A DNA stretch of 64,000 bases, from sequence record SRR31156797_3966; one strand, written 5' to 3'. The notes under the pieces were generated by a model that searched no databases, was not told where the DNA came from, and worked only from the letters and a program-made list of their open reading frames with translations. Positions 1-64,000 of this stretch are shown piece after piece. Every line of letters begins with the position of its first letter. Positions within the stretch are counted from its first letter, which is position 1. The position numbers and the translations under genes were made by a program.

Positions 1-27
1 CCTGCATCTTGAGGTCACTTGAGTATA
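1..27. repeat. Right end of an ERIC-like/MITE-like Vibrio palindromic repeat, truncated by the window edge
   Basis: Reverse complement reads TATACTCAAGTGACCTCAAGATGCAGG, matching the TATACCCAAGTGAC termini at 31403 and 45892. Confidence 0.6.
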
Positions 28-180
28 TAACTACATTTATGGGTGATGTGCAGATAACAAACGTTTGTCTTGACGACAAATTATTATCATTAGACACACC
101 CCCTATTTTCACCGATAAAGCGCGTGACACGCAGGGTGTCGGGTGCGGCGGTTAACGCCGCTTCAACTTCTCTTTAGAGT

Positions 181-2103
181 GTGAGATTAAATGTGGAACA
201 ATCATCTAAATTAGATCGTGTACGTGCTGATTATAATGTTCATTATTGGAGCCAAGGGTTCTTTGGCATTGACAATCATGGTGAAGTCTATGTGTCGCCA
301 AGAAAAGATGGCCAATATCAAACGCAATTGAGTTCAATTGTTAGTCAGTTGGAAACTCGCGGTTTAAATTTACCGGTGCTTGTTCGTTTTCCTCAAATCT
401 TACATCAACGCGTGCACAATATTTGTGATGCGTTCAATCAGGCAATCGAAGAGAGCGATTATCCCAATAAGTATCTGCTGGTTTACCCAATCAAGGTTAA
501 CCAGCAACGCGAAGTCGTTGATGAAATTTTAGCGAGTCAGGCGCAATTGGAAACCAAACAGTTGGGTTTGGAAGCGGGCAGTAAACCCGAGTTACTGGCT
601 GTTCTGGCCATGGCTCAACAAGCAAGCTCAGTGATTGTTTGTAATGGTTATAAAGACCGTGAATATATGCGACTTGCTTTGATCGGCGAGAAGTTAGGTC
701 ACAAAGTTTTTATCGTTCTGGAAAAACTGTCTGAGCTGGATTTAGTGCTTAAAGAAGCGCGCAGTCTCGGTGTTAAACCTCGACTGGGTATTCGTATCCG
801 TTTAGCGTCACAAGGTGCGGGTAAATGGCAATCGAGTGGTGGTGAAAAATCGAAATTCGGCCTGGCAGCAGCGCAAGTACTTTCAGTCATTGAACGCTTA
901 AAAGCAGAAGATCAGTTAGATGCGTTACAGTTGGTGCATTTCCACCTTGGATCGCAAATGGCGAACATTCGTGATGTACGTAATGGTGTCAATGAATCCG
1001 CTCGTTTCTACTGTGAACTGCGTGAGCTCGGTGCTGATATTCAATACTTTGATGTTGGTGGCGGTTTAGCGGTTGATTATGACGGCACGCGTAGCCAGTC
1101 TTCAAACTCGATGAACTACGGTTTGCTCGAGTACGCACGTAATATCGTCAATACGGTAGGGGATGTGTGTAACTTATATTCTCAACCTAAACCGACAATT
1201 ATTTCAGAATCGGGGCGTTCTGTTACGGCTCATCACGCGGTATTAATTACCAATGTAATCGGTACTGAGGGCTATACACCTGAAGCGATTACAGAGCCTG
1301 AAGCGGATGCTCCTATGTTGCTACAAAACATGTGGCGCAGCTGGGAAACGCTCAATGACGATACTGACGCTCGTGCTTTGATCGAGATTTACAACGACAC
1401 TCAAAGTGATTTGAATGAAGCCCACACGCTATTCTCAACTGGTGTGATTAACTTGCAGCACAGAGCATGGGTGGAACAGCTTTCACTGCGTATCTATCAC
1501 GAGCTGCGTTTCAAGATGAGCACGAAGAACCGCTTCCATCGTCCAATATTGGATGAGTTGCAAAACCGATTAGCGGATAAGTTCTTTGTTAACTTTTCAC
1601 TATTCCAATCGTTACCGGATGCATGGGGTATTGATCAAGTGTTCCCGGTTCTGCCACTGTCGAACTTGCAGAATGTTGAGGAGCGCCGCGCAGTGATGTT
1701 GGACATTACCTGTGATTCTGATGGTGCGATTGAACAATACGTTGAAGGGCAAGGCATTGAGACGACTCTTCCGGTGCCTGCTTGGTCGAAAGACACCTCT
1801 TATCTGATGGGGTTCTTTTTGGTCGGTGCGTATCAGGAAATCCTAGGTGATATGCATAACTTATTTGGCGATACACACAGTGCGGTAGTGAATATTACTG
1901 ATGAAGGTGAGCCGGAAATTACCTTTGTTAACGAAGGTGACACGGTAGAAGACATGATGCGTTACGTTCACATTGATGTGGATGCGATAAAAGCAAATTA
2001 TCGTCAGCTTGTCAGTCAACGAGTTGATGAACATGAACAACAAGATGTATTGGCAGAACTCGAGCATGGTCTCAGCGGCTATACTTATTTAGAGGATTTC
2101 TAA
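181..2103 (+). CDS. speA: Biosynthetic arginine decarboxylase
   Basis: 640 aa; PLP motif [53 protein letters not shown]; abuts speB. Confidence 0.97.
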
Positions 2104-3030
2104 ATGAATGATTTGTTTACTAAAACGGATTATTCGTTGTATTCAAATGCAATGACTTTTCTGCGCCAACCTTACATGAGAGATCCATTAGCGTCGGATG
2201 CAGATGTGGTGGTTTTAGGCGTGCCATTAGATATGGCAACTTCTGGTCGGCCGGGAGCCCGTATGGGGCCGGATGCGATTCGTCGTGCCTCGGTTAACCT
2301 CGCATGGGAAGGTAAAAAATTTCCTTGGGACTTCAACTTATTCAAACGCATCAATGTGGTTGACGCCGGTGATTTGGTTTTTGATTGCGGTGATGCGGAA
2401 GATTTCACCTATCGCTTAGAAGCAGCGACCAGTGAAATTCTGAAAAGTGGCAAAACTATGTTGGCACTGGGAGGGGATCACTTTATCACTCTGCCAATAT
2501 TGCGTGCGTACGCCAAGCATTATGGTGAAATGGCGTTGATTCATTTCGATGCACATACAGACACCTACGCAAACGGCAGTGCGTATGATCATGGCACCAT
2601 GTTTTACCATGCTCCAAAAGAGGGGCTGATTTCACCTCGCCATTCTGTACAGGTTGGTATTCGTACCGAGTATAAGCAGGAAGGGCATGGCTTTAATGTG
2701 ATTAACGCGATGCAAGCGAATGATATGAGTGCGGAAGAAATCGTCGCTCAAATTCGTGAAATTGTGGGTGATAAGCCGGTATATCTAACGTTTGACATTG
2801 ATTGCTTAGATCCTGCTTTTGCACCGGGCACAGGGACACCAGTATGTGGTGGTTTAACTTCAGATAAGATACTGAAAATCATCCGCGCGTTGCAGGGTAT
2901 CAATTTAATTGGCATGGACGTGGTCGAAGTGTCACCACCGTATGATCAAAGTGACTTAACTTCACTGGCTGGTGCAACGATTGCTCTCGAACTGCTCTAT
3001 GTTTGGGCGTCAAACAAAGAAGTCGTCTAG
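2104..3030 (+). CDS. speB: Agmatinase
   Basis: Ureohydrolase motifs [27 protein letters not shown]; starts directly after the speA stop. Confidence 0.96.
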
Positions 3031-3047
3031 TGTGAATTGATTGAGTG

Positions 3048-3078
3048 AAGCCGAGAGTCATACTGCTCTCGGCTTTTT
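3048..3078. terminator. Intrinsic terminator between convergent speB and the Lrp-family gene
   Basis: AAGCCGAGAG-N8-CTCTCGGCTT followed by a T run. Confidence 0.8.
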
Positions 3079-3082
3079 GTCT

Positions 3083-3556
3083 CTATTCGACAGGAAGGTA
3101 CAAACTTTGCTTTGGTGTATCTAAAACAACGTTAGTCTCCACTCTGCGTATTTGAGGAAAGGTCTGCATCATTTTTTCGACAAATGAGTCATAACCTTTG
3201 GCGTTTTCCGCGTTGATGACCACCATTAAATCGACGTTGCCAGTGACATAAAAAACTTGTTGGATTGCAGCTTGTGACTCCGACCAGCGCTTAAACTGAT
3301 TCAGCACTGTGTAATTGTCCCTATCAATTTCTATCCCAGCGATAAAGTTCATCGGGCATGAAGTGTGCGCTGGATTCACCACCGCGACTTCGGCTTGAAT
3401 AATGCCTTCATCTTTCATTCGTTTAATACGTCTTTGCACTGCTGAAGCAGATAAACCAACCTGTTCGGCAATCTGCTCACTGGCCAAACGACAGTTGATT
3501 TGCAGTAAGTGCAAAATTTTTTTATCAAAATTATCCAGTGTCGTTGTGTCTGCCAT
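3083..3556 (-). CDS. Lrp/AsnC family transcriptional regulator
   Basis: LDNFDKKIL...IAEQVGLSASAVQRRIKRM HTH plus RAM-like C-terminus; start uncertain (3556 preferred, 3568 or 3583 possible); divergent from the PLP enzyme. Confidence 0.9.
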   Translation of the reverse strand: MADTTTLDNFDKKILHLLQINCRLASEQIAEQVGLSASAVQRRIKRMKDEGIIQAEVAVVNPAHTSCPMNFIAGIEIDRDNYTVLNQFKRWSESQAAIQQVFYVTGNVDLMVVINAENAKGYDSFVEKMMQTFPQIRRVETNVVLDTPKQSLYLPVE

Positions 3557-3699
3557 TTTCTCTCTCATACCGTTTAGCCGCAAAATTACATGAAAAATGC
3601 GGCGACTCTCCCTTGTTGCGTCAAGAATAGCGGAATTTGGTGGTTAATTGGAATCGACAATGGTGGAAAACCTAATTTCAAGTAAAGGGAATCTTGACG

Positions 3700-4917
3700 A
3701 TGCCAATTAAAGACTCGGATTATCAACTCGCGCCAGAAACACTAGCGGTCCATGCTGCGATTCGCCCTGATCCACACACCCACGCTATCGCCCCAAACAT
3801 AGTCATGTCAGTGAATCACAGTTTTACTCCTGAAGAAGGGGCATTTTCGGCTCAGGGAGTCGGTGATGTGTCTGAAGCGCCGTTTCTCTATGCCGGCTGG
3901 ACCAATCCAACAGTAAGGCTTCTTGAAGAGCGATTAGCGGCTTTAGAATGTGCAGAAGACGCATTGGCGACAGCTACGGGTATGGCGGCGATTTCTGCTG
4001 TGTTTATGTCTTTGCTTGAGTCTGGGGATCATTTTATTATTAGCGATGTTTGTTATGCGGGTGTATACGAATTTGCTACTCAAGTGTTGCCCAAATATGG
4101 CATAGAGGTTTCGGTGGTCAATACATCATGCACTAAAAGCGTGCGTGATGCGCTGCGTGATAACACCAAGTTGGTGCATGTGGAGACACCTTGTAATCCT
4201 CTACTACGTTTAACTGATATAAAAACGTTGTCTTCGTTGCTGAAAGGGAGTGGTGTTTTATTGAGCGCTGACTCTACCTTCTCAACGCCCGTAATAACAC
4301 GCCCTTTAGAATTAGGTGCGGATCTAGTTATTCATTCTTTAACCAAATTTATCAATGGGCATGGTGATGTGTTGGGCGGTGTTGTTTTGGGCTCGAACTC
4401 TGTAATTAAAAGGGTTAGGGGTGTTGCGGGTGTCTATTTTGGTGCAGCTTTAAGTGCCCACAGTGCATGGTTAATTATGCGTGGAATGGAGACTATTTAT
4501 CCACGAATGAAAACACTCAGTGAGTCTGCTCTAGTGATCGCCAACTGGCTAGAAAATCACCCAAAAGTATCCAAGGTTCATTACCCTGGATTGGAGTCTC
4601 ACCAACAATTTGAGCTGGCAAAACAACAGATGGATTTTTTTGGCGGCATTATTGCATTCCAAGTAGAAGACATCGAAACAATTGAGCAACGATTTGCACA
4701 TGAGTCAACAATGTTTTTTTATGCTTACTCTATTGGTCACCAACGCAGCTTAGCGGTGGTGTTGAAAACAGATGATTTGGATCAGTCCACTTATCGTTTT
4801 ACACCACAACAGAGAGCAGACTTTGTCCGAGAAGCAGGTAAAGGCGTTATAAGATTATCAATAGGATTGGAATCGCCGATGGATTTGATTCGGGATTTGA
4901 GTCACCTTCTTAGGTAA
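3700..4917 (+). CDS. PLP-dependent trans-sulfuration family enzyme (methionine gamma-lyase/cystathionine gamma-synthase-like)
   Basis: NPT, TGMAAIS, ETPCNP, DSTF, HSLTKFINGHGD (PLP Lys), HYPGL, IRLSIGLE; ATG at 3700 (TTG at 3694 is an alternative). Confidence 0.9.
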   Translation: MPIKDSDYQLAPETLAVHAAIRPDPHTHAIAPNIVMSVNHSFTPEEGAFSAQGVGDVSEAPFLYAGWTNPTVRLLEERLAALECAEDALATATGMAAISAVFMSLLESGDHFIISDVCYAGVYEFATQVLPKYGIEVSVVNTSCTKSVRDALRDNTKLVHVETPCNPLLRLTDIKTLSSLLKGSGVLLSADSTFSTPVITRPLELGADLVIHSLTKFINGHGDVLGGVVLGSNSVIKRVRGVAGVYFGAALSAHSAWLIMRGMETIYPRMKTLSESALVIANWLENHPKVSKVHYPGLESHQQFELAKQQMDFFGGIIAFQVEDIETIEQRFAHESTMFFYAYSIGHQRSLAVVLKTDDLDQSTYRFTPQQRADFVREAGKGVIRLSIGLESPMDLIRDLSHLLR

Positions 4918-5096
4918 AAATTGAATATATATAGCACTTTATTGGTTTTTAATTCGGGAAGTTATTGAAATGTTACTAGATTGTGTTGCATTATCTATGA
5001 GTTTTCGGTGTCAGTCGCGTTTGCGTGACACTCACAACAACATCGTATTGTCATAGGACGAACAGAAAAATAACAATAGTTTTTATAAGGGAAATT

Positions 5097-5903
5097 ATGA
5101 AGAAGTTAATTAAATCTTCCGCTGCAGGACTTGTTTTCGCATGCTCTCTATTCGGTGCTAACCAAGCTATGGCGGAATCTGCCCTAGAAGGTGTACTGAA
5201 TGCAGGTGAGCTTAAAGTATGTTTTGACGCTGGCTATATGCCATTCGAAATGAAAACCAAAGATGGCCGTTTCATTGGTTTTGATATCGACTTAGGTAAA
5301 CACATGGCGCGTTCTATGGGCGTTAAGTTTACGCCTGTAAACACAGCATGGGATGGTATCATTCCTGCGCTGCAGACAAACAAATGTGACATCATCATGG
5401 GTGGTATGACAATCACTCCTGAGCGTAACTTAAAAGTGATGTTTGCTGACCCGTACATTGTTATCGGTCAGTCAATGATTATCTCTCCAGCGTTGGAAGG
5501 CAAAGTCTCTAGCTATGCTGAGTTGAACGATCCGAAATACACGATCTCTACTAAGTTGGGTACAACTGGTGTAGAAGCCGCGAAGAAGCACCTATTCAAT
5601 GCAAAAGTTGACCTATACGACACAGAAGTGGACGCCGTTCTTCAGGTTGTTAACGGTAAAGCGGATGCGTTCGTTTATGACTTCCCATACAACTCAATTT
5701 ACGCAGCTCAAAACAAAGGTAAAGTGGCGCACCTAGCGGAACCATTTACTTATGAGCCTCTAGGTTGGGCAATTCGCCAAGATGATCCTAACTTCCTAAA
5801 CTTCTTGAATAACTACCTTCGTCAAATCAAAGGTGACGGTACTTACGATCGTATGTACGACAAGTGGTTTAAATCTGACAGCTGGTTGAAAGAGATTCAG
5901 TAA
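5097..5903 (+). CDS. Polar amino acid ABC transporter substrate-binding protein
   Basis: Signal peptide ending AMA; YMPFE, GFDIDL, WDGIIPAL, GMTITPER; ATG at 5097 follows AAGGGA. Confidence 0.92.
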   Translation: MKKLIKSSAAGLVFACSLFGANQAMAESALEGVLNAGELKVCFDAGYMPFEMKTKDGRFIGFDIDLGKHMARSMGVKFTPVNTAWDGIIPALQTNKCDIIMGGMTITPERNLKVMFADPYIVIGQSMIISPALEGKVSSYAELNDPKYTISTKLGTTGVEAAKKHLFNAKVDLYDTEVDAVLQVVNGKADAFVYDFPYNSIYAAQNKGKVAHLAEPFTYEPLGWAIRQDDPNFLNFLNNYLRQIKGDGTYDRMYDKWFKSDSWLKEIQ

Positions 5904-5959
5904 TGGACTCTTATATTCTGAGTACGGAAGTATTTAGAGTATAGCTTCAACCTGTCATC

Positions 5960-5986
5960 AACTGGGTAGCGAAAGTTACCCAGTTT
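5960..5986 (+). terminator. GAAA-tetraloop hairpin after the SBP gene (partial terminator or mRNA stabiliser)
   Basis: AACTGGGTAGC-GAAA-GTTACCCAGTT followed by TT. Confidence 0.55.
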
Positions 5987-6011
5987 ATTAAAAAGAAAAA
6001 AGAGAATCTGA

Positions 6012-6959
6012 GTGATGCAGTCAAAATCCTCAAAATGGATTGGACATGGAATTTATGTCCTTATAATGGCCATGCTGATTGGCGCGGTCTACTTTTCCGG
6101 GAAAAGTATCAACTATAACTGGCACTGGGACCGTTTATGGCCGTATGTCGTTAACACCGAAATGCAACAAATAAGAGCAAATGGTGACGGCACTGCGGTA
6201 TTAAAAGCGGGTCAATTGGTTATCGAATTCGACGATAGTAGCCAAACTCAAGTTATCGATAATTACACAACCCTTTTAGTGGGTAACGGAGACCTGATTT
6301 TCCAAGGTGATTCCGTTGCTCAATTGAATGAGTGGAAGTTTGGACCGATTGCTCATGGTCTTTGGGTGACGATTGAAATCTCCTTCATTTCGCTTATTTT
6401 TGCCGTATTGCTTGGGCTGATATTTGGTCTTATGCGGGTCGCCAAAAATCAAACCGCACGGAACTTATCGCTCACCTATGTCGAACTGATACGTGGTACG
6501 CCTCTGCTGGTTCAAATTTTCATCGTTTATTTCTTTATTGGCACCGTATTAGATTTCGACCGATTTACCGCTGGTGTCGTAGCGCTGTCTGTATTCACCG
6601 GTGCTTACGTTGCTGAAATTGTTCGCGCGGGTATTCAGGCGATTCCAACTGGGCAGATGGAAGCGGCTCGCTCAATTGGTATGAGCTACCCTCAAGCGAT
6701 GCGATATATCATTCTGCCACAGGCTTTAAAACGTACCTTACCACCACTGGCCGGTCAGTTTATTAACCTGATCAAGGATTCGTCTCTGGTTTCCGTTATT
6801 TCGATTACGGATTTAACCAAAGCGGGGCGCGAAGTGGTGAGTGGAAGTTTTGCTCCGTTTGAAGTGTGGTTTACGGTTGCTGCGCTTTACTTACTCGTAA
6901 CCGGGACTCTGTCTTGGGCAATTCAACGTTTAGAGAAGAGGTTATCGGCCAGTGACTAG
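6012..6959 (+). CDS. Polar amino acid ABC transporter permease
   Basis: [27 protein letters not shown] motif [16 protein letters not shown]. Confidence 0.93.
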
Positions 6960-7704
6960 TGAATACAACGGCGAAGATATGGTTTACGCCAATAACGTAG
7001 ATAAGTACTACCCGAACGGTTGTCATGCATTAAAGTCGGTTTCTACTACGGTGAAACGTGGTGAAGTGGTGGTGATTATTGGACCTTCTGGTTCGGGCAA
7101 GTCAACCTTCTTACGTACTCTAAACCAATTAGAAGAGATCTCGACGGGTACCATCATCGTCGATGGTTTCGATATGTATGCTAAATCAACCGATATTAAC
7201 GTGTTACGCCAAAACGTCGGTATGGTTTTCCAGAGTTTCAATCTGTTTCCACATATGACGGCATTGGAGAACGTAAAAATAGGGCCTTTAAAAGTTTCTA
7301 AACGTCCTAAGCACGAAGTCGAAGGTGAAGCAAAACAACTGATCAAGCGTGTTGGATTAGAAGATCGCATGAACAACTATCCAACTCACTTGTCGGGTGG
7401 TCAGCAGCAACGTGTCGCAATCGCGCGAGCGTTAGCGATGAAACCGGATTTAATGCTGTTTGATGAACCAACATCGGCACTTGACCCAGAAATGGTGGGT
7501 GAAGTTTTGGACGTTATCAAAGCATTAGCTAAAGAAGGCATGACGATGGTGATCGTAACCCACGAAATGGGTTTTGCTCGTGAAGTGGCTGACCGTGTAC
7601 TGTTTATGGAAGAGGGTAAGTTGTTGGTGGATGACTCGCCACAAGATGTGTTTGACAACCCATCACACCCGCGCCTGAAGCAATTCTTGGCTAAAGTTCT
7701 TTAG
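6952..7704 (+). CDS. Polar amino acid ABC transporter ATPase (GlnQ/HisP-like)
   Basis: Walker [35 protein letters not shown]. Confidence 0.95.
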
Positions 7705-7715
7705 TGAACCCATGA

Positions 7716-7750
7716 ATGAAAAACCGAGCTTTTAGAGCTCGGTTTTTCAT
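7716..7750. terminator. Bidirectional intrinsic terminator
   Basis: ATGAAAAACCGAGCT-TTTAG-AGCTCGGTTTTTCAT between convergent genes. Confidence 0.88.
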
Positions 7751-7757
7751 GCTTGAA

Positions 7758-9416
7758 CTACATAGTCCACAGTATCAGTGCCAGTATTTGCGGTGACAAT
7801 ATCCTTAAACACATCACCAGCGGATACACTGTAGCGTAGGCTAGTGCAGAGGCACCACTGGACTCGTGCAGCGCATTTGCAAATGCCAGCGCGGGTGGAT
7901 CGGTCATCGAACCCGCTAACATACCGCAGATGGTTAAGTAGTTAATGTGGCCCAAAATGCGAGCCAGAATGCCAACAGTAATCAGTGGAATGGCGGTAAT
8001 GGCGACACCATAACCCATCCAGCTTAAACCATCCCCTTCAACCAAAGTTTCAAGGAAATTCCCACCAGATTTAAGCCCGACAACGGCTAGGAAAAGCACG
8101 ATGCCTATTTCTCTTAACGCCAAGTTGGCACTAGGAGGCATGAACCAATACATTTTGCCAATACTGCCGATACGAGCCAGAATCAGTGCGACAATCAGTG
8201 GACCACCCGCTAAACCCAGTTTTATTGCCGCTGGGAAACCAGGCAAATAGAAGGGAATAGAGCCTAAAAGTACCCCTAATCCGATACCAACAAAAACAGG
8301 TAACATTTGCACTTGTTGTAGTTTCTGGTGCGCGTTGCCCACCATGCCACTGACCGCTTCGATGGCTTCCTGACGACCGACTAAATTCAGAATATCACCG
8401 AACTGAAGTGTTGAGGTGCTGGTCGGTATCAACTCGACACCAGCGCGGTTTAAACGAGAAACCACCACATCGTATTTTTCTTTGAGGTCGAGATCTCTGA
8501 GTTTTTTACCTAATACCACTTCGTTGGTGACCACTAAACGCTGCACTCGTAATTCAGTGCCTCTTGTGGAAAGAGAGACATCCACTTCTTCACCAATAAC
8601 TAGACGTGCTCTTTCTAAGGCATTCTTATCACCAACCAGGTGCAGTAGGTCATTCACTTCCACACGAGAATCTGGTTTGGGAACACAGAGCTCTTCACCT
8701 CGTTTAAGACGCGAACAGACAATATCACCATCGCTCAAGGCCGGAATATCTTTAAGGAACAAGCCATTCAGATTTGGGTTCTTTATTGAGACGTTAATGG
8801 TATGCAGGCTGGACTTTTTATGACCATTGGTGACTTCAAACTCTTCGGCTTCCTGATCAACATTGACGCGGAAGATCATCCTCATCAGCCACATGGTGAG
8901 CAAAATACCGCAGATACCAAACGGATAGGCGATGGCATAGCCCATACCCGTTAAATCGAGTAGGTTCTGTTGCTCCCCAAGCTCGGTCAGTATCTGTTGT
9001 CCTGCACCCAGTGATGGTGTATTGGTGACCGCCCCTGAGAACACACCGAGGATCACCGGAAGAGGTACGTCAAACAGATAGTAAAGTGCGACTGTAACTA
9101 GGCAGCCGAGCAACACAATTAATGCAGCGAACGCGTTGAGTTTTAAACCTGAACTTCGTAAAGAAGCAAAAAAGCCGGGGCCGACTTGTATGCCAATCGT
9201 ATAAACAAACAGTATTAAGCCAAACTCTTGGATAAAGTGTAAGGTGTGGTAGTTAAGCTCTATGCCCCATGCACTGGTAAAGTGTCCGACAAATATGCCA
9301 CCAAACAACACCCCTCCAATACCCAACCCAACGCCGTAAAGCCGCCAGTTGCCAATCCACAGACCTAACACCGCTACCAGCGCAAGAATGCTGATAGAGA
9401 GTGCTATATCACTCAT
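7758..9416 (-). CDS. yidE: AspT/YidE/YbjL family transporter with TrkA-C domains
   Basis: [53 protein letters not shown] at 9416 follows an AGGAGG SD. Confidence 0.9.
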
Positions 9417-9788
9417 AGTACGCCTCCTGAACAATTATAAAAACGGTTGACGGGCAAACGTTGTTGAACAGCAGGCAGGGGTAGGCGTAAGAACTAAAAC
9501 GTGGTTATGTCTACGGCTGGAGGGTTCAATTAGGCTTTGAAATACAATTGCCGTGGCGATTGAATCAAATTCACTGTATTGCCCAGACTCTGATATTAGT
9601 AATACTGCATATGCCAGGTGTTGTTAATTACTGATATAGAAAAGTGTGCGGTTTGGCAGGATTAATATTGATGAGCTAAATATATGTTAAATATGAGTAA
9701 ATGTAGTTTTTAATTTCAGTTAACAAGTGAGCGTGTTGGAAAGGCTCTAATATCCTGCCCGTATGGTGACGGGCAGAGTTTGTGAGAT

Positions 9789-10742
9789 CTAGAACTCGCT
9801 AAGTTGACCACTCGCGTGTTGCAAAAGATGGCTGATCAACTCAGTGGTTGTAGCGGGCTCACCTGATTGACGGCAATAATCAATGACAGGGCCACAAATT
9901 TCATGGATTTCCATTGGTCTACCTTTCTCTCTGTCTACCAGCATTGAAGTTTTGATTGCATCAAATTCGCAGATCAGGTCAAACATCTCTTCAACATCTT
10001 TTGTGGTCATTTTAACGTTGGCATAGTTGGCCGCTCGTGCAGTCTCTTCCATGATAGTGTGTACTGTTGCTCTCAGTACAGGATCTTGAGTTACGGTTTG
10101 GGTATCTTTCATGGTTAAGGCGGTGATTGGGTTAATGGCATTATTAATCATTAACTTACGCCACAATGCGTAATTGACATCCTCGTACACTTGATTTGGG
10201 ATGCCTGCCTCGCTAAACGCGTCACTAATATTGGCAATAAAATCTTCTAAGTTTGGGTTCATTGCTGCTGATGGCCAAGCTCCGAAATCGATACGGGCAA
10301 CACCGGTTGCTTCGACTTGTCCTGGCGCGACCACATGTGCTCCGATTTTAATGGCTAAACCGCCGATGGTCCGATTGATCCCTAAACGGTTCGCGATAAC
10401 GCCTTCATTAGTCACGCCATTCTGAATCGATAGTACGGGGGTTTTACCTTTGTCCAACCAAGATTTCATCTGTTCAAGGATAGGGTTTGTGGTACTTCCT
10501 TTAGACGCAATAATGAGTAAATCAAAGTCGTCACATTGATAATCAATACATAAACTATCGATGTTTGTTGCGGTAACTGGTTTAGAGAATGAGTAATCAG
10601 GGTGTGACAAATTCAGTCCATGTTGCTGTAATGCCAGTAAATGCTCACCACGAGCAACAAAGACGACATCATGACCCGCCTCTACAAGTTTTGCTGCATA
10701 GTAGCAACCGATACCTCCTGCACCGATAACTGCAAATTTCAA
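9789..10742 (-). CDS. panE: Ketopantoate reductase (PanE/ApbA) family protein
   Basis: GAGGIG Rossmann motif, IQNG, LWRKL..N..INP, TSMLVD..GR.MEI; TTG start with GGAG SD; true substrate not certain. Confidence 0.8.
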   Translation of the reverse strand: MKFAVIGAGGIGCYYAAKLVEAGHDVVFVARGEHLLALQQHGLNLSHPDYSFSKPVTATNIDSLCIDYQCDDFDLLIIASKGSTTNPILEQMKSWLDKGKTPVLSIQNGVTNEGVIANRLGINRTIGGLAIKIGAHVVAPGQVEATGVARIDFGAWPSAAMNPNLEDFIANISDAFSEAGIPNQVYEDVNYALWRKLMINNAINPITALTMKDTQTVTQDPVLRATVHTIMEETARAANYANVKMTTKDVEEMFDLICEFDAIKTSMLVDREKGRPMEIHEICGPVIDYCRQSGEPATTTELISHLLQHASGQLSEF

Positions 10743-10858
10743 TAGACTTCTCCTTAAGCGCTTACAATCCGTTTAGGTTCAGAGTAAACCTATTTGAGAA
10801 TGGGTTCCAGTGGTTGGAGACTTTGCAATGAAAGAGAGGGTTGGAACAGCATCCAAAT

Positions 10859-10890
10859 AAAAAAAGCCGCATCAATCCTGATGCGACTTT
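10859..10890 (-). terminator. Intrinsic terminator of the porin gene
   Basis: Hairpin GCCGCATCA..TGATGCGAC with an A-run on the + strand (U-tract on -). Confidence 0.7.
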
Positions 10891-10938
10891 CGCAAAATGC
10901 GTAAAAAAGAAAAGTCAGTAAATACTTAAGCGCTCAGA

Positions 10939-11931
10939 TTAGAACGAGTATTTAGCTACGAATTTGATAGAGTCAACTTCTTTACTTTGTTCACCTTGCT
11001 GATCGTACTCACCTGTTTGTACGACAAAGTCAGTTTTAAACTCTTTAGTTACGTCATAGCCTAAACCTAGATATGCTGTCTGTGCATCAAAGCTTGAACC
11101 TACATAGTCACCTTCTGCAAACTGAATCGAGCCGTAAATGCGGAATAGATCGATAGTGTAAGTCGCAGCTAGTGAGTATGTTTCACCATCGTTTGGTGTT
11201 TTGAGTTCTAGGTCATTACTTTCATTTAGTTTAAGTTTTTTACCGTCTTCAAACGAAATGAACGCTGCTGCCAGTTTTAAATCACCAATCTCAACGTCGC
11301 CCGCTACGCCGAACGATTCACCTTCACTACCATCAGAGTTATATGCAATAGCGGCAGAGAAGTTATCTGCTTTGTAGTTCGCTGAAACTGCGTAGTTGGA
11401 TTCGTAGTTTGTATCGCTATCTGTTTCGTAGTTAGCTGATAGCTCTAATTTCTCAGCTACCGTTTTCTTATAGCGAATACCTTGACCTTCCACGCCACCT
11501 TGGTCTACGAAGAATAAGTTTACACCTTCACCAGTTTTTGCTTTTTCTACTGCGCCGAATGAGTTGCCTGTATCACCTAGAGAAAGGTTACCAAAAATAG
11601 TGTGGTCAAACTCCAATTTGATATCAGCGAACTTAGCGTTCTTGTCTGTTGCACTATTGCCTGTATTGATCGCGAATGAGCCGATAACTTTAGCATCTTC
11701 ACTTAAAAAATGCGTTCCCTTTAGTTTAAGGTGAGCGTCAGTATAAACGTGTTCTTCTTGATCTTTATCTTTACCCTCTTTGTCTTTAAAGTCTGTATCT
11801 ACGTATGCACCAACTGCTTTTGCCCAACCAGAAAGTTCTACTGTGTTTGTGTCAGTTGCGTAGATTTCGCCAGCTGATACAGAACCTGCTGCTAGAAGAG
11901 ATACCACTGCTGCTAATGGCTTGATGTTCAT
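10939..11931 (-). CDS. Outer membrane porin (OmpU/OmpT-like Gram-negative porin)
   Basis: Signal peptide ..SVSA/GEIY, alternating beta-strand pattern, C-terminal YSF. Confidence 0.85.
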   Translation of the reverse strand: MNIKPLAAVVSLLAAGSVSAGEIYATDTNTVELSGWAKAVGAYVDTDFKDKEGKDKDQEEHVYTDAHLKLKGTHFLSEDAKVIGSFAINTGNSATDKNAKFADIKLEFDHTIFGNLSLGDTGNSFGAVEKAKTGEGVNLFFVDQGGVEGQGIRYKKTVAEKLELSANYETDSDTNYESNYAVSANYKADNFSAAIAYNSDGSEGESFGVAGDVEIGDLKLAAAFISFEDGKKLKLNESNDLELKTPNDGETYSLAATYTIDLFRIYGSIQFAEGDYVGSSFDAQTAYLGLGYDVTKEFKTDFVVQTGEYDQQGEQSKEVDSIKFVAKYSF

Positions 11932-12012
11932 ATTGTACTCCATTTTTTATATTAATTACTTAGATATGTAATTGTGTGTATAAATTTGCTTAACAACTCA
12001 ATGTATTTACAA

Positions 12013-12033
12013 AGGTGAAATAATTTTTCATTA
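12013..12033. promoter_or_regulatory. Putative KdgR box upstream of the porin
   Basis: AGGTGAAATAATTTTTCATTA; 1 mismatch to core TRAAAYRnYRTTTYA. Confidence 0.6.
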
Positions 12034-12475
12034 ATCAAATCGACACAGGGAATGTTATACAAAATAAGTTTTAAATATATTGAAAATTAATATTTGGAAT
12101 ATTTTTTACGATCTACTTCATAATGGGATTTGTTTTTTAATAATTTTATTAGGTAACAGGTTTCACTGCTCTTATACAATATGTAATATGTTATTTTTCT
12201 CAATTTAAAATATTGGTTCATTTATTAATGTATTTGAGGTGTGAGTCGCATTGTTGTGGTTTTTAGGGTTTACCTTTGATATTAATTGTCTTATTTGTGC
12301 GGAGATACTCCCCTCTAAGCCTTGCCTTACATGGTCTTGATGGTGTGTAACTGATTTTATAAAAACCTTACACATATCTTTTTCTTGTCTAATAGATATA
12401 TTAATTAAACCTGATCCCATTCCGTTTAATAACAAATTTAATCTGGATCGCAAAATGTAACGACAATTGCTGTTT

Positions 12476-12496
12476 TAGTAAAACATGGTTTCATTT
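12476..12496. promoter_or_regulatory. Putative KdgR box upstream of the sulP-galT-ugl-GH112 operon
   Basis: TAGTAAAACATGGTTTCATTT; 1 mismatch to core TRAAAYRnYRTTTYA. Confidence 0.65.
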
Positions 12497-12643
12497 TGTG
12501 TTGATGATGTTTCGTTGGTATTTATAATAAGGCTGGAATTGGCTCTTATTTCAGCTATTAGTTGAATGATTGCTCTAGTAATATATTTGCGACTTATTTC
12601 GCAAAAAAATAAATAACATGATGTACAGAATATAAGAGATTAT

Positions 12644-14281
12644 ATGAACTCGCAGATATTGGTCATTCTGGCTCGTTGGCTTCCTTTTTTAACTTGGTTA
12701 CCTAAGGTTACTCGTAATTCAATCAAAGCCGATTTTTCAGCAGGTTTAACCGGTGCATTTATTGTTATGCCGCAAGGAGTGGCTTACGCCATGATTGCCG
12801 GTTTACCACCTGAATATGGACTCTATACGGCTATTGTCCCTGCGATACTTGCTGCTTTGTTCGGTTCTTCCAAGCACCTTATCTCTGGCCCTACAGCCGC
12901 ATTGTCGGTCATTGTATTCAGTACGATTTCTCAGTTTGCCGACACTAATACGCCGTTATACATTCAACTCTGCTTAACGCTGACTTTTTGCGCCGGTATT
13001 GTTCAGCTCATCATGGGCGTATTAAGAGTCGGTGCCGTGGTGAATTTTGTATCACACTCAGTGGTTATGGGTTTTACCGCAGGAGCTGCTGTGGTGATCG
13101 CGGTGAGTCAGTTAAAGCATGTGCTAGGCTTGTCATTCGCTTCTGAAAATACCGCCGTCGATAACTTGTGGCTGGTCATCAGTCATTTGGGTGAGACTCA
13201 GTACTTTGCATTAATGACCGCAGTGGCAACCATTGCGGTTTGTGTGATAACCAAGCGTTGTTTCCCATCTTTACCCAATATGTTGATTGGCATGTTAGCG
13301 TCAGTGATGTTTGTGCTTGGGCTAAATTATTTAGGTGTCACTATTGATCGCGTGAGTCAGATTCATAGCGCGACCTTATCGATGTCTGCACCGATTATGA
13401 GCGTAGATACTGTGCGTGATTTGGCGGGTGGCATTGTGGCGGTGGCTCTGTTAGGTCTGGTTGAAGCCATTTCAATCGGTCGCGCGGTGGCACTTAAATC
13501 TAAACAGCGCATTAACAGCAATCAGGAGTTTATTGGGCAAGGTATCTCCAATATCGTCGGATCGTTTTTCTCCTGTTATATGTCTTCAGGCTCATTTACC
13601 CGCAGCGGTGTCAACTATAGCAGCGGCGCTCAAACCCCTTTAGCTGCGGTTTTCGCTGGTCTTATTTTGTTGGTGCTGATGCCTTTCGTTGCTGACTATG
13701 TGAGTTATATCCCTCTGGCAGGAATGGCCGGTATCTTGTTAGTGGTGGCATATAACTTGGTTGATGTTGCTCATATCCGTTCTGTTCTTCAACACGATCG
13801 TAAAGAGGCCGTGGTGTTAGTGGCCACCTTTATCGCTGCCATCGTTATGCATCTAGAGCTATCAATTTACGTGGGTGTGGCGGTATCGATGTTCTTTTAC
13901 CTGCGCCAGACCTCGCGTCCAACGGTAGATAAAATTGATGTTAGTGAACTGGATAAAGGCCACGTGGAATTGCCGGACACCCAGATTGTGCGTATTAACG
14001 GTTCGATTTTCTTTGGTTGCGTGGAACACCTACAGCAAGAACTGGAATCAATCCAAGCTAAGCGACTGATTATTTTGGGCCGTGGAGTCAATTTTATTGA
14101 CCACCTTGGCGTGCAGATGCTGGCAGAAATGATTGCTCATGGTAATCGAGAAATTGTGTTCTGCCGCTTTAAACACAAATCCAAGCAAGCCCTGATGCAA
14201 GGCATTCCTTGCATAGAAGAGCAACATTTTTCAGAGCACCTTACTCCATTGATAGAGAAGTGGGGAACCATTACCCGTTAA
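12644..14281 (+). CDS. SulP/SLC26 family anion (sulfate) transporter with STAS domain
   Basis: [47 protein letters not shown]-terminal STAS ([14 protein letters not shown]). Confidence 0.93.
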
Positions 14282-14361
14282 GCCTGAGCATTGGTTTGGG
14301 TTTGACTCAGCATTGTCGAATTTTCGTTATTTTTCGTTTTATAAAAGGATATCTGGTCACC

Positions 14362-15426
14362 ATGAATGAAAGCCAATTTGATGAAATTGAGCATCCGCAT
14401 CGTCGTTACAATCCGTTGTTAGGCGAATGGGTATTAGTTTCACCTCACCGAGCTAAGCGCCCGTGGAGTGGGCAACAAGAAACGCCAGCTCAGCCACTTG
14501 CGGTAAGCTATGACAAGTCGTGTTTCTTATGTGCGGGCAATCAGCGTATTAGCGGTGATGTTAACCCAAACTATACGGGTACATTTGTATTTAAGAATGA
14601 TTTTGCCGCATTAACAGACAATACGCCGAGTAAAGATTCTAGCGATGATCCTTTATTCAAGCTTCATAGTGCGAAAGGTGAAAGTCGCGTGATCTGTTAT
14701 TCACCCGATCACAGTCGTACTTTAGCGGAACTGTCGGAGCAAGAGATTGAGAAAGTCATTTCTACGTGGATTGATGAAACTAACAGCTTAAGTAAGCATT
14801 ATCCATGGGTTCAGATCTTTGAAAACAAGGGTGAAACCATGGGCTGTTCACAGCCGCACCCACATGGTCAAATTTGGGCTAACAGCTTTTTGCCAACGAT
14901 GGTCGCCAAGAAAGAACAGCACCAGCGAGAGTATTTCGAAAAACATAGCTCGCCACTTTTGTATGACTATGCTCAGCGCGAGTTATTGCGCCAAGAGCGC
15001 GTTGTGGTGGAAACCAAACACTGGGTAGTGGTTGTACCGTATTGGGCTGGGTGGCCATTTGAAACTTTGGTATTGCCAAAACAGCAAGTAAGCCGAATTA
15101 CGGAACTGAGTGAAGAGCAACAAGCCGATCTTGCCATTGCGCTTAAAGATATTACTACTCGTTATGACAACCTGTTCCAGTGCTCTTTCCCATATTGTAT
15201 GGGTTGGCATGGTGCGCCTTTCTCCCTAGAAGAGAATACCAGCGATGAACAGAGCCAGTACTGGCAAGTTCATGCTTCGTTTTTCCCTCCTCTGCTACGC
15301 AGCGCCACTGTTCGAAAGTTTATGGTGGGCTACGAGATGCTTGCGGAATCTCAACGAGATTTAACGCCAGAACAAGCTGCGGAAAGGCTGCGTTCATTAA
15401 GCAATATTCATTATCGTCAAAATTAA
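14362..15426 (+). CDS. galT: Galactose-1-phosphate uridylyltransferase
   Basis: [21 protein letters not shown], catalytic [22 protein letters not shown]; start moved to ATG 14362. Confidence 0.96.
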
Positions 15427-15473
15427 GGTCAGTAGACCAATTATCCTATTCCATTTGTTGAAGAGAGCCTGCT

Positions 15474-16643
15474 ATGACAGAAACTATTTCGCTTCGTCCA
15501 TTACCCCACGTACTGGATGAGCAGAGAGTTGTTAACCACCTGACAACTGTGGTTGAATCGATTCGTCGCAATATCCCTAAAATTGGTGAACGTAACCCCA
15601 AAATTGGTACCAGTGGTCACGCTTGGGACTACTGTGAACAGTTTGACTGGGTATCGTCATTTTGGACCGGTGAGCTTTGGTTAAGCTACCAGATGACTGG
15701 TCAGGAAGTATTTAAAAATAGCGCTAAGTTACGTAAAAACTACTTTGCTGCAATGTTACTGGACCCTTTCTGGTTAGATCATGATTTGGGTTTCCAATAC
15801 AGCCTAAGCTGTGTTGCAGACTACAAACTAACGGGCGATGAAGAATCAAAAATGATGGCACTTCGCGCGGCGGACCATCTGATTCACCGCTTTAGAAAAA
15901 TCGGCGGTTACATTGTTGCGTGGAACGATACGCATCCACTTGGCCCTGAAGTGACATTAGGTAAATCAATCATTGATTCACTTCAAAATACTGCGCTTCT
16001 GTTTTGGGCTTCAGAAATCACCGGATCTCCAGTGTATGCCGATGCGGCAAAACGCCATAGCGAAACACTGGCTAAGCACATTGTGCGTGATGATTTCTCA
16101 ACGTATCACTCGTTTAACTTTGACCCAATTACTCAACAACCGCTGAAAGGCGAAACCTTTCAAGGTTACGCCGATGAGTCTTGTTGGGCTCGTGGTCAAT
16201 CGTGGGCGGTTCACGGTTTTGCGCAAACTTATCTATACACCGGTGATGAGAAGTTCCTGACTTTGGCCAAGAAACTGGCTAAATATGCCACTGACCATAT
16301 CACAGATGATGGTGTGCCAGTTTGGGATTACTTACTGCCTAGCGATGAAATTCAATACAAAGACAGTTCTGCAGGCGCAATCACTGCGGCTGGCTTACTG
16401 CTTATTGCTCAATGCATTGAAGATGCTGACGAAGCGAAAATGTACCGTGATTGGGGCTTATACCTGCTGCAAGGTCTGATTAAAGAGTGTGATTTAACGG
16501 ATAACGAAAGTGCGTTGGGTCTGCTAGCGAACGGTGCTTCTTTTGTTAAAGTCGGCTTATGCGACAACATGCTTCCATATGGCGATTACTACTATCTAGA
16601 AGCGTTAATGCGTGCCAACGGTTATCAGAAGTTCTTCTGGTAA
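15474..16643 (+). CDS. ugl: GH88 unsaturated glucuronyl hydrolase, no signal peptide
   Basis: WVSSFWTGELW, DHDLGFQY, IIDSLQN, QGYADESCWARGQSW, DSSAGAI, YGDYYYLEAL. Confidence 0.92.
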   Translation: MTETISLRPLPHVLDEQRVVNHLTTVVESIRRNIPKIGERNPKIGTSGHAWDYCEQFDWVSSFWTGELWLSYQMTGQEVFKNSAKLRKNYFAAMLLDPFWLDHDLGFQYSLSCVADYKLTGDEESKMMALRAADHLIHRFRKIGGYIVAWNDTHPLGPEVTLGKSIIDSLQNTALLFWASEITGSPVYADAAKRHSETLAKHIVRDDFSTYHSFNFDPITQQPLKGETFQGYADESCWARGQSWAVHGFAQTYLYTGDEKFLTLAKKLAKYATDHITDDGVPVWDYLLPSDEIQYKDSSAGAITAAGLLLIAQCIEDADEAKMYRDWGLYLLQGLIKECDLTDNESALGLLANGASFVKVGLCDNMLPYGDYYYLEALMRANGYQKFFW

Positions 16644-16703
16644 TGCTTTTTCTAAAGCGGGCAGGTATTTCTGCTCGCTAATTTTATTGTTTGGAGTTTG
16701 AAC

Positions 16704-18890
16704 ATGAATCAGGTTTCTTCAACCAAAGGGCATATGACTTTGCCTGTAGAGGTTGGGCAAGAAGAAGTGGTATTAGATTTATACCAACGTTGGCAAGCGG
16801 ACGCACTTCGCGATAGTGACGGGACGACGATGCCGGAGTCTTTAGCACAACAAGACGGCGATATTTACTCGGTGATGTGTCTCGTACGTGCTGACCAAAA
16901 GTTTGCTAACGAACACCCAGAGTACCTACACCGTAAGTACCTAATGTCTTTCCCTGTGACCGCGATGGATGACAGTTTGGTTATTCTGCCGCTTGATGGC
17001 TACAGCAAAGATAAGTATGAGCTGGATGACGACAGTGACCCGAAAGCGTGGTGGGAAGTGCGTAACCGTACAACCAATGCTGTAGTAGATGCGTCGCTGT
17101 GGGATTTTGATGCTGCGACTCAGCAAGTCACAATCAAGCAAACTCAGCCTTACCATGAGTACACAGTGACTTTCATGGCACGTCAGGTGTGGGACAGTGT
17201 CTCCATGTACAACGCACTGACTAACGACTGGAAAGGTCCACGTATTAAGAGCTTGGATCCTTACCACCCAGAATGTCGTGCACACTTAATTAAGCACTTT
17301 GCACAATGGTTACAAGATCACCCGAACACAACCGTAGTACGCTTTACTACGTTCGCATTCCTGTTCGTGATTGATACTGGCGAGCAAAACCAAGATATCT
17401 ACCGCGACTGGACGGGGTATGGTGAAACGGTTAGCCCGCGTGCGCTAGAAGATTTTGAAAAACGTTTTGGTTACCGTTTATCTCCGGAAGACTTCGTCGA
17501 TGCAGGCTACTATAACGGTACGTATAAGCCACCAACAAAACGTTACCAAGATTGGATGACCTTTGTTCAAGAGTTTGTGGTTGATTTTGCGGCGGAACTG
17601 GTTGCTATGGCGCATGACGCAGGCAAGAAAACCGCGATGTTCCAAGGCGATCACTGGATTGGTACAGAACCGTTCCTGGAAAGTTATCAGCAGATTGGCT
17701 TGGATATCAACATCGGTGCGGTGGAAGATGGTGTTGCACTGCGTCGCCTGACGGATTCTATGGGTGACCAAACTCGCGAAGCGCGTTTCTATCCTTACTT
17801 CTTCCCAGATGTGTTCCGTGAAGGTAACGATCCTGTGGTTGAGTCAATGTCGAACTGGGTGAAAATCCGTCGTGCGATGTTACAAAAACCTCTCGACCGA
17901 ATCGGTTACGGTGGCTATTTATCTCTGGCAAACAAGTTTCCTCACTTCATTGACCATGTGACTGATATTTCACGTGAATTTGGTGAGTATCTAGACAACA
18001 CCCAAGGGACTGAATCACAAAAGCTACCCGGCAAAATAGCGGTATTGAGTGCTTGGGGTAAAGCGCGCAGTTGGTTGCAAAACCAAGCTCGTGACCAACG
18101 CTTCTATGTTCCGCCTCGTCCAGATGTGATGGAGTTTGTCGGTAACAACTTGCTTGAGTGTTTGGCGGGTCTACCATTCGACGTCGAGTTCATTAGCTTT
18201 GATGACATCATCAATCACGGTATCAGTGATGATATTAAAGTGATCATCAACACTGGTGATGCAAACTCGGCTTGGAGTGGTGGTGAGTGTTGGGATAACA
18301 GTGAAGTGCTGGTTGCATTGCGTAAGTTTGTGGGTCAGGGTGGCGGTTTACTTGGTGTCAGTGACCCATCAGCACTGCAAAAGAATGGCCGTTACTTCCA
18401 GTTAGGCGATGTTTTTGGTCTGGAGAAAGAGACAGCATTGACCATGGGGCGTGTTGCTATGCCTCTCTCAATTGCAAAAGATCACTACTTGAGCCAGTTT
18501 GTGACTCAAGAGCTGGATTTTGGTAATCCGAGTTATGTCTATCCACAAGCTCAGGATCTGACGGTTCTTGCGGCTCAAGGTCAACACTTAGCGTTAACAG
18601 CACGTAATTACGGTCAGGGTCGTTCGGTTTACATGGGTAACCTGCCATTCAACGTGAAGAATGCGCGTTTGCTGCAACAAGTGCTGATTTGGCTTGGCAG
18701 CAATGAAACGGCGCAACATGCATGGTTGTCGGAATCGCCAAATGTTGACGTGGCTTACTATCCACAGACGGGTAAGGCGACAGCGGTAAACTACTCGAGT
18801 GAGCCTCAGCAATTGACGGTATGCAACTCTAACGGCGAATCCGTTGACATCAACCTAAAAGGTTATGAGTGGAAGTGGCTTGCTAACTAA
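16704..18890 (+). CDS. GH112 beta-galactoside phosphorylase (lacto-N-biose/galacto-N-biose phosphorylase family); acceptor uncertain
   Basis: ADALRDSDGT, WD.VSMYN.LTN.W, VVRFTTF, GDHWIGTEP (catalytic Asp), RFYPYFFPDVF, DRIGYGGY; ATG at 16704 follows GGAG. Confidence 0.92.
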   Translation: MNQVSSTKGHMTLPVEVGQEEVVLDLYQRWQADALRDSDGTTMPESLAQQDGDIYSVMCLVRADQKFANEHPEYLHRKYLMSFPVTAMDDSLVILPLDGYSKDKYELDDDSDPKAWWEVRNRTTNAVVDASLWDFDAATQQVTIKQTQPYHEYTVTFMARQVWDSVSMYNALTNDWKGPRIKSLDPYHPECRAHLIKHFAQWLQDHPNTTVVRFTTFAFLFVIDTGEQNQDIYRDWTGYGETVSPRALEDFEKRFGYRLSPEDFVDAGYYNGTYKPPTKRYQDWMTFVQEFVVDFAAELVAMAHDAGKKTAMFQGDHWIGTEPFLESYQQIGLDINIGAVEDGVALRRLTDSMGDQTREARFYPYFFPDVFREGNDPVVESMSNWVKIRRAMLQKPLDRIGYGGYLSLANKFPHFIDHVTDISREFGEYLDNTQGTESQKLPGKIAVLSAWGKARSWLQNQARDQRFYVPPRPDVMEFVGNNLLECLAGLPFDVEFISFDDIINHGISDDIKVIINTGDANSAWSGGECWDNSEVLVALRKFVGQGGGLLGVSDPSALQKNGRYFQLGDVFGLEKETALTMGRVAMPLSIAKDHYLSQFVTQELDFGNPSYVYPQAQDLTVLAAQGQHLALTARNYGQGRSVYMGNLPFNVKNARLLQQVLIWLGSNETAQHAWLSESPNVDVAYYPQTGKATAVNYSSEPQQLTVCNSNGESVDINLKGYEWKWLAN

Positions 18891-18913
18891 TCATTAGCGG
18901 TTTTGGAAACAAC

Positions 18914-18941
18914 AAAAGGTGCACTGCGGTGCACCTTTTTT
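18914..18941. terminator. Intrinsic terminator, likely bidirectional
   Basis: AAAAGGTGCAC-TGCG-GTGCACCTTTTTT. Confidence 0.88.
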
Positions 18942-19051
18942 ATGTCTGTTAGATCGAGATTGGATCTAAACCAAGTCAAAAAGCTTCTGCATACCGTTGT
19001 TAGAATGTAGAGGCTTATTGTTAGTGGTTGTGGCTGTTACTCGCGAGTGTC

Positions 19052-20515
19052 TTAGCGCGTTTTTTGTTTTTCAATCGACTCATCGAGCAGTTTTTGCATT
19101 TGCGCGACTTTTTCTGGCATTGAATCCGCTAGATTGTTGAGCTGACCGACATCATCAAACAAATCGTACAGTTGTGCTGTCGACTGATTGCCTTTTTCGT
19201 TACCTGTGTACTGGCAGATGAAGTCATCATCATGAGGAGGGATATAGGCGTAACGTCCATCACGGAACACTTTTTTATACTGCATGCCTTCCAACACCAT
19301 AGTGCTGCGGCCTGTAGGGTCTTGACCAATCAAAGCATTCAGCTGAAGTTCACTATCGGGTGCTTCATTTTCATCCAGTTCGTAACCAATGAGTTTCGCT
19401 AAACTATGGTACAAATCGACCTGATTGATTAATGCATTGCTGTGCTGTTCGCTAATGGTATGAGGCCAACGCACGATGAATGGAACGCGCGTGCCTCCTT
19501 CAAACAGGCTGTATTTACCACCACGTAATGGACCTGCCATTTTGTGTTCGCCGTTGAGTTCAATTGCTTGATCTTTATAGCCATCGTTCAGCACGGGGCC
19601 ATTGTCACTGGAGAAGATGACGATGGTGTTCTCTTTCAGACCAAGTTGCTCAAGTTTGTCGAGAACTTTACCGATACACCAGTCCATTTCTACAATGACG
19701 TCGCCACGAACACCGTGTGGTGTTGCCCCTCTAAATTTCGGGTTTGGAATGCGTGGTACGTGTGGTTGATGCATGGCGTAGTAAAGGAAAAACGGCGTGT
19801 TTTGGTTTTGCTCGATGAAATCAATCGCTTTATCGGCAAAGCGTTCGCCCATGGTTTCATCATTCCAAATGGCTGACTCACCACCACGCATGTGACCAAT
19901 GCGGCTAACGCCATTGATGATGGTGCCATCGTGACCATGATCGTACATGACATCTAACAACTCAGGGTTGTTGCGACCATTCGGCACATCACTAAACGCT
20001 TTGTCCCAGTCATAAGTCACTTCAATTGGGTTTGTTGGGTCTAGGTTTTCAACGTTACGGTTATCGATGTAAACACAAGGGACACGGTCATTCGTTGCAG
20101 CCATGATAAACGACTGATCGAAGCCAACATCATTCGGTGTACCAGAGATGGTTTTATTGAAGTCCAGATTACCGTCACCCAACCCCAGATGCCATTTACC
20201 GACAATACCTGTGTTGTAACCTTGTTTTTTGAACATTTTTGGCAGGGTTGGTTGTTCCTTACTAATAATTTGTGGCGCATCACCCGGTAGTACAGCGGCG
20301 TCCGGATTTCTCCACGGATAGCTACCCGTCAATAAGCTGTAACGTGAGGGCGTACAAGTTGCTGCTGTGGCGTACCCTTGGTGAAACTTGATCCCTTCTT
20401 CAGCAAGTTTGTCTAAGTTAGGGGTTGGAATATCGTTCGCGCCGTAACAGCTAAGGTCGCCGAAACCTAAGTCGTCGGCATACAGAATGATGACATTAGG
20501 GTGTGAATTGTTCAT
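19052..20515 (-). CDS. Cys-type formylglycine sulfatase, resembles S1_15 Gal/GalNAc-6-O-sulfatases; no signal peptide
   Basis: ADDLG, CTPSR, GKWHLG, AATNDRVPCVYI, RIGHMRGG, PHVPR, SDNG, GGKY; subfamily from recalled motif similarity. Confidence 0.85.
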   Translation of the reverse strand: MNNSHPNVIILYADDLGFGDLSCYGANDIPTPNLDKLAEEGIKFHQGYATAATCTPSRYSLLTGSYPWRNPDAAVLPGDAPQIISKEQPTLPKMFKKQGYNTGIVGKWHLGLGDGNLDFNKTISGTPNDVGFDQSFIMAATNDRVPCVYIDNRNVENLDPTNPIEVTYDWDKAFSDVPNGRNNPELLDVMYDHGHDGTIINGVSRIGHMRGGESAIWNDETMGERFADKAIDFIEQNQNTPFFLYYAMHQPHVPRIPNPKFRGATPHGVRGDVIVEMDWCIGKVLDKLEQLGLKENTIVIFSSDNGPVLNDGYKDQAIELNGEHKMAGPLRGGKYSLFEGGTRVPFIVRWPHTISEQHSNALINQVDLYHSLAKLIGYELDENEAPDSELQLNALIGQDPTGRSTMVLEGMQYKKVFRDGRYAYIPPHDDDFICQYTGNEKGNQSTAQLYDLFDDVGQLNNLADSMPEKVAQMQKLLDESIEKQKTR

Positions 20516-21993
20516 TAGAGTTCCTTTGTATTCGGGTAAGGGAGTAAGTCTGGCAAAATCTTTTCTTTAGCCCATGGGTCTTGAATACGTGCCAGTTCGC
20601 AGGCTAAGCGAGACAGTAATTGTTCAGCTAATTTAGGCTCAGAACTAAACGCAAGATTGTTTAGCTGGTATTGATCCGCTTGATTATCGAAAAGTAGAAT
20701 TTCAGTTAGCTGGTTATCGCGGTCGACTTCCAAAGCCAGCGTGTAGCGTTCTGTCCTAATGCCACGACTTTGAGCAAAGTAATTGATGACGTTGCCATCT
20801 TGGTCTTTGTCACCATCTAGGTTACGGATGTAAAGTGAACCGATAGACTCTGCACGGTTCGAAGTATTCTTGGTCAACGCTTGTGCTCGACTTTCGCCAC
20901 CAAGGCGAGGTGGGCAGTGGGCTGTTAATCCCAATACATCGAGGATAGTTGGGAAGATATCTGGGCTATTGAGGGATTCGGTGACAACCTGTGGGGTTTG
21001 CTGTCCAGGTAATTTCATCAAGTAAGGAACAAGGAAAGCTTCTTCATAGATGACGTTCTTCGCGTCAGTGATTCCTTGACTACAGAGTGTTTCCCCATGG
21101 TCGCTGGTAAAGACAATCACCGTGTTTTCCCACTCGCCAATATCTTTTAAGGTCTGGACCACCCGCCCGAACTCTTTATCAACGCCGCTGACGTTAGCAA
21201 AGTAGTAACGTGCACTGTCGGCTTTATCTAACTGCATATCGACATTGTCACGCACCAGCAGAAACTCATTTGGTTTATCCGCATACAGAGCTAAATCTTC
21301 TTCACGGCAGTCATCCAAGCTTTCATAAGGGCTATGCGGAGGGTTCATGGAAAGAAATAAAGCGAAAGGTGAGTTTTCATCGCGTTCGCCATGAGTATTA
21401 TTTAAATACTCAATGGCTTTATCGGCTTCGTGTTCGGCAGACCATACTTTAGGCTCATGTCTGACGCCATGGGTGTCGTAATAGTGAGGGTTACGGTGTT
21501 CGTCGAAAGTGCCGTAACCATACCAGTAGTGAATGCCGTGGCGACGTTGTGGCTCGGTATAGGAATCCCAGGCGGGCAATCGGCAATCAACGAACTGGCC
21601 AGGTTTATCTGGCGCGTTGCGAGTGGGTAAATCCAAATGCCATTTCCCGATGTAACCGACATGGTAACCAGACTGGGCTAAAACGTCTGTTAAACACGTT
21701 GTTTCTTGTTCTAAATTTGAAATAACACGCTCAGAGTTACAGTTTAAAGGCACGCCGCTTTTATTCGGATATTGGCCTGTAAATAAACTTCCTCTATGAG
21801 GACTACAGACCGGACAATTACTAATAGCATTCGGTAAAATATACGCCTGTTGTGCGAATTGGTCTAAATTCGGTGTGTAAACAGGGTCAGGTTGTCCCGA
21901 ACAATAATTTTTAAACAGAGGGTTGTTCCATAAACCGAGTGACATTTGTCTAAATTGGTCAGGAAATACATAGAGTAAGTTTGGCTTTTTCAT
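20515..21993 (-). CDS. Cys-type formylglycine sulfatase, resembles S1_27 GalNAc-4-O-sulfatases; no signal peptide
   Basis: PDQFR, CSPHR, GYIGKWHLD, RRHG..YW.GYGTFDEH, SMNPPH, SDHG; subfamily from recalled motif similarity. Confidence 0.85.
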   Translation of the reverse strand: MKKPNLLYVFPDQFRQMSLGLWNNPLFKNYCSGQPDPVYTPNLDQFAQQAYILPNAISNCPVCSPHRGSLFTGQYPNKSGVPLNCNSERVISNLEQETTCLTDVLAQSGYHVGYIGKWHLDLPTRNAPDKPGQFVDCRLPAWDSYTEPQRRHGIHYWYGYGTFDEHRNPHYYDTHGVRHEPKVWSAEHEADKAIEYLNNTHGERDENSPFALFLSMNPPHSPYESLDDCREEDLALYADKPNEFLLVRDNVDMQLDKADSARYYFANVSGVDKEFGRVVQTLKDIGEWENTVIVFTSDHGETLCSQGITDAKNVIYEEAFLVPYLMKLPGQQTPQVVTESLNSPDIFPTILDVLGLTAHCPPRLGGESRAQALTKNTSNRAESIGSLYIRNLDGDKDQDGNVINYFAQSRGIRTERYTLALEVDRDNQLTEILLFDNQADQYQLNNLAFSSEPKLAEQLLSRLACELARIQDPWAKEKILPDLLPYPNTKEL

Positions 21994-22048
21994 TGAGACC
22001 TTTAATTAAGTTAAATGAATTAAATTTTATAGTTGTTCACTTAATATA

Positions 22049-22069
22049 AGTTGAAATATTGTTTTAAGT
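22049..22069. promoter_or_regulatory. Putative KdgR box in the divergent sulfatase/anSME promoter region
   Basis: AGTTGAAATATTGTTTTAAGT; full match to core TRAAAYRnYRTTTYA. Confidence 0.65.
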
Positions 22070-22164
22070 TGATCGCAAAAAATAAATTACAAAATTAATT
22101 ACTATGTTTAAATAATGTTATTTGTTTAATGATCTCGGTCTTTTTATATTGATAAAGACTAACA

Positions 22165-23370
22165 ATGATAATTCCCACCTCTAAAATAACCGCACAGCAT
22201 CCGTTTCATGTGTTATTAAAACCTATTGGTCCATTGTGCAATCTGGATTGCGACTACTGTTTTTATCTAGATAAGACCGAGTATTTCCCCGGTCAGAATC
22301 GTTTCGACATGAGTGACCAAGTGCTAGAAGCCCATATTCGAAACTATATTGAAAGTCAGCCTAGAGGTTGTCGCGAAGTCACTTTTGGGTGGCAAGGTGG
22401 AGAGCCAACTTTACGTGGTATAGATTTCTATCGTCGAGCGGTTCAACTGCAAGCAAAATATCGACGCTCCGGGATGCAAATTGTGAATACGTTCCAAACT
22501 AATGGGGTGTTGATTGATGATCAGTGGGCTCAGTTTTTAAAACAGAACGCATTTTTAGTCGGTATTAGTATCGATGGTGACGAAGACCTGCATGATTACT
22601 ACAGAAAGACACGCAGCGGAGAGGGTTCCTACCAGCAAGTCATAAAGGGCTTACGTTGCTTACAGCGTAATGGGGTTGATTACAATGTATTGGCCACTGT
22701 GCAATCTAACAATGGCAGCCATGGCCGGCGGGTATACCAGCACTTAACTTCATTGGGTGCGCAGTTTATTCAGTTTATACCTGTGGTCGAAGCGGTGAAA
22801 GGCAAGGGCGTATCAGAGCGAAGCGTAGGCGCTGAACAGTTTGGACGGTTCATGGTGGAAGTGTTTGACTGCTGGCGTGAAAAAGATATCGGCCGGGTGT
22901 TTGTGAGCCATTTTGATAACGCGCTAGGGATGAGCTTAGGCATGCCGTCGTCTATCTGTGTGCATTCCTCAACCTGTGGCAATAACTTAGTGCTGGAACA
23001 CAATGGTGATGCCTATAGCTGTGATCACTTGGTTTATCCTGAGTTTAAGTTAGGAAACATTAATCAACGTGATTACCCCGATTTGATAGAAACGCCTATT
23101 CAGCAGGATTTTTCTAAAGCCAAATTGTCAGCCAGTGACAGGCATTGTCAACAATGCTTTCAACGAGACCTATGCCACGGTGGTTGCCCTGCGCAGAGGA
23201 TTAACGCTAACGGTGAGTTGTCTTTTGATGAAAAGCACTATCTTTGCGACAGTTACTTGTTATTTTTCTCTTATATTCGTCCCTTTTTAATTGCAATGGG
23301 AAAATGTCTTAAGAACCAAGTTTCAGTGAACAATTATTTAAACTATATGTCGTGCGAAATAAATAATTAA
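22165..23370 (+). CDS. Anaerobic sulfatase-maturating enzyme (radical SAM, AslB/ChuR family)
   Basis: KP.G..CNLDCDYCFY, WQGGEPTL, QTNG, GISIDG, SPASM cysteines (C..C, YSCDH, C..C...C.GGCP). Confidence 0.93.
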   Translation: MIIPTSKITAQHPFHVLLKPIGPLCNLDCDYCFYLDKTEYFPGQNRFDMSDQVLEAHIRNYIESQPRGCREVTFGWQGGEPTLRGIDFYRRAVQLQAKYRRSGMQIVNTFQTNGVLIDDQWAQFLKQNAFLVGISIDGDEDLHDYYRKTRSGEGSYQQVIKGLRCLQRNGVDYNVLATVQSNNGSHGRRVYQHLTSLGAQFIQFIPVVEAVKGKGVSERSVGAEQFGRFMVEVFDCWREKDIGRVFVSHFDNALGMSLGMPSSICVHSSTCGNNLVLEHNGDAYSCDHLVYPEFKLGNINQRDYPDLIETPIQQDFSKAKLSASDRHCQQCFQRDLCHGGCPAQRINANGELSFDEKHYLCDSYLLFFSYIRPFLIAMGKCLKNQVSVNNYLNYMSCEINN

Positions 23371-23542
23371 TAAAACAGTTAATATTGCGATCTGGATATA
23401 ATTAATAGCACTTCCTTTTTTGTGGATTTATGATTTCTAAATTAAGTATTATGAAAATCTCTTAATCTTTATTAGTGCAAAATGCGAGGCAAGCGAGGTT
23501 TTATATAGCAGAATAATCGGAGTTATGATCTAGATATCGAAA

Positions 23543-23563
23543 ATATAAAAAGTCGTTTTAATA
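23543..23563. promoter_or_regulatory. Putative KdgR box upstream of the DUF2264-ABC operon
   Basis: ATATAAAAAGTCGTTTTAATA; 1 mismatch to core. Confidence 0.5.
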
Positions 23564-23626
23564 ATAATAGGTAGTGAGTTTTAATTCTTTCCAGCAAAAC
23601 GGCAATTATCTGAGTGATTATTTATA

Positions 23627-25348
23627 ATGTCTTTATGTTGGAAAGATCTAACTCAAAATGAAAATTTATTTACAACTCGTCAAGGTACAGTTGAAATCGC
23701 TAATGCAATATTAAATAAACATGTATTCGTTATTTCCGAAAAAGTTCAACTTAACCTACAGGCTTATAGTTCAGCGCATTACACTCGTCAAACCGCAGAT
23801 ATAGAGTATGTTTGCCGATTACTTTGGTTGGCGGTTCCAGCGAAAGAGACAAACTTACAAATTAACCAACTGTTGTGCCAAAGCATCATTGACGGAACAA
23901 CACCGAGTTCAGATAAATTTTGGCAGTTAGCAAAAGATTACGACCAGCGTGTGGTGGAAATGTCAGCGATTGCGATGGCACTCGCTGAAGCGCCAGAAAT
24001 CTACTGGGCACCGCTAACTGACGAACAAAAATCCAACCTTTGCCACTGGTTACTGTCATCAAGTGATGTCGCGTTACCACCCAATAACTGGTACTGGTTT
24101 CGTGTGCTTATTTTGAAATCGCTCATCAATCTAGGCGTGCAAGTTGATGAGTTGAACTTGGAGTTTGATCTCCAATCGATCGAAGAGATGCAACTTGAAC
24201 AAGGCTGGTATCAGGATGGCGCGACTGGCGTGATGGATTACTACAATCCGATGGCTTTCCAACTTTATGCGTTGATGTACTGCCGATGGAATCCAAAATC
24301 GCCGCGCAAAGAGACATTGTTAAACAATGCACTTGAATTTGCTCAAAGTTATTGTGAGTGGTTCGGTGAAGACGGTAAACAGCTCGCTTATGGCCGCTCT
24401 TTGAACTATCGCTGTGCGGCTCTTGCATTTTGGGCAGAGCTGGCCGCAACATTTCCTGAGCACAGCGACGTTGCACTGTGGAAGACACTATGGGTTCAAG
24501 GGATGAACTGGTGGGCCAACCAACCTATCTCTGACAGCAACGGGTTGCTTCATCCTGGTTTTGCCTACCCTAATTTACTGCTAAGCGAGTTTTACACCAG
24601 TTCTGTCTCTCCAATGCTGGCAGGCAAAGCGTTTAATGCATTGGCTATGGATGAATCGCATCCCTTCTGGCAAGCCGAGCTCATTTCAATACCGACACAG
24701 ACAGAGCCTCGTTGGGTTAATGATCGCCATCTGCAATGGCGTAATGGCGGCAGTTATTTAGTCACCAATGCACCAGGCAGTAACGAGCTAAGAGAGTGTG
24801 CTGATAAGTACAATAAGTTTGCCTATAGCTCATCACACGGTTTCTGTGTCGATAGCGTTCGCTGGATCAATCAAGGCTGGGCTGGCGATAACATGTTGGC
24901 ATTCCAACATCCAGAGACATTGGGTTGGTATAGCCGCCAGCGTCATATTGAATCTCGCAGAGAAGGGGACACACTGGTCTCGGTTTGGTCACCATTTTCA
25001 GGTGTTACCGTCACCACCTATCAACGTGTGCAAGATGACTTCGAAGTAAGAACACATCGCATTCAGAGCGACAAAATACTCAATTTCTTAATGACGGGCT
25101 ACTGCGTTGACGAATGGCGCAATTGGTTTAGCCATATGTCTCAGGTTCCGTCACGCGTTGAGTCTAACGCTCTATTTAGTGAACTGCATTTAGTGAAAGG
25201 TGAAGGGCAAACATGTTGCTACCCATGCGCCCCTAACACAAACGTGCTTTACCCCCATTCAAGTGTTCCTGCGATTTCAGGCGTTATCCAATCCGGAGAG
25301 ACTGAAATCGAGGTGCAAGTATTAGCTGGAAATTTAAAAGCTTTGTAG
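23627..25348 (+). CDS. DUF2264 protein (GH154-like putative beta-glucuronidase), no signal peptide
   Basis: AHY...E...R.LW, DQRVVEM, NNWYWFRV, GWYQDG..DYYN..AFQLY, GRSL.YR, KYNKFAYSS..GF. Confidence 0.8.
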   Translation: MSLCWKDLTQNENLFTTRQGTVEIANAILNKHVFVISEKVQLNLQAYSSAHYTRQTADIEYVCRLLWLAVPAKETNLQINQLLCQSIIDGTTPSSDKFWQLAKDYDQRVVEMSAIAMALAEAPEIYWAPLTDEQKSNLCHWLLSSSDVALPPNNWYWFRVLILKSLINLGVQVDELNLEFDLQSIEEMQLEQGWYQDGATGVMDYYNPMAFQLYALMYCRWNPKSPRKETLLNNALEFAQSYCEWFGEDGKQLAYGRSLNYRCAALAFWAELAATFPEHSDVALWKTLWVQGMNWWANQPISDSNGLLHPGFAYPNLLLSEFYTSSVSPMLAGKAFNALAMDESHPFWQAELISIPTQTEPRWVNDRHLQWRNGGSYLVTNAPGSNELRECADKYNKFAYSSSHGFCVDSVRWINQGWAGDNMLAFQHPETLGWYSRQRHIESRREGDTLVSVWSPFSGVTVTTYQRVQDDFEVRTHRIQSDKILNFLMTGYCVDEWRNWFSHMSQVPSRVESNALFSELHLVKGEGQTCCYPCAPNTNVLYPHSSVPAISGVIQSGETEIEVQVLAGNLKAL

Positions 25349-25399
25349 GTACAGGGCGATTAAATCATTGAAACATTAGAACATCTTATGGAGTTAACT

Positions 25400-27319
25400 A
25401 TGACAACACATAATAAGATACCTCTGTTCGGAAAGACGGCAATTGCGGTTGCAGCAGCAATGTCTTTCTCAAGCTGGGCAAATACTTATAACGAAGCGCC
25501 ACAGCTAGCAGAGCTAGTTAAAGCAGGCAAACTGCCAAGCGTTGAAGAGCGTTTACCGGTCAACCCTTTGGTTGTTGAACCAAACGAGTCTATCGGTCAA
25601 TACGGCGGTACGCTCAACCTCGTGGGTAAAGCGATGGACAACGGTCACCGTATCCGTACTGTGGCGTATGACAACCTGTTTAACTTCGATACGACATACT
25701 CAAAAGTCATTCCAAACTTGGCGACTGGCTTCGAATCTAACGCAGAAAACACCGAGTTTACTATTAGCCTACGTAAAGGCGTGAAATGGTCTGATGGTAC
25801 GCCGTTTACGGCTGACGATGTGGCTTTCTATATCAACGAAATCGTTGGTGACCCAGAGCATTCAGGCAACCGTCCGCTAGTACTGCCAGCACATGACTCA
25901 GCAAAAGCTTCAGTGGTAGATGAGCACACAGTAAAAATTACCCTAGCTAAGCCAAACGGTATGTTTATTCGTAGCCTAGCAACGGTTGATAGTGAAAGCT
26001 TTACCGCTTTCCCGAAACATTACTGCTCTCAATTTATGCCTAAGTTTAATGACAAGGCAGTAGAAAACGCGAAAGCGGCAGGTTTTGACTCATGGCGTCA
26101 ATATGCTTCTACCAAGTGTGAAGCGCATTACTTCCTTGAGCACCACAACAACGTTGATCGCCCTGTACTAACCGCATGGAAAGTGGCAACACCTCCTGGA
26201 CCAAACGCAACTTACGCGGTTTATGAGCGTAACCCATACTACTGGCAGGTGGATACAGAAGGGAACCAGTTACCATACCTGGATTCTGTTCGCTGGCGTT
26301 ACAGTGAAGATATGGAAGAGATGGTTCTGCGTGCGGCAAATGGCGAAACGGATTACCAACACCGTAATGTAGGTCAGACAACTTACCGTTCGCTATTAAT
26401 TGAGAACGAAAAGAAAGGTAACTTCACCTATAAGTTCCGTCCTAGCACGTTAAGCACCGAAGTTGCACTTCCTCTGAACCAAACTTCAAAAGATCCGTTG
26501 AAACGTGAACTGTTTGCAAACAAAGACTTCCGTATTGCACTGTCTCACGCTATCGATCGCTCTGAAATCAGCGAAACGGTTTTCTCAGGTGTGGTAGAAG
26601 GTTATCAGGCGGTACCGCTAGAAATTTCTCCTTACTATGATCAGGAAGCCGCAGAGCAGTACATTGAGTTTGATCCGAAGAAAGCCAACAAAATGCTTGA
26701 TGATTTGGGCCTGACTCAGCGTGATAAAGAGGGCTACCGTCTGCTTAAGAATGGTGAGCGTCTGCGTATTGAAGCGCTGTCTGAAACACGCAGAAAAGGT
26801 GTGTTTGCCGATACTCTAGAGCTGGTTAAGAACCAGTGGAAAGATGTTGGTATCTTCCTAGATATCCGTATTTTGGAATCGAACCACATTATCAACCTTC
26901 GTCTAACCAACGACTTCGACATGATTCCGAACATCGGTGAAGGTGGTGTTGGTGTGATTGATGAATCTCGTTACTACTTCCCGTTCAGCCCTGAATCAAC
27001 TTGGGGTATGGGTTACTACCTATGGGCTAACGAGCCAACAAACGAGTTTGCTGTAGAACCACCAGCGCACGTGAAACGTCAGCTAGAACTTTGGAAAAAA
27101 GTGACAGAAACGTCTTCTCAAGAAGAGCAGCAAAAATACATGAAGGAAATCCTAGCGATCAGTAAGGAGCACTTCTACGTAATCGGTACTGTTGAAGCGA
27201 TGCCTGCAGGTGTTGTTGTGAACAATGACCTTCACAACACACCTGAAAACATGCCTCAATCTTGGAACTTCCCAACTCCAGGACCAATGCGCATGAGCCA
27301 GCTTTGGAAAAGCCAATAA
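25400..27319 (+). CDS. ABC transporter substrate-binding protein, family 5 (DppA/OppA-like; oligosaccharide-binding subgroup likely)
   Basis: Signal peptide; EAP.LAELV..GKLP.VEERLP, LRKGVKWSDG.PFTADDV, RNPYYW.VD.EGNQLPYLD; ATG at 25400 follows GGAG. Confidence 0.92.
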   Translation: MTTHNKIPLFGKTAIAVAAAMSFSSWANTYNEAPQLAELVKAGKLPSVEERLPVNPLVVEPNESIGQYGGTLNLVGKAMDNGHRIRTVAYDNLFNFDTTYSKVIPNLATGFESNAENTEFTISLRKGVKWSDGTPFTADDVAFYINEIVGDPEHSGNRPLVLPAHDSAKASVVDEHTVKITLAKPNGMFIRSLATVDSESFTAFPKHYCSQFMPKFNDKAVENAKAAGFDSWRQYASTKCEAHYFLEHHNNVDRPVLTAWKVATPPGPNATYAVYERNPYYWQVDTEGNQLPYLDSVRWRYSEDMEEMVLRAANGETDYQHRNVGQTTYRSLLIENEKKGNFTYKFRPSTLSTEVALPLNQTSKDPLKRELFANKDFRIALSHAIDRSEISETVFSGVVEGYQAVPLEISPYYDQEAAEQYIEFDPKKANKMLDDLGLTQRDKEGYRLLKNGERLRIEALSETRRKGVFADTLELVKNQWKDVGIFLDIRILESNHIINLRLTNDFDMIPNIGEGGVGVIDESRYYFPFSPESTWGMGYYLWANEPTNEFAVEPPAHVKRQLELWKKVTETSSQEEQQKYMKEILAISKEHFYVIGTVEAMPAGVVVNNDLHNTPENMPQSWNFPTPGPMRMSQLWKSQ

Positions 27320-27340
27320 TCGATAACTTCGATTAATTAT

Positions 27341-27361
27341 TGCCCCACATCAAGTGGGGCA
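27341..27361 (+). terminator. Hairpin after the SBP gene (stabiliser or partial terminator)
   Basis: TGCCCCAC-ATCAA-GTGGGGCA followed by TTT. Confidence 0.55.
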
Positions 27362-27500
27362 TTTGTATGCCTTTTTTCGGTAATTATTAAATTTATCAGT
27401 GTTTTATAGGCGCTTTGTTTTTAAGCCTAAAACGAGCTTAACGCATGATTAAACACTGATTAGTAAGTAATAGTTTGATGTCACTATTTAAGGAACAGTA

Positions 27501-28508
27501 ATGAACAGTTTTTTTCTGTTTGCAGGTAAGCGGTTGGTGTCGATTCTCGTCACTCTGTTTGCCGTTTCAATTGTCGTGTTCGCTGTTATTGATCTTCCTC
27601 CTGGTGATTTTGCCTCTGCAAAAATCGCAGAGCTTCAATCAATGGGGCAAACAGTTGATCCTCAGATGATTTTCACGTTACGTGAAATGTACGGTTTGGA
27701 TAAGCCCCTATGGGAACGCTACCTTAACTGGATTGCAGGTCTAATGGTCGGTGATTTAGGTATCTCTCTCACAACCAACCAACCTGTTTGGGACACCATT
27801 GAACCACGTATTTGGCCAACCATCTCGCTAGCAGCGGCAGTATTTATTTTCCAATTTTTGATTGCTATTCCAATTGGTATGTACTCAGCGTTGCGCCAGT
27901 ATTCGTGGGGCGATTACATCGCGACTATCTTCGGTTTCATTGGTATGGCAACACCCAACTTCGTTATTGCGATTGTGGCTTTGCTGGTTGGTTACTACAG
28001 CTTTGATACCGTTGTGTCTGGTCTCTATTCTGATGAATATTTAGGTCAACCTATGTCTTGGGCTAAGTTCTTAGATGCGGCTTCGCGCAGCTGGATTTAT
28101 ATCGTGGTCGTGGGTACTGCGGGGATGGCCGGTATCATCCGAATCATGCGGGCTAACCTGCTGGATGAGCTTAAAAAGCCTTACGTGAAGACTGCGCGAG
28201 CGAAAGGCCAGTCAGAGTCTAAACTGATTCTGAAATATCCTGTTCGTATTGCGATTTTACCTATTGTTTCGACTATCGGTTGGATGCTTCCTGCTTTGCT
28301 GGGTGCAGACATCATTGTTAGTCAGGTAATGAACATTCCTACCCTTGGTCCTTTGATGTTAGCAGCACTTCGTGCTCAAGATATGTACGTAGCAGGTGAT
28401 GTTCTGCTGATCATGTCGATTCTTACCATTATCGGTACCTTAATTTCCGATCTTCTTTTGTACTGGATTGACCCTCGAGTACGTGTTGGTGTCGCGAAGG
28501 AGTTTTAA
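27501..28508 (+). CDS. ABC transporter permease (DppB/OppB-like)
   Basis: LPPGD, YGLDKP..ERY..W, GDLG.S, R.MRANLLDEL..YV.TARAKG, DP RVR terminus. Confidence 0.93.
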   Translation: MNSFFLFAGKRLVSILVTLFAVSIVVFAVIDLPPGDFASAKIAELQSMGQTVDPQMIFTLREMYGLDKPLWERYLNWIAGLMVGDLGISLTTNQPVWDTIEPRIWPTISLAAAVFIFQFLIAIPIGMYSALRQYSWGDYIATIFGFIGMATPNFVIAIVALLVGYYSFDTVVSGLYSDEYLGQPMSWAKFLDAASRSWIYIVVVGTAGMAGIIRIMRANLLDELKKPYVKTARAKGQSESKLILKYPVRIAILPIVSTIGWMLPALLGADIIVSQVMNIPTLGPLMLAALRAQDMYVAGDVLLIMSILTIIGTLISDLLLYWIDPRVRVGVAKEF

Positions 28509-28510
28509 TT

Positions 28511-29671
28511 ATGAACACGACGACTATTCGTTCTTTCGGGCAGCTATTTACCCGTCGTAAAAAAACGTTGGACTTAAGTACGGCGACTCAGTGGCAACTG
28601 ATCGGCATGAAAATGCGTCAGCACAAACTGGCTTGGTATAGCTTAAAGTTTCTATTAATTGTGTATGTTATCGCTGCGTTAGCGGAGTTCTTCGCTCCTT
28701 TTGATCCGAGTGATAACTGGAGACGTTATACTTACGCTCCACCTCAGTCAGTTAGCTTGTTTGAAAGTACAGACGACGGTTGGCGTTGGGCCCCTCATCT
28801 AGAGTTCTACAAGAGTACAACCGATAAGCGCACCTTAAAGAGGCATTATGAGCTAGATCCAAACACAAAAGTTTACTTTGAGTTCTTTGGTAAAACGGAA
28901 TCTTATGAGCTAATGGGATTTATCCCAATGAGCTATAAGTTCATCGTCCCAGAAAATCCAAAGCAGCCATTCTTCATTTTGGGTTCAGACCGTATGGGGC
29001 GAGATATGTTGTCTCGTCTGATTTACGGTGCTCGCATTTCGCTATCTGTAGGCTTAATGGGTGTATTCACTACCTTTGTGTTAGGTATCGTTATTGGTGG
29101 TATTTCGGGCTACTTTGGCGGCGCAGTCGATAACCTCATTCAACGTACGATTGAGTTTATCAAATCCATCCCAACCCTTCCTCTGTGGATGGCTCTGTCA
29201 GCGTCACTGCCGGCGGAGTGGAGCTCACTGACGAAGTACTTCTTAATCACTATCATCTTAGGTCTTGTTTCATGGCCAGATATGGCTCGAGTCGTACGTA
29301 GTCGCTTTATGTCACTGCGTGGTGAAGAATACGTAGCCGCAGCGTGGTTGGATGGCAACAGCCCGTTTGAGATCATCCGTCGTTACATGGTTCCTAACTT
29401 CCTCAGCCATATTATCGCGGTGGTGACACTGGCGATTCCGATGATGATTCTGGGTGAAACGGCGCTAAGTTTCCTAGGTCTTGGCCTACAGGCTCCAATG
29501 GTGAGCTGGGGTGTTCTATTGCAAGAAGCGCAAAACATCCGAGCGTTGGCTGAAGCTTCTTGGCTACTGATTCCTGCTGTAGCTGTTGTAATTGTTATTC
29601 TCGCGATGAACTTCGTTGGTGATGGTCTACGTGATGCTTGTGACCCATACCATGATCAGGGAGCAAAATAA
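28511..29671 (+). CDS. ABC transporter permease (DppC/OppC-like)
   Basis: LGSDRMGRD..SRLIYGARISL, ETALSFLGLG, NFVGDGLRDA.DP. Confidence 0.93.
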   Translation: MNTTTIRSFGQLFTRRKKTLDLSTATQWQLIGMKMRQHKLAWYSLKFLLIVYVIAALAEFFAPFDPSDNWRRYTYAPPQSVSLFESTDDGWRWAPHLEFYKSTTDKRTLKRHYELDPNTKVYFEFFGKTESYELMGFIPMSYKFIVPENPKQPFFILGSDRMGRDMLSRLIYGARISLSVGLMGVFTTFVLGIVIGGISGYFGGAVDNLIQRTIEFIKSIPTLPLWMALSASLPAEWSSLTKYFLITIILGLVSWPDMARVVRSRFMSLRGEEYVAAAWLDGNSPFEIIRRYMVPNFLSHIIAVVTLAIPMMILGETALSFLGLGLQAPMVSWGVLLQEAQNIRALAEASWLLIPAVAVVIVILAMNFVGDGLRDACDPYHDQGAK

Positions 29672-31365
29672 TGAGCGAAAAAATTCTACAAGTTAAAAAT
29701 CTCAATGTGAGCTTCCCAACCAGCATGGAGCATTTCCATGCGGTTAAGAATGTGTCATTTGATTTGTACCGGGGTGAGACGCTGTCTGTTATCGGTGAAT
29801 CAGGCTCGGGTAAGTCGGTCACCTCTTCTGCCATTATGCAGCTTCTGGATAAACCTGGACGTATTGATACCGGTGAAATTCTGTATACCACGGAAACAGG
29901 CGACATCTTTGATATTGCGAAGATTGATCCTCGTAGCCGCCAAATGCGCTCAATTCGTTGTTTTAACTTCTCTCTGGTATCACAGGAGCCGATGGCTGCA
30001 TTAAGCCCTGTACATACGGTTGGTGATCAGATTAAAGAAGTACTGTGTCTGGTTGACCCGAGTCTGGGTAAGCAACAAGCGCACGCCAGAGCAGTCGAAC
30101 TGCTTGAGCAAGTTCAAATGCCAGAGCCTGCGAGCCTGATCAATAAGTACTCATTTGAGCTGTCTGGTGGGCAACGTCAACGTGTGGTGATTGCAATGGC
30201 TATTGCGTCGCGTCCAGACGTATTGATTGCTGATGAGCCTACCACGGCGTTGGATGTGACCACTCAGGCGGAAATCTTAGACCTGTTTAAAAAACTGCAG
30301 CAAGAGATTGGTATGGCGATTCTGTTTATCACTCACGATTTAGGTGTTGTGGCTCAGATTTCTGACCGCGTAGTGGTAATGGAAAAAGGTGTTTTGGTGG
30401 AATGTGGTGATGTTCGCCAGATTTTCGAAAGACCAGATCACCCATACACTAAGAAGCTGATGGAAGCGACTCGAGCGCTGGAAAAACCTTCAAAAGTGAA
30501 AGTGCCGTATCAACTGGAAGAGGGCAGCAAGGTTAAGCCTATCTTAGACTTGCAAGCGGTGACGAAAGTCTTCCACAAGCCGGCGAAAATGTTCGAGAAA
30601 AAGAGCACCATGACGGCGGTTGATAATGCCAACTTGACACTTTATCCAGGCGAATCATTGGGTATTGTTGGAGAATCAGGTTCAGGTAAAAGTACGTTAG
30701 GCCGTGCAATTCTTGGTATGTCTCCAGCAACATCAGGCAGCATTCAGTACGTTGACGTGAAAGGCAACGTTGAAATCGAGTTATCAAACTATAAACGTCC
30801 GGTACGCGATCCTCTGTTCGCTGACTTACGCCTGATTTTCCAAGACCCATGGTCATCGTTAAACCCGCGTATGACTGTATTCGATATCATCGAAGAACCT
30901 CTGTTGAAGCTGCGCACTGAGATGAACAAGACGGCTAGGGAGGAGCGCGTTCGTAACATCATGAAATGGGTTGGGTTACCACCACAATTTTCAAGTCGTT
31001 ACCCACATGCGTTCTCTGGTGGTCAGCGTCAGCGCATCGTAATTGCTCGCGCTCTGGTTACTATCCCTAAGGTTGTGATCGCAGATGAAGCAACCGCCGC
31101 GCTGGATGTTTCGTTACGCTCGCAAGTTTTGGATTTGTTGATTGAGTTCCAAAACACCTATGGTACTGCTTTCATCTTGATTACTCACGATATTGCAACG
31201 GTTAAGTACTTCTGTGACCGGGTGCTAGTACTACAACACGGGAAAATCGTCGAGCAAGGCTCAGTGGATAAAGTCATTTATCACCCAGAGCAAGCCTATA
31301 CACGAGAGCTGATATCAGCGGTTCCAGTTGCAGAGCTACCGCCGGAAACTTCCAATGTAGCTTAA
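29671..31365 (+). CDS. ABC transporter ATPase, fused DppD/DppF-like double domain
   Basis: Two Walker A GESGSGKS, two SGGQRQR signatures, DEPTTALD and DEATAALD. Confidence 0.94.
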   Translation: MSEKILQVKNLNVSFPTSMEHFHAVKNVSFDLYRGETLSVIGESGSGKSVTSSAIMQLLDKPGRIDTGEILYTTETGDIFDIAKIDPRSRQMRSIRCFNFSLVSQEPMAALSPVHTVGDQIKEVLCLVDPSLGKQQAHARAVELLEQVQMPEPASLINKYSFELSGGQRQRVVIAMAIASRPDVLIADEPTTALDVTTQAEILDLFKKLQQEIGMAILFITHDLGVVAQISDRVVVMEKGVLVECGDVRQIFERPDHPYTKKLMEATRALEKPSKVKVPYQLEEGSKVKPILDLQAVTKVFHKPAKMFEKKSTMTAVDNANLTLYPGESLGIVGESGSGKSTLGRAILGMSPATSGSIQYVDVKGNVEIELSNYKRPVRDPLFADLRLIFQDPWSSLNPRMTVFDIIEEPLLKLRTEMNKTAREERVRNIMKWVGLPPQFSSRYPHAFSGGQRQRIVIARALVTIPKVVIADEATAALDVSLRSQVLDLLIEFQNTYGTAFILITHDIATVKYFCDRVLVLQHGKIVEQGSVDKVIYHPEQAYTRELISAVPVAELPPETSNVA

Positions 31366-31370
31366 CCCTC

Positions 31371-31403
31371 AAAGCCCTATCGTCATGCTGTCGATAGGGC
31401 TTT
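31371..31403 (+). terminator. Intrinsic terminator of the ABC operon
   Basis: AAAGCCCTATCG-N9-CGATAGGGCTTT. Confidence 0.75.
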
Positions 31404-31468
31404 ATACCCAAGTGACTTTATGAATAAGCAACACTCACACAGAAATGTATTGAGGTTATTTGGGTATA
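31403..31468. repeat. ERIC-like/MITE-like element, 66 bp, internally shortened
   Basis: Imperfect terminal inverted repeats TATACCCAAGTGACTTTA ... TGAGGTTATTTGGGTATA with TA ends. Confidence 0.65.
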
Positions 31469-31485
31469 CATAACGGAGGTGTAGA

Positions 31486-33456
31486 ATGAACATTTGGCAT
31501 CGAATGTCTATCATTAGCAGGTTTTATTTGGTGACGAGTTTTTTGCTGGTTGCAGTAGCCGCGACCGGCGGCATTGCTTACTGGCAGAGCCAAAAGTTAA
31601 CCGACCAACTTGACTATATTGGCAAAAGCTCGATGGAGGAGCTCGGCCGATTATCAATCATCGAAAAAGAGCTGGTGGAACTAGAAACTGACATTGCTCA
31701 TTTTGATAAAGAAACGTGGCGCGAAATCAGCAGTCATGTCCCTGAGCATGTGCATTTTTCAAAAAAAGAAGTACAAGAAATCAATGCACTGCATAGTGAT
31801 TTTGATTTTAAGTGGATAATCCCAGACTCTTTTGACACTGATTTCCAGCAACTGACAGAGATAATGGAAGGTCATGATCAACTGAGCTTGCAGCATCAGA
31901 AACGTGTTCAAAAATACCGTTTGCTATCATTACAGGTTAAGCGCTTTATCTATGTGTTTAGTGCGACTGAAAATGATATGAATAGTGCAATGATGGCAGA
32001 AAACGTGGCTGGTCGTTTGGATTCATTGATCTTTAACACGGACAAAGCTTTGGATTCTGATTCGATTGATGAAGTTAAAGAGCTGCTCGCCAAAAACCAA
32101 TCCATCAAAGCTGAAACCTCTGCTATGGTCGAAAACTTAGCGTCTCGAAGCAAACGAATGACCAAACGCAACATTAATCAGATTGAATCACTACTGTCAC
32201 TGTCGATTGATAATGGTGGCGTGGTAGATATGCATTCCCAACATCTTACCCTGACTTCTGAAGAGAAACGCATCACTTCCACTTTATCTAACTATGTGAG
32301 AAATCAAATTGACGAACTTGAAGCATTTCGTGATGTGATGATTATGGACGCGAAAAACAAGGTGTTTGAGGCAAAAGAGAGTCAAACCCGTTATATGTTG
32401 CAGTTGGCAGTGTTTGTTTTAGCCGCAGGCTTTGTCTCGGTTTGTTTAGTATTAGCGACATCCAATAACATTAAAAATGGCTTGAAAGCACTCAGCTCGG
32501 TGTTGAATGCGATGTCTAATCGCGATCTCACCGAACAAGCGACGTATAGCCGAAGCCAAGAATTGTCTTGGTTGGGTAAGCATGTGGAATCGGTCCGGGA
32601 TCAACAGTGTGATTTGTTGAGCCAACTGAAAGTTTCCGCGCACAAGCTTAATGAAGTGGTTGAGCATAACAGCTCTTTGATGGTTGATACTCAAAACTCA
32701 GTTCAAGAGAACGTTGAGTTAACCGACGATATCTCCGCACTGACACTAGAAATGGAAGGGGTGATTAATCACGTTGCTGAACAGGCGAAAGTCACCACGC
32801 AAAGAATGGAAATTGCGGTAACTGAGTCGCAAAAAGGCTACGAACACATCAAGTTGAACGATGAATGCATCAGTGCGACATCTCAGCTACTGGATAAAGC
32901 GGTTTCAACCATTGATCACTTGGTGAACGACGCTAAATCGATCGAGTCGGCTCTAGCGATGATTGAGGAAATTGCAGACCAAACTAACTTACTGGCACTT
33001 AACGCTGCGATTGAAGCGGCTCGGGCAGGGCAGTATGGACGTGGATTTGCGGTGGTTGCTGATGAAGTTAGGCAACTCGCAACTAACACAACACAGTCTA
33101 CTAGCGGGATACTGTCGAATATCCAATCGCTGCAGAATAGTGTTTCGGAGTCGGTAGAATTGATTCAGCAGTGTAAATCGAGTATCAATGAAGCGACGCG
33201 CAGTTCACAGATATCCTATGACGCAGTGAAAGAAGTGAAAACGTGTATTGATACTGCTGCGGAAATGTCACAAACCATATCGGTTGCGACGGCTCAGCAG
33301 TTGACGACCAGTCATGAGATGGTCGAAAAGTTGAATGCAGTAAAAGACAACGTTCAAAGCAATGCGTCGACAGTACACACTTTGTCGCGGAGCGTTAACC
33401 AGATCAAACAAGTATCGTCGCAACAAGGTGAACTTGTAGAGGGTTATGTGATCTAA
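31486..33456 (+). CDS. Methyl-accepting chemotaxis protein
   Basis: Two TM segments flanking a ~270 aa periplasmic domain, HAMP-like region, [32 protein letters not shown]. Confidence 0.95.
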
Positions 33457-33767
33457 GTCCTAAGGGTTGATGTTGCAAGCTTGGTATGTAATTGCTTGAC
33501 TATGGGCTGTTTTTTGTTGGAAAGGTAATAAAAGTCGCGAATAGTGTTAAATTACCCGATTAATTATCAAAAAAGCTAACTCAACCCTATTTTTTTAAAC
33601 CACATTATTTTAAATTAGTGGGATTACGTATAATAGTTCGGAAATGCGTTTTATTTTTTTTGAATAGCGCTATGGGCGGCGTTGCACGAGCAATCTCTCT
33701 TGCGCCAGCTGTTTACTGGGCTAGAAGAGTGTGTCGATAAAACGATTATTAAAAATAGGTAAGAATA

Positions 33768-34562
33768 ATGGCAGCTGATAAGCAACCCGAATCGGTTTCA
33801 TCCGTATTAAAAACATTCGGTATACTGCAAGCGCTTGCAACACAGAAAGACATCGGTATTAGTGAGTTAGCACAGCGATTAATGATGTCTAAAAGTACAG
33901 TATATCGCTTTTTGCAAACAATGAAGTCCCTAGGTTTCGTCTCTCAAGAAGGTGAAACTGAAAACTACTCACTAACATTAAAGTTGTTTGAGTTAGGTTC
34001 TGCAGCACTTGAATACGTTGACTTGGTAGAGTTAGCGAACGGTGAAATGCGCAGAATCTCTGATTTGACGATGGAAGCACTTCACTTAGGTGCTTTAGAT
34101 GGTGATAGCATCATCTATGTTCACAAGCTGGATTCTAAATACAACCTGCGTATGCAATCACGCATTGGTCGTCGTAACCCTCTTTATTCGACAGCTATCG
34201 GTAAAGTTTTACTCTGTGTTCGTCCAGAGCAAGAAGTTCGCGATATTCTTGCGGATGTAGAGTTTGTGATGAGCACTGAGCGTACTCACAAAGATGTTGA
34301 CTCTTTACTGACTGAACTAGAGGTCGTGAAAGAGCAAGGTTACGCGGAAGACGTAGAAGAGCAAGAAATTGGTCTAAGATGTATTGCTGTGCCAGTTTAT
34401 GATCGTTTCCATCAGGTGATTGCTGGTTTAAGTATCTCTCTTCCTACCATTCGTTTCACAGAAGAGAAAAAACAGGAATACATTGGTGAGCTGCACGCTG
34501 CTGCTCGTCGTATTTCGGAAAAGCTAGGCTGTTCAGATTACCCATACGGTAATGAAGAATAA
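33768..34562 (+). CDS. kdgR: IclR-family repressor KdgR
   Basis: N-terminus DKQPESVSSVLK.FGILQAL, MSKSTVYRFLQTMK, SRIGRRNPLYSTAIGK typical of KdgR; pectin context. Confidence 0.95.
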   Translation: MAADKQPESVSSVLKTFGILQALATQKDIGISELAQRLMMSKSTVYRFLQTMKSLGFVSQEGETENYSLTLKLFELGSAALEYVDLVELANGEMRRISDLTMEALHLGALDGDSIIYVHKLDSKYNLRMQSRIGRRNPLYSTAIGKVLLCVRPEQEVRDILADVEFVMSTERTHKDVDSLLTELEVVKEQGYAEDVEEQEIGLRCIAVPVYDRFHQVIAGLSISLPTIRFTEEKKQEYIGELHAAARRISEKLGCSDYPYGNEE

Positions 34563-34587
34563 CTGCTTCGTTTAAGAAATCGTTTTG

Positions 34588-34623
34588 AAAACCGCATGAG
34601 AGGAAACTTTTATGCGGTTTTTT
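34588..34623 (+). terminator. kdgR terminator
   Basis: AAAACCGCATGAGAG-GAAA-CTTTTATGCGGTTTTTT. Confidence 0.8.
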
Positions 34624-34744
34624 ATGTTTTGAATGTACAGTAATTGTAAAAAGCTTGGACAGAAACTCACCTTGCATTGACATTTTTAACATGATGATTT
34701 GGCACTCTACTCATATTAGTGAGTGATGAGTTTAAGGAATACCC

Positions 34745-35092
34745 ATGGAGTTTTGCCAAGAAGATCGCAAAGCCTTGTACGATGTGTGGATGTCTCAAAA
34801 GGCGAAAATGCACCTTACCCAAATGGAAATAACCAAAAGGTTAGGCGTTAGCCAAGTGGAGTTTTCAAATATTATGCGCGGCACTGAGCCTCTTTCTATG
34901 GCTTTTATTGCTAAATTTTGCAAGCACCTCCACGTAGAGCCGCAAAATGTGTTACCCACATTGAAATATCAAGCTGGGAGAGGGGAGAGTGTCGTGTACT
35001 TGCAGAACAGGGTAAGTGTTGATGGAGAGATCCAAAAGGTTCATGTTGAAGGGAATCAGGTGATCATCGAATACGTTCACGTTGCCAATTAA
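34745..35092 (+). CDS. Small Cro/CI (XRE)-like HTH protein
   Basis: 115 aa; LTQMEITKRLGVSQVEFSNIMRG HTH; AAGGA SD. Confidence 0.75.
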   Translation: MEFCQEDRKALYDVWMSQKAKMHLTQMEITKRLGVSQVEFSNIMRGTEPLSMAFIAKFCKHLHVEPQNVLPTLKYQAGRGESVVYLQNRVSVDGEIQKVHVEGNQVIIEYVHVAN

Positions 35093-35107
35093 TCGTGACC
35101 CAGAAAT

Positions 35108-35141
35108 AAAAAACCGAGGCTTTATTTTGCCTCGGTTTTTT
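35108..35141. terminator. Bidirectional intrinsic terminator
   Basis: AAAAAACCGAGGC-N8-GCCTCGGTTTTTT. Confidence 0.88.
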
Positions 35142-35159
35142 GTTTTACGCTGCAGCGAA

Positions 35160-36326
35160 TTACGCTTTAAACTCTGCAGGTAGTTCCGCGATGTAAACCG
35201 CAGGAACGCCTTCAAAATCACTGGTAAATAGAACACCGTCATCACCTGGAGTGAATGATGGGTGTGGGTGAGTGATTTGACGGTCGCCGTCTAGCACATC
35301 CCAAGACGTACTGTGTTTGCAAAGCTTAGTTGCTGTTTTCGCTTTAGTGTTAAGTACGTATAGGAACGGGTCGTTCTCAATGTCGTAGCTTTCCGCGTCT
35401 GCAACATCTACAGGAGCATCACAGCCATCACCCACCATTAGAGAACCGTCGAAGTTACTCATTAGGTGTGAACATGGTGGCATTACCATCACTTCTTCGT
35501 TTTCTAGAGTTTCAGGGTTCGCTTTGTAGATTACGCGATCCGATTGACCTTTGAAGTAAGAAACGTAAGCCATTGCGCTACCGTCTGGGATCCAGAATTC
35601 GTGAGTGCAAGATTCGCCTTCCGCGTGCTCTTTGATCTTACGAACGTTGCTGCCATCTTCGTTAACTAGCCACATACGTGCATCAACAAGATCGTGTGGA
35701 CCTTCATGACAGAAGCCAACGGTTGAATCGTCGAATGGACGGTAGATTGGGTGACCTAGCCAAGCTTTATCTTGGTGAACAACTTCTAGTTCGCCAGTTG
35801 CGATATCCACTTTGATTAGACGACACGTTGGGTTTGTGTGGTAGAACTCAGCGAATTTTTCCCAAGAAGTCAGTGGAGCCCAGTCCGCTTTTAGGATTTC
35901 GATACCAACAAGTTTAGTACAGTCAGAGTTTGCAACCCATGTACCGTAACCTTTCCACTCTGGATCGACAGTGTAAACAACGCGCTCTTCTAGAGTTTCT
36001 AGGTCAACCTGCATTAGGTTTAGCTCGTTTTTCACGTAGAAGAATGACTTGTCATCAGTAGAGATGAAACCACCAAACGTGTTGTCACCAGCACCTTCAG
36101 TCAGCTGAGTTGCTTTCTGAGTTTTCAGATCAACCAAGTAGTAGTTACGTGTACCGTCAAAGTCACCCGCTAGAAGTAATTTTTCACCGTTGTTAGTGAA
36201 ACACTTCTGGTAAAAGTAGTTACGATGACAGATTACGTCTTTAGGTGTGATACGAGTCACTTTTACGTTAGTGTCGCTATCTGTAAAAGTTTCAAATTTA
36301 AGGTTTAGGATGTCACCTTTTGCCAC
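35160..36326 (-). CDS. ogl: Oligogalacturonate lyase (PL22)
   Basis: MAKG..., CHRNYFYQKCF, GDNTFGGF, FCHEGPHDLVDARMW, THEFW, THPHPSFTP; GTG start after AGGAG. Confidence 0.96.
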   Translation of the reverse strand: MAKGDILNLKFETFTDSDTNVKVTRITPKDVICHRNYFYQKCFTNNGEKLLLAGDFDGTRNYYLVDLKTQKATQLTEGAGDNTFGGFISTDDKSFFYVKNELNLMQVDLETLEERVVYTVDPEWKGYGTWVANSDCTKLVGIEILKADWAPLTSWEKFAEFYHTNPTCRLIKVDIATGELEVVHQDKAWLGHPIYRPFDDSTVGFCHEGPHDLVDARMWLVNEDGSNVRKIKEHAEGESCTHEFWIPDGSAMAYVSYFKGQSDRVIYKANPETLENEEVMVMPPCSHLMSNFDGSLMVGDGCDAPVDVADAESYDIENDPFLYVLNTKAKTATKLCKHSTSWDVLDGDRQITHPHPSFTPGDDGVLFTSDFEGVPAVYIAELPAEFKA

Positions 36327-36347
36327 GATAAATCTCCTAATAAAAAT

Positions 36348-36370
36348 GTAGGCAGCGTTATGCTGCCTAC
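36348..36370 (-). terminator. Terminator-like hairpin between the SSS gene and ogl
   Basis: GTAGGCAGC-N5-GCTGCCTAC followed on the - strand by ATTTTTA. Confidence 0.55.
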
Positions 36371-36381
36371 TTTAAAAATCA

Positions 36382-38145
36382 TTAGCGAACTGAAATAGTT
36401 TCGTTCAACTCGTCAATTTTTGCACTTCTCTTCAGACCGTAACCAACAGCAAAGACTACTGCCGCACAGCCCAAGAATACTAGGCGGCCCCATAGTGGGT
36501 TTGGAATCAGTACCATCGTTGTAAGACCTGCAGCCATGTAAATTACTAGTGTACCTAGTTTAGCGCGTTGCATACGGTCAACAATATCCTGACCTTCTTC
36601 TTCAACACATTCAGTATCAACGTCTTTGAAGAACTCAAGCGTTGCTGCTTTGTTGATGTCTTTCTCTTCTTTGTAGAATAGAGTGGTTAGACAGAAGAAA
36701 CCAGCGGTTAGGAATAAGTGAGCAGCGATTGTGATCATCGTCTTCAATTCGCCAGTTTCACGACCTGTTAGCTCTTCAATACCGAACCAACCAGCAACGT
36801 AGCTTGGAGTGAATACGTTCACCACTAACCAAGATACAAACATACCGAATACAACCGTTGCCCAAGGTGCCCACTTAGGCGTCTTACGGATAAGAATACC
36901 CAGGAACAGTGGAACTAGGATTGGAGACTGAAGTAGAGTCGCAACTTGCATCATTAGATCGAATAGGCTTAGGTGCTTCAGTGAGCTGAAGAATTGAGCC
37001 ATTAGGATAACTAGGATGCCGTTGATCGTACATGCGATTTGACCTGCACGTAGTAGCTCTTTATCTGTCGCTTTACCCTTACGTACGATGTTTGAGTAGA
37101 AGCTGCGTACGAAGATGCCTGAGTTACGGTTTAGTGCTGAGTCCATTGAAGACATGGTTGCTGCAAACAGACCGGCCATTAGTAGACCAACAGTACCGAC
37201 AGGCATTGTTTCACGAGCAAACACAAGGTAAACCGCGTCACGAGCTTTAGCGCCTAGCGCTGGGTAAGCTGCTGCTGCATCAGGGTACAGAATTGCTGAA
37301 GCCCATGGTGGGATGAACCAAATGATTGCACCAAACACCATCATCACAAGCGCCATTAGCGCTGCTTTGCTTGCGTTGTTTGAGTCTTTAGCGTTTAGGA
37401 AACGGTAAGACTCCTGCATGTTGTTGATGCTTTGTAGCTGCTTCACGATGAAGAAGATGAAAGAACCAACAAGTAGTAATGGGTAGTTCATGTCTGGACC
37501 CATTACGAAACCACCAGGGAAGTTGTTGATGATTTCACCAGGACCACCAACGGCCCAAAGAGCAACACCAGCACACGCGATAGAGATAACAGCAACGATC
37601 AAAGTCTGGATAAAGTCAGAGGCCACAACACCCCATGCACCACTCAGTAGAGAGATAACCAGTACAGCTGCACCTGTTACATAAATAGTGGTGTTGATAT
37701 CTGCGTTAAATACTGCTGATGCAAACACACCAAGACCATTCAACCAAACACCAGCGTTGATAACGCTAAGAGGGATGATAACCCAAGTGAAGAATTGCTC
37801 GTTAGTGTCACCAAAACGACGTTTAACCGCTTCAGTTGGTGTATCTACACGCATTTGACGGAAGCGACGTGCGAAGTAGAAGTGAGCGAATACGTATGCA
37901 ACCATGTTACCAACAAACACGGCTAGAATTGCAAAACCATCGTTAAAAGCTTTACCAGCAGCACCAGTAAAGGTCCATGCTGAGAACTGAGTCATGAAGG
38001 CTGTAGCACCAACCATCCACCAGAGCATTTTACCGCCCCCACGGAAGTAGTCACTAGTGCTATTACTAGCCATTTTTTTGAATAACAAGCTGATCGCAAC
38101 CATCAAAGCGAAGTAGCCTGCTATAACAATGTAATCATATTGCAT
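36382..38145 (-). CDS. Sodium:solute symporter, resembles the oligo-uronate symporter ToaA; likely oligogalacturonide uptake
   Basis: STSDYFRGGGKMLWWMVGATAFMTQFSAWTFTGAAG, ATMSSMDS.LNRN; many TM segments; directly upstream of ogl. Confidence 0.88.
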   Translation of the reverse strand: MQYDYIVIAGYFALMVAISLLFKKMASNSTSDYFRGGGKMLWWMVGATAFMTQFSAWTFTGAAGKAFNDGFAILAVFVGNMVAYVFAHFYFARRFRQMRVDTPTEAVKRRFGDTNEQFFTWVIIPLSVINAGVWLNGLGVFASAVFNADINTTIYVTGAAVLVISLLSGAWGVVASDFIQTLIVAVISIACAGVALWAVGGPGEIINNFPGGFVMGPDMNYPLLLVGSFIFFIVKQLQSINNMQESYRFLNAKDSNNASKAALMALVMMVFGAIIWFIPPWASAILYPDAAAAYPALGAKARDAVYLVFARETMPVGTVGLLMAGLFAATMSSMDSALNRNSGIFVRSFYSNIVRKGKATDKELLRAGQIACTINGILVILMAQFFSSLKHLSLFDLMMQVATLLQSPILVPLFLGILIRKTPKWAPWATVVFGMFVSWLVVNVFTPSYVAGWFGIEELTGRETGELKTMITIAAHLFLTAGFFCLTTLFYKEEKDINKAATLEFFKDVDTECVEEEGQDIVDRMQRAKLGTLVIYMAAGLTTMVLIPNPLWGRLVFLGCAAVVFAVGYGLKRSAKIDELNETISVR

Positions 38146-38212
38146 AGCGATATCTCATAAGTTTAACATCAAAAATTTTTTCGGTATTCTCTACCAAAAA
38201 AATGGGAAAGTA

Positions 38213-38228
38213 TGTGATTAAAATCAAA
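38213..38228. promoter_or_regulatory. Putative CRP site upstream of SSS-ogl
   Basis: TGTGA-TTAAAA-TCAAA. Confidence 0.55.
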
Positions 38229-38242
38229 ACGTCGGTTTATTT
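38222..38242. promoter_or_regulatory. Putative KdgR box overlapping the CRP site
   Basis: AATCAAAACGTCGGTTTATTT; 2 mismatches to core. Confidence 0.55.
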
Positions 38243-38592
38243 TTAGTAGATTACCATTTCTAAATAATCTGTGGCAATAAGTTTGCGTCGTTCTTTGTGT
38301 AAGAATGTTCAGGCTGTTTGGTAAATAACTCCTTTGTTAATAATGGGTTGGAGTATATTTATCTAAAAATCAATTATGTAACTTAATTGACCGTGTTTGG
38401 TTAGTAACCATTTCAAGTGCAAATGGATGCTCATGACTTTATACAAAATAATTCTAGACCAATACGGCCTACCAAGGTTGTAGGAAATGGATTAATCGGT
38501 GTGTCGGAAGCGGCTTACCTTGCTTTGGGCGTGCTGGGTTAAACAAGGTAGAGCCGAATTTTTAACAGTTTGTTAAAGCTTTAGGATGGGTA

Positions 38593-39645
38593 TTAGCGAT
38601 TGGCTGGATAGGACTTTGACAGCAAGCAGGGATTCCAACCGTCGAAAATGGAGCTCAGTTCGAGCAGCGATGAAGGCAGTGCTGTTAACTCGAAATGAGG
38701 ATGATTTTGATAGACTTGACCTTGATAGCGGTTTTCATAGGTGTAAAAGCGAGAGTCTTCCGCATAAAAGTGCTGAGTCTGACCATTTCTAGCTTTACCG
38801 TGCATCTTGTCCCAACCGCTAATATGATCTTCCACGTCGCACTCAATATAAATACAGTGGCCAATCGCATCCGGATTGGCATAAGCGCCATCGTCAAATT
38901 GGGTCGTTGGGTGCCAGGGTCTACCTAACTTATAGCTGTTTACTGGCACTCGGCCGTTTTCTTTCACCAGCTGGCACCGATAAAATATCAACCCATAGGG
39001 TTGGTCTATCAGAGTACTTGGCGCAGCTAAGTATCCCCATGGTGAATCGTCGTTAACATCTTCTCGATAGCGGGAAACTAATCGGCAATGGTTGAAAAGC
39101 GCGGTACCACCACCGAAGATGAAATCAACCGTTCCCCAAATATCAACAGATTCAAAATAGCTATTGCCGGCACTAACGTACAAGGTGTCCTGATAACTTT
39201 TGAGGCTGCAATTCTTACATTCAACTCGGTTCCCGTTCTCTCCGACTAAAAAAGCCACGGCTTGAGTTGCGGTGATTTTGGTTTGATCTTGTGAATCTTT
39301 TTTCTGATTGCTAGGGAAATCGAATGTATTTTCGATGGTTAAATTATGCAAAGTAATGTCTTGCGCGTCTGCATTTACCACGTAACTATTGTAAGTAGCC
39401 CAGATTTTACCATCATTGGCTAGCAGGCCATTCGCTGCAGTGAAACAGATCATCGTATCTTGTTTAGATGAACCGACAAGGTGTGTGTTAGGGCGAGTGA
39501 TATGCAGTTTTTCTTCGTAGTGACCACTTTTAATTAAAATCGTGTAGGGTGTTCGGTCATTGGGCGCTAAGTCCAGAGCTTGTTGAATTGTCACAACGTC
39601 ACCCTGACCAGAGGCATCAACGACAATGTTATGTATCGTTTTCAT
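38593..39645 (-). CDS. Pectin methylesterase (CE8), no signal peptide
   Basis: TIQQAL, G.YEE, QAVA, SYQDTLY, GTVDFIFG, LGRPWHPT; in-frame TAA 8 codons upstream excludes an N-terminal extension. Confidence 0.92.
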   Translation of the reverse strand: MKTIHNIVVDASGQGDVVTIQQALDLAPNDRTPYTILIKSGHYEEKLHITRPNTHLVGSSKQDTMICFTAANGLLANDGKIWATYNSYVVNADAQDITLHNLTIENTFDFPSNQKKDSQDQTKITATQAVAFLVGENGNRVECKNCSLKSYQDTLYVSAGNSYFESVDIWGTVDFIFGGGTALFNHCRLVSRYREDVNDDSPWGYLAAPSTLIDQPYGLIFYRCQLVKENGRVPVNSYKLGRPWHPTTQFDDGAYANPDAIGHCIYIECDVEDHISGWDKMHGKARNGQTQHFYAEDSRFYTYENRYQGQVYQNHPHFELTALPSSLLELSSIFDGWNPCLLSKSYPANR

Positions 39646-39712
39646 CTCAGAACCTTGATAAGTTTTTTACAATATTGCCAATAGCTTACACATTTTACTA
39701 GCTGCTGAGATC

Positions 39713-39748
39713 AAAAAAGGCTGACTCAGTGGATAGGGAGTCAGCCTT
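39713..39748 (-). terminator. kdgM terminator
   Basis: AAGGCTGACTC-N10-GAGTCAGCCTT with an A6 run (U-tract on -). Confidence 0.78.
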
Positions 39749-39781
39749 GAAAAGACAGTAAATAGGATTTTCTAAATCAAA

Positions 39782-40501
39782 TTAGAAGCTGTATTTAACA
39801 CCAGCACGGTAACGCATACGGAAGTCGTCATCACCATCTTCAAAAGTGTCTGTGTCATTAGTATCTACAGATACCATACCTAGTTCAATAAATGGAACCC
39901 AACCACTTTCCAGGCCTGAATATGCAGCAGTAAAGTTCACGATCGCTAGATAGTTATTATCGTTTTTATAGCCTAATTCCTTATCTTGCTTCATTTTATA
40001 CTCAACATCTACGCCAAATGCGAAGTCATCCATTTTATAACCACTGGTCAGGTTAAGCTGGCTGTAATGGCTATCAGCACCTGCTACACTGTTCGCATCA
40101 CCGTAACGGTATCGTAGACCAATGTTCCAGTCATCTGTTAGTTGTTGTGTACCTTTAAGGTCAAACTTATGAGTCGCCTTACCTGAGCCACTATCAAGTG
40201 CGTATGCTGGTTGAAGTGTGAAAGAATCAGTCACTTTGTAGTTGTAGCTGATTTTCATTTCATGACCAGCATTAGATAATTTATCTAAGCCAAAGCCTTC
40301 ACCTTTAGGGTTTTCCCATTTGATTTCAGCACTTAGACCAATGCCGTTGTCGAAACGGTCAGAGATAACCAGGCGGTCTTTGTGTTGTGATTCAGCTTCA
40401 CCTTTAGCATCTACGAATTCGTGACGGTAGTTAATGCTAGCAGCGTGTGCCGCGGTCGCAGTCATTGCAAGTAAGATTGCAGAAGTAAGTACTCTTTTCA
40501 T
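39782..40501 (-). CDS. kdgM: Oligogalacturonate-specific porin, KdgM family
   Basis: Signal ..AHA/ASINYRHEF, HKDR..IS.RF.NG.G.S.E.KW, W.PF.E, RYR.GVKYSF. Confidence 0.92.
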   Translation of the reverse strand: MKRVLTSAILLAMTATAAHAASINYRHEFVDAKGEAESQHKDRLVISDRFDNGIGLSAEIKWENPKGEGFGLDKLSNAGHEMKISYNYKVTDSFTLQPAYALDSGSGKATHKFDLKGTQQLTDDWNIGLRYRYGDANSVAGADSHYSQLNLTSGYKMDDFAFGVDVEYKMKQDKELGYKNDNNYLAIVNFTAAYSGLESGWVPFIELGMVSVDTNDTDTFEDGDDDFRMRYRAGVKYSF

Positions 40502-40522
40502 AATTAAAACACCGTTTTTGTA
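40502..40522. promoter_or_regulatory. Putative KdgR box adjacent to the kdgM start
   Basis: AATTAAAACACCGTTTTTGTA; 1 mismatch to core. Confidence 0.55.
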
Positions 40523-40590
40523 ATTGTGGTTCGCTATTTAATTTAACTGAAAAAAACTTTTTGAAAATTGAACTTTTTAAAATGTGTGAT

Positions 40591-40611
40591 CTTTGAAACA
40601 GTGTTTTATAT
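40591..40611. promoter_or_regulatory. KdgR box upstream of kdgM, overlapping a CRP-like half site (TGTGA at 40585)
   Basis: CTTTGAAACAGTGTTTTATAT; full core match. Confidence 0.78.
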
Positions 40612-41432
40612 TAAAAGTTTGGATATGCGTGATCAACTTATCATTTACCTTCAAGTTAATTAATTTAGTGAATAATAAATCGGAAACCATAAGTTTATCT
40701 ATGATTGGTTCATGTCGCTATGCGTAAAGCGCGCAAGTTGATAAGTTTGAATTACAAGTTTTATATTTAAGTTATTGATTTATTTTTATATTGCTGGGTG
40801 TCTGGTTAGTCGTGGCGTAAGTTGTACAGATGGAGTTTATGAGTAGGTGTTGGCTGTTTATATTTTATGAGAATTAATTGCTATGTAATTAGTTAAATTG
40901 AAAGAAATATTAATATCTAATATTTAAATAGTATAAGAATCGTTGCCATCTTATGTAAGTATTTTCCTATTAATATTCCTTTATTCTTATTTAGAAGTAC
41001 GGGCTAAGCACCGTTTACAATTATTTAACTGGTTTTGTTGCTATTTATTAACCTATTAATAATACTGCGCGTACTTTTAGATGAATAAACTGAACCTCTA
41101 CAGTAGTCATACTTTTCTAATACTAAAGTTTAGTTTCATTTGTTGCGATTTTGTTGTTATGCAACTTAGTCTCTGTTTTATAGCTACTCAGATATAATTT
41201 TTAGCCGCGAAAATAATATTTATTGAGCTAGATCAAACCACCAGATTTTTAAGTGCGCTTGATCCCCAGATAGGTAGGGGGAGAGGTGCAGTTTTGCATC
41301 GTTAATCCTAGTGGGTTTTGTTTTATTTGTTTAAATTCAATTAATTATACCATTTGTAGTTCTGGTCTGACCTGGTTGTGTCTCAGGTTCCTACAAAGCT
41401 GTATTTTATTTTTAGAAACGCAAAACCTTCAA

Positions 41433-41453
41433 AATAGGAACTGTGTTTTATTT
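41433..41453. promoter_or_regulatory. Weak putative KdgR box upstream of togM
   Basis: AATAGGAACTGTGTTTTATTT; right half intact, left half degenerate. Confidence 0.4.
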
Positions 41454-41613
41454 TTTTATAAATTTACGTAAAAAATAATATCCAAGATCACAAATAATTA
41501 GTTTCCGCATGGTAATCGATAAAAAAAGGCGTTTAATAAAAGGCAGAAGTCGATGAGTCTCTTCGGAAGAAAGCATCTAACTCATCGGCACTAAACTAAA
41601 CGAGGACGAGAAA

Positions 41614-42501
41614 ATGTATGAAAATCGTAAGCTTGGATTAGCGTACTTATCTCCCTATATAATAGGGTTGATAATGTTTACCGCTTTTCCGTTCATTTCA
41701 TCATTCGTGATGAGCTTTACCGATTATGACCTAATGACTTCACCAGAATTCGTAGGTATTGAAAACTATCGGTACATGCTCACTGAAGATGATATCTTTT
41801 GGAAGTCAATGAGCGTCACATTCTTGTACGTTTTCTTGACCATCCCGGTAAAACTAGCATTCGCGCTTGGTATTGCTTTTATCCTTAACTTTAAGTTAAG
41901 AGGTATTGGCTTCTTCCGTACTGCTTACTACATCCCTTCAATTCTGGGTAGTAGTATCGCAATCGCGGTACTTTGGCGTGCTCTATTTGCTATCGATGGT
42001 GTTCTTAACGGTGCCTTAGGCTTTATTGGTATTGACCCAATTAACTGGCTAGGTGAACCTGCTTTCGCGCTATTCTCAATCACACTATTGCGTGCGTGGC
42101 AGTTTGGTTCTGCGATGGTTATCTTCCTAGCAGCACTACAGAACGTTCCTCAATCTCAGTATGAAGCTGCGATGATTGACGGTGCAAGTAAATGGCAAAT
42201 GTTCATGAAAGTAACTGTGCCACTTATTACACCAGTTATCTTCTTCAACTTCATCATGCAAACAACACAAGCATTCCAGGAGTTTACAGCGCCATACGTT
42301 ATCACTGGCGGCGGCCCAATGAAGTCAACTTACCTGATCTCTCTATACATCTATGAGACAGCATTTAAGTTCTTTGATATGGGTTACGGGAGCGCATTGG
42401 CATGGGCACTATTTATCGTAGTAGCAATCTTCACGTCAATCACATTCCGTTCGTCGAAGTACTGGGTATTCTACTCAGGTGATAAGGGAGGCAAATCATA
42501 A
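41614..42501 (+). CDS. togM: Oligogalacturonide ABC transporter permease
   Basis: MYENRKLGLAY.SPYIIG N-terminus, EAA motif YEAAMIDGA; togMNAB gene order. Confidence 0.92.
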   Translation: MYENRKLGLAYLSPYIIGLIMFTAFPFISSFVMSFTDYDLMTSPEFVGIENYRYMLTEDDIFWKSMSVTFLYVFLTIPVKLAFALGIAFILNFKLRGIGFFRTAYYIPSILGSSIAIAVLWRALFAIDGVLNGALGFIGIDPINWLGEPAFALFSITLLRAWQFGSAMVIFLAALQNVPQSQYEAAMIDGASKWQMFMKVTVPLITPVIFFNFIMQTTQAFQEFTAPYVITGGGPMKSTYLISLYIYETAFKFFDMGYGSALAWALFIVVAIFTSITFRSSKYWVFYSGDKGGKS

Positions 42502-43397
42502 TGTCTACTTCAATTGCTAATGCAGCAGCGGCTGCAAACGAAGAAAATGAACGTACGATTCGTCGTGAGAAAATCAATGCGGCTATCCGTTACACAGTTC
42601 TAATTATTGTTGGTTTCTTAATGCTTTACCCACTATTGTGGATGTTTACAGCAGCAATGAAACCAAACCATGAAATCTTCTCTTCTATGAGCTTGATCCC
42701 AAGTGAGTGGAGTTTAGAAGGCTTCATTAACGGTTGGAAAACCGGTACTGAATTTACTTTTGGTCACTACATTATCAATACGTTCTTATATGTATTACCG
42801 AAAGTATTCTTTACTGTTGTTTCATCAACAATCGTAGCTTACGCGTTTGCGCGTTTTGAAATTCCATTTAAGAAGTTTTGGTTTGCTACGCTAATTGCAA
42901 GCATCCTACTTCCACAATCAGTACTGCTTATTCCGCAATACATCATGTTCCGCGAAATGGGTATGTTAGATAGTTACTTACCATTGTACTTACCAATGGC
43001 ATTTGCAACACAGGGCTTCTTTGTCTTCATGTTGATCCAGTTCCTTCGTGGTATCCCGACTGACATGGAAGAAGCAGCAATGATTGATGGCTGTAACTCG
43101 TACCAGGTGCTATGGCACGTAGTGGTTCCAGTTATTCGCCCGGCAATTATCTCTGTGGCACTGTTCCAGTTTATGTGGTCAGTGAATGATTTCTTAGGTC
43201 CACTTATCTACGTATCAAGTGTAGAGAAGTACCCAATTGCTCTTGCTCTGAAAATGTCTATCGACGTTACAGAAGGCGCGAAGTGGAATGAAATCCTAGC
43301 AATGGCATCTATCGCTATCATCCCGTCAATCGTCGTGTTCTTCATGTCTCAGAAGTACTTTATTGAAGGCGCAGCTAGCAGCGGTATTAAAGGTTAA
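42501..43397 (+). CDS. togN: Oligogalacturonide ABC transporter permease
   Basis: MalG-like, EEAAMIDG, QKYFIEG..SSGIKG. Confidence 0.92.
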   Translation: MSTSIANAAAAANEENERTIRREKINAAIRYTVLIIVGFLMLYPLLWMFTAAMKPNHEIFSSMSLIPSEWSLEGFINGWKTGTEFTFGHYIINTFLYVLPKVFFTVVSSTIVAYAFARFEIPFKKFWFATLIASILLPQSVLLIPQYIMFREMGMLDSYLPLYLPMAFATQGFFVFMLIQFLRGIPTDMEEAAMIDGCNSYQVLWHVVVPVIRPAIISVALFQFMWSVNDFLGPLIYVSSVEKYPIALALKMSIDVTEGAKWNEILAMASIAIIPSIVVFFMSQKYFIEGAASSGIKG

Positions 43398-43415
43398 TTT
43401 TTTGGAGTAAGTAAA

Positions 43416-44552
43416 ATGGCTGAAGTTAAATTTAATAAACTAGAGAAAGTTTATTCAAACGGTTTTAAAGCGGTACACGGTATCGACCTAACAATTAAAG
43501 ATGGTGAGTTCCTAGTAATCGTAGGCCCATCAGGTTGTGCAAAATCTACAACGCTACGTATGCTAGCGGGTCTAGAAACAATCAGCGGTGGTGAAATCAC
43601 TATCGGCGGTACAGTGGTGAACAACCTGGCACCAAAAGATCGCGGTATCGCGATGGTATTCCAGAACTACGCGCTATACCCACACATGACGGTAGAAGAG
43701 AACCTAGGTTTTGGTCTTAAGCTACAGAAGCTACCAAAAGAAGAAATTGAAGCTCGCGTGAAAGAAGCGGCTGAAATTCTTGAAATTGAAGAGCTACTGG
43801 ATCGTCTACCACGTCAGTTATCTGGTGGTCAGGCTCAGCGTGTTGCGGTAGGTCGTGCAATCGTTAAGAAACCAGAAGTGTTCTTGTTCGATGAGCCTCT
43901 ATCAAACCTGGATGCAAAACTTCGTGCGTCAATGCGTGTTCGTATTTCTGACCTTCACCGTCACCTAAGAGAAGCGGGTAACCCTGCAACTGCGGTATAC
44001 GTAACGCACGACCAAACAGAAGCGATGACCATGGGTGACCGCATCTGTGTAATGAAACTTGGCGAAATCATGCAGGTAGATACACCAGAATCTCTGTACG
44101 ACAACCCAGTGAACATGTTTGTAGCGGGCTTCATTGGTGCGCCTGAGATGAACCTTCATGAAGTAGAAATCGTTGATGAAAACGGTGAAATGTATGTAGG
44201 TTTTGGTGATCAGCGTCTGCGTTTACCACAAGCAAAAGCAGAAGCGGTCCGTTCACACGGTTACGACAAAACGGTATTTGGTATTCGTCCAGATAACATC
44301 ACGCTATCTCTTGTTGAAGATGAAAATGTTCAAACAATGGTGGGTGACGTTGTTCGCATGGAAAACATGGGTCACGAAGTATTCGTATACTTCCGTGTTG
44401 GTGACAAAGAGCTAACAGCTCGTGTGCCTATCGATGACGTTCGCGAAAAACTAGGTATGCAATTACAGAAGGATGTGAAGTTTGCTGTTGAAATGAGCAA
44501 GGTACACATCTTTGATAAGAAAACTGAGAAAAACATTTCTCTATCAAAATAA
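43416..44552 (+). CDS. togA: Oligogalacturonide ABC transporter ATPase
   Basis: MAEV.FNKLEKVYSNGFKAVHGIDL, GPSGCAKS, LSGGQAQR, DEPLSNLD. Confidence 0.93.
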   Translation: MAEVKFNKLEKVYSNGFKAVHGIDLTIKDGEFLVIVGPSGCAKSTTLRMLAGLETISGGEITIGGTVVNNLAPKDRGIAMVFQNYALYPHMTVEENLGFGLKLQKLPKEEIEARVKEAAEILEIEELLDRLPRQLSGGQAQRVAVGRAIVKKPEVFLFDEPLSNLDAKLRASMRVRISDLHRHLREAGNPATAVYVTHDQTEAMTMGDRICVMKLGEIMQVDTPESLYDNPVNMFVAGFIGAPEMNLHEVEIVDENGEMYVGFGDQRLRLPQAKAEAVRSHGYDKTVFGIRPDNITLSLVEDENVQTMVGDVVRMENMGHEVFVYFRVGDKELTARVPIDDVREKLGMQLQKDVKFAVEMSKVHIFDKKTEKNISLSK

Positions 44553-44568
44553 AATTGGAGACAAATCC

Positions 44569-45852
44569 ATGAATCAAAAGGTATTGACTACACTTATCGC
44601 TGCTGCAATCGGTGCTACTTCGGCATCAGCATTTGCTGACGTAGAACTACGTATGTCTTGGTGGGGTGGTAACTCACGTCACCAAGCTACACTAGATGCA
44701 ATCGAGAAGTTCCAAGAACAAAACCCTGGTATCAAGGTAAAAGCTGAATACACAGGTTGGGATGGTCACTTGTCTCGTTTGACTACTCAGGTTGCAGGTA
44801 ATACTGAACCAGACGTAATGCAAACTAACTGGAACTGGTTGCCAATCTTCTCTAAGAATGGTGACGGTTTCTACGACATGAACCAGCAGAAAGACATTCT
44901 GCATGTAGATAGCTTCCCTAAAAATGCTATCGATATGACGACTGTAGAAGGTAAGATCAACGGTCTTCCTGTGTCTATGACTTCTCGTGTTTTCTACTAC
45001 AACGCTCCTATCTGGGAAAAAGCGGGTGTAGATTTCCCTAAGACTTGGGATGATCTCATGGCTGCGGGTAAAGCATTTGAGAAGAATCTTGGTGCTGACC
45101 ATTACCCACTAGTTATTGAAGCACGTGACGTATTCGCGATGAACCGTTCTTACATGCTTCAAACTACGGGTAAAGACATCATCGATGCGAAAACAACTAA
45201 GATTGCATACACTCAAGAAGAGATGGAAGCGTTCTTCCAGCTATATGCCGATCAGGTTGAGAACCACGTATTCCCATCAACTAGAGAGTTCTCTTCTTAC
45301 GGTAAGGGTAACCTTTACGAGATGCGTCCATGGATCGACGGCCGTTTCGCTGGCGTATACATGTGGGATACAGCCATTGCTAAGTACACAGCTAACTTAG
45401 CACCAGGTCTACACATGGAATTGGGTCCATACCCAATGGCTCCAGGTGCAACTGACTCGGGTATGCTAGCGCGTCCTTCAATGATGTTCTCTATCGGTCG
45501 TAACACTGATTACCCAGAAGAAGCAGCGAAACTGGTTACTTTCTTACTGAACGATCCAGTTGGTGTTAAAGCGCTTGGTCTAGCTCGTGGTATTCCAATG
45601 AGCAAAGAAGGTCTAGCAACGCTACATGATGCGGGCGAAATCGACCAAGAAAGCTTGAGCTACCAAGGTTACCTACAAGCTCAAGGTCTACCAAAAGTCG
45701 TTCTTCCAACAACTTTCACGGATAACGCTCAGTTAATGGAGCTATTCGGCGAAAACATGGAAAAAATTGATTACGGCCAAACTGACGTTCAAGGTGCTGC
45801 TAAAGACTTCCTACGTCGTGGTAACCGTATCCTAAAACGCATTTCTAAATAA
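44569..45852 (+). CDS. togB: Oligogalacturonide-binding periplasmic protein
   Basis: Signal ..AFA/DVELRMSWWGGNSRH, EYTGWDGHLSRL, QTNWNW; ATG at 44569 follows GGAG. Confidence 0.93.
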   Translation: MNQKVLTTLIAAAIGATSASAFADVELRMSWWGGNSRHQATLDAIEKFQEQNPGIKVKAEYTGWDGHLSRLTTQVAGNTEPDVMQTNWNWLPIFSKNGDGFYDMNQQKDILHVDSFPKNAIDMTTVEGKINGLPVSMTSRVFYYNAPIWEKAGVDFPKTWDDLMAAGKAFEKNLGADHYPLVIEARDVFAMNRSYMLQTTGKDIIDAKTTKIAYTQEEMEAFFQLYADQVENHVFPSTREFSSYGKGNLYEMRPWIDGRFAGVYMWDTAIAKYTANLAPGLHMELGPYPMAPGATDSGMLARPSMMFSIGRNTDYPEEAAKLVTFLLNDPVGVKALGLARGIPMSKEGLATLHDAGEIDQESLSYQGYLQAQGLPKVVLPTTFTDNAQLMELFGENMEKIDYGQTDVQGAAKDFLRRGNRILKRISK

Positions 45853-45869
45853 TAGTCATGTGTTGTTAC

Positions 45870-45889
45870 AGCCTCCCTTTGGGGAGGCT
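45870..45889 (+). terminator. Hairpin after togB
   Basis: AGCCTCCC-TTTG-GGGAGGCT with no strong U-tract. Confidence 0.5.
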
Positions 45890-45891
45890 AC

Positions 45892-45921
45892 ATACCCAAG
45901 TGACTTAAGTTACTTGGGTAT
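45892..45921. repeat. Minimal 30 bp ERIC-like/MITE remnant (two fused termini)
   Basis: ATACCCAAGTGACTTAAGTTACTTGGGTAT, a near-perfect palindrome with the same terminus as 31403 and 1-27. Confidence 0.65.
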
Positions 45922-46023
45922 CCTTGTATGTAGCTTACGGTTTTTACCAAACAAAAGAGCTCGCCAATATTTGTGAGTTTTTCTGTTTGTTATCAACGCC
46001 TTCCTATTTTTGGAGAAAGTATT

Positions 46024-47685
46024 ATGTGTGATTCTCGTGTTTCTCTGCTTCCTATTGTTAAGCGCTTTTACCAGCAGTCGCTGGATTTAGGTAAAGCCGC
46101 TCATAGCCCGCTGATGGCTGATGGCATTGATGTACAAACACTAAAGCCGGTTCAGTGGACTTACCCAGATGGAGTTGAAGTGCCAATGAGCAACTTTGCT
46201 AGCCAGCAAAACCTGATGCGTGGTTATCTGGCTCTGAGTATGTTGACGGGTAATAATTTATATTTGCACGAAGCTCAGAACATTACTGAGTATTTCTTAG
46301 AAAACTACGCAGATAAATCGAGCGGTTTATTACAGTGGGGGGGACACCGTTTTGTCAACTTAGATAGTGGTGATATCGAAGGCCCTGCGAGTAAAGAGTG
46401 TGTGCACGAACTTAAGCACCATTTCCCGTTTTATGATTTGTTATTTCAAATGCAACCAGAGGCAACAGAAAACTTCTTGAAGGGCTTTTGGGCTGCACAT
46501 GTGACAGACTGGGAGAAACTCGATCTAACTCGTCATGGCGAATATGGTAAAACGTTTCCAGCCGATTTGTTTAGTGTTAACCAACCGAAAGAGGTGGTTG
46601 ATCCAGCTAAATGGCCAGAATTACCAGAAACTGTAGGTCTGACTTTCGTTAATGCTTCGACGGATTTGATCTATGCAGCATGCCACTATTACCGTTACAC
46701 CGGTGACGAAGATGCATTGAAATGGGCGAAACACTTATACCGTCAGTTTGTTGCGGCGCGTCATCCTGAAACTCATATGCCGGTTTATCAGTTCTCTTCT
46801 CCGAAACAGCGTGAACCGATTCCAGAAGATGACCGTCTGACTTACTCATGGTTTGGTGATCGTGCTAAGCGTCAATTTGGCCCTGAGTTTGGTGACATCG
46901 CTCGCGAAGCAAACGTACTGTTCCGTGACTGTTGGGCTGTGGTCGTGGACAACCCGCTGGCGATGCTGTCCTGTGTACAAAATCTTAAAGACGAAGAGTG
47001 GCTAAACTGGGTAATTGAAGGCATTGTTGGTTACTTCTCTCATGCTTGGGATGCAGAAAGTAATGAAGTGTTGCCAATGTGGACAGACGGTACCGATTTA
47101 ACTGACTACACTTTCAAACGTCACGGCTACTACGGTGAAAAAGGCACAACACTGGCACGCCGTCCGGCTGATCCAGCATATTTGCTCACTTTAGTTCGTG
47201 CCGCTCGTGCGAGTTCGAACCTACAAGTCAAAGAACTAACTGCGAAGATGTTTGAGCGTTTTAACCTAGGCTCATTGGATGTTGAATCTCTTGTTCCTGT
47301 AGAGGTGGCTGAGAAAACAAATCTCGCGTCAACTTACCTGTTATTCGCATTGCTAGAACTGCATCAACATAGTGAAGATAAACGCTTATTGGTTCTGGCT
47401 GACTGTGTAGCGCAAAATTTATTGAAGAAACATTACCATGAGCATAGTGGTCTGTTTGTCGAAGATTTGACACAACAATATGCGCGTTTAGACGATCCTA
47501 TCGCTTATGCATTGTTGGCGCTAGAAGCAGCCTATGCGGGTGTTTATGATGATATTCCTCAAATGATCTCTACGGGTGGCTACCTGCACGGTGATCGAAA
47601 TATTAATGGTGAAATCAAAGTCGTGTATGACCGTGATGTCATCTATGGACAACCTCATAACGAAATGGCAATGGTCGCGCGCTAA
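46024..47685 (+). CDS. pelW: PL2 exopolygalacturonate lyase, cytoplasmic
   Basis: PLMADG, SNFASQQN.MR, GL..WGGHRF, VHELKHHFPFY, LTFVNA..DLIYAA, GDRAKRQFGPEFG; no signal peptide; ATG at 46024 follows GGAGA. Confidence 0.88.
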   Translation: MCDSRVSLLPIVKRFYQQSLDLGKAAHSPLMADGIDVQTLKPVQWTYPDGVEVPMSNFASQQNLMRGYLALSMLTGNNLYLHEAQNITEYFLENYADKSSGLLQWGGHRFVNLDSGDIEGPASKECVHELKHHFPFYDLLFQMQPEATENFLKGFWAAHVTDWEKLDLTRHGEYGKTFPADLFSVNQPKEVVDPAKWPELPETVGLTFVNASTDLIYAACHYYRYTGDEDALKWAKHLYRQFVAARHPETHMPVYQFSSPKQREPIPEDDRLTYSWFGDRAKRQFGPEFGDIAREANVLFRDCWAVVVDNPLAMLSCVQNLKDEEWLNWVIEGIVGYFSHAWDAESNEVLPMWTDGTDLTDYTFKRHGYYGEKGTTLARRPADPAYLLTLVRAARASSNLQVKELTAKMFERFNLGSLDVESLVPVEVAEKTNLASTYLLFALLELHQHSEDKRLLVLADCVAQNLLKKHYHEHSGLFVEDLTQQYARLDDPIAYALLALEAAYAGVYDDIPQMISTGGYLHGDRNINGEIKVVYDRDVIYGQPHNEMAMVAR

Positions 47686-47706
47686 TTACTCAGGTTAGGA
47701 GTCACC

Positions 47707-49167
47707 ATGTCAAACTCATCATCGGAGCCTGGACCCTCAGGCTCTAAAATGATCGGGCAGAAAACTAATAAGTTTTCCTTCAAGTTTCGTTATCGCCATA
47801 AAGTTTTACTAAAACGACATGTTTGGCCATTTACCTGGCCAATTATCTTAGAGCTATTTTGTGTGGTGCTGATGGGTATTATCAGCACTGCGCTTGTTGC
47901 TCGTCTTGGTGCAGATAAAACCGCCGCTGTGGGTTTTACAGATGGTATCACCTGGATCATTATTTCCGTGATGACCGCTGTGGCATTGGGCGGCTCAGTC
48001 GTTGTTGCCCAGTCATTTGGCCGGGGAGATCGCGTATCTTCACTCTCTGCGGCTGGGCAGGTAATGGTTTTAGGGATGTTTGTTGCCCTTGTCTCTATGT
48101 TATCCATCTTCTTGTTCTCCGACTCTATGCTTTATATTGTCGCCTATGGAGCAGAAGAAGAGGTCATTGCCTTAAGTGATACTTTCTTAAATATTGTCGC
48201 GTTAAGTTACCCGGCGCTTGCCATTACTCTAGTAGGCAGTGGTATTTTAAGAGCGGTCGGCAATTCTCGACTGCCTGCGATGTCAAACATTGCGATGAAT
48301 GTGTTAAACATCCTGTTTAGTTACCCGTTAATCTATGGCCTGGATGGATTGTTCGGTACTGAGTGGCAAGGCTTCGGCATGATTGGCGCTGGTGTGGGGG
48401 TTACGTTAGCACGATGGGCTGGCGCGGTATTTATTTTGGTCTGTTTAATGAAAAACAGTACCCTTAAGGTCAGTCTGCGTCAGTATTTTTCAGGTTTTGA
48501 GAAAAAAATCCTGCTGGACATCTTAGGTGTTGGTTTACCCGCGAGTGTTGAATCTTTGATGTTTAACTTAGGTAAGTTGATAACACAAATCATGGTCGCG
48601 GGCTTAGGTACTGTAGCCATGGCAGGTAATGTTATTACTTTCTCAATGCTGCTGTTGCTGAATATCCCCGGTAATGCGTTAGCAATGACTTCAACCGTAC
48701 TGGTTGGAAAAAGGTTAGGGCAGAACAAGCCGAAAGTGGCCTTTCAGGAGATGCAGTTGATCTTCTGGACAGCAACCATCGTACTCTGTTTGTTTTCCGC
48801 TATATTCGTTCCTTTATCGCCTTATATGGCGGCTTGGTATACCGATGAACCACAAGTTGTCGAAGTGATCCTGAACTTAGTGTTGATCAACGCGATTATG
48901 ATGCCGATTTGGGCGGCGTCTTGGGTGTTGCCTGCTTCGTTTAAAGGGGCAAAAGACGCGAAGTTTGCTATGTATGTTTCCATTGCCAGTATGTGGGGAG
49001 GACGCATCGTTCTTGGCTATCTGTTTGGTATCTATTTGGAGTTTGGTATTTATGGTATTTGGGCGGGTATGTTTGCCGACTGGTGGATTCGTGGCAGTGT
49101 ATTCTACTTAAGAATGATTCGACTAGGCTGGTTAAAAGCTTATCTCAAAAATGCAAAAAGCGCCTAG
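47707..49167 (+). CDS. MATE family transporter (YeeO/EmmdR-like)
   Basis: 12-TM MATE pattern: WPI..E, LV.RLG...AAVG, GILRA.GNS..P, G.G..GAG, GLPAS.E. Confidence 0.88.
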   Translation: MSNSSSEPGPSGSKMIGQKTNKFSFKFRYRHKVLLKRHVWPFTWPIILELFCVVLMGIISTALVARLGADKTAAVGFTDGITWIIISVMTAVALGGSVVVAQSFGRGDRVSSLSAAGQVMVLGMFVALVSMLSIFLFSDSMLYIVAYGAEEEVIALSDTFLNIVALSYPALAITLVGSGILRAVGNSRLPAMSNIAMNVLNILFSYPLIYGLDGLFGTEWQGFGMIGAGVGVTLARWAGAVFILVCLMKNSTLKVSLRQYFSGFEKKILLDILGVGLPASVESLMFNLGKLITQIMVAGLGTVAMAGNVITFSMLLLLNIPGNALAMTSTVLVGKRLGQNKPKVAFQEMQLIFWTATIVLCLFSAIFVPLSPYMAAWYTDEPQVVEVILNLVLINAIMMPIWAASWVLPASFKGAKDAKFAMYVSIASMWGGRIVLGYLFGIYLEFGIYGIWAGMFADWWIRGSVFYLRMIRLGWLKAYLKNAKSA

Positions 49168-49175
49168 GCGCTTTT
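49156..49175. terminator. Palindrome overlapping the MATE stop; possible bidirectional terminator
   Basis: AAAAGCGCCTAGGCGCTTTT. Confidence 0.55.
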
Positions 49176-49178
49176 CTT

Positions 49179-50084
49179 TTATGCTTTCAATACGAACTCT
49201 ATCCATCGATCAAACAAGTGTGGCCATTGCTCCGCTGGTTTGCCTATAACCCCTTGGGTTCCAAAACCGTGCCCACCTTCGTTAAACAGATGCATTTCAA
49301 CCGTGATGTTTTGGCTGCGAAGCGCTTGCCAAAGGAGCAGACTGTTTTCGACCGGCACGGATTTATCATCGTTAGCGTGAACAAGAAAACAGGCTGGCAT
49401 ATCAGGATGCACACACTTTTCAATAGAGTAGCGGTTAAGCTCTTGCTCAGTTATGTGGCAGCCAAGTAGCTCATAGGCCGAACCCTTGTGACCGAATTCA
49501 TCATTCATGGTGACGACAGGATACATTAACCCACAAAAGTCTGGTTTGGCGGATAGGGTATCGATATCGTCGAGGTGTGGTTGAAGTTGAGTATCAAATC
49601 GAGTGGCGAGCTGACCCGCTAAATGCCCACCTGCAGAGAAACCTAATATTCCAACTGTGTGAAGTTGCCATTGCTCAGCGTGCGCGCGAACCCAACGGAT
49701 GGCTCGTTGTGCATCCGCCAAAGACGTTTCTGACGCTAATGGGTGGCCTTCACCCGGCATACGATAAGTTGCAACAAAAATGGTGTAGCCCATTGCAGTT
49801 AAAGCGTCACCAACATCTCTCCCTTCATTATCAATAGAAATTCGTTGGTAACCACCGCCAGGAAAAACGACGATCCCGATACCATTTGGCTGCTCGGGCT
49901 TGTAGACCATGATTTCCGGATTGGACACGCCCGAGATCAAGCGATTCGATTTTACATCGTTAGAGTCACGGTATTGAAGTCGTGCCGGAGCGTTTCCAAC
50001 CGCAGGGGAGGCGGGCCACAAAGGATAGACATCGTTTGTTTCTTTGAGTTGAAGCAGTGATTCAAAATGACTTTTAGATTCCAT
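49179..50084 (-). CDS. paeX: Alpha/beta hydrolase, PaeX-like pectin acetylesterase; no signal peptide
   Basis: PGGGY, DAQRAIR, nucleophile GFSAGG, DD.SV, GGHGFG; pectin context. Confidence 0.75.
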   Translation of the reverse strand: MESKSHFESLLQLKETNDVYPLWPASPAVGNAPARLQYRDSNDVKSNRLISGVSNPEIMVYKPEQPNGIGIVVFPGGGYQRISIDNEGRDVGDALTAMGYTIFVATYRMPGEGHPLASETSLADAQRAIRWVRAHAEQWQLHTVGILGFSAGGHLAGQLATRFDTQLQPHLDDIDTLSAKPDFCGLMYPVVTMNDEFGHKGSAYELLGCHITEQELNRYSIEKCVHPDMPACFLVHANDDKSVPVENSLLLWQALRSQNITVEMHLFNEGGHGFGTQGVIGKPAEQWPHLFDRWIEFVLKA

Positions 50085-50139
50085 ACCAACCTCGTTAAAT
50101 CGATACTTAATAGCTTTGAAATTACTTGAATATCAAGAT

Positions 50140-50167
50140 AAAAAAAAGCCAGTCTAATCAGACTGGC
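50140..50167 (-). terminator. Terminator downstream of ygjV-kdgF
   Basis: GCCAGTCT-AATC-AGACTGGC with an A8 run (U-tract on -). Confidence 0.85.
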
Positions 50168-50237
50168 AAAGGAGATCCATTATTCCCAGTGTGTTGGGAT
50201 ATGAAATATAGTTATTATAAAAAATAGGACTTAGCGA

Positions 50238-50564
50238 TTACGCTTCTACAAAGTCTTTACGCATTGGTGTGAAGTTGTCCAGAAGAACACCTTTCTCTAG
50301 ACAAACACAGCCGTGCATTACGTTTGGTTCTTTGTAAAGTGCGTCACCCGCTTTTACGATTTTCTTTTCGTCACCGATAGTGAATTCAAACTCACCAGAT
50401 AGAACATAAGTTAGCTGCTCATGTGGGTGGTTGTGCATAGGGCCAATAGCCCCTTTTTCGAAGTAAACTTCAACGCTCATAATGTTTTCGCTGTATGCAA
50501 GGATTTTGCGAGAAACACCATTGCCTAAATCTTCTAATTTCACGTCTTTGTTGTATACGAACAT
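50238..50564 (-). CDS. kdgF: Cupin KdgF (ring opening of unsaturated uronates)
   Basis: 108 aa; DLG.GVSRKILA, H.HPHEQLTYV.SG.FEF, HG..CLE.G.LLD.FTP.R.DF. Confidence 0.92.
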   Translation of the reverse strand: MFVYNKDVKLEDLGNGVSRKILAYSENIMSVEVYFEKGAIGPMHNHPHEQLTYVLSGEFEFTIGDEKKIVKAGDALYKEPNVMHGCVCLEKGVLLDNFTPMRKDFVEA

Positions 50565-50577
50565 AACTTGCCCTTAC

Positions 50578-51102
50578 TTATATTGCTTCTGATGGAACTG
50601 GATTTTTCCGCTTATCACTGACCAATCTGTAGATGGTCAGTAAGTTAACGCCGATGAGCGTTGCTTCTAACATCGTTCCGCCAATTGATCCGACTATAAT
50701 ATTGTTAATTAACCAACAAATTGCGCCGGTTAAGAAAGCGATACGCATTGCAATGCCTTTCAGCATAAATACTGCGTATGTGCCAATAACTGTACCTAGG
50801 ATGGGCCACATGTCCCACCAGTGGTCTGCAACTCTTAAACCTAAGCCCAGGCCTAAGATGACAAATATAGCGGCGACATATTTGGAAGACGTATAAATAG
50901 ACGTCCCCGTTCTCGCTGCTGACAACGCCGCGCTTAATGCTGACGTCATAGAGCCGAGTAAAAAGAAGTGAATCAAGTGGTTCAAGTTAAAAACCAGCAT
51001 GATAATTTTCAATTTACGGTCATCTTTTTGGTAAAACGTTGAGATGCCTAAAGCAAAACTGACAAAACCTAGTGCTTGAGCAAAGGAAAATTCGAATTCC
51101 AT
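50578..51102 (-). CDS. ygjV: YgjV family inner membrane protein
   Basis: AQ.LGF...LGI.TF, HF.LLG, W..NNI..GSIGG...E; a known KdgR-regulon family. Confidence 0.85.
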   Translation of the reverse strand: MEFEFSFAQALGFVSFALGISTFYQKDDRKLKIIMLVFNLNHLIHFFLLGSMTSALSAALSAARTGTSIYTSSKYVAAIFVILGLGLGLRVADHWWDMWPILGTVIGTYAVFMLKGIAMRIAFLTGAICWLINNIIVGSIGGTMLEATLIGVNLLTIYRLVSDKRKNPVPSEAI

Positions 51103-51330
51103 TCAATGATCACACCCAAAAAATTAAAAACAAATGAGTCTTCAGCACATCGCTATACTCATACCTATGTCTTGATTGTCCTTCGTTTTTACTAGCGATT
51201 TACTGGTTGCAAACGAGTCATTCAGGTTATGTCACTTTTCTACTCTTACTTACCACTAGAGGCAGCCAACGATTAGCAAAGTGTGTTAATAAATCGTACA
51301 GTACATAAAATTTAATTCATTTGCAATTAT

Positions 51331-51351
51331 TTTTGAAACTGCTTTTCATTT
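51331..51351. promoter_or_regulatory. Putative KdgR box upstream of ygjV-kdgF
   Basis: TTTTGAAACTGCTTTTCATTT; 2 mismatches to core. Confidence 0.6.
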
Positions 51352-51559
51352 AAGTGATTTCTGACAATTTTCTCACTTTGTTTAAGCAAATTTAGGTGTA
51401 GAATAAAGCTCAGGTTTTAATGGTTTTTTAATTGTAAAAACAGATGGTTAGGTTATTTTGGTTTCTCAACAGCGTGTAGTATATTGCCAATATGCTATAA
51501 AACAGGTGTTTAAGGTCTTTGCATGTTGAGCAGCATATCCATTACTATAGATAAAATGT

Positions 51560-51580
51560 AAATGAAACGGTGTTTTAGTA
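51560..51580. promoter_or_regulatory. KdgR box 88 bp upstream of the cNMP-CBS-DUF294 gene
   Basis: AAATGAAACGGTGTTTTAGTA; full core match plus AAA flank. Confidence 0.72.
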
Positions 51581-51668
51581 TTGGTTTGTGCGAGTGGGTA
51601 ATGACAAGCATAGGCTTAAATAGGCACGGTTTGTGGTGTTCATCTTTCTCAATGACAAAAGGTAAATA

Positions 51669-53534
51669 ATGGGTACTTCACTTTCTCCGAATATTGAAAG
51701 CTTTTTAGTTAAGATTGATCCGTTTGATCGCTTGCCAACCTCTGTTGTTGAGAAGATTGCCAGATCTATCAAGATCAAGTATCTGGTTGAAGGTGAGGTG
51801 ATCGGCTTTAGTGCGTTATGCGAACAGCGTTATCTATACATTATTCGAACCGGTGCGATTGAGCAGAGAACGCCATTGGGAGAACTGCGCGCCCGTTTAG
51901 GTGAAGAAGACCAGTTTGGTTTTACTTTTTTACAACCATTAGCGCACTCTGAAGACGGTTATCAAGCCGAAGCAATTGAAGATTCATTGTTGTATTTAAT
52001 CCCTCACAGTGAACTTGCAGAAGTGTGCGAAAGTCACCCGGAATTTGAAGATTACTTTGCGGCGAAAGCGAATATCCGCTTGAGTTCCGCGGTGAAGCAA
52101 GTTTTCCGCAAAGAAGATAAGGGTTTGTTTTTCCGTACGGTGGGGGAAATTGCCAGCGAAAATATCGCCATTGTGGATGTGAATGATTCTATTAAAGACG
52201 TGGCACGAGAAATGTGTGGTCGTCAGCGTAGCTCTTGTGCGGTTGTGATGCATAATAACGAAATCGCAGGCTTGGTTACTGACCGAGACATGACTCGCTC
52301 CGTAGTGGCAACCAGTATTGATACCGAAATGCCTATCTCTATGGTGATGACGCAAAATCCGGTGTTGGTGGAAAGCAGTTCAAAAGTGATTGAAGCGATC
52401 TCATTAATGCTGCAATACAACATTCGTTGTTTGCCTGTGGTTAATGATAGAAAAGTGACTGCACTTTTAACCACCAGTCATTTAGTGCATAACCACAGAA
52501 CTCAATCTCTGTTTCTGATTCAAAAAATCAAATATACCAGCTCCATTACTGCCTTAGCGGCATTAAAAGAAGAGCGCGAGACCATCTTCCAGGCCTTGGT
52601 AGAAAGTGGTGTCAGTGCGGAGATCCAGGGTCGGGTTATGTCGACTATTATGGACGCATTTACACGTCGGATTATCCAACTCAGCGAAGATTTACTTGGC
52701 CCTGCGCCGTGTGATTACGCATGGATTGTTGCGGGGTCACATGCGCGTAATGAAGTTCATATGCTCTCAGACCAAGACAGTGCGTTAGTACTGGCTGATG
52801 ATGTGACCGATGATCAAAAAGCGTACTTTACCCATTTAGCCATGAAAGTGTGTAATGGCTTAGCAGCCTGTGGTTACCCACTGTGTGATGGCAAATATAT
52901 GGCGGCTTCGCCTAAGTGGTGTCAGCCGGTGTCGGTGTGGAAAGATTACTACAGTAAATGGGTAGCAAGCCCGGAATACAATAAGCTATTGAGCATCAGT
53001 GTGTTCCTAGAAGTCCGTTCGATTTACGGCAACCGTGATTATGTAGAACAAATTCAGCAACACCTTCATGACTGTATTCAAAACAGTGGCAAGTTTATTC
53101 CAGCTTTGGTGCGTGATGCGATTGATACCCAACCACCACTAAGCATATTCAACAGCTTGGTACTCGAAAAAGGCGGTGAGAACAGTAACACGCTCAATAT
53201 TAAGAAGTACGCGCTGAATTTGATTATCGATTTAGCGCGCATATTCAGTCTGTCCGCTGGTGGTTCTTTAACCGGTACAGAAGAGCGTTTCCGTTACGCA
53301 GCGGAAAATGGCACTCTTTCGCAAGACAGCTGTGAAAATATCATTGGCGCATATCGATTCTTAACTCAGGTGCGATTCCGCCACCAATTGAATGCCATAT
53401 TGGCAGGCAAAGTGCCTAATAATCATATTTCACCGGATGAGTTCAGCAGCTTTGAACGCAAGCATTTAAAGGATGCGTTTAAAATCATTAGCGAACTGCA
53501 AGACGTCGCTAAACTCAAGTTTATTAAGGGATAA
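51669..53534 (+). CDS. cNMP-binding/CBS/DUF294 nucleotidyltransferase-like protein
   Basis: N-terminal cNMP domain (LYIIRTGAIE, LGEEDQFG), CBS pair (GLVTDRD), GSHARNE...SDQD, GYPLC.G.YMA. Confidence 0.9.
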   Translation: MGTSLSPNIESFLVKIDPFDRLPTSVVEKIARSIKIKYLVEGEVIGFSALCEQRYLYIIRTGAIEQRTPLGELRARLGEEDQFGFTFLQPLAHSEDGYQAEAIEDSLLYLIPHSELAEVCESHPEFEDYFAAKANIRLSSAVKQVFRKEDKGLFFRTVGEIASENIAIVDVNDSIKDVAREMCGRQRSSCAVVMHNNEIAGLVTDRDMTRSVVATSIDTEMPISMVMTQNPVLVESSSKVIEAISLMLQYNIRCLPVVNDRKVTALLTTSHLVHNHRTQSLFLIQKIKYTSSITALAALKEERETIFQALVESGVSAEIQGRVMSTIMDAFTRRIIQLSEDLLGPAPCDYAWIVAGSHARNEVHMLSDQDSALVLADDVTDDQKAYFTHLAMKVCNGLAACGYPLCDGKYMAASPKWCQPVSVWKDYYSKWVASPEYNKLLSISVFLEVRSIYGNRDYVEQIQQHLHDCIQNSGKFIPALVRDAIDTQPPLSIFNSLVLEKGGENSNTLNIKKYALNLIIDLARIFSLSAGGSLTGTEERFRYAAENGTLSQDSCENIIGAYRFLTQVRFRHQLNAILAGKVPNNHISPDEFSSFERKHLKDAFKIISELQDVAKLKFIKG

Positions 53535-53539
53535 TACTG

Positions 53540-54256
53540 ATGATTCGTCGGATACTCAAAGGGAAGGAGTCACCATCAACGCTTGAAGACAAGTTAAGAA
53601 ATGTGGTGATTGACGAATCTTGGCCTCAAGTACTGCAAAATTGCCTCAATCGTTCAATGGCTGAAATGGATTTGCCTCTAACGGAGCTTGAGTTTTTAGC
53701 CATTGATTTTGAAACCAGTGGTCTAAATGCCGAAAAAGATCAGATCCTATCGATTGGAATGGTTGAGTTTAATCTAGAACAAGTGGATCTCTCCAGCGCT
53801 GAAGAAATATTGATTGATAACGGAGAGTTCGTTAAAGCTTCTACGGCTGAAATTAACGGCTTGACGCCCAAAGCTTTGGCGCAGGGTGTGTCTCTAGAGC
53901 AAGGTATCGAACGTTTGCTTGAGAAAGCTCAAGGCAAAGTGATACTGGCGCACAGTTGTAGAATCGAAAAATGCTTTTTAGAAACTTTCTTTGCAAAGTC
54001 GTACCAGCTTGACGTCTTTCCATTCTACTTCGTCGATTCCATTTTTATTGAAAAGCGATTCAGTTATGCAGGGAAAACGGGTACACACACCAGTTATCAG
54101 CTTAACGACATGCGCCGCCACTATAAATTGCCAGACTATATTGAACATTCTGCGGCAAGTGATGCATTAGCCTGTGCCGAGTTGTTCATCGTCCAAACCA
54201 AGAAGTTGAAGTTGAATGATATAAAGGGAATGTGCCTTAAAAAGGTGCTCTCCTAA
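53540..54256 (+). CDS. DEDDh 3'-5' exonuclease (DnaQ-like), partner of the DUF294 protein
   Basis: AIDFETSGL, ILSIG, AH...E, H.A.SDALACAELF. Confidence 0.88.
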   Translation: MIRRILKGKESPSTLEDKLRNVVIDESWPQVLQNCLNRSMAEMDLPLTELEFLAIDFETSGLNAEKDQILSIGMVEFNLEQVDLSSAEEILIDNGEFVKASTAEINGLTPKALAQGVSLEQGIERLLEKAQGKVILAHSCRIEKCFLETFFAKSYQLDVFPFYFVDSIFIEKRFSYAGKTGTHTSYQLNDMRRHYKLPDYIEHSAASDALACAELFIVQTKKLKLNDIKGMCLKKVLS

Positions 54257-54326
54257 AAATCGGCATACTCAAAGAAAGCGCTATCTCTCGACTTGGTTTA
54301 GATATCGAGAGATAACGGGATTGTTC

Positions 54327-55160
54327 CTATTTAACTTTGAACTCAAAGACTTTTTCAGAGCAAACATCAATACAGCGGCCGCAGCTGATGCAGTCTTGAT
54401 CCAGGATTCGTTTATCGCCCTGCTTGAGTGGCTCTCTTAGCACTTGAGGTTCCGGGCAAACGTTAAAGCAATCCATACACTTGGTGCATGCAGCGCGTTT
54501 GGTCGCGGTTACTCTGATCACACTCTTACGACCAATAACGCCGTAGGTTGCGCCTAATGGGCACAGATGACCGCACCAACCATGTTCTACCAGCAATAAA
54601 TCCAGCAGGAAAACCAATAAGATCAGTACCCAACCTGCGCCAAAACCAAATATCAATCCACGATGCAGAGCCGAAACAGGGTCAATCCATAGCCAAAGAA
54701 CGCTACCAGAAAGGGCGCTACCAATAAGTAGTACTGGGATCAGCCAGTAACGCAGTTGCTTTGACCAAGTGTAACTGGCCTTCAAATTGAGTTTCCTGCG
54801 TATCCAAGCTGCGGTGTCGGTCACGATGTTCAGTGGACAAACCCAGGCACAGAAAGCTCTTGGGGCGATCACTGCGTAGATTGCGACAACAATTAAAGCG
54901 CCTAATATGGCGGTAAACTCTGGGATATGTCCTGCTGCTAAGGTTTGTAACAACAGTAACGGGTCAGTAAATGGAATCACGTCAAATAAGGTACTCGACG
55001 ATAAGTTACCTTTAAACACTCCAATGGTTGGCCCTGCCATAAACAGCACAATAATGGCGACCTGCGTGAACCGACGTAACAGCAGAAATCGATGGGCTTT
55101 CCACCATCCCAAAGATTGCACCGCAGCTTTGCCTGCATCTTTTGCTAAGTTCTTAGCCAT
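54327..55160 (-). CDS. napH: Quinol dehydrogenase membrane subunit NapH
   Basis: LRRFTQ, GNLSSS, RAFCAWVCP, HGWCGHLCP, two 4Fe-4S motifs. Confidence 0.95.
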   Translation of the reverse strand: MAKNLAKDAGKAAVQSLGWWKAHRFLLLRRFTQVAIIVLFMAGPTIGVFKGNLSSSTLFDVIPFTDPLLLLQTLAAGHIPEFTAILGALIVVAIYAVIAPRAFCAWVCPLNIVTDTAAWIRRKLNLKASYTWSKQLRYWLIPVLLIGSALSGSVLWLWIDPVSALHRGLIFGFGAGWVLILLVFLLDLLLVEHGWCGHLCPLGATYGVIGRKSVIRVTATKRAACTKCMDCFNVCPEPQVLREPLKQGDKRILDQDCISCGRCIDVCSEKVFEFKVK

Positions 55161-55169
55161 GAGCTGCTC

Positions 55170-55931
55170 CTACAATTTATCGCCATTAAAGGGTTTGAGT
55201 GGAACACCTCCGTGTTCAGCTGTATCGGTGCGAACCTCTGAGTGTTCTTCCCAACCTAATCGGTAATGTTTACCGAGTTGTCCTTGAGCAAGAGCTATCG
55301 GAACAACTTTGATCGCAGCCGCATCCAACACGCATGCCTGCTCACATTTACCACATCCAGTGCAGTAGTCGGCATGGACGGTAGGAATGAATTTGGCGTG
55401 AAAACCCGTTCGTTCATTACGTATTGTTTCAAGCGTGATAGCTTTATCGATGATAGGACATATTCGATAACAGACATCGCAACGGAGCCCTTGAAAGTTG
55501 AGACAGTTTTTCTGATCAATCAGAACTGCCGTGCCCATGCGGGAATCGTCGATATTGGTAAGCTTTGGATCTAATGCGCCACTTGGGCAGGCGGTAACAC
55601 AAGGGATGTCCTCACACATCTCGCACGGTATTTGCCTCGCGGTAAAATAAGGTGTGCCTGTCGCAACCGGGGAAAGCAGAGTGGCAAGTTTTAGTGTGTC
55701 GTAAGGGCAGGCTTGGACGCATAATCCGCATCGTATACATGCTTTGTCAAAGTCGTTATCGGGTAAAGCTCCGGGTGGTCTGATTGGAACACCAGAATAT
55801 TCTTTTGCCTGGCTTTGCAGTGACTGTAACCCTAGCAAAGTCGCGGCAGCCCCGACACCGACAGCGGTTCTCGAGGCATCACGAAGAAAGCGGCGGCGAC
55901 TTTCAGAAGTTTTGTTACGAGGAGTTTTCAT
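55170..55931 (-). CDS. napG: Ferredoxin-type protein NapG
   Basis: Tat signal [24 protein letters not shown], four Fe-S motifs. Confidence 0.95.
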
Positions 55932-56000
55932 ACGCCAACCTTGGTTAAAAACGCTACTAAAATTATAACCGTATTATCCGTAGGTGTATGGGATAGTCGC

Positions 56001-56016
56001 TACCACTAAAGAGGTG
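56001..56016. promoter_or_regulatory. Putative NarP 7-2-7 site upstream of napG
   Basis: TACCACT-AA-AGAGGTG versus TACYYMT-nn-AKRRGTA. Confidence 0.55.
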
Positions 56017-56029
56017 TATCAAGCGTGAG

Positions 56030-56043
56030 TTGATGTAAGTCAA
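56030..56043. promoter_or_regulatory. Putative FNR site upstream of napG
   Basis: TTGAT-GTAA-GTCAA. Confidence 0.65.
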
Positions 56044-56059
56044 ACCACAAGCTAAAACA

Positions 56060-56082
56060 AAGGCCAGCATAATGCTGGCCTT
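56060..56082 (-). terminator. dcuC terminator
   Basis: AAGGCCAGCA-TAA-TGCTGGCCTT with an A-rich flank. Confidence 0.75.
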
Positions 56083-56113
56083 AAGTCTGTTGGAACTGAA
56101 AGTTGTGTTGGCA

Positions 56114-57493
56114 TTAAGCCATCATTGGAACCAAAATAGTGGTACCGATGATAACGGTAATCAGGCCGGTCATTACTGGTAAGAAAGTTCGTTTTACCAC
56201 TTCAAATGGGCTTAAATGTGCCATACCTGAGGTTGCAACGATAACACCAGATACTGGCGAGATAGTACGGCCTAGGTTCGAAGCTTGAAGCATTGGAATA
56301 ATCAAGAATGCCGGGTTTAGGCCCATTTTTGCTGCCAGTGAAGGTGCAAGTTCAACGAACGCATAGAAAGGTGCATTACCTGAACCGGTCGCAATCGCAG
56401 CGGCAACAGTCAATGCAGTTAGAATTAGCATCAGTGCCATTCCGCCAGCACCTGCGGTTTCAGCAAGGTGCAATAGATTATCGATAGCGCCAATAGACAT
56501 TAAGCCTTGCGCAAACACACCAGCAGAGACTAATAGCATTACCACGCCTTTAAACGCATCAGCCATACCGTCGTAGCACACTTCTAAATCTTCAAGCGAC
56601 TCTTTACCTTTAAAGCCACTGGTCACGTAGTGGACGATTGCGCCCGCAAAAATTGAAGCGACCACAATGGTGTAAATGTCCAAGTAAAGACCTTCAATGG
56701 TTTTGCCATTAAACAGGAATACGCCAACGATAGGTAAGAACGGAAGTACAGCATAATAAGCCGGTGCTTTCACTTCGATTTCAGACACATCAATACGTTC
56801 CATTGGCGTACTGTCTTTTTTGTCTAAGTACTTGTTCCAGAAGAACGCGGTAATAGCCATAACGATAATTGCGCAGATCGAGACTGGAAGAACAGTTTGA
56901 ACCGCAAACACGTCTAAACTTAAGCCCGACTTTTCAGCCGCGATAACCACATCACCAGAGGTCGGTGAAAGAATGATAGCCGCTGGAGAAGCACAAACGG
57001 CTGCAGCAGCCGGACGGGAGATACCCATCGCAGTCATCATAGGGAATAGTGTCGCCATTAAAAGCACGCCTAGACCTGTTGCTGAACTGACCGCAAGTGA
57101 CATTAGACACGCAACAATATAAGCCGCGACAAGAAGAACATAGGGAGACTTAATGAACGATAGCGGTTTAGAAAATTGTTTAACCACGACATTGTTGGCA
57201 CCGATATGCGTCATATAAGAGGCAAAACCACAAAGTAACATGATTTGCATACCCAAACCGCCGCCGCGGTTTTGCAACATGTACTTCACGTACTCAAGGG
57301 AGTCTGTCAATAGGTTGCCAGTAGATTGAATACTTTCAGGCAGGACGGTATGGCCAATAATGCCCGTGAGAATTAAAAGAGTAATACCGCCAGTTAGCAG
57401 TACACCAGCAGGTTTGTAGCCTTTAACGATTAGGTAACCAACCGCTACGGTAACAATTAAACCGATAAATAGTTCCAGCATAATGGTCTCCAC
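56114..57493 (-). CDS. dcuC: Anaerobic C4-dicarboxylate transporter DcuC family
   Basis: RGGGLGMQIM.LCGFA.YM.HIGAN, SSATGLGVLLMATLFP, TGSGNAPFYAF, GRT.SPVSGV; start may be ATG 57481. Confidence 0.92.
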   Translation of the reverse strand: METIMLELFIGLIVTVAVGYLIVKGYKPAGVLLTGGITLLILTGIIGHTVLPESIQSTGNLLTDSLEYVKYMLQNRGGGLGMQIMLLCGFASYMTHIGANNVVVKQFSKPLSFIKSPYVLLVAAYIVACLMSLAVSSATGLGVLLMATLFPMMTAMGISRPAAAAVCASPAAIILSPTSGDVVIAAEKSGLSLDVFAVQTVLPVSICAIIVMAITAFFWNKYLDKKDSTPMERIDVSEIEVKAPAYYAVLPFLPIVGVFLFNGKTIEGLYLDIYTIVVASIFAGAIVHYVTSGFKGKESLEDLEVCYDGMADAFKGVVMLLVSAGVFAQGLMSIGAIDNLLHLAETAGAGGMALMLILTALTVAAAIATGSGNAPFYAFVELAPSLAAKMGLNPAFLIIPMLQASNLGRTISPVSGVIVATSGMAHLSPFEVVKRTFLPVMTGLITVIIGTTILVPMMA

Positions 57494-57776
57494 ATTGATG
57501 AGAACAAGCGTATTTAAATAAATATTGCAAGATGTAACAGGAATTTACTGGAAACTGATTTGTAGCACGAGTTCAACATGCACTTTGCATGATCTAAAAC
57601 AACAAAAATACAACTATCGCCCTTAGGGTATTGTTCTTTTGTTTAACTATATGTCCACACAATGGTTTGATATTAATTCATTAGTTAATATTATCGTTTG
57701 ATAAAAATTTTCTAATGAGGGTAGGGGGAAAGAAAAAGTGGCGCAATGTGCACCACTTTGTTATTAAAAATGTGAA

Positions 57777-58898
57777 TTATGCGTATTGTGAAACAATTCT
57801 ATTCCAGCGGCTTCTTTTTTCGAAGAAATCTAACTTAACCTGCTCATATCGTAGCTTCATAACAGAATGTTCATATTTCTGCAGTGCTTGGTTTTTCTTA
57901 CATTCAAGCAATTGTTTTTTTACATCGTAGTAATTGTTCAGTTCTTTGATGAAACCATCAAATTCTTGTTGAAAACTGTTCATTAATACCAGGTGATTGG
58001 GTAGTGATGAAATCCGACTTTGTACGTATACCAACGCCATTTGCGCTCTGGCTTTTTCCACTTTAAGGGCTGGTGCTTTACGTAGCTTTTTGGTTAAGCC
58101 TAACCATGAGCACATCTTTATCAGCCATTTGGTTGGATCGTATTGCCACCAATAAATGCCATTGCGGTAATCATTTTCAAAAATATGGTGGTAATTATGA
58201 TAGCCCTCACCAAAAGTGAAAAAGGCCAGCAAGCCATTGTCTCTGGCGGTGTTTCTGTTGGTATAAGGCTGTGAACCCCAAATGTGCGCCAGTGAATTGA
58301 TGAAAAATGTAGTATGGTGATTGAGAACCAGTCGAACCGCACCCACCATCAACAGCATACCTATCACATCCCCATAGAACAGGCCCAACATCAGTGGTAC
58401 ACCAATGTTCATGAGTAACGCGAGCGGTACATAGTATTTATGTTGCCACATGACGATTTTGTCTTTTTGTAAGTCACGACAGTTACTGTAATCGTGGTAG
58501 ATCGCCTGATTATAGTGTCGGAGCATCCAACCGATATGAGAGTACCAAAAGCCTTTCTTTGCAGAGTAAGGGTCTTTACCGTTTTGGTCGACAAACTTGT
58601 GGTGTACTCGGTGATCTGAAGACCAATGCAAGGCACTATTTTGTAATGCGAATGCACCACCTAGTGCGCACATCAAACGGACAATCCAATGGGCTTCAAA
58701 GGCTTTATGTGACCAAAGGCGATGGTAACCCATGGTAATTGATAGGTTACAAAACGAAAAACAAACAACCAGCCAGACCCAATGTTCAGCGCCAAAACCG
58801 AAATTCCAGCCATATAGAGGTGTCACAACCACAGCCAGTAAAAAGCTTAACGAAAAAATTGCGACATTAAGCCATATCAATGGCGGTTTACTATCCAT
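57777..58898 (-). CDS. Acyl-CoA (delta-9) fatty acid desaturase
   Basis: His boxes YHRLWSH, DHRVHH, YHNYHH; start moved to ATG 58898. Confidence 0.93.
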   Translation of the reverse strand: MDSKPPLIWLNVAIFSLSFLLAVVVTPLYGWNFGFGAEHWVWLVVCFSFCNLSITMGYHRLWSHKAFEAHWIVRLMCALGGAFALQNSALHWSSDHRVHHKFVDQNGKDPYSAKKGFWYSHIGWMLRHYNQAIYHDYSNCRDLQKDKIVMWQHKYYVPLALLMNIGVPLMLGLFYGDVIGMLLMVGAVRLVLNHHTTFFINSLAHIWGSQPYTNRNTARDNGLLAFFTFGEGYHNYHHIFENDYRNGIYWWQYDPTKWLIKMCSWLGLTKKLRKAPALKVEKARAQMALVYVQSRISSLPNHLVLMNSFQQEFDGFIKELNNYYDVKKQLLECKKNQALQKYEHSVMKLRYEQVKLDFFEKRSRWNRIVSQYA

Positions 58899-58912
58899 AC
58901 TAAAACCCTTTG

Positions 58913-58956
58913 AGCTTACAAGTGTGCGCCAGAATATCAGCGAACAGGTGTAAGTC
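58913..58956. promoter_or_regulatory. Tandem FabR/DesT-type operators upstream of the desaturase
   Basis: AGCTTACA-AG-TGTGCGCC (58913-58930) and AGCGAACA-GG-TGTAAGTC (58939-58956) versus AGCGTACA-nn-TGTWCGCT. Confidence 0.7.
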
Positions 58957-59062
58957 AAATAACTTTAACGAAATTGTGACCAGTATGTTTTGCTTTTTGT
59001 TTTGAATTGAATAGTATTATCGGGTACTAAAAATCCTTACAGGAAGTTATAAGGACTAATAA

Positions 59063-59593
59063 ATGGAAATTAGGATAGCGGAATATAGCGATTTTGAATC
59101 AATCGCTGCTCTTCATGTTCGAAGTTGGAAGGCTCATTATCAAGGTCTGTTAAATCAGGAATACCTGGAAAATGAGGCTCTCTCTGACAGACTTGTCATT
59201 TGGCAAACACGTTTAACCAATCCACCTTTTAATCAACATATCCTGCTACTGGAAGACGAGGGTAAGCTACTTGGCTTTATCTGCGCTTTTGGTAATCATG
59301 ATTTTGAGCGGGGAAGTATTATTGAGTCATTGCACATTGAACCGCAATACCGCGGTCGCGGTTTAGGTAAAATGCTAATTCGTGAAATGGCTGAATGGAT
59401 CGATCATTATTTTCCTGATAACGGTGTTTATCTTGAAGTGCTGGAACAAAATCAGCAAGCGATCGATTTTTACGACCATATCGGTGGTGAACATCAAGTT
59501 GAACAGCTGTGGAAAGCACCATGCGGTAGTGAGGTGCCTGAGTTCGTTTATGCGTGGAAAACGCCAAAACTGATGCTTGCAGCGATAGAATAA
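59063..59593 (+). CDS. GNAT family acetyltransferase
   Basis: LHI.PQYRGRGLGK.L motif A, N..A..FY. Confidence 0.9.
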   Translation: MEIRIAEYSDFESIAALHVRSWKAHYQGLLNQEYLENEALSDRLVIWQTRLTNPPFNQHILLLEDEGKLLGFICAFGNHDFERGSIIESLHIEPQYRGRGLGKMLIREMAEWIDHYFPDNGVYLEVLEQNQQAIDFYDHIGGEHQVEQLWKAPCGSEVPEFVYAWKTPKLMLAAIE

Positions 59594-59612
59594 ATACGCT
59601 TCACCTTTCGAT

Positions 59613-59638
59613 AAAAAGCCCAGCATTTTGCTGGGCTT
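59613..59638. terminator. Bidirectional terminator
   Basis: AAGCCCAGCA-TTT-TGCTGGGCTT between convergent genes. Confidence 0.8.
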
Positions 59639-59657
59639 ATTTGATCTTAAAGCCGTT

Positions 59658-61418
59658 CTACTGTTTGGTTGTGAACTCAGATACCGCTTTATCCATCTCT
59701 TTAGCCTGAAGGGCAACCATGTCAACTTCAGTAAGCACATGTTGTGCAGAATGCATGTTATCTTCAGAAATTGAATTGAGTTCAGTGATAGAGTCACTCA
59801 CCTGATGCATGACGATCCCTTGCTCCTCAATTGCCGAAGCAATACGCTCAGAGTTGGCTTGAATGTTGGTCATGTCTGAGATGATGAGGCCCAAGCTATC
59901 ATCAAGCTGACGTGAATTTTCCAGTGTTGAGTGGCTTTGACTATTACATTGCTCGATGTCTTTCACCACCTGACTCATTTGTGTCTGGATTGCTGAAACG
60001 ACACTGGTGATTTCTTCGGTTGATTCGTGGGTGCGTGTCGCGAGTGAACGAACTTCATCGGCAACCACGGCAAATCCTCGCCCTTGTTCACCAGCTCGTG
60101 CGGCTTCAATAGCGGCATTCAGTGCAAGCAAATTGGTTTGCTCTGCAATACCTTGAATGATGTTAACCGTCCCACCGATTTTCTCAACCAAGCTATTAAG
60201 CGAAGCGATGGAGCTTTGACTGGATTCAAGGGTGTCAGACAACTGCTGTATGTTATTGACTGTTGATTCCACCACGTCGCGTCCGTTAGCCGCATTGTTA
60301 GAAGCTTGCTGCACGCCTTCTACTGCCACACTGGTACTCTCAGAAATTTCTCTAATCGCTGAAACCATTTCTTGAACAGACGTCGCCATCATCGAAGTAT
60401 GCTCTGTTTGTGCATTGAAGTGCTTTAACACTTCTTCCAGTTCATTGTGCATCGCCGCGGTGCTTTTCGAGAGCTGATTAGACTTGTTTTGCGTTCCAGA
60501 AATCAATGACTCGAACTTATCCAATAACTTGTTGAAGTATTGGCTGACTGAAGCCATCTCATCTTTACCCGTAATGTCTGAACGAATACCGATATTATTG
60601 GTCTCAGAGATGTTGTGGATAACATCCAGAATACGATTAACCCGTTGGTTGATGGTGCGAGAAATTTGGGTGATCAACACAACAATCAACAGGATAACGA
60701 ACAGGGTAATGCTGTTTTCTATGATGGCGATTTCACTCTGACGACTGTCAATTTCTTGGTTCAGTTTGGCTGAGAAGTTTTTAAACTGTTCTTCGACATC
60801 GTGAGAGAGGTTACGGGTATTACCCAGTAAACCTTGGTTATACTTTAACCCTATGTTTATTTCTTGTTGGATTACCGAATTGGCAGCGGCGAGTAATTCC
60901 GCCGATTTGGAGATTTGGTCGTCTTCGATAAAACCATCAAGTACATTGTTATCAAAACGCATCAGGCTAATTTTGCTTGCCGTATCTGCTTGATTGAACT
61001 CTCTGTTTAAAACGCTGTAGTATTTACCAAACAGTCCAGATTCTTTGTTGAGGCCAAGAGTAATATAGGCATTAACCAGTTCTTCGAATCCTTTACGGTA
61101 GGCTAGGAGATCCTGACGCAAGTCGGCAGAAGAGCCCAACTTATTATTGGCTAGGATGTTTGAGAGTTCGGTTTCTAAAGATAAGAACTGCTCGCTATTC
61201 GATTTGAACGTATCTAGATACTTGGCGTCAGAGCGAAGTAGGAAGTCTTTTTCGTTTCTTCTGAGATTAAGTAGGCGAATCTCTAACTTGTCGACGAGAG
61301 AAATGGCATGGGTTAAGTTTTCAGTGGTGCTAGTAAAGTAATTGGAACTTATTAAAAGTGTCACGATGCCTAAAACAGCAATAACACCTAATGAATACAA
61401 TTTCTGTTTAATATTCAT
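59658..61418 (-). CDS. Methyl-accepting chemotaxis protein
   Basis: Two TMs, [11 protein letters not shown] sensor motif, [38 protein letters not shown]. Confidence 0.95.
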
Positions 61419-61574
61419 ACAATTACCTGGTTGGTTGAGTTATTAATATTTTTGTTATTATTGGGGTGAGTTTAGGGCTGAATGAGTAACCTAGCAACAA
61501 AGTTCTTTTAGATTAGTATATTAGTTTTATTAAATTTTTATGACAGCGCGGCGAAATTTGGAGTTCAAAGTACG

Positions 61575-62174
61575 ATGGCAATAGATTTACAAAAGTACAA
61601 AGGGTTGATTTTTGATATGGATGGCACACTGATTGACACCATGCCATCTCATGTTGAAGCTTGGAAAATGACGGCAGAAAAGTTTAACTTTCCTTTTGAT
61701 GGCGAATGGCTGCAAAGCATGGGGGGAATGCCAAGCGTCAAGATAGCGGTAGAAATTAATAAAGCATACGGACTAGACTTAGATCCTAAGTCAGTTTCTG
61801 AATGTAAAATGGACGCCTTTACTTCGCTTGATGAGGAGGGCGGATTAATCGCCGACACTTACCAAGTTTTTGAAGCAAGCTTAGGCGAGAAAAAAATCGC
61901 AGTAGGGACGGGTAGCCAACGTGTAAGTGCAGTAAAACTGCTTACGCGTGTGGGTATGCTCGATAAACTGGACGCTTTAGTCACCGCGACCGATGTGGAC
62001 AATCATAAGCCTCACCCTGAAACCTTTCTCAAAGCGTGTGAACTGATTGGTTTGCAACCTGAAGAGTGTGTGGTTTTTGAAGATACCGATCTCGGTAAAA
62101 AAGCAGCGCATGCTGGTGGGATGGATTGCATTATGGTGACGGACAGTGGGCTTCAGTTTCACCCTTGTCAATAA
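61575..62174 (+). CDS. yqaB: HAD family phosphatase (YqaB/beta-phosphoglucomutase-like)
   Basis: FDMDGTLIDT, VGTGS, HKPHPETFL, VFED...G..AA. Confidence 0.85.
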   Translation: MAIDLQKYKGLIFDMDGTLIDTMPSHVEAWKMTAEKFNFPFDGEWLQSMGGMPSVKIAVEINKAYGLDLDPKSVSECKMDAFTSLDEEGGLIADTYQVFEASLGEKKIAVGTGSQRVSAVKLLTRVGMLDKLDALVTATDVDNHKPHPETFLKACELIGLQPEECVVFEDTDLGKKAAHAGGMDCIMVTDSGLQFHPCQ

Positions 62175-62187
62175 TTCATAGGCTAAA

Positions 62188-62214
62188 AATAGAGCCGCAT
62201 TATGCGGCTCTATT
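62188..62214. terminator. Bidirectional terminator
   Basis: AATAGAGCCGCA-TTA-TGCGGCTCTATT. Confidence 0.82.
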
Positions 62215-62228
62215 CATTTCAGAGAATT

Positions 62229-62702
62229 TTATTGGATTTTAATCAGTTCAACGTCAAAAATCAGTGTTGCTGATGGTGGAATTGGTCCCGTTCCGCTTTT
62301 ACCGTAACCCAGGTTAGCTGGAATGAACAGACGCATTTTTTGACCTTCAACCATAAGCTGGACACCTTCTTGCCAGCCTTTGATTACTTGGTTTAAACCA
62401 AACGTAATAGGTTCGTTACGTTGGTAAGAGCTATCAAATACAGTTCCGTCTAATAACTTACCTTCGTAATGTACCGTTACTTTGCTGTTTGCTTTCGGAT
62501 GCACATCACCTGTACCTTCACTGAGCACTGTGTATTGCAAGCCGCTCTCTGTTATTAGTACATCTGGTTTGGTCGCGTTTTCGCTCAAAAACGCCTGACC
62601 TAGAGCCAGTTGTTCTTCTCCAGCTTTATGATTGGTCCAAGTACGGTAGGCGAAAAAAGCCGCCAGCACAAAAATTACAATGGGAAATACGATTTTATAC
62701 AT
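62229..62702 (-). CDS. FKBP-type peptidyl-prolyl isomerase with N-terminal membrane anchor
   Basis: TESGLQY, VHYEG.L.DG.VFDSS, VIKGW.EG, IP..LGYG, LIFDVEL. Confidence 0.95.
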   Translation of the reverse strand: MYKIVFPIVIFVLAAFFAYRTWTNHKAGEEQLALGQAFLSENATKPDVLITESGLQYTVLSEGTGDVHPKANSKVTVHYEGKLLDGTVFDSSYQRNEPITFGLNQVIKGWQEGVQLMVEGQKMRLFIPANLGYGKSGTGPIPPSATLIFDVELIKIQ

Positions 62703-62719
62703 AGAGAGTCAGTCTCGAA

Positions 62720-63346
62720 TTAGGGTTGAGTGAGTAGGTAAGAAATGGTTTTGGCAATACCTTCGATATCTTTGTGTCCACTGGTAATCACTTGATATTT
62801 ACCTTTAACAACAAAAGTCGGTACCGCGTTGATTTGACCTTCTTGTGAGGCTTTATCTGCCATTTTAATCATGCCAAACAGCTTATTTTTTTGCTCAGTG
62901 GTCAACTGGTAAGGGCTGGTGAGGTTACGATCGTAGAATACTTTTTCAATTGCCGCTTGTCGGTCACTCAGTGTCGCTCCGTCACCGAGCTGAACCGCAG
63001 CGAATAACTCTTCCATCATTACCGCGTCAGGAATCCCTTCTAACTGCATTACCGCTGTGTAATAGATCATTGCGCCGATGCGTGCGCCTTCATTAAATGT
63101 CACATGCAGTTTACCGAAGTGCTCATTGGTCAGCTCTTCCAGTTGTGGAATCACCGTTTCCATCTTTCTGCAATGGCCACATGTCAGTGAAAAAATTTCA
63201 GTGACAGGAGCAAGACGGTGAGTCGAAAGATTCGCAGGGAGTAGCTGGTATTGTTCACCTTCAATAGGAGTTGAGTTCTCACTACATCCAGAAAGGACTA
63301 AAATCATAGTGAAGACACTGACAAAGCCGGTTAGAAACTTTTTCAT
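62720..63346 (-). CDS. DsbA/DsbL-like thiol:disulfide interchange lipoprotein
   Basis: Lipobox LSGC, CGHC, cis-Pro loop AVPTFVV.GKY. Confidence 0.88.
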   Translation of the reverse strand: MKKFLTGFVSVFTMILVLSGCSENSTPIEGEQYQLLPANLSTHRLAPVTEIFSLTCGHCRKMETVIPQLEELTNEHFGKLHVTFNEGARIGAMIYYTAVMQLEGIPDAVMMEELFAAVQLGDGATLSDRQAAIEKVFYDRNLTSPYQLTTEQKNKLFGMIKMADKASQEGQINAVPTFVVKGKYQVITSGHKDIEGIAKTISYLLTQP

Positions 63347-63498
63347 TATTATTCGCCTTTTAAAAACACTGAGAGAGATTCTAACGGTTAACAGATGTGA
63401 CGCAAACCACGGATAAGTAAATTGTTGTTATTTTTTGATAAAGTTTTACCAACGTCGCCGATAAATAAAAGTAGTTAGATGAGAGAGTGATGTGAGTA

Positions 63499-64000
63499 AT
63501 GAAGTATTTAGTTTTTCCTCTTATATTGATGTTGTCGGGCTGTGGTTCTTTAGCCACTGACCGAATGTTTACTGATAACTTACTGGATGCTGCGCCGAAA
63601 GGTGAGATGGAAGTCCGTAATCCTGAATGGGTAGTGTCTTCTCGTACCGTAAATTCGGGCGTAAAAGGTCCTCTAGGGCAGGTGAGAACCAACAGTTATG
63701 ACGCGCTTCAACAGTTTTTACTCCACAACGGTGTGGATTATGAAGTGCTGCCAGGAAACCATATCATGGTTAAATTGAAAGACTCGGTGAAGTTTGAAAC
63801 GGGATCATCCCAAGTGTCGCTAGAGTCTGAGCAATGGCTCAGTATGATGAGCGACTTCCTAGCTCAACAACATGGCATCGACGTTGTGATTGACGGCCAC
63901 ACCGATGACACAGGTCAAATGACGTTTAATGACTCTCTCTCGATTAAACGTGCCGATAAGGTGAAAAGCACACTAATTAAAAACAGTGTAGCGAAAGATT
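63499..64000 (+). CDS. OmpA-like C-terminal domain lipoprotein, truncated by the window end
   Basis: Translated by hand: MKYLVFPLILMLSGC lipobox, VKFETGSS, IDGHTDDTG...N..LS.KRA; absent from the ORF track because there is no stop in the window. Confidence 0.88.
   Translation, partial: MKYLVFPLILMLSGCGSLATDRMFTDNLLDAAPKGEMEVRNPEWVVSSRTVNSGVKGPLGQVRTNSYDALQQFLLHNGVDYEVLPGNHIMVKLKDSVKFETGSSQVSLESEQWLSMMSDFLAQQHGIDVVIDGHTDDTGQMTFNDSLSIKRADKVKSTLIKNSVAKD

Follow-up and report, generated by a model that had tools for sequence, protein, structure and literature searches.

A lyase-less copy of a Vibrionaceae island, probably for the uptake and cytoplasmic finishing of chondroitin-sulfate/hyaluronan fragments

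Which glycan is served by a locus that encodes a porin, an ABC importer, two sulfatases, an unsaturated glucuronyl hydrolase and a beta-galactoside phosphorylase side by side? The locus, at positions 10939 to 33456 of a stretch of 64,000 nucleotides (record SRR31156797_3966; hereinafter, the whole stretch is referred to as the window), had been predicted to encode an undescribed pathway for sulfated, uronate-capped galactosides. Every gene named in the original prediction was recovered in its place with open reading frames and with Pfam and NCBIfam profiles. The pathway is known already, as genomic island XII of Vibrio vulnificus, and the locus is a lyase-less copy of it: the same gene set, with chondroitinases, stands in a table of PMC3091676, and PL8 lyase genes adjoin GH112 in other vibrios. 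We consider that the locus is probably one half of a Vibrionaceae island for chondroitin-sulfate/hyaluronan utilization, the half for uptake and for finishing in the cytoplasm, and most of its genes fit ordinary cytoplasmic breakdown of fragments of these polymers.

As tabulated in PMC3091676, island XII of V. vulnificus CMCP6 spans VV2_1090 to VV2_1111, two chondroitinases included, and shares with the window GH112 (VV2_1091), GalT (VV2_1094), SulP (VV2_1096), a methyl-accepting chemotaxis protein (MCP; VV2_1099), a dipeptide-type ABC importer (VV2_1100 to VV2_1104), and arylsulfatases with their maturation enzyme (VV2_1106 to VV2_1109). In the same table, a hypothetical protein (VV2_1092) stands at the position of GH88, and a COG4289 protein (VV2_1105) adjoins the dipeptide-type ABC genes and the MCP. 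The window lacks both PL8 chondroitinases, GalE, KduD and one sulfatase of island XII, has a Porin_4-type porin in place of the OprD-type one, and differs in gene order (SulP-GalT-GH88-GH112, sulfatases, maturation enzyme, DUF2264-ABC-MCP, beside KdgR and a pectin cluster). We take COG4289 to be DUF2264, which its position also suggests. In the locus of a sister species (L004), the order was SulP-GalE-GalT-KduD-GH88-GH112-PL8. Another Vibrio cluster, the hyaluronan locus of V. alginolyticus LWW-9, likewise groups PL8 lyases, GH88 and KDG-pathway genes, but relies on a PTS and lacks sulfatases; that paper (PMC8222515) contains neither "phosphorylase" nor "galactose" (0 occurrences each).

GH88 lay directly upstream of GH112 in 27 of 36 GH112 loci, all 27 from Vibrionaceae records. 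PL8 directly followed GH112 in L004, L012, L014 and L019, where KduI, KdgK, Eda and KduD lay close by. Among 301 sampled Vibrionaceae genomes, which are related so that counts do not represent independent events, GH112 was found in 18, and PL8, a GH88 homologue and DUF2264 were present in all 18, against 76, 45 and 82 genomes, respectively, sample-wide. GH88 was within 2 kb of GH112 in 16/18 genomes, DUF2264 within 25 kb in 15/18, and an S1_27 sulfatase orthologue (57-71% identity) was present in 13/18. Hence GH112 is tightly coupled to the island, as the 18/18 co-occurrence shows, and the co-conservation of the genes was borne out.

Signal peptides, judged from N-termini by eye and from the start points of alignments to solved structures, were present on the porin and the solute-binding protein (SBP) and absent from GH88, GH112, both sulfatases and DUF2264, as had been predicted. 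This supports the earlier view that these enzymes work in the cytoplasm, on sulfated sugars with a uronate cap that have been imported. The porin (10939..11943, - strand; PF13609, E 1.3e-21) was 69-74% identical to porins at the same place in L001 to L003 and L011; an OprD-type porin replaces it in other vibrios. The importer (25388-31365) consists of a family-5 periplasmic SBP (25388..27319, + strand; PF00496) and two permeases with a fused double ATPase (27501..31365, + strand; Pfam and NCBIfam profiles). It is followed by the MCP (31486..33456, + strand; PF00015). The nearest solved relative of the SBP was SPH1118 (E 8e-108), a pectin/oligouronate binder that acts in uptake and chemotaxis; by analogy, the MCP may partner the SBP. 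A SulP-family anion transporter (12644..14281, + strand; PF00916, E 5.7e-94; TIGR00815 at 357 bits, below the cut-off of 380) was kept upstream of GalT in 21/27 Vibrionaceae loci, and presumably exports sulfate freed in the cytoplasm.

About 150 bp upstream of SulP, a box scan identified the operator TAAAACATGGTTTCA (12479..12493), abutted by the best sigma-70-like promoter match (12501-12528; consensus scan). Its consensus, TGAAAC-N3-GTTTCA, which we take to be a KdgR-like box, is conserved ahead of operons. The window held four boxes with at most one mismatch against 0.45 expected, and the 36 GH112 loci held 40 against 1.6 in shuffles, sited before SulP, GH88, KduD and anSME; in L001 to L003, a box stood 153-165 bp ahead of SulP, matching the position of this one. 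A conserved operator common to the genes of the locus was thus found. The likely regulator acting at these boxes is KdgR (IclR family; 33768..34562, + strand; NF011671, 432 bits against a cut-off of 275), whose gene starts the adjoining pectin cluster. That cluster includes two lyases, PL22 (oligogalacturonate lyase; 35160-36326) and PL2 (pectate lyase; 45973-47685), so the statement that the window has no lyase holds for glycosaminoglycan (GAG) lyases and fails for these two.

The adjoining pectin cluster and the binding of oligogalacturonides by the nearest solved relative of the SBP were counted against the chondroitin reading. An algal or plant target instead of an animal GAG, such as a sulfated glucuronogalactan, an ulvan-like or an arabinogalactan-type polymer, would accommodate both, as well as the KdgR-like boxes common to the locus and the pectin cluster, and BT3677, a relative of the DUF2264 protein, comes from an arabinogalactan locus. 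We regard such a target as extremely improbable, since the sulfatases have their nearest solved relatives in host-glycan loci, namely GalNAc-4S and GalNAc/Gal-6S enzymes, PL8-CBM96 lyases and chondroitinases go with the island elsewhere, and no genes for GH105, rhamnosidase or galactanase were found.

The two sulfatases belong to the subfamilies named in the original prediction, as judged from solved relatives, and both domains start at residues 2-5 in these alignments. The S1_15-type enzyme (19052..20515, - strand), a putative 6-O-sulfatase of GalNAc/Gal, was of the Cys type (C54-T-P-S-R58), with 7ozc, 7oze, "9bas S1_15A" and the GalNAc-6-O-sulfatase 6s20 as best solved relatives (E 1e-150 to 1e-156). 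The S1_27-type enzyme (20515..21993, - strand; Cys type, C63-S-P-H-R67), a predicted chondroitin 4-O-sulfatase, aligned to the "endo-4-O-sulfatase" 6s21 with E 5.7e-173. An anaerobic sulfatase-maturing radical-SAM enzyme (anSME; 22165..23370, + strand; TIGR03942, 480 bits against a cut-off of 349; CNLDCDYC motif) was encoded beside them. The pair resembles the sulfatases BT3333/BT3349 that accompany GH88 in Bacteroides thetaiotaomicron (E 1e-150 and 6e-173). Relative to Bacteroides chondroitin loci, the enzymes here are cytoplasmic rather than periplasmic, a porin and an ABC importer take the place of SusC/D, and passages describing those loci mention neither GH112 nor GalT.

GH88 (15474..16643, + strand) scored only 31.6 bits with Pfam, but aligned with E 7.8e-71 to 1vd5, a Bacillus unsaturated glucuronyl hydrolase of solved structure; D104 paired with the residue changed in D88N entries, and D168 with D149. 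The two-domain DUF2264/"GH154" protein (DUF2264 and DUF2264_C; 23627..25348, + strand; PF10022, 289 bits; PF20938) had been expected to remove GlcA from Gal. That view is out of date: PMC12269599 reported in 2025 that the GH154 family, its founder BT3677 included, comprises beta-glucuronate dehydratases, which prepare saturated GlcA for removal by GH88. Eight of ten active-site residues mutated in BcGDH (PMC12269599) were conserved here by alignment; a hydrolase role was rejected, and we read the protein as a putative beta-D-glucuronate 4,5-dehydratase that would make GH88 substrates from saturated GlcA caps. It matched 9o4u with E 4.5e-22, a weak match, and differs from BcGDH in its extra C-terminal domain. 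The pairing with GH88 parallels PUL25 of B. caccae (PL35, GH88, GDH, GH109), in which GH88 accompanies a "GH154" glucuronate dehydratase. The two-domain architecture resembles that of BT3677, which, according to PMC12269599, is active on methyl-glucuronide and not on chondrosine, and this resemblance counts against the chondroitin reading.

The remaining enzymes point to Gal-1-P. GH112, a beta-1,3-galactosyl-N-acetylhexosamine (lacto-N-biose type) phosphorylase (16698..18890, + strand, likely start 16704; TIGR02336, 1209 bits against a cut-off of 560), aligned to B. longum GLNBP with E 2e-175, and D318 paired with the catalytic Asp D313. The GalT paralogue (UDP-glucose--hexose-1-phosphate uridylyltransferase; 14362..15426, + strand; NF008724, 587 bits against a cut-off of 448) has an ORF opening at 14209, with homology from residue 55 and a likely start at Met52 (14362). 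The predicted Gal-1-P output is supported by this pair. A 10-bp hairpin with a weak T tail in the GH88/GH112 gap (16656..16679, + strand; consensus scan) is a possible attenuator and was counted against the chondroitin reading; one RNA-library contig from a relative bridged this gap (15391-17239). The convergent GH112 and S1_15 genes were separated by a bidirectional terminator-like hairpin (18914..18939; consensus scan).

Regarding the substrate of GH112, the original prediction was phosphorolysis of Gal-beta-1,3-Gal during dismantling of proteoglycan linker stubs (delta-HexA/GlcA-Gal-Gal-Xyl). To our knowledge, the linker is the only chondroitin-proteoglycan structure with uronate directly on Gal, and its use would join PL8, GH88 and GH112 together. 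PL8 without a signal peptide, beside GH112 in L004 and L014, could trim imported linker oligosaccharides, and the Bacillus enzyme closest to GH88 among solved relatives is said to tolerate different aglycones. We nevertheless regard this target as unsupported and very unlikely. GH112 was 82% identical (596/728) to V. vulnificus protein P0018, and a 67%-identical GH112 occurred in Parasalinivibrio latis (L023) in a stand-alone operon with, unlike the window, a DeoR regulator, a ROK sugar kinase, a family-1 SBP and a MalK-type ABC importer, and with no GH88, sulfatase or DUF2264 found within 10 kb. Both, taken with the activity listed for the CMCP6 enzyme (below), argue for Gal-beta-1,3-HexNAc over the Gal-Gal of the linker, so the alternative named in the original prediction fits GH112 better. 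A 2008 study of the V. vulnificus enzyme reportedly found GlcNAc and GalNAc as the only acceptors, GlcNAc being about 60-fold better. In a review table, the CMCP6 enzyme (VV2_1091) is entered as a characterised lacto-N-biose phosphorylase (Gal1P + GlcNAc). Close relatives thus occur in HexNAc settings, one being the ROK kinase operon and another the GH123-like genes beside GH112 in Planctomycetes. Further, no gene for Gal-beta-1,4-Xyl cleavage, beta-galactosidase, xylosidase or xylose catabolism was found in the window or in seven related loci, the linker makes up a few percent of the chain mass, and the stub is bound to peptide.

Glucuronylated core-1 or type-1 chains occur in arthropods and other invertebrates. 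A uronate-capped beta-1,3-galactoside ending in HexNAc, e.g., GlcA-beta-1,3-Gal-beta-1,3-GalNAc/GlcNAc, could be dismantled in the order DUF2264 dehydratase, GH88, GH112 and GalT, with the sulfatases clearing 4-/6-sulfates and no lyase needed. This would leave GH112 its known substrate and suits the adjacency of GH88 and GH112 (27/27 island loci, 16/18 genomes), DUF2264 in all 18 GH112 genomes, its build like BT3677, which comes from a GlcA-Gal context, and the absence of a GAG lyase from the window. It is unlikely, since PL8 stands beside GH112 in many relatives and such glycans are no lyase substrates, the locus has no enzyme freeing such oligosaccharides from protein or lipid, and characterised S1_27 relatives so far act on chondroitin GalNAc-4S.

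The chondroitin/hyaluronan reading has gaps as well. No GAG lyase, cytoplasmic PL8, GalE or KduI/KduD was found in the window, which counts against it; KdgF was not found, the 115-aa ORF by KdgR (34745-35092) giving no cupin match and a sub-threshold HTH match. The lack of lyase genes does not hold as an argument, because PL8 lies elsewhere in all three nearest genomes; the V. plantisponsor copy is a solitary gene for a PL8-CBM96 lipoprotein, away from the locus. With no hexosaminidase, only disaccharides could be finished, which also counts against this reading, as does the AgaS-type GalNAc pathway, above cut-off in 0/3 nearest genomes. As predicted, no HexNAc kinase, GalNAc genes or GalK were found among the window ORFs of at least 110 aa that were scanned.

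If these vibrios lack the Aga pathway, as the failure to find AgaS in the three nearest genomes would suggest, the GalT/GalE/GH112 module could serve HexNAc salvage, with uridylyltransferase and epimerase converting GalNAc-derived sugar phosphates to the GlcNAc series. The GalE and GalT paralogues in the island of most relatives would suit this, as would the analogy with the bifidobacterial lnpABCD (LNB/GNB) pathway, in which, as for V. vulnificus LNBP, a Gal-1-P-making GH112 stands beside a uridylyltransferase. Salvage is highly improbable: N-acetylhexosamine 1-kinase was seen in no locus, GalT is of the E. coli type, HexNAc-1-P is not made by GH112, and the window has no GalE. The window differs from lnpABCD also in having no family-1 LNB binding protein and in embedding the module in a uronate regulon. 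No enzyme freeing lacto-N-biose/galacto-N-biose from a glycan was found in this or related loci, so a model with an independent substrate leaves the tie of GH112 to GH88 and PL8 unexplained.

Family memberships, catalytic residues, gene order, co-occurrence and the conserved operator are what the sequences show; for the chondroitin/hyaluronan reading, we infer from there the following route, its substrates included. Outside the cell, a secreted PL8-CBM96 lyase, encoded elsewhere in the genome in this lineage, or host hydrolases would cut the polymer, and fragments would pass through the porin, the SBP, which may also signal to the adjoining MCP, and the ABC transporter into the cytoplasm. There, S1_27 would take 4-O-sulfate off GalNAc and S1_15 the 6-O-sulfate, both activated by anSME, with SulP disposing of the sulfate. 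GH88 would cleave unsaturated uronate off HexNAc, and the DUF2264 dehydratase would turn saturated GlcA caps unsaturated, so that GH88 could remove these too. The uronate would proceed through KduI/KduD to KDG, which may lift KdgR repression at the boxes. GH112 would split Gal-beta-1,3-HexNAc, whatever its source, into Gal-1-P, passed to the presumably co-transcribed GalT, and HexNAc. Through GH88, DUF2264 and GH112, three caps (delta-UA, GlcA and Gal) would thus be served on one beta-1,3-HexNAc aglycone.

All genes named in the original prediction were found within 10939-33456 by ORF, Pfam, and NCBIfam analyses. Genes for a porin (10939-11943, minus strand), a SulP transporter (12644-14281), and GalT (likely start at 14362, end at 15426) were assigned from ORFs and Pfam/NCBIfam matches, followed by GH88 (15474-16643; ORF, Pfam, and solved-structure matches) and GH112 (16698-18890; ORF, Pfam, and NCBIfam matches). 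Two sulfatase genes on the minus strand, of S1_15 type (19052-20515) and S1_27 type (20515-21993), were recognized by solved-structure matches and the CxPxR motif, and anSME (22165-23370) by TIGR03942. The remaining genes encoded a two-domain DUF2264 protein (23627-25348; Pfam), an ABC importer comprising a family-5 solute-binding protein (SBP), two permeases, and a double ATPase (25388-31365; Pfam/NCBIfam), and an MCP (31486-33456; Pfam). As had been proposed, GH88, GH112, the DUF2264 protein, and both sulfatases lacked signal peptides, while the porin and the SBP each carried one. An Rfam scan of the whole window returned zero matches.

The pathway had been put forward as undescribed, but the gene list is that of genomic island XII (GI-XII; VV2_1090-VV2_1111) of Vibrio vulnificus CMCP6 (PMC3091676). 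The published GI-XII table lists VV2_1091 and VV2_1092 as hypotheticals, together with KduD, GalT, GalE, SulP, an MCP, a dipeptide-type ABC system, a COG4289 protein, three arylsulfatases, and an "arylsulfatase regulator," and according to the authors, chondroitinases are encoded by VV2_1098 and VV2_1110 (PMC3091676). In comparison with GI-XII, the window had no such lyases, GalE, or KduD and one sulfatase fewer; judged from gene content, the window locus is a GI-XII variant that has lost those genes.

Conservation of the locus was assessed in 36 fetched loci containing relatives of the window GH112 (L001-L036), with neighbors counted within 10 kb. GH88 (73-97% identity) was located just upstream of GH112 in 27 of the 36 loci, all of them from Vibrio, Photobacterium, Enterovibrio, or Vibrionaceae records; among these 27, GalT was present in 22, and S1_15, S1_27, and anSME in 11 each. 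The expected co-conservation across the Vibrionaceae was thereby borne out, and the window itself carried the island core, SulP-(GalE)-GalT-(KduD)-GH88-GH112 with S1_15, S1_27, and anSME. Pfam annotation covered seven loci (L004, L012, L014, L016, L019, L022, and L027); L023 was scanned separately later, no Pfam scan included L020, and L030-L036 were unannotated. The full form of the island was found in Vibrio hepatarius and Vibrio mimicus. In V. hepatarius, the order was KduI, KdgK, Eda / SulP, GalE, GalT, KduD / GH88, GH112 / PL8 / S1_15, S1_27, anSME, with one or two PL8 lyases, one of which had a CBM96 module. A pair of genes for arginine decarboxylase and an arginase-family (agmatinase-like) protein was located about 8 kb upstream of the locus (181-3030), and in V. 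mimicus the same pair immediately preceded the island (L019:6-1724); the two islands may share a chromosomal neighborhood.

The statement that the window holds no lyase stood for glycosaminoglycan (GAG) lyases, since no Lyase_8 (PL8) match was found among the scanned window ORFs, but not as worded, because a PL22 oligogalacturonate lyase (35160-36326) and a periplasmic PL2 pectate lyase (45973-47685) were present. Both belonged to a complete-looking pectin/oligogalacturonide cluster directly 3' of the locus (33768-50084), which also contained KdgR, a small HTH ORF, an SSF transporter, a pectinesterase, a KdgM porin, a Tog-like ABC importer, MatE, and an esterase. No KdgF was recognized: the 115-aa ORF at 34745-35092 did not match a cupin model, and its HTH match fell below the threshold. 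PL8 genes were found elsewhere in the genome in all three nearest genomes (G001-G003), so the lineage does possess the lyase, and the window locus can be described as a lyase-less variant. In Vibrio plantisponsor, one PL8 was a lone 961-aa PL8-CBM96 lipoprotein with 40-43% identity to the island-linked PL8s. In Vibrio floridensis and V. hepatarius, a PL8 of 671-683 aa directly followed GH112 (L004:12256-14307 and L014:12244-14259); unlike the PL8-CBM96 enzymes, it had no signal peptide, and it is probably a cytoplasmic oligosaccharide lyase. The genes of the locus belong together, and they represent a known type of island in a form without the lyase.

The enzymes of the locus were compared with solved structures. 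The window GH88 matched the Bacillus UGL 1vd5 over residues 31-382 (E = 7.8e-71) and streptococcal UGLs (E = 1.6e-61). The Pfam model alone gave 31.6 bits, a weak score that, set against these alignments, is misleading. D168 was aligned with D149, a catalytic aspartate of the Bacillus enzyme, and D104 with the position that sets the wild-type entry of the same enzyme apart from its D88N entries; both catalytic aspartates were matched. Sulfatase subfamilies were assigned by nearest characterized or solved relatives, and on this basis the previously named S1_15 and S1_27 were both upheld. The S1_15-type sulfatase was related to 9bas/9bau ("S1_15A/B") and to the GalNAc-6-O-sulfatase 6s20 of Bacteroides thetaiotaomicron (E about 1e-150), and the S1_27-type sulfatase to the "endo-4-O-sulfatase" 6s21 (E = 5.7e-173), with the next family far below. 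The Cys-type maturation motif C-x-P-x-R was read from the translations as C54-T-P-S-R58 (S1_15) and C63-S-P-H-R67 (S1_27), and the absence of signal peptides follows from the catalytic domains beginning at residues 2-5 in both proteins. The anSME scored 480 bits against TIGR03942 (cut-off 349) and contained the radical-SAM motif CxxxCxxC as CNLDCDYC. An additional sulfatase was encoded between GH88 and GH112 in Photobacterium-type and Enterovibrio-type loci (L016:8445-10004); it had no close solved relative (best E = 1.6e-39) and gave no clue to the GH112 substrate. An orthologue of S1_27 with an internal TAA was observed in one genome (G015:C1:2191657-2193153), and the DUF2264 gene was split into two frames (445 and 169 aa) in another (G074:C127:11754-12772); either gene may be decaying, or the sequence may contain errors.

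The DUF2264 protein (PF10022, 289 bits, cut-off 25) had been expected, as a GH154 member, to remove GlcA from Gal. This is contradicted by a 2025 paper, which reports that the GH154 member of Bacteroides caccae (BcGDH, structure 9o4u) had no hydrolase activity and instead converted the non-reducing-end β-GlcA of chondrosine into the 4,5-unsaturated form, which was then removed by GH88 (PMC12269599). The founding member BT3677, whose two-domain build is common to the window protein, performed the same dehydration on methyl-β-glucuronide but not on chondrosine, and GH154-family genes were frequently found beside GH88 or GH105 (PMC12269599). Alanine mutants of BcGDH were inactive at E74, R78, N176, N177, W178, F181, Y229, R285, Y289, and Y354, and the proposed catalytic residues include Y229, R285, and Y289 (PMC12269599). 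The window protein aligned with 9o4u (E = 4.5e-22) and kept eight of these ten residues (N176, N177, W178, F181, Y229, R285, Y289, and Y354), in the stretches NNWYWF, MDYYN, GRSLNY, and FYTSS; E74 and R78 fell outside the aligned stretch, and the window protein has E60-x3-R64. Further, its gene was co-oriented with the importer, with a gap of only 40 bp to the SBP gene. Because of the kept residues, the shared orientation, and this short gap, the protein was read as a dehydratase priming GH88: it would convert saturated GlcA caps into the unsaturated form that GH88 can handle. Saturated GlcA caps are found on original chain ends and on the products of animal hyaluronidases.

The nearest solved relative of the SBP was SPH1118 (E = 8e-108), a pectin-binding protein that serves both uptake and chemotaxis. 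This likeness would be compatible with an oligo-uronate as ligand and with a connection between the SBP and the MCP, without identifying the ligand. KduI was present in all three nearest genomes, and an AgaS-type GalNAc isomerase or pathway over the cut-off in none of them. In these genomes, the AgaS query gave only a weak match, to a 617-aa protein that is probably GlmS. Most of the chemistry of the locus is probably ordinary catabolism of chondroitin-sulfate and hyaluronan fragments.

The palindrome TGAAAC-N3-GTTTCA, which we take to be the KdgR-box consensus, occurred four times in the window (at most one mismatch) against 0.45 expected, in each case in an intergenic position. One box (12479-12493) was about 150 bp before SulP and abutted the best sigma-70-like match, and another was situated in the pectin cluster, with KdgM on one side and the Tog-like transporter on the other. 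The region bounded by YgjV (50578-51102, minus strand) and by a pair of genes for a CBS/DUF294 nucleotidyltransferase and an exonuclease (51669-54256) contained two intergenic boxes with one mismatch each (51334-51348 and 51563-51577). In the 36 related loci (713 kb), 40 boxes were detected against 1.6 in shuffles, at recurrent positions: 153-270 bp before SulP (L001-L003, L006-L008, L010, and L020), about 127 bp before GH88 (L010, L012, L013, L016, and L021), about 70 bp after GalT and before KduD (L014, L015, and L024), and between S1_27 and anSME (L014, L024, and L026). The KdgR gene that begins the pectin cluster (33768-34562) had an equivalog score of 432 bits. Since the boxes were enriched and conserved in position and a KdgR equivalog is encoded next door, the island appears to belong to a KDG-responsive regulon with putative KdgR boxes. 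Promoter-like and terminator-like sites were not enriched in the window (29 vs 34.7 and 24 vs 18.2 in shuffles, respectively) and served only to describe sites. RNA libraries held 6-7% of the sampled window words, as contigs only, from relatives about 89% identical. One such contig from a seawater library, from a relative about 89% identical, ran from the 3' end of GalT through the whole of GH88 into the first 540 bases of GH112, which proves neither transcription in this organism nor a single transcript.

Co-occurrence was examined in 301 Vibrionaceae genomes. GH112 was found in 18, PL8 in 76, a GH88 homologue (E <= 1e-30) in 45, and DUF2264 in 82, and PL8, the GH88 homologue, and DUF2264 were all present in every one of the 18 GH112 genomes. 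The hypergeometric chance of full nesting was 3e-12 for PL8, although the genomes are related, so that independence is overstated. Among the 18 genomes, GH88 was within 2 kb of GH112 in 16, a PL8 match within 2 kb in eight, DUF2264 no more than 25 kb away on the same contig in 15, and an S1_27 orthologue (57-71% identity) was present in 13. In addition, a second and apparently more common type of locus recurred in the sample (e.g., G030, G041, and G064). Within about 20 kb, it combined a PL8 of about 800-820 aa, a shorter DUF2264 protein (about 500-540 aa), and an S1_27-like sulfatase whose identity was only 39-43%. GH112 was absent from it, and a search with the window GH88 as query (E <= 1e-30) revealed no GH88; a dehydratase with no detectable GH88 partner is odd.

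The substrate of GH112 was considered separately. The protein had the three-domain build PF09508, PF17385, and PF17386, scored 1209 bits against TIGR02336 (cut-off 560), and was identical at 596 of 728 positions, ungapped, to the V. vulnificus cluster representative (82%). Its D318, in QGDHWIGTEP, was aligned with D313, in LGDQWIGTEP, of the Bifidobacterium longum GH112 (GLNBP), the catalytic Asp. In a 2008 study, the V. vulnificus enzyme reportedly accepted only GlcNAc and GalNAc, and lacto-N-biose is said to have been preferred about 60-fold. According to a review, VV2_1091 is a GH112 characterized as a lacto-N-biose phosphorylase, and the CMCP6 enzyme is tabled as Gal1P plus GlcNAc, GlcNAc being the acceptor (PMC8950772). 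In Parasalinivibrio latis, the neighbors of GH112 (67% identical) were DeoR, a ROK sugar kinase, and a family-1 ABC importer but not GH88, and in two planctomycete loci (L022 and L027) GH112 (69-70% identical) was beside GH123-like genes and LacI regulators. The planctomycete proteins were closer to the Vibrio enzyme than some Vibrionaceae copies were, a pattern that suggests transfer of GH112 between phyla. The V. vulnificus identity and the review table, the ROK-kinase operon, and the GH123 context point to HexNAc as the aglycone, which speaks against the Gal-β1,3-Gal of the proteoglycan linker HexA-Gal-Gal-Xyl.

The proposed linker route was unsupported and, in view of these HexNAc pointers and the missing Xyl-side enzymes, partly contradicted. 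Neither an enzyme for Gal-β1,4-Xyl(-Ser) cleavage nor a xylosidase or xylose catabolism was found in the window or in L004, L012, L014, L016, L019, L022, and L027, so the route would be incomplete in the scanned loci. In V. floridensis and V. hepatarius, linker oligosaccharides taken up by the cell could be trimmed by the signal-peptide-less PL8 encoded beside GH112; even so, we hold the linker to be a very improbable substrate. Serial dismantling of uronate-capped Gal-β1,3-HexNAc glycans by the dehydratase, GH88, and GH112, which would keep the HexNAc aglycone, seems improbable. Our preferred reading remains uptake and cytoplasmic finishing of chondroitin-sulfate and hyaluronan fragments. No enzyme releasing lacto-N-biose or galacto-N-biose from a glycan was found in the island, and an independent substrate does not explain why GH112 is so strictly tied to GH88, PL8, and the shared operator. 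Alternatively, the invariably linked genes for GH88 and GH112, controlled together with GalT/GalE and the putative dehydratase by one KDG-responsive operator, might perform an undescribed step in which a uronate is uncapped and the exposed galactoside phosphorolysed, acting on the GAG linkage region (HexA-Gal-Gal-Xyl) or on glucuronylated Gal-β1,3-HexNAc of marine animals; we rate this as rather unlikely, and if true, it would be the first bacterial route for uronate-capped galactosides. We found no paper explaining the role of the GH112-GalT module in the Vibrio island.

At this locus, a putative glucuronate dehydratase of the newly recognized kind stands in for a glucuronidase, and a free-living Vibrio could live on animal chondroitin-sulfate and hyaluronan fragments with all desulfation and uncapping in the cytoplasm. 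A correlation of this island with clinical strains exists in V. vulnificus. Every sampled Vibrionaceae genome with the lacto-N-biose-type phosphorylase has it fixed in the island along with Leloir enzymes. An explanation for GH112 would either uncover a substrate not yet described (for instance, the linker or glucuronylated galactosides) or identify the island as a general import system for β1,3-HexNAc disaccharides.
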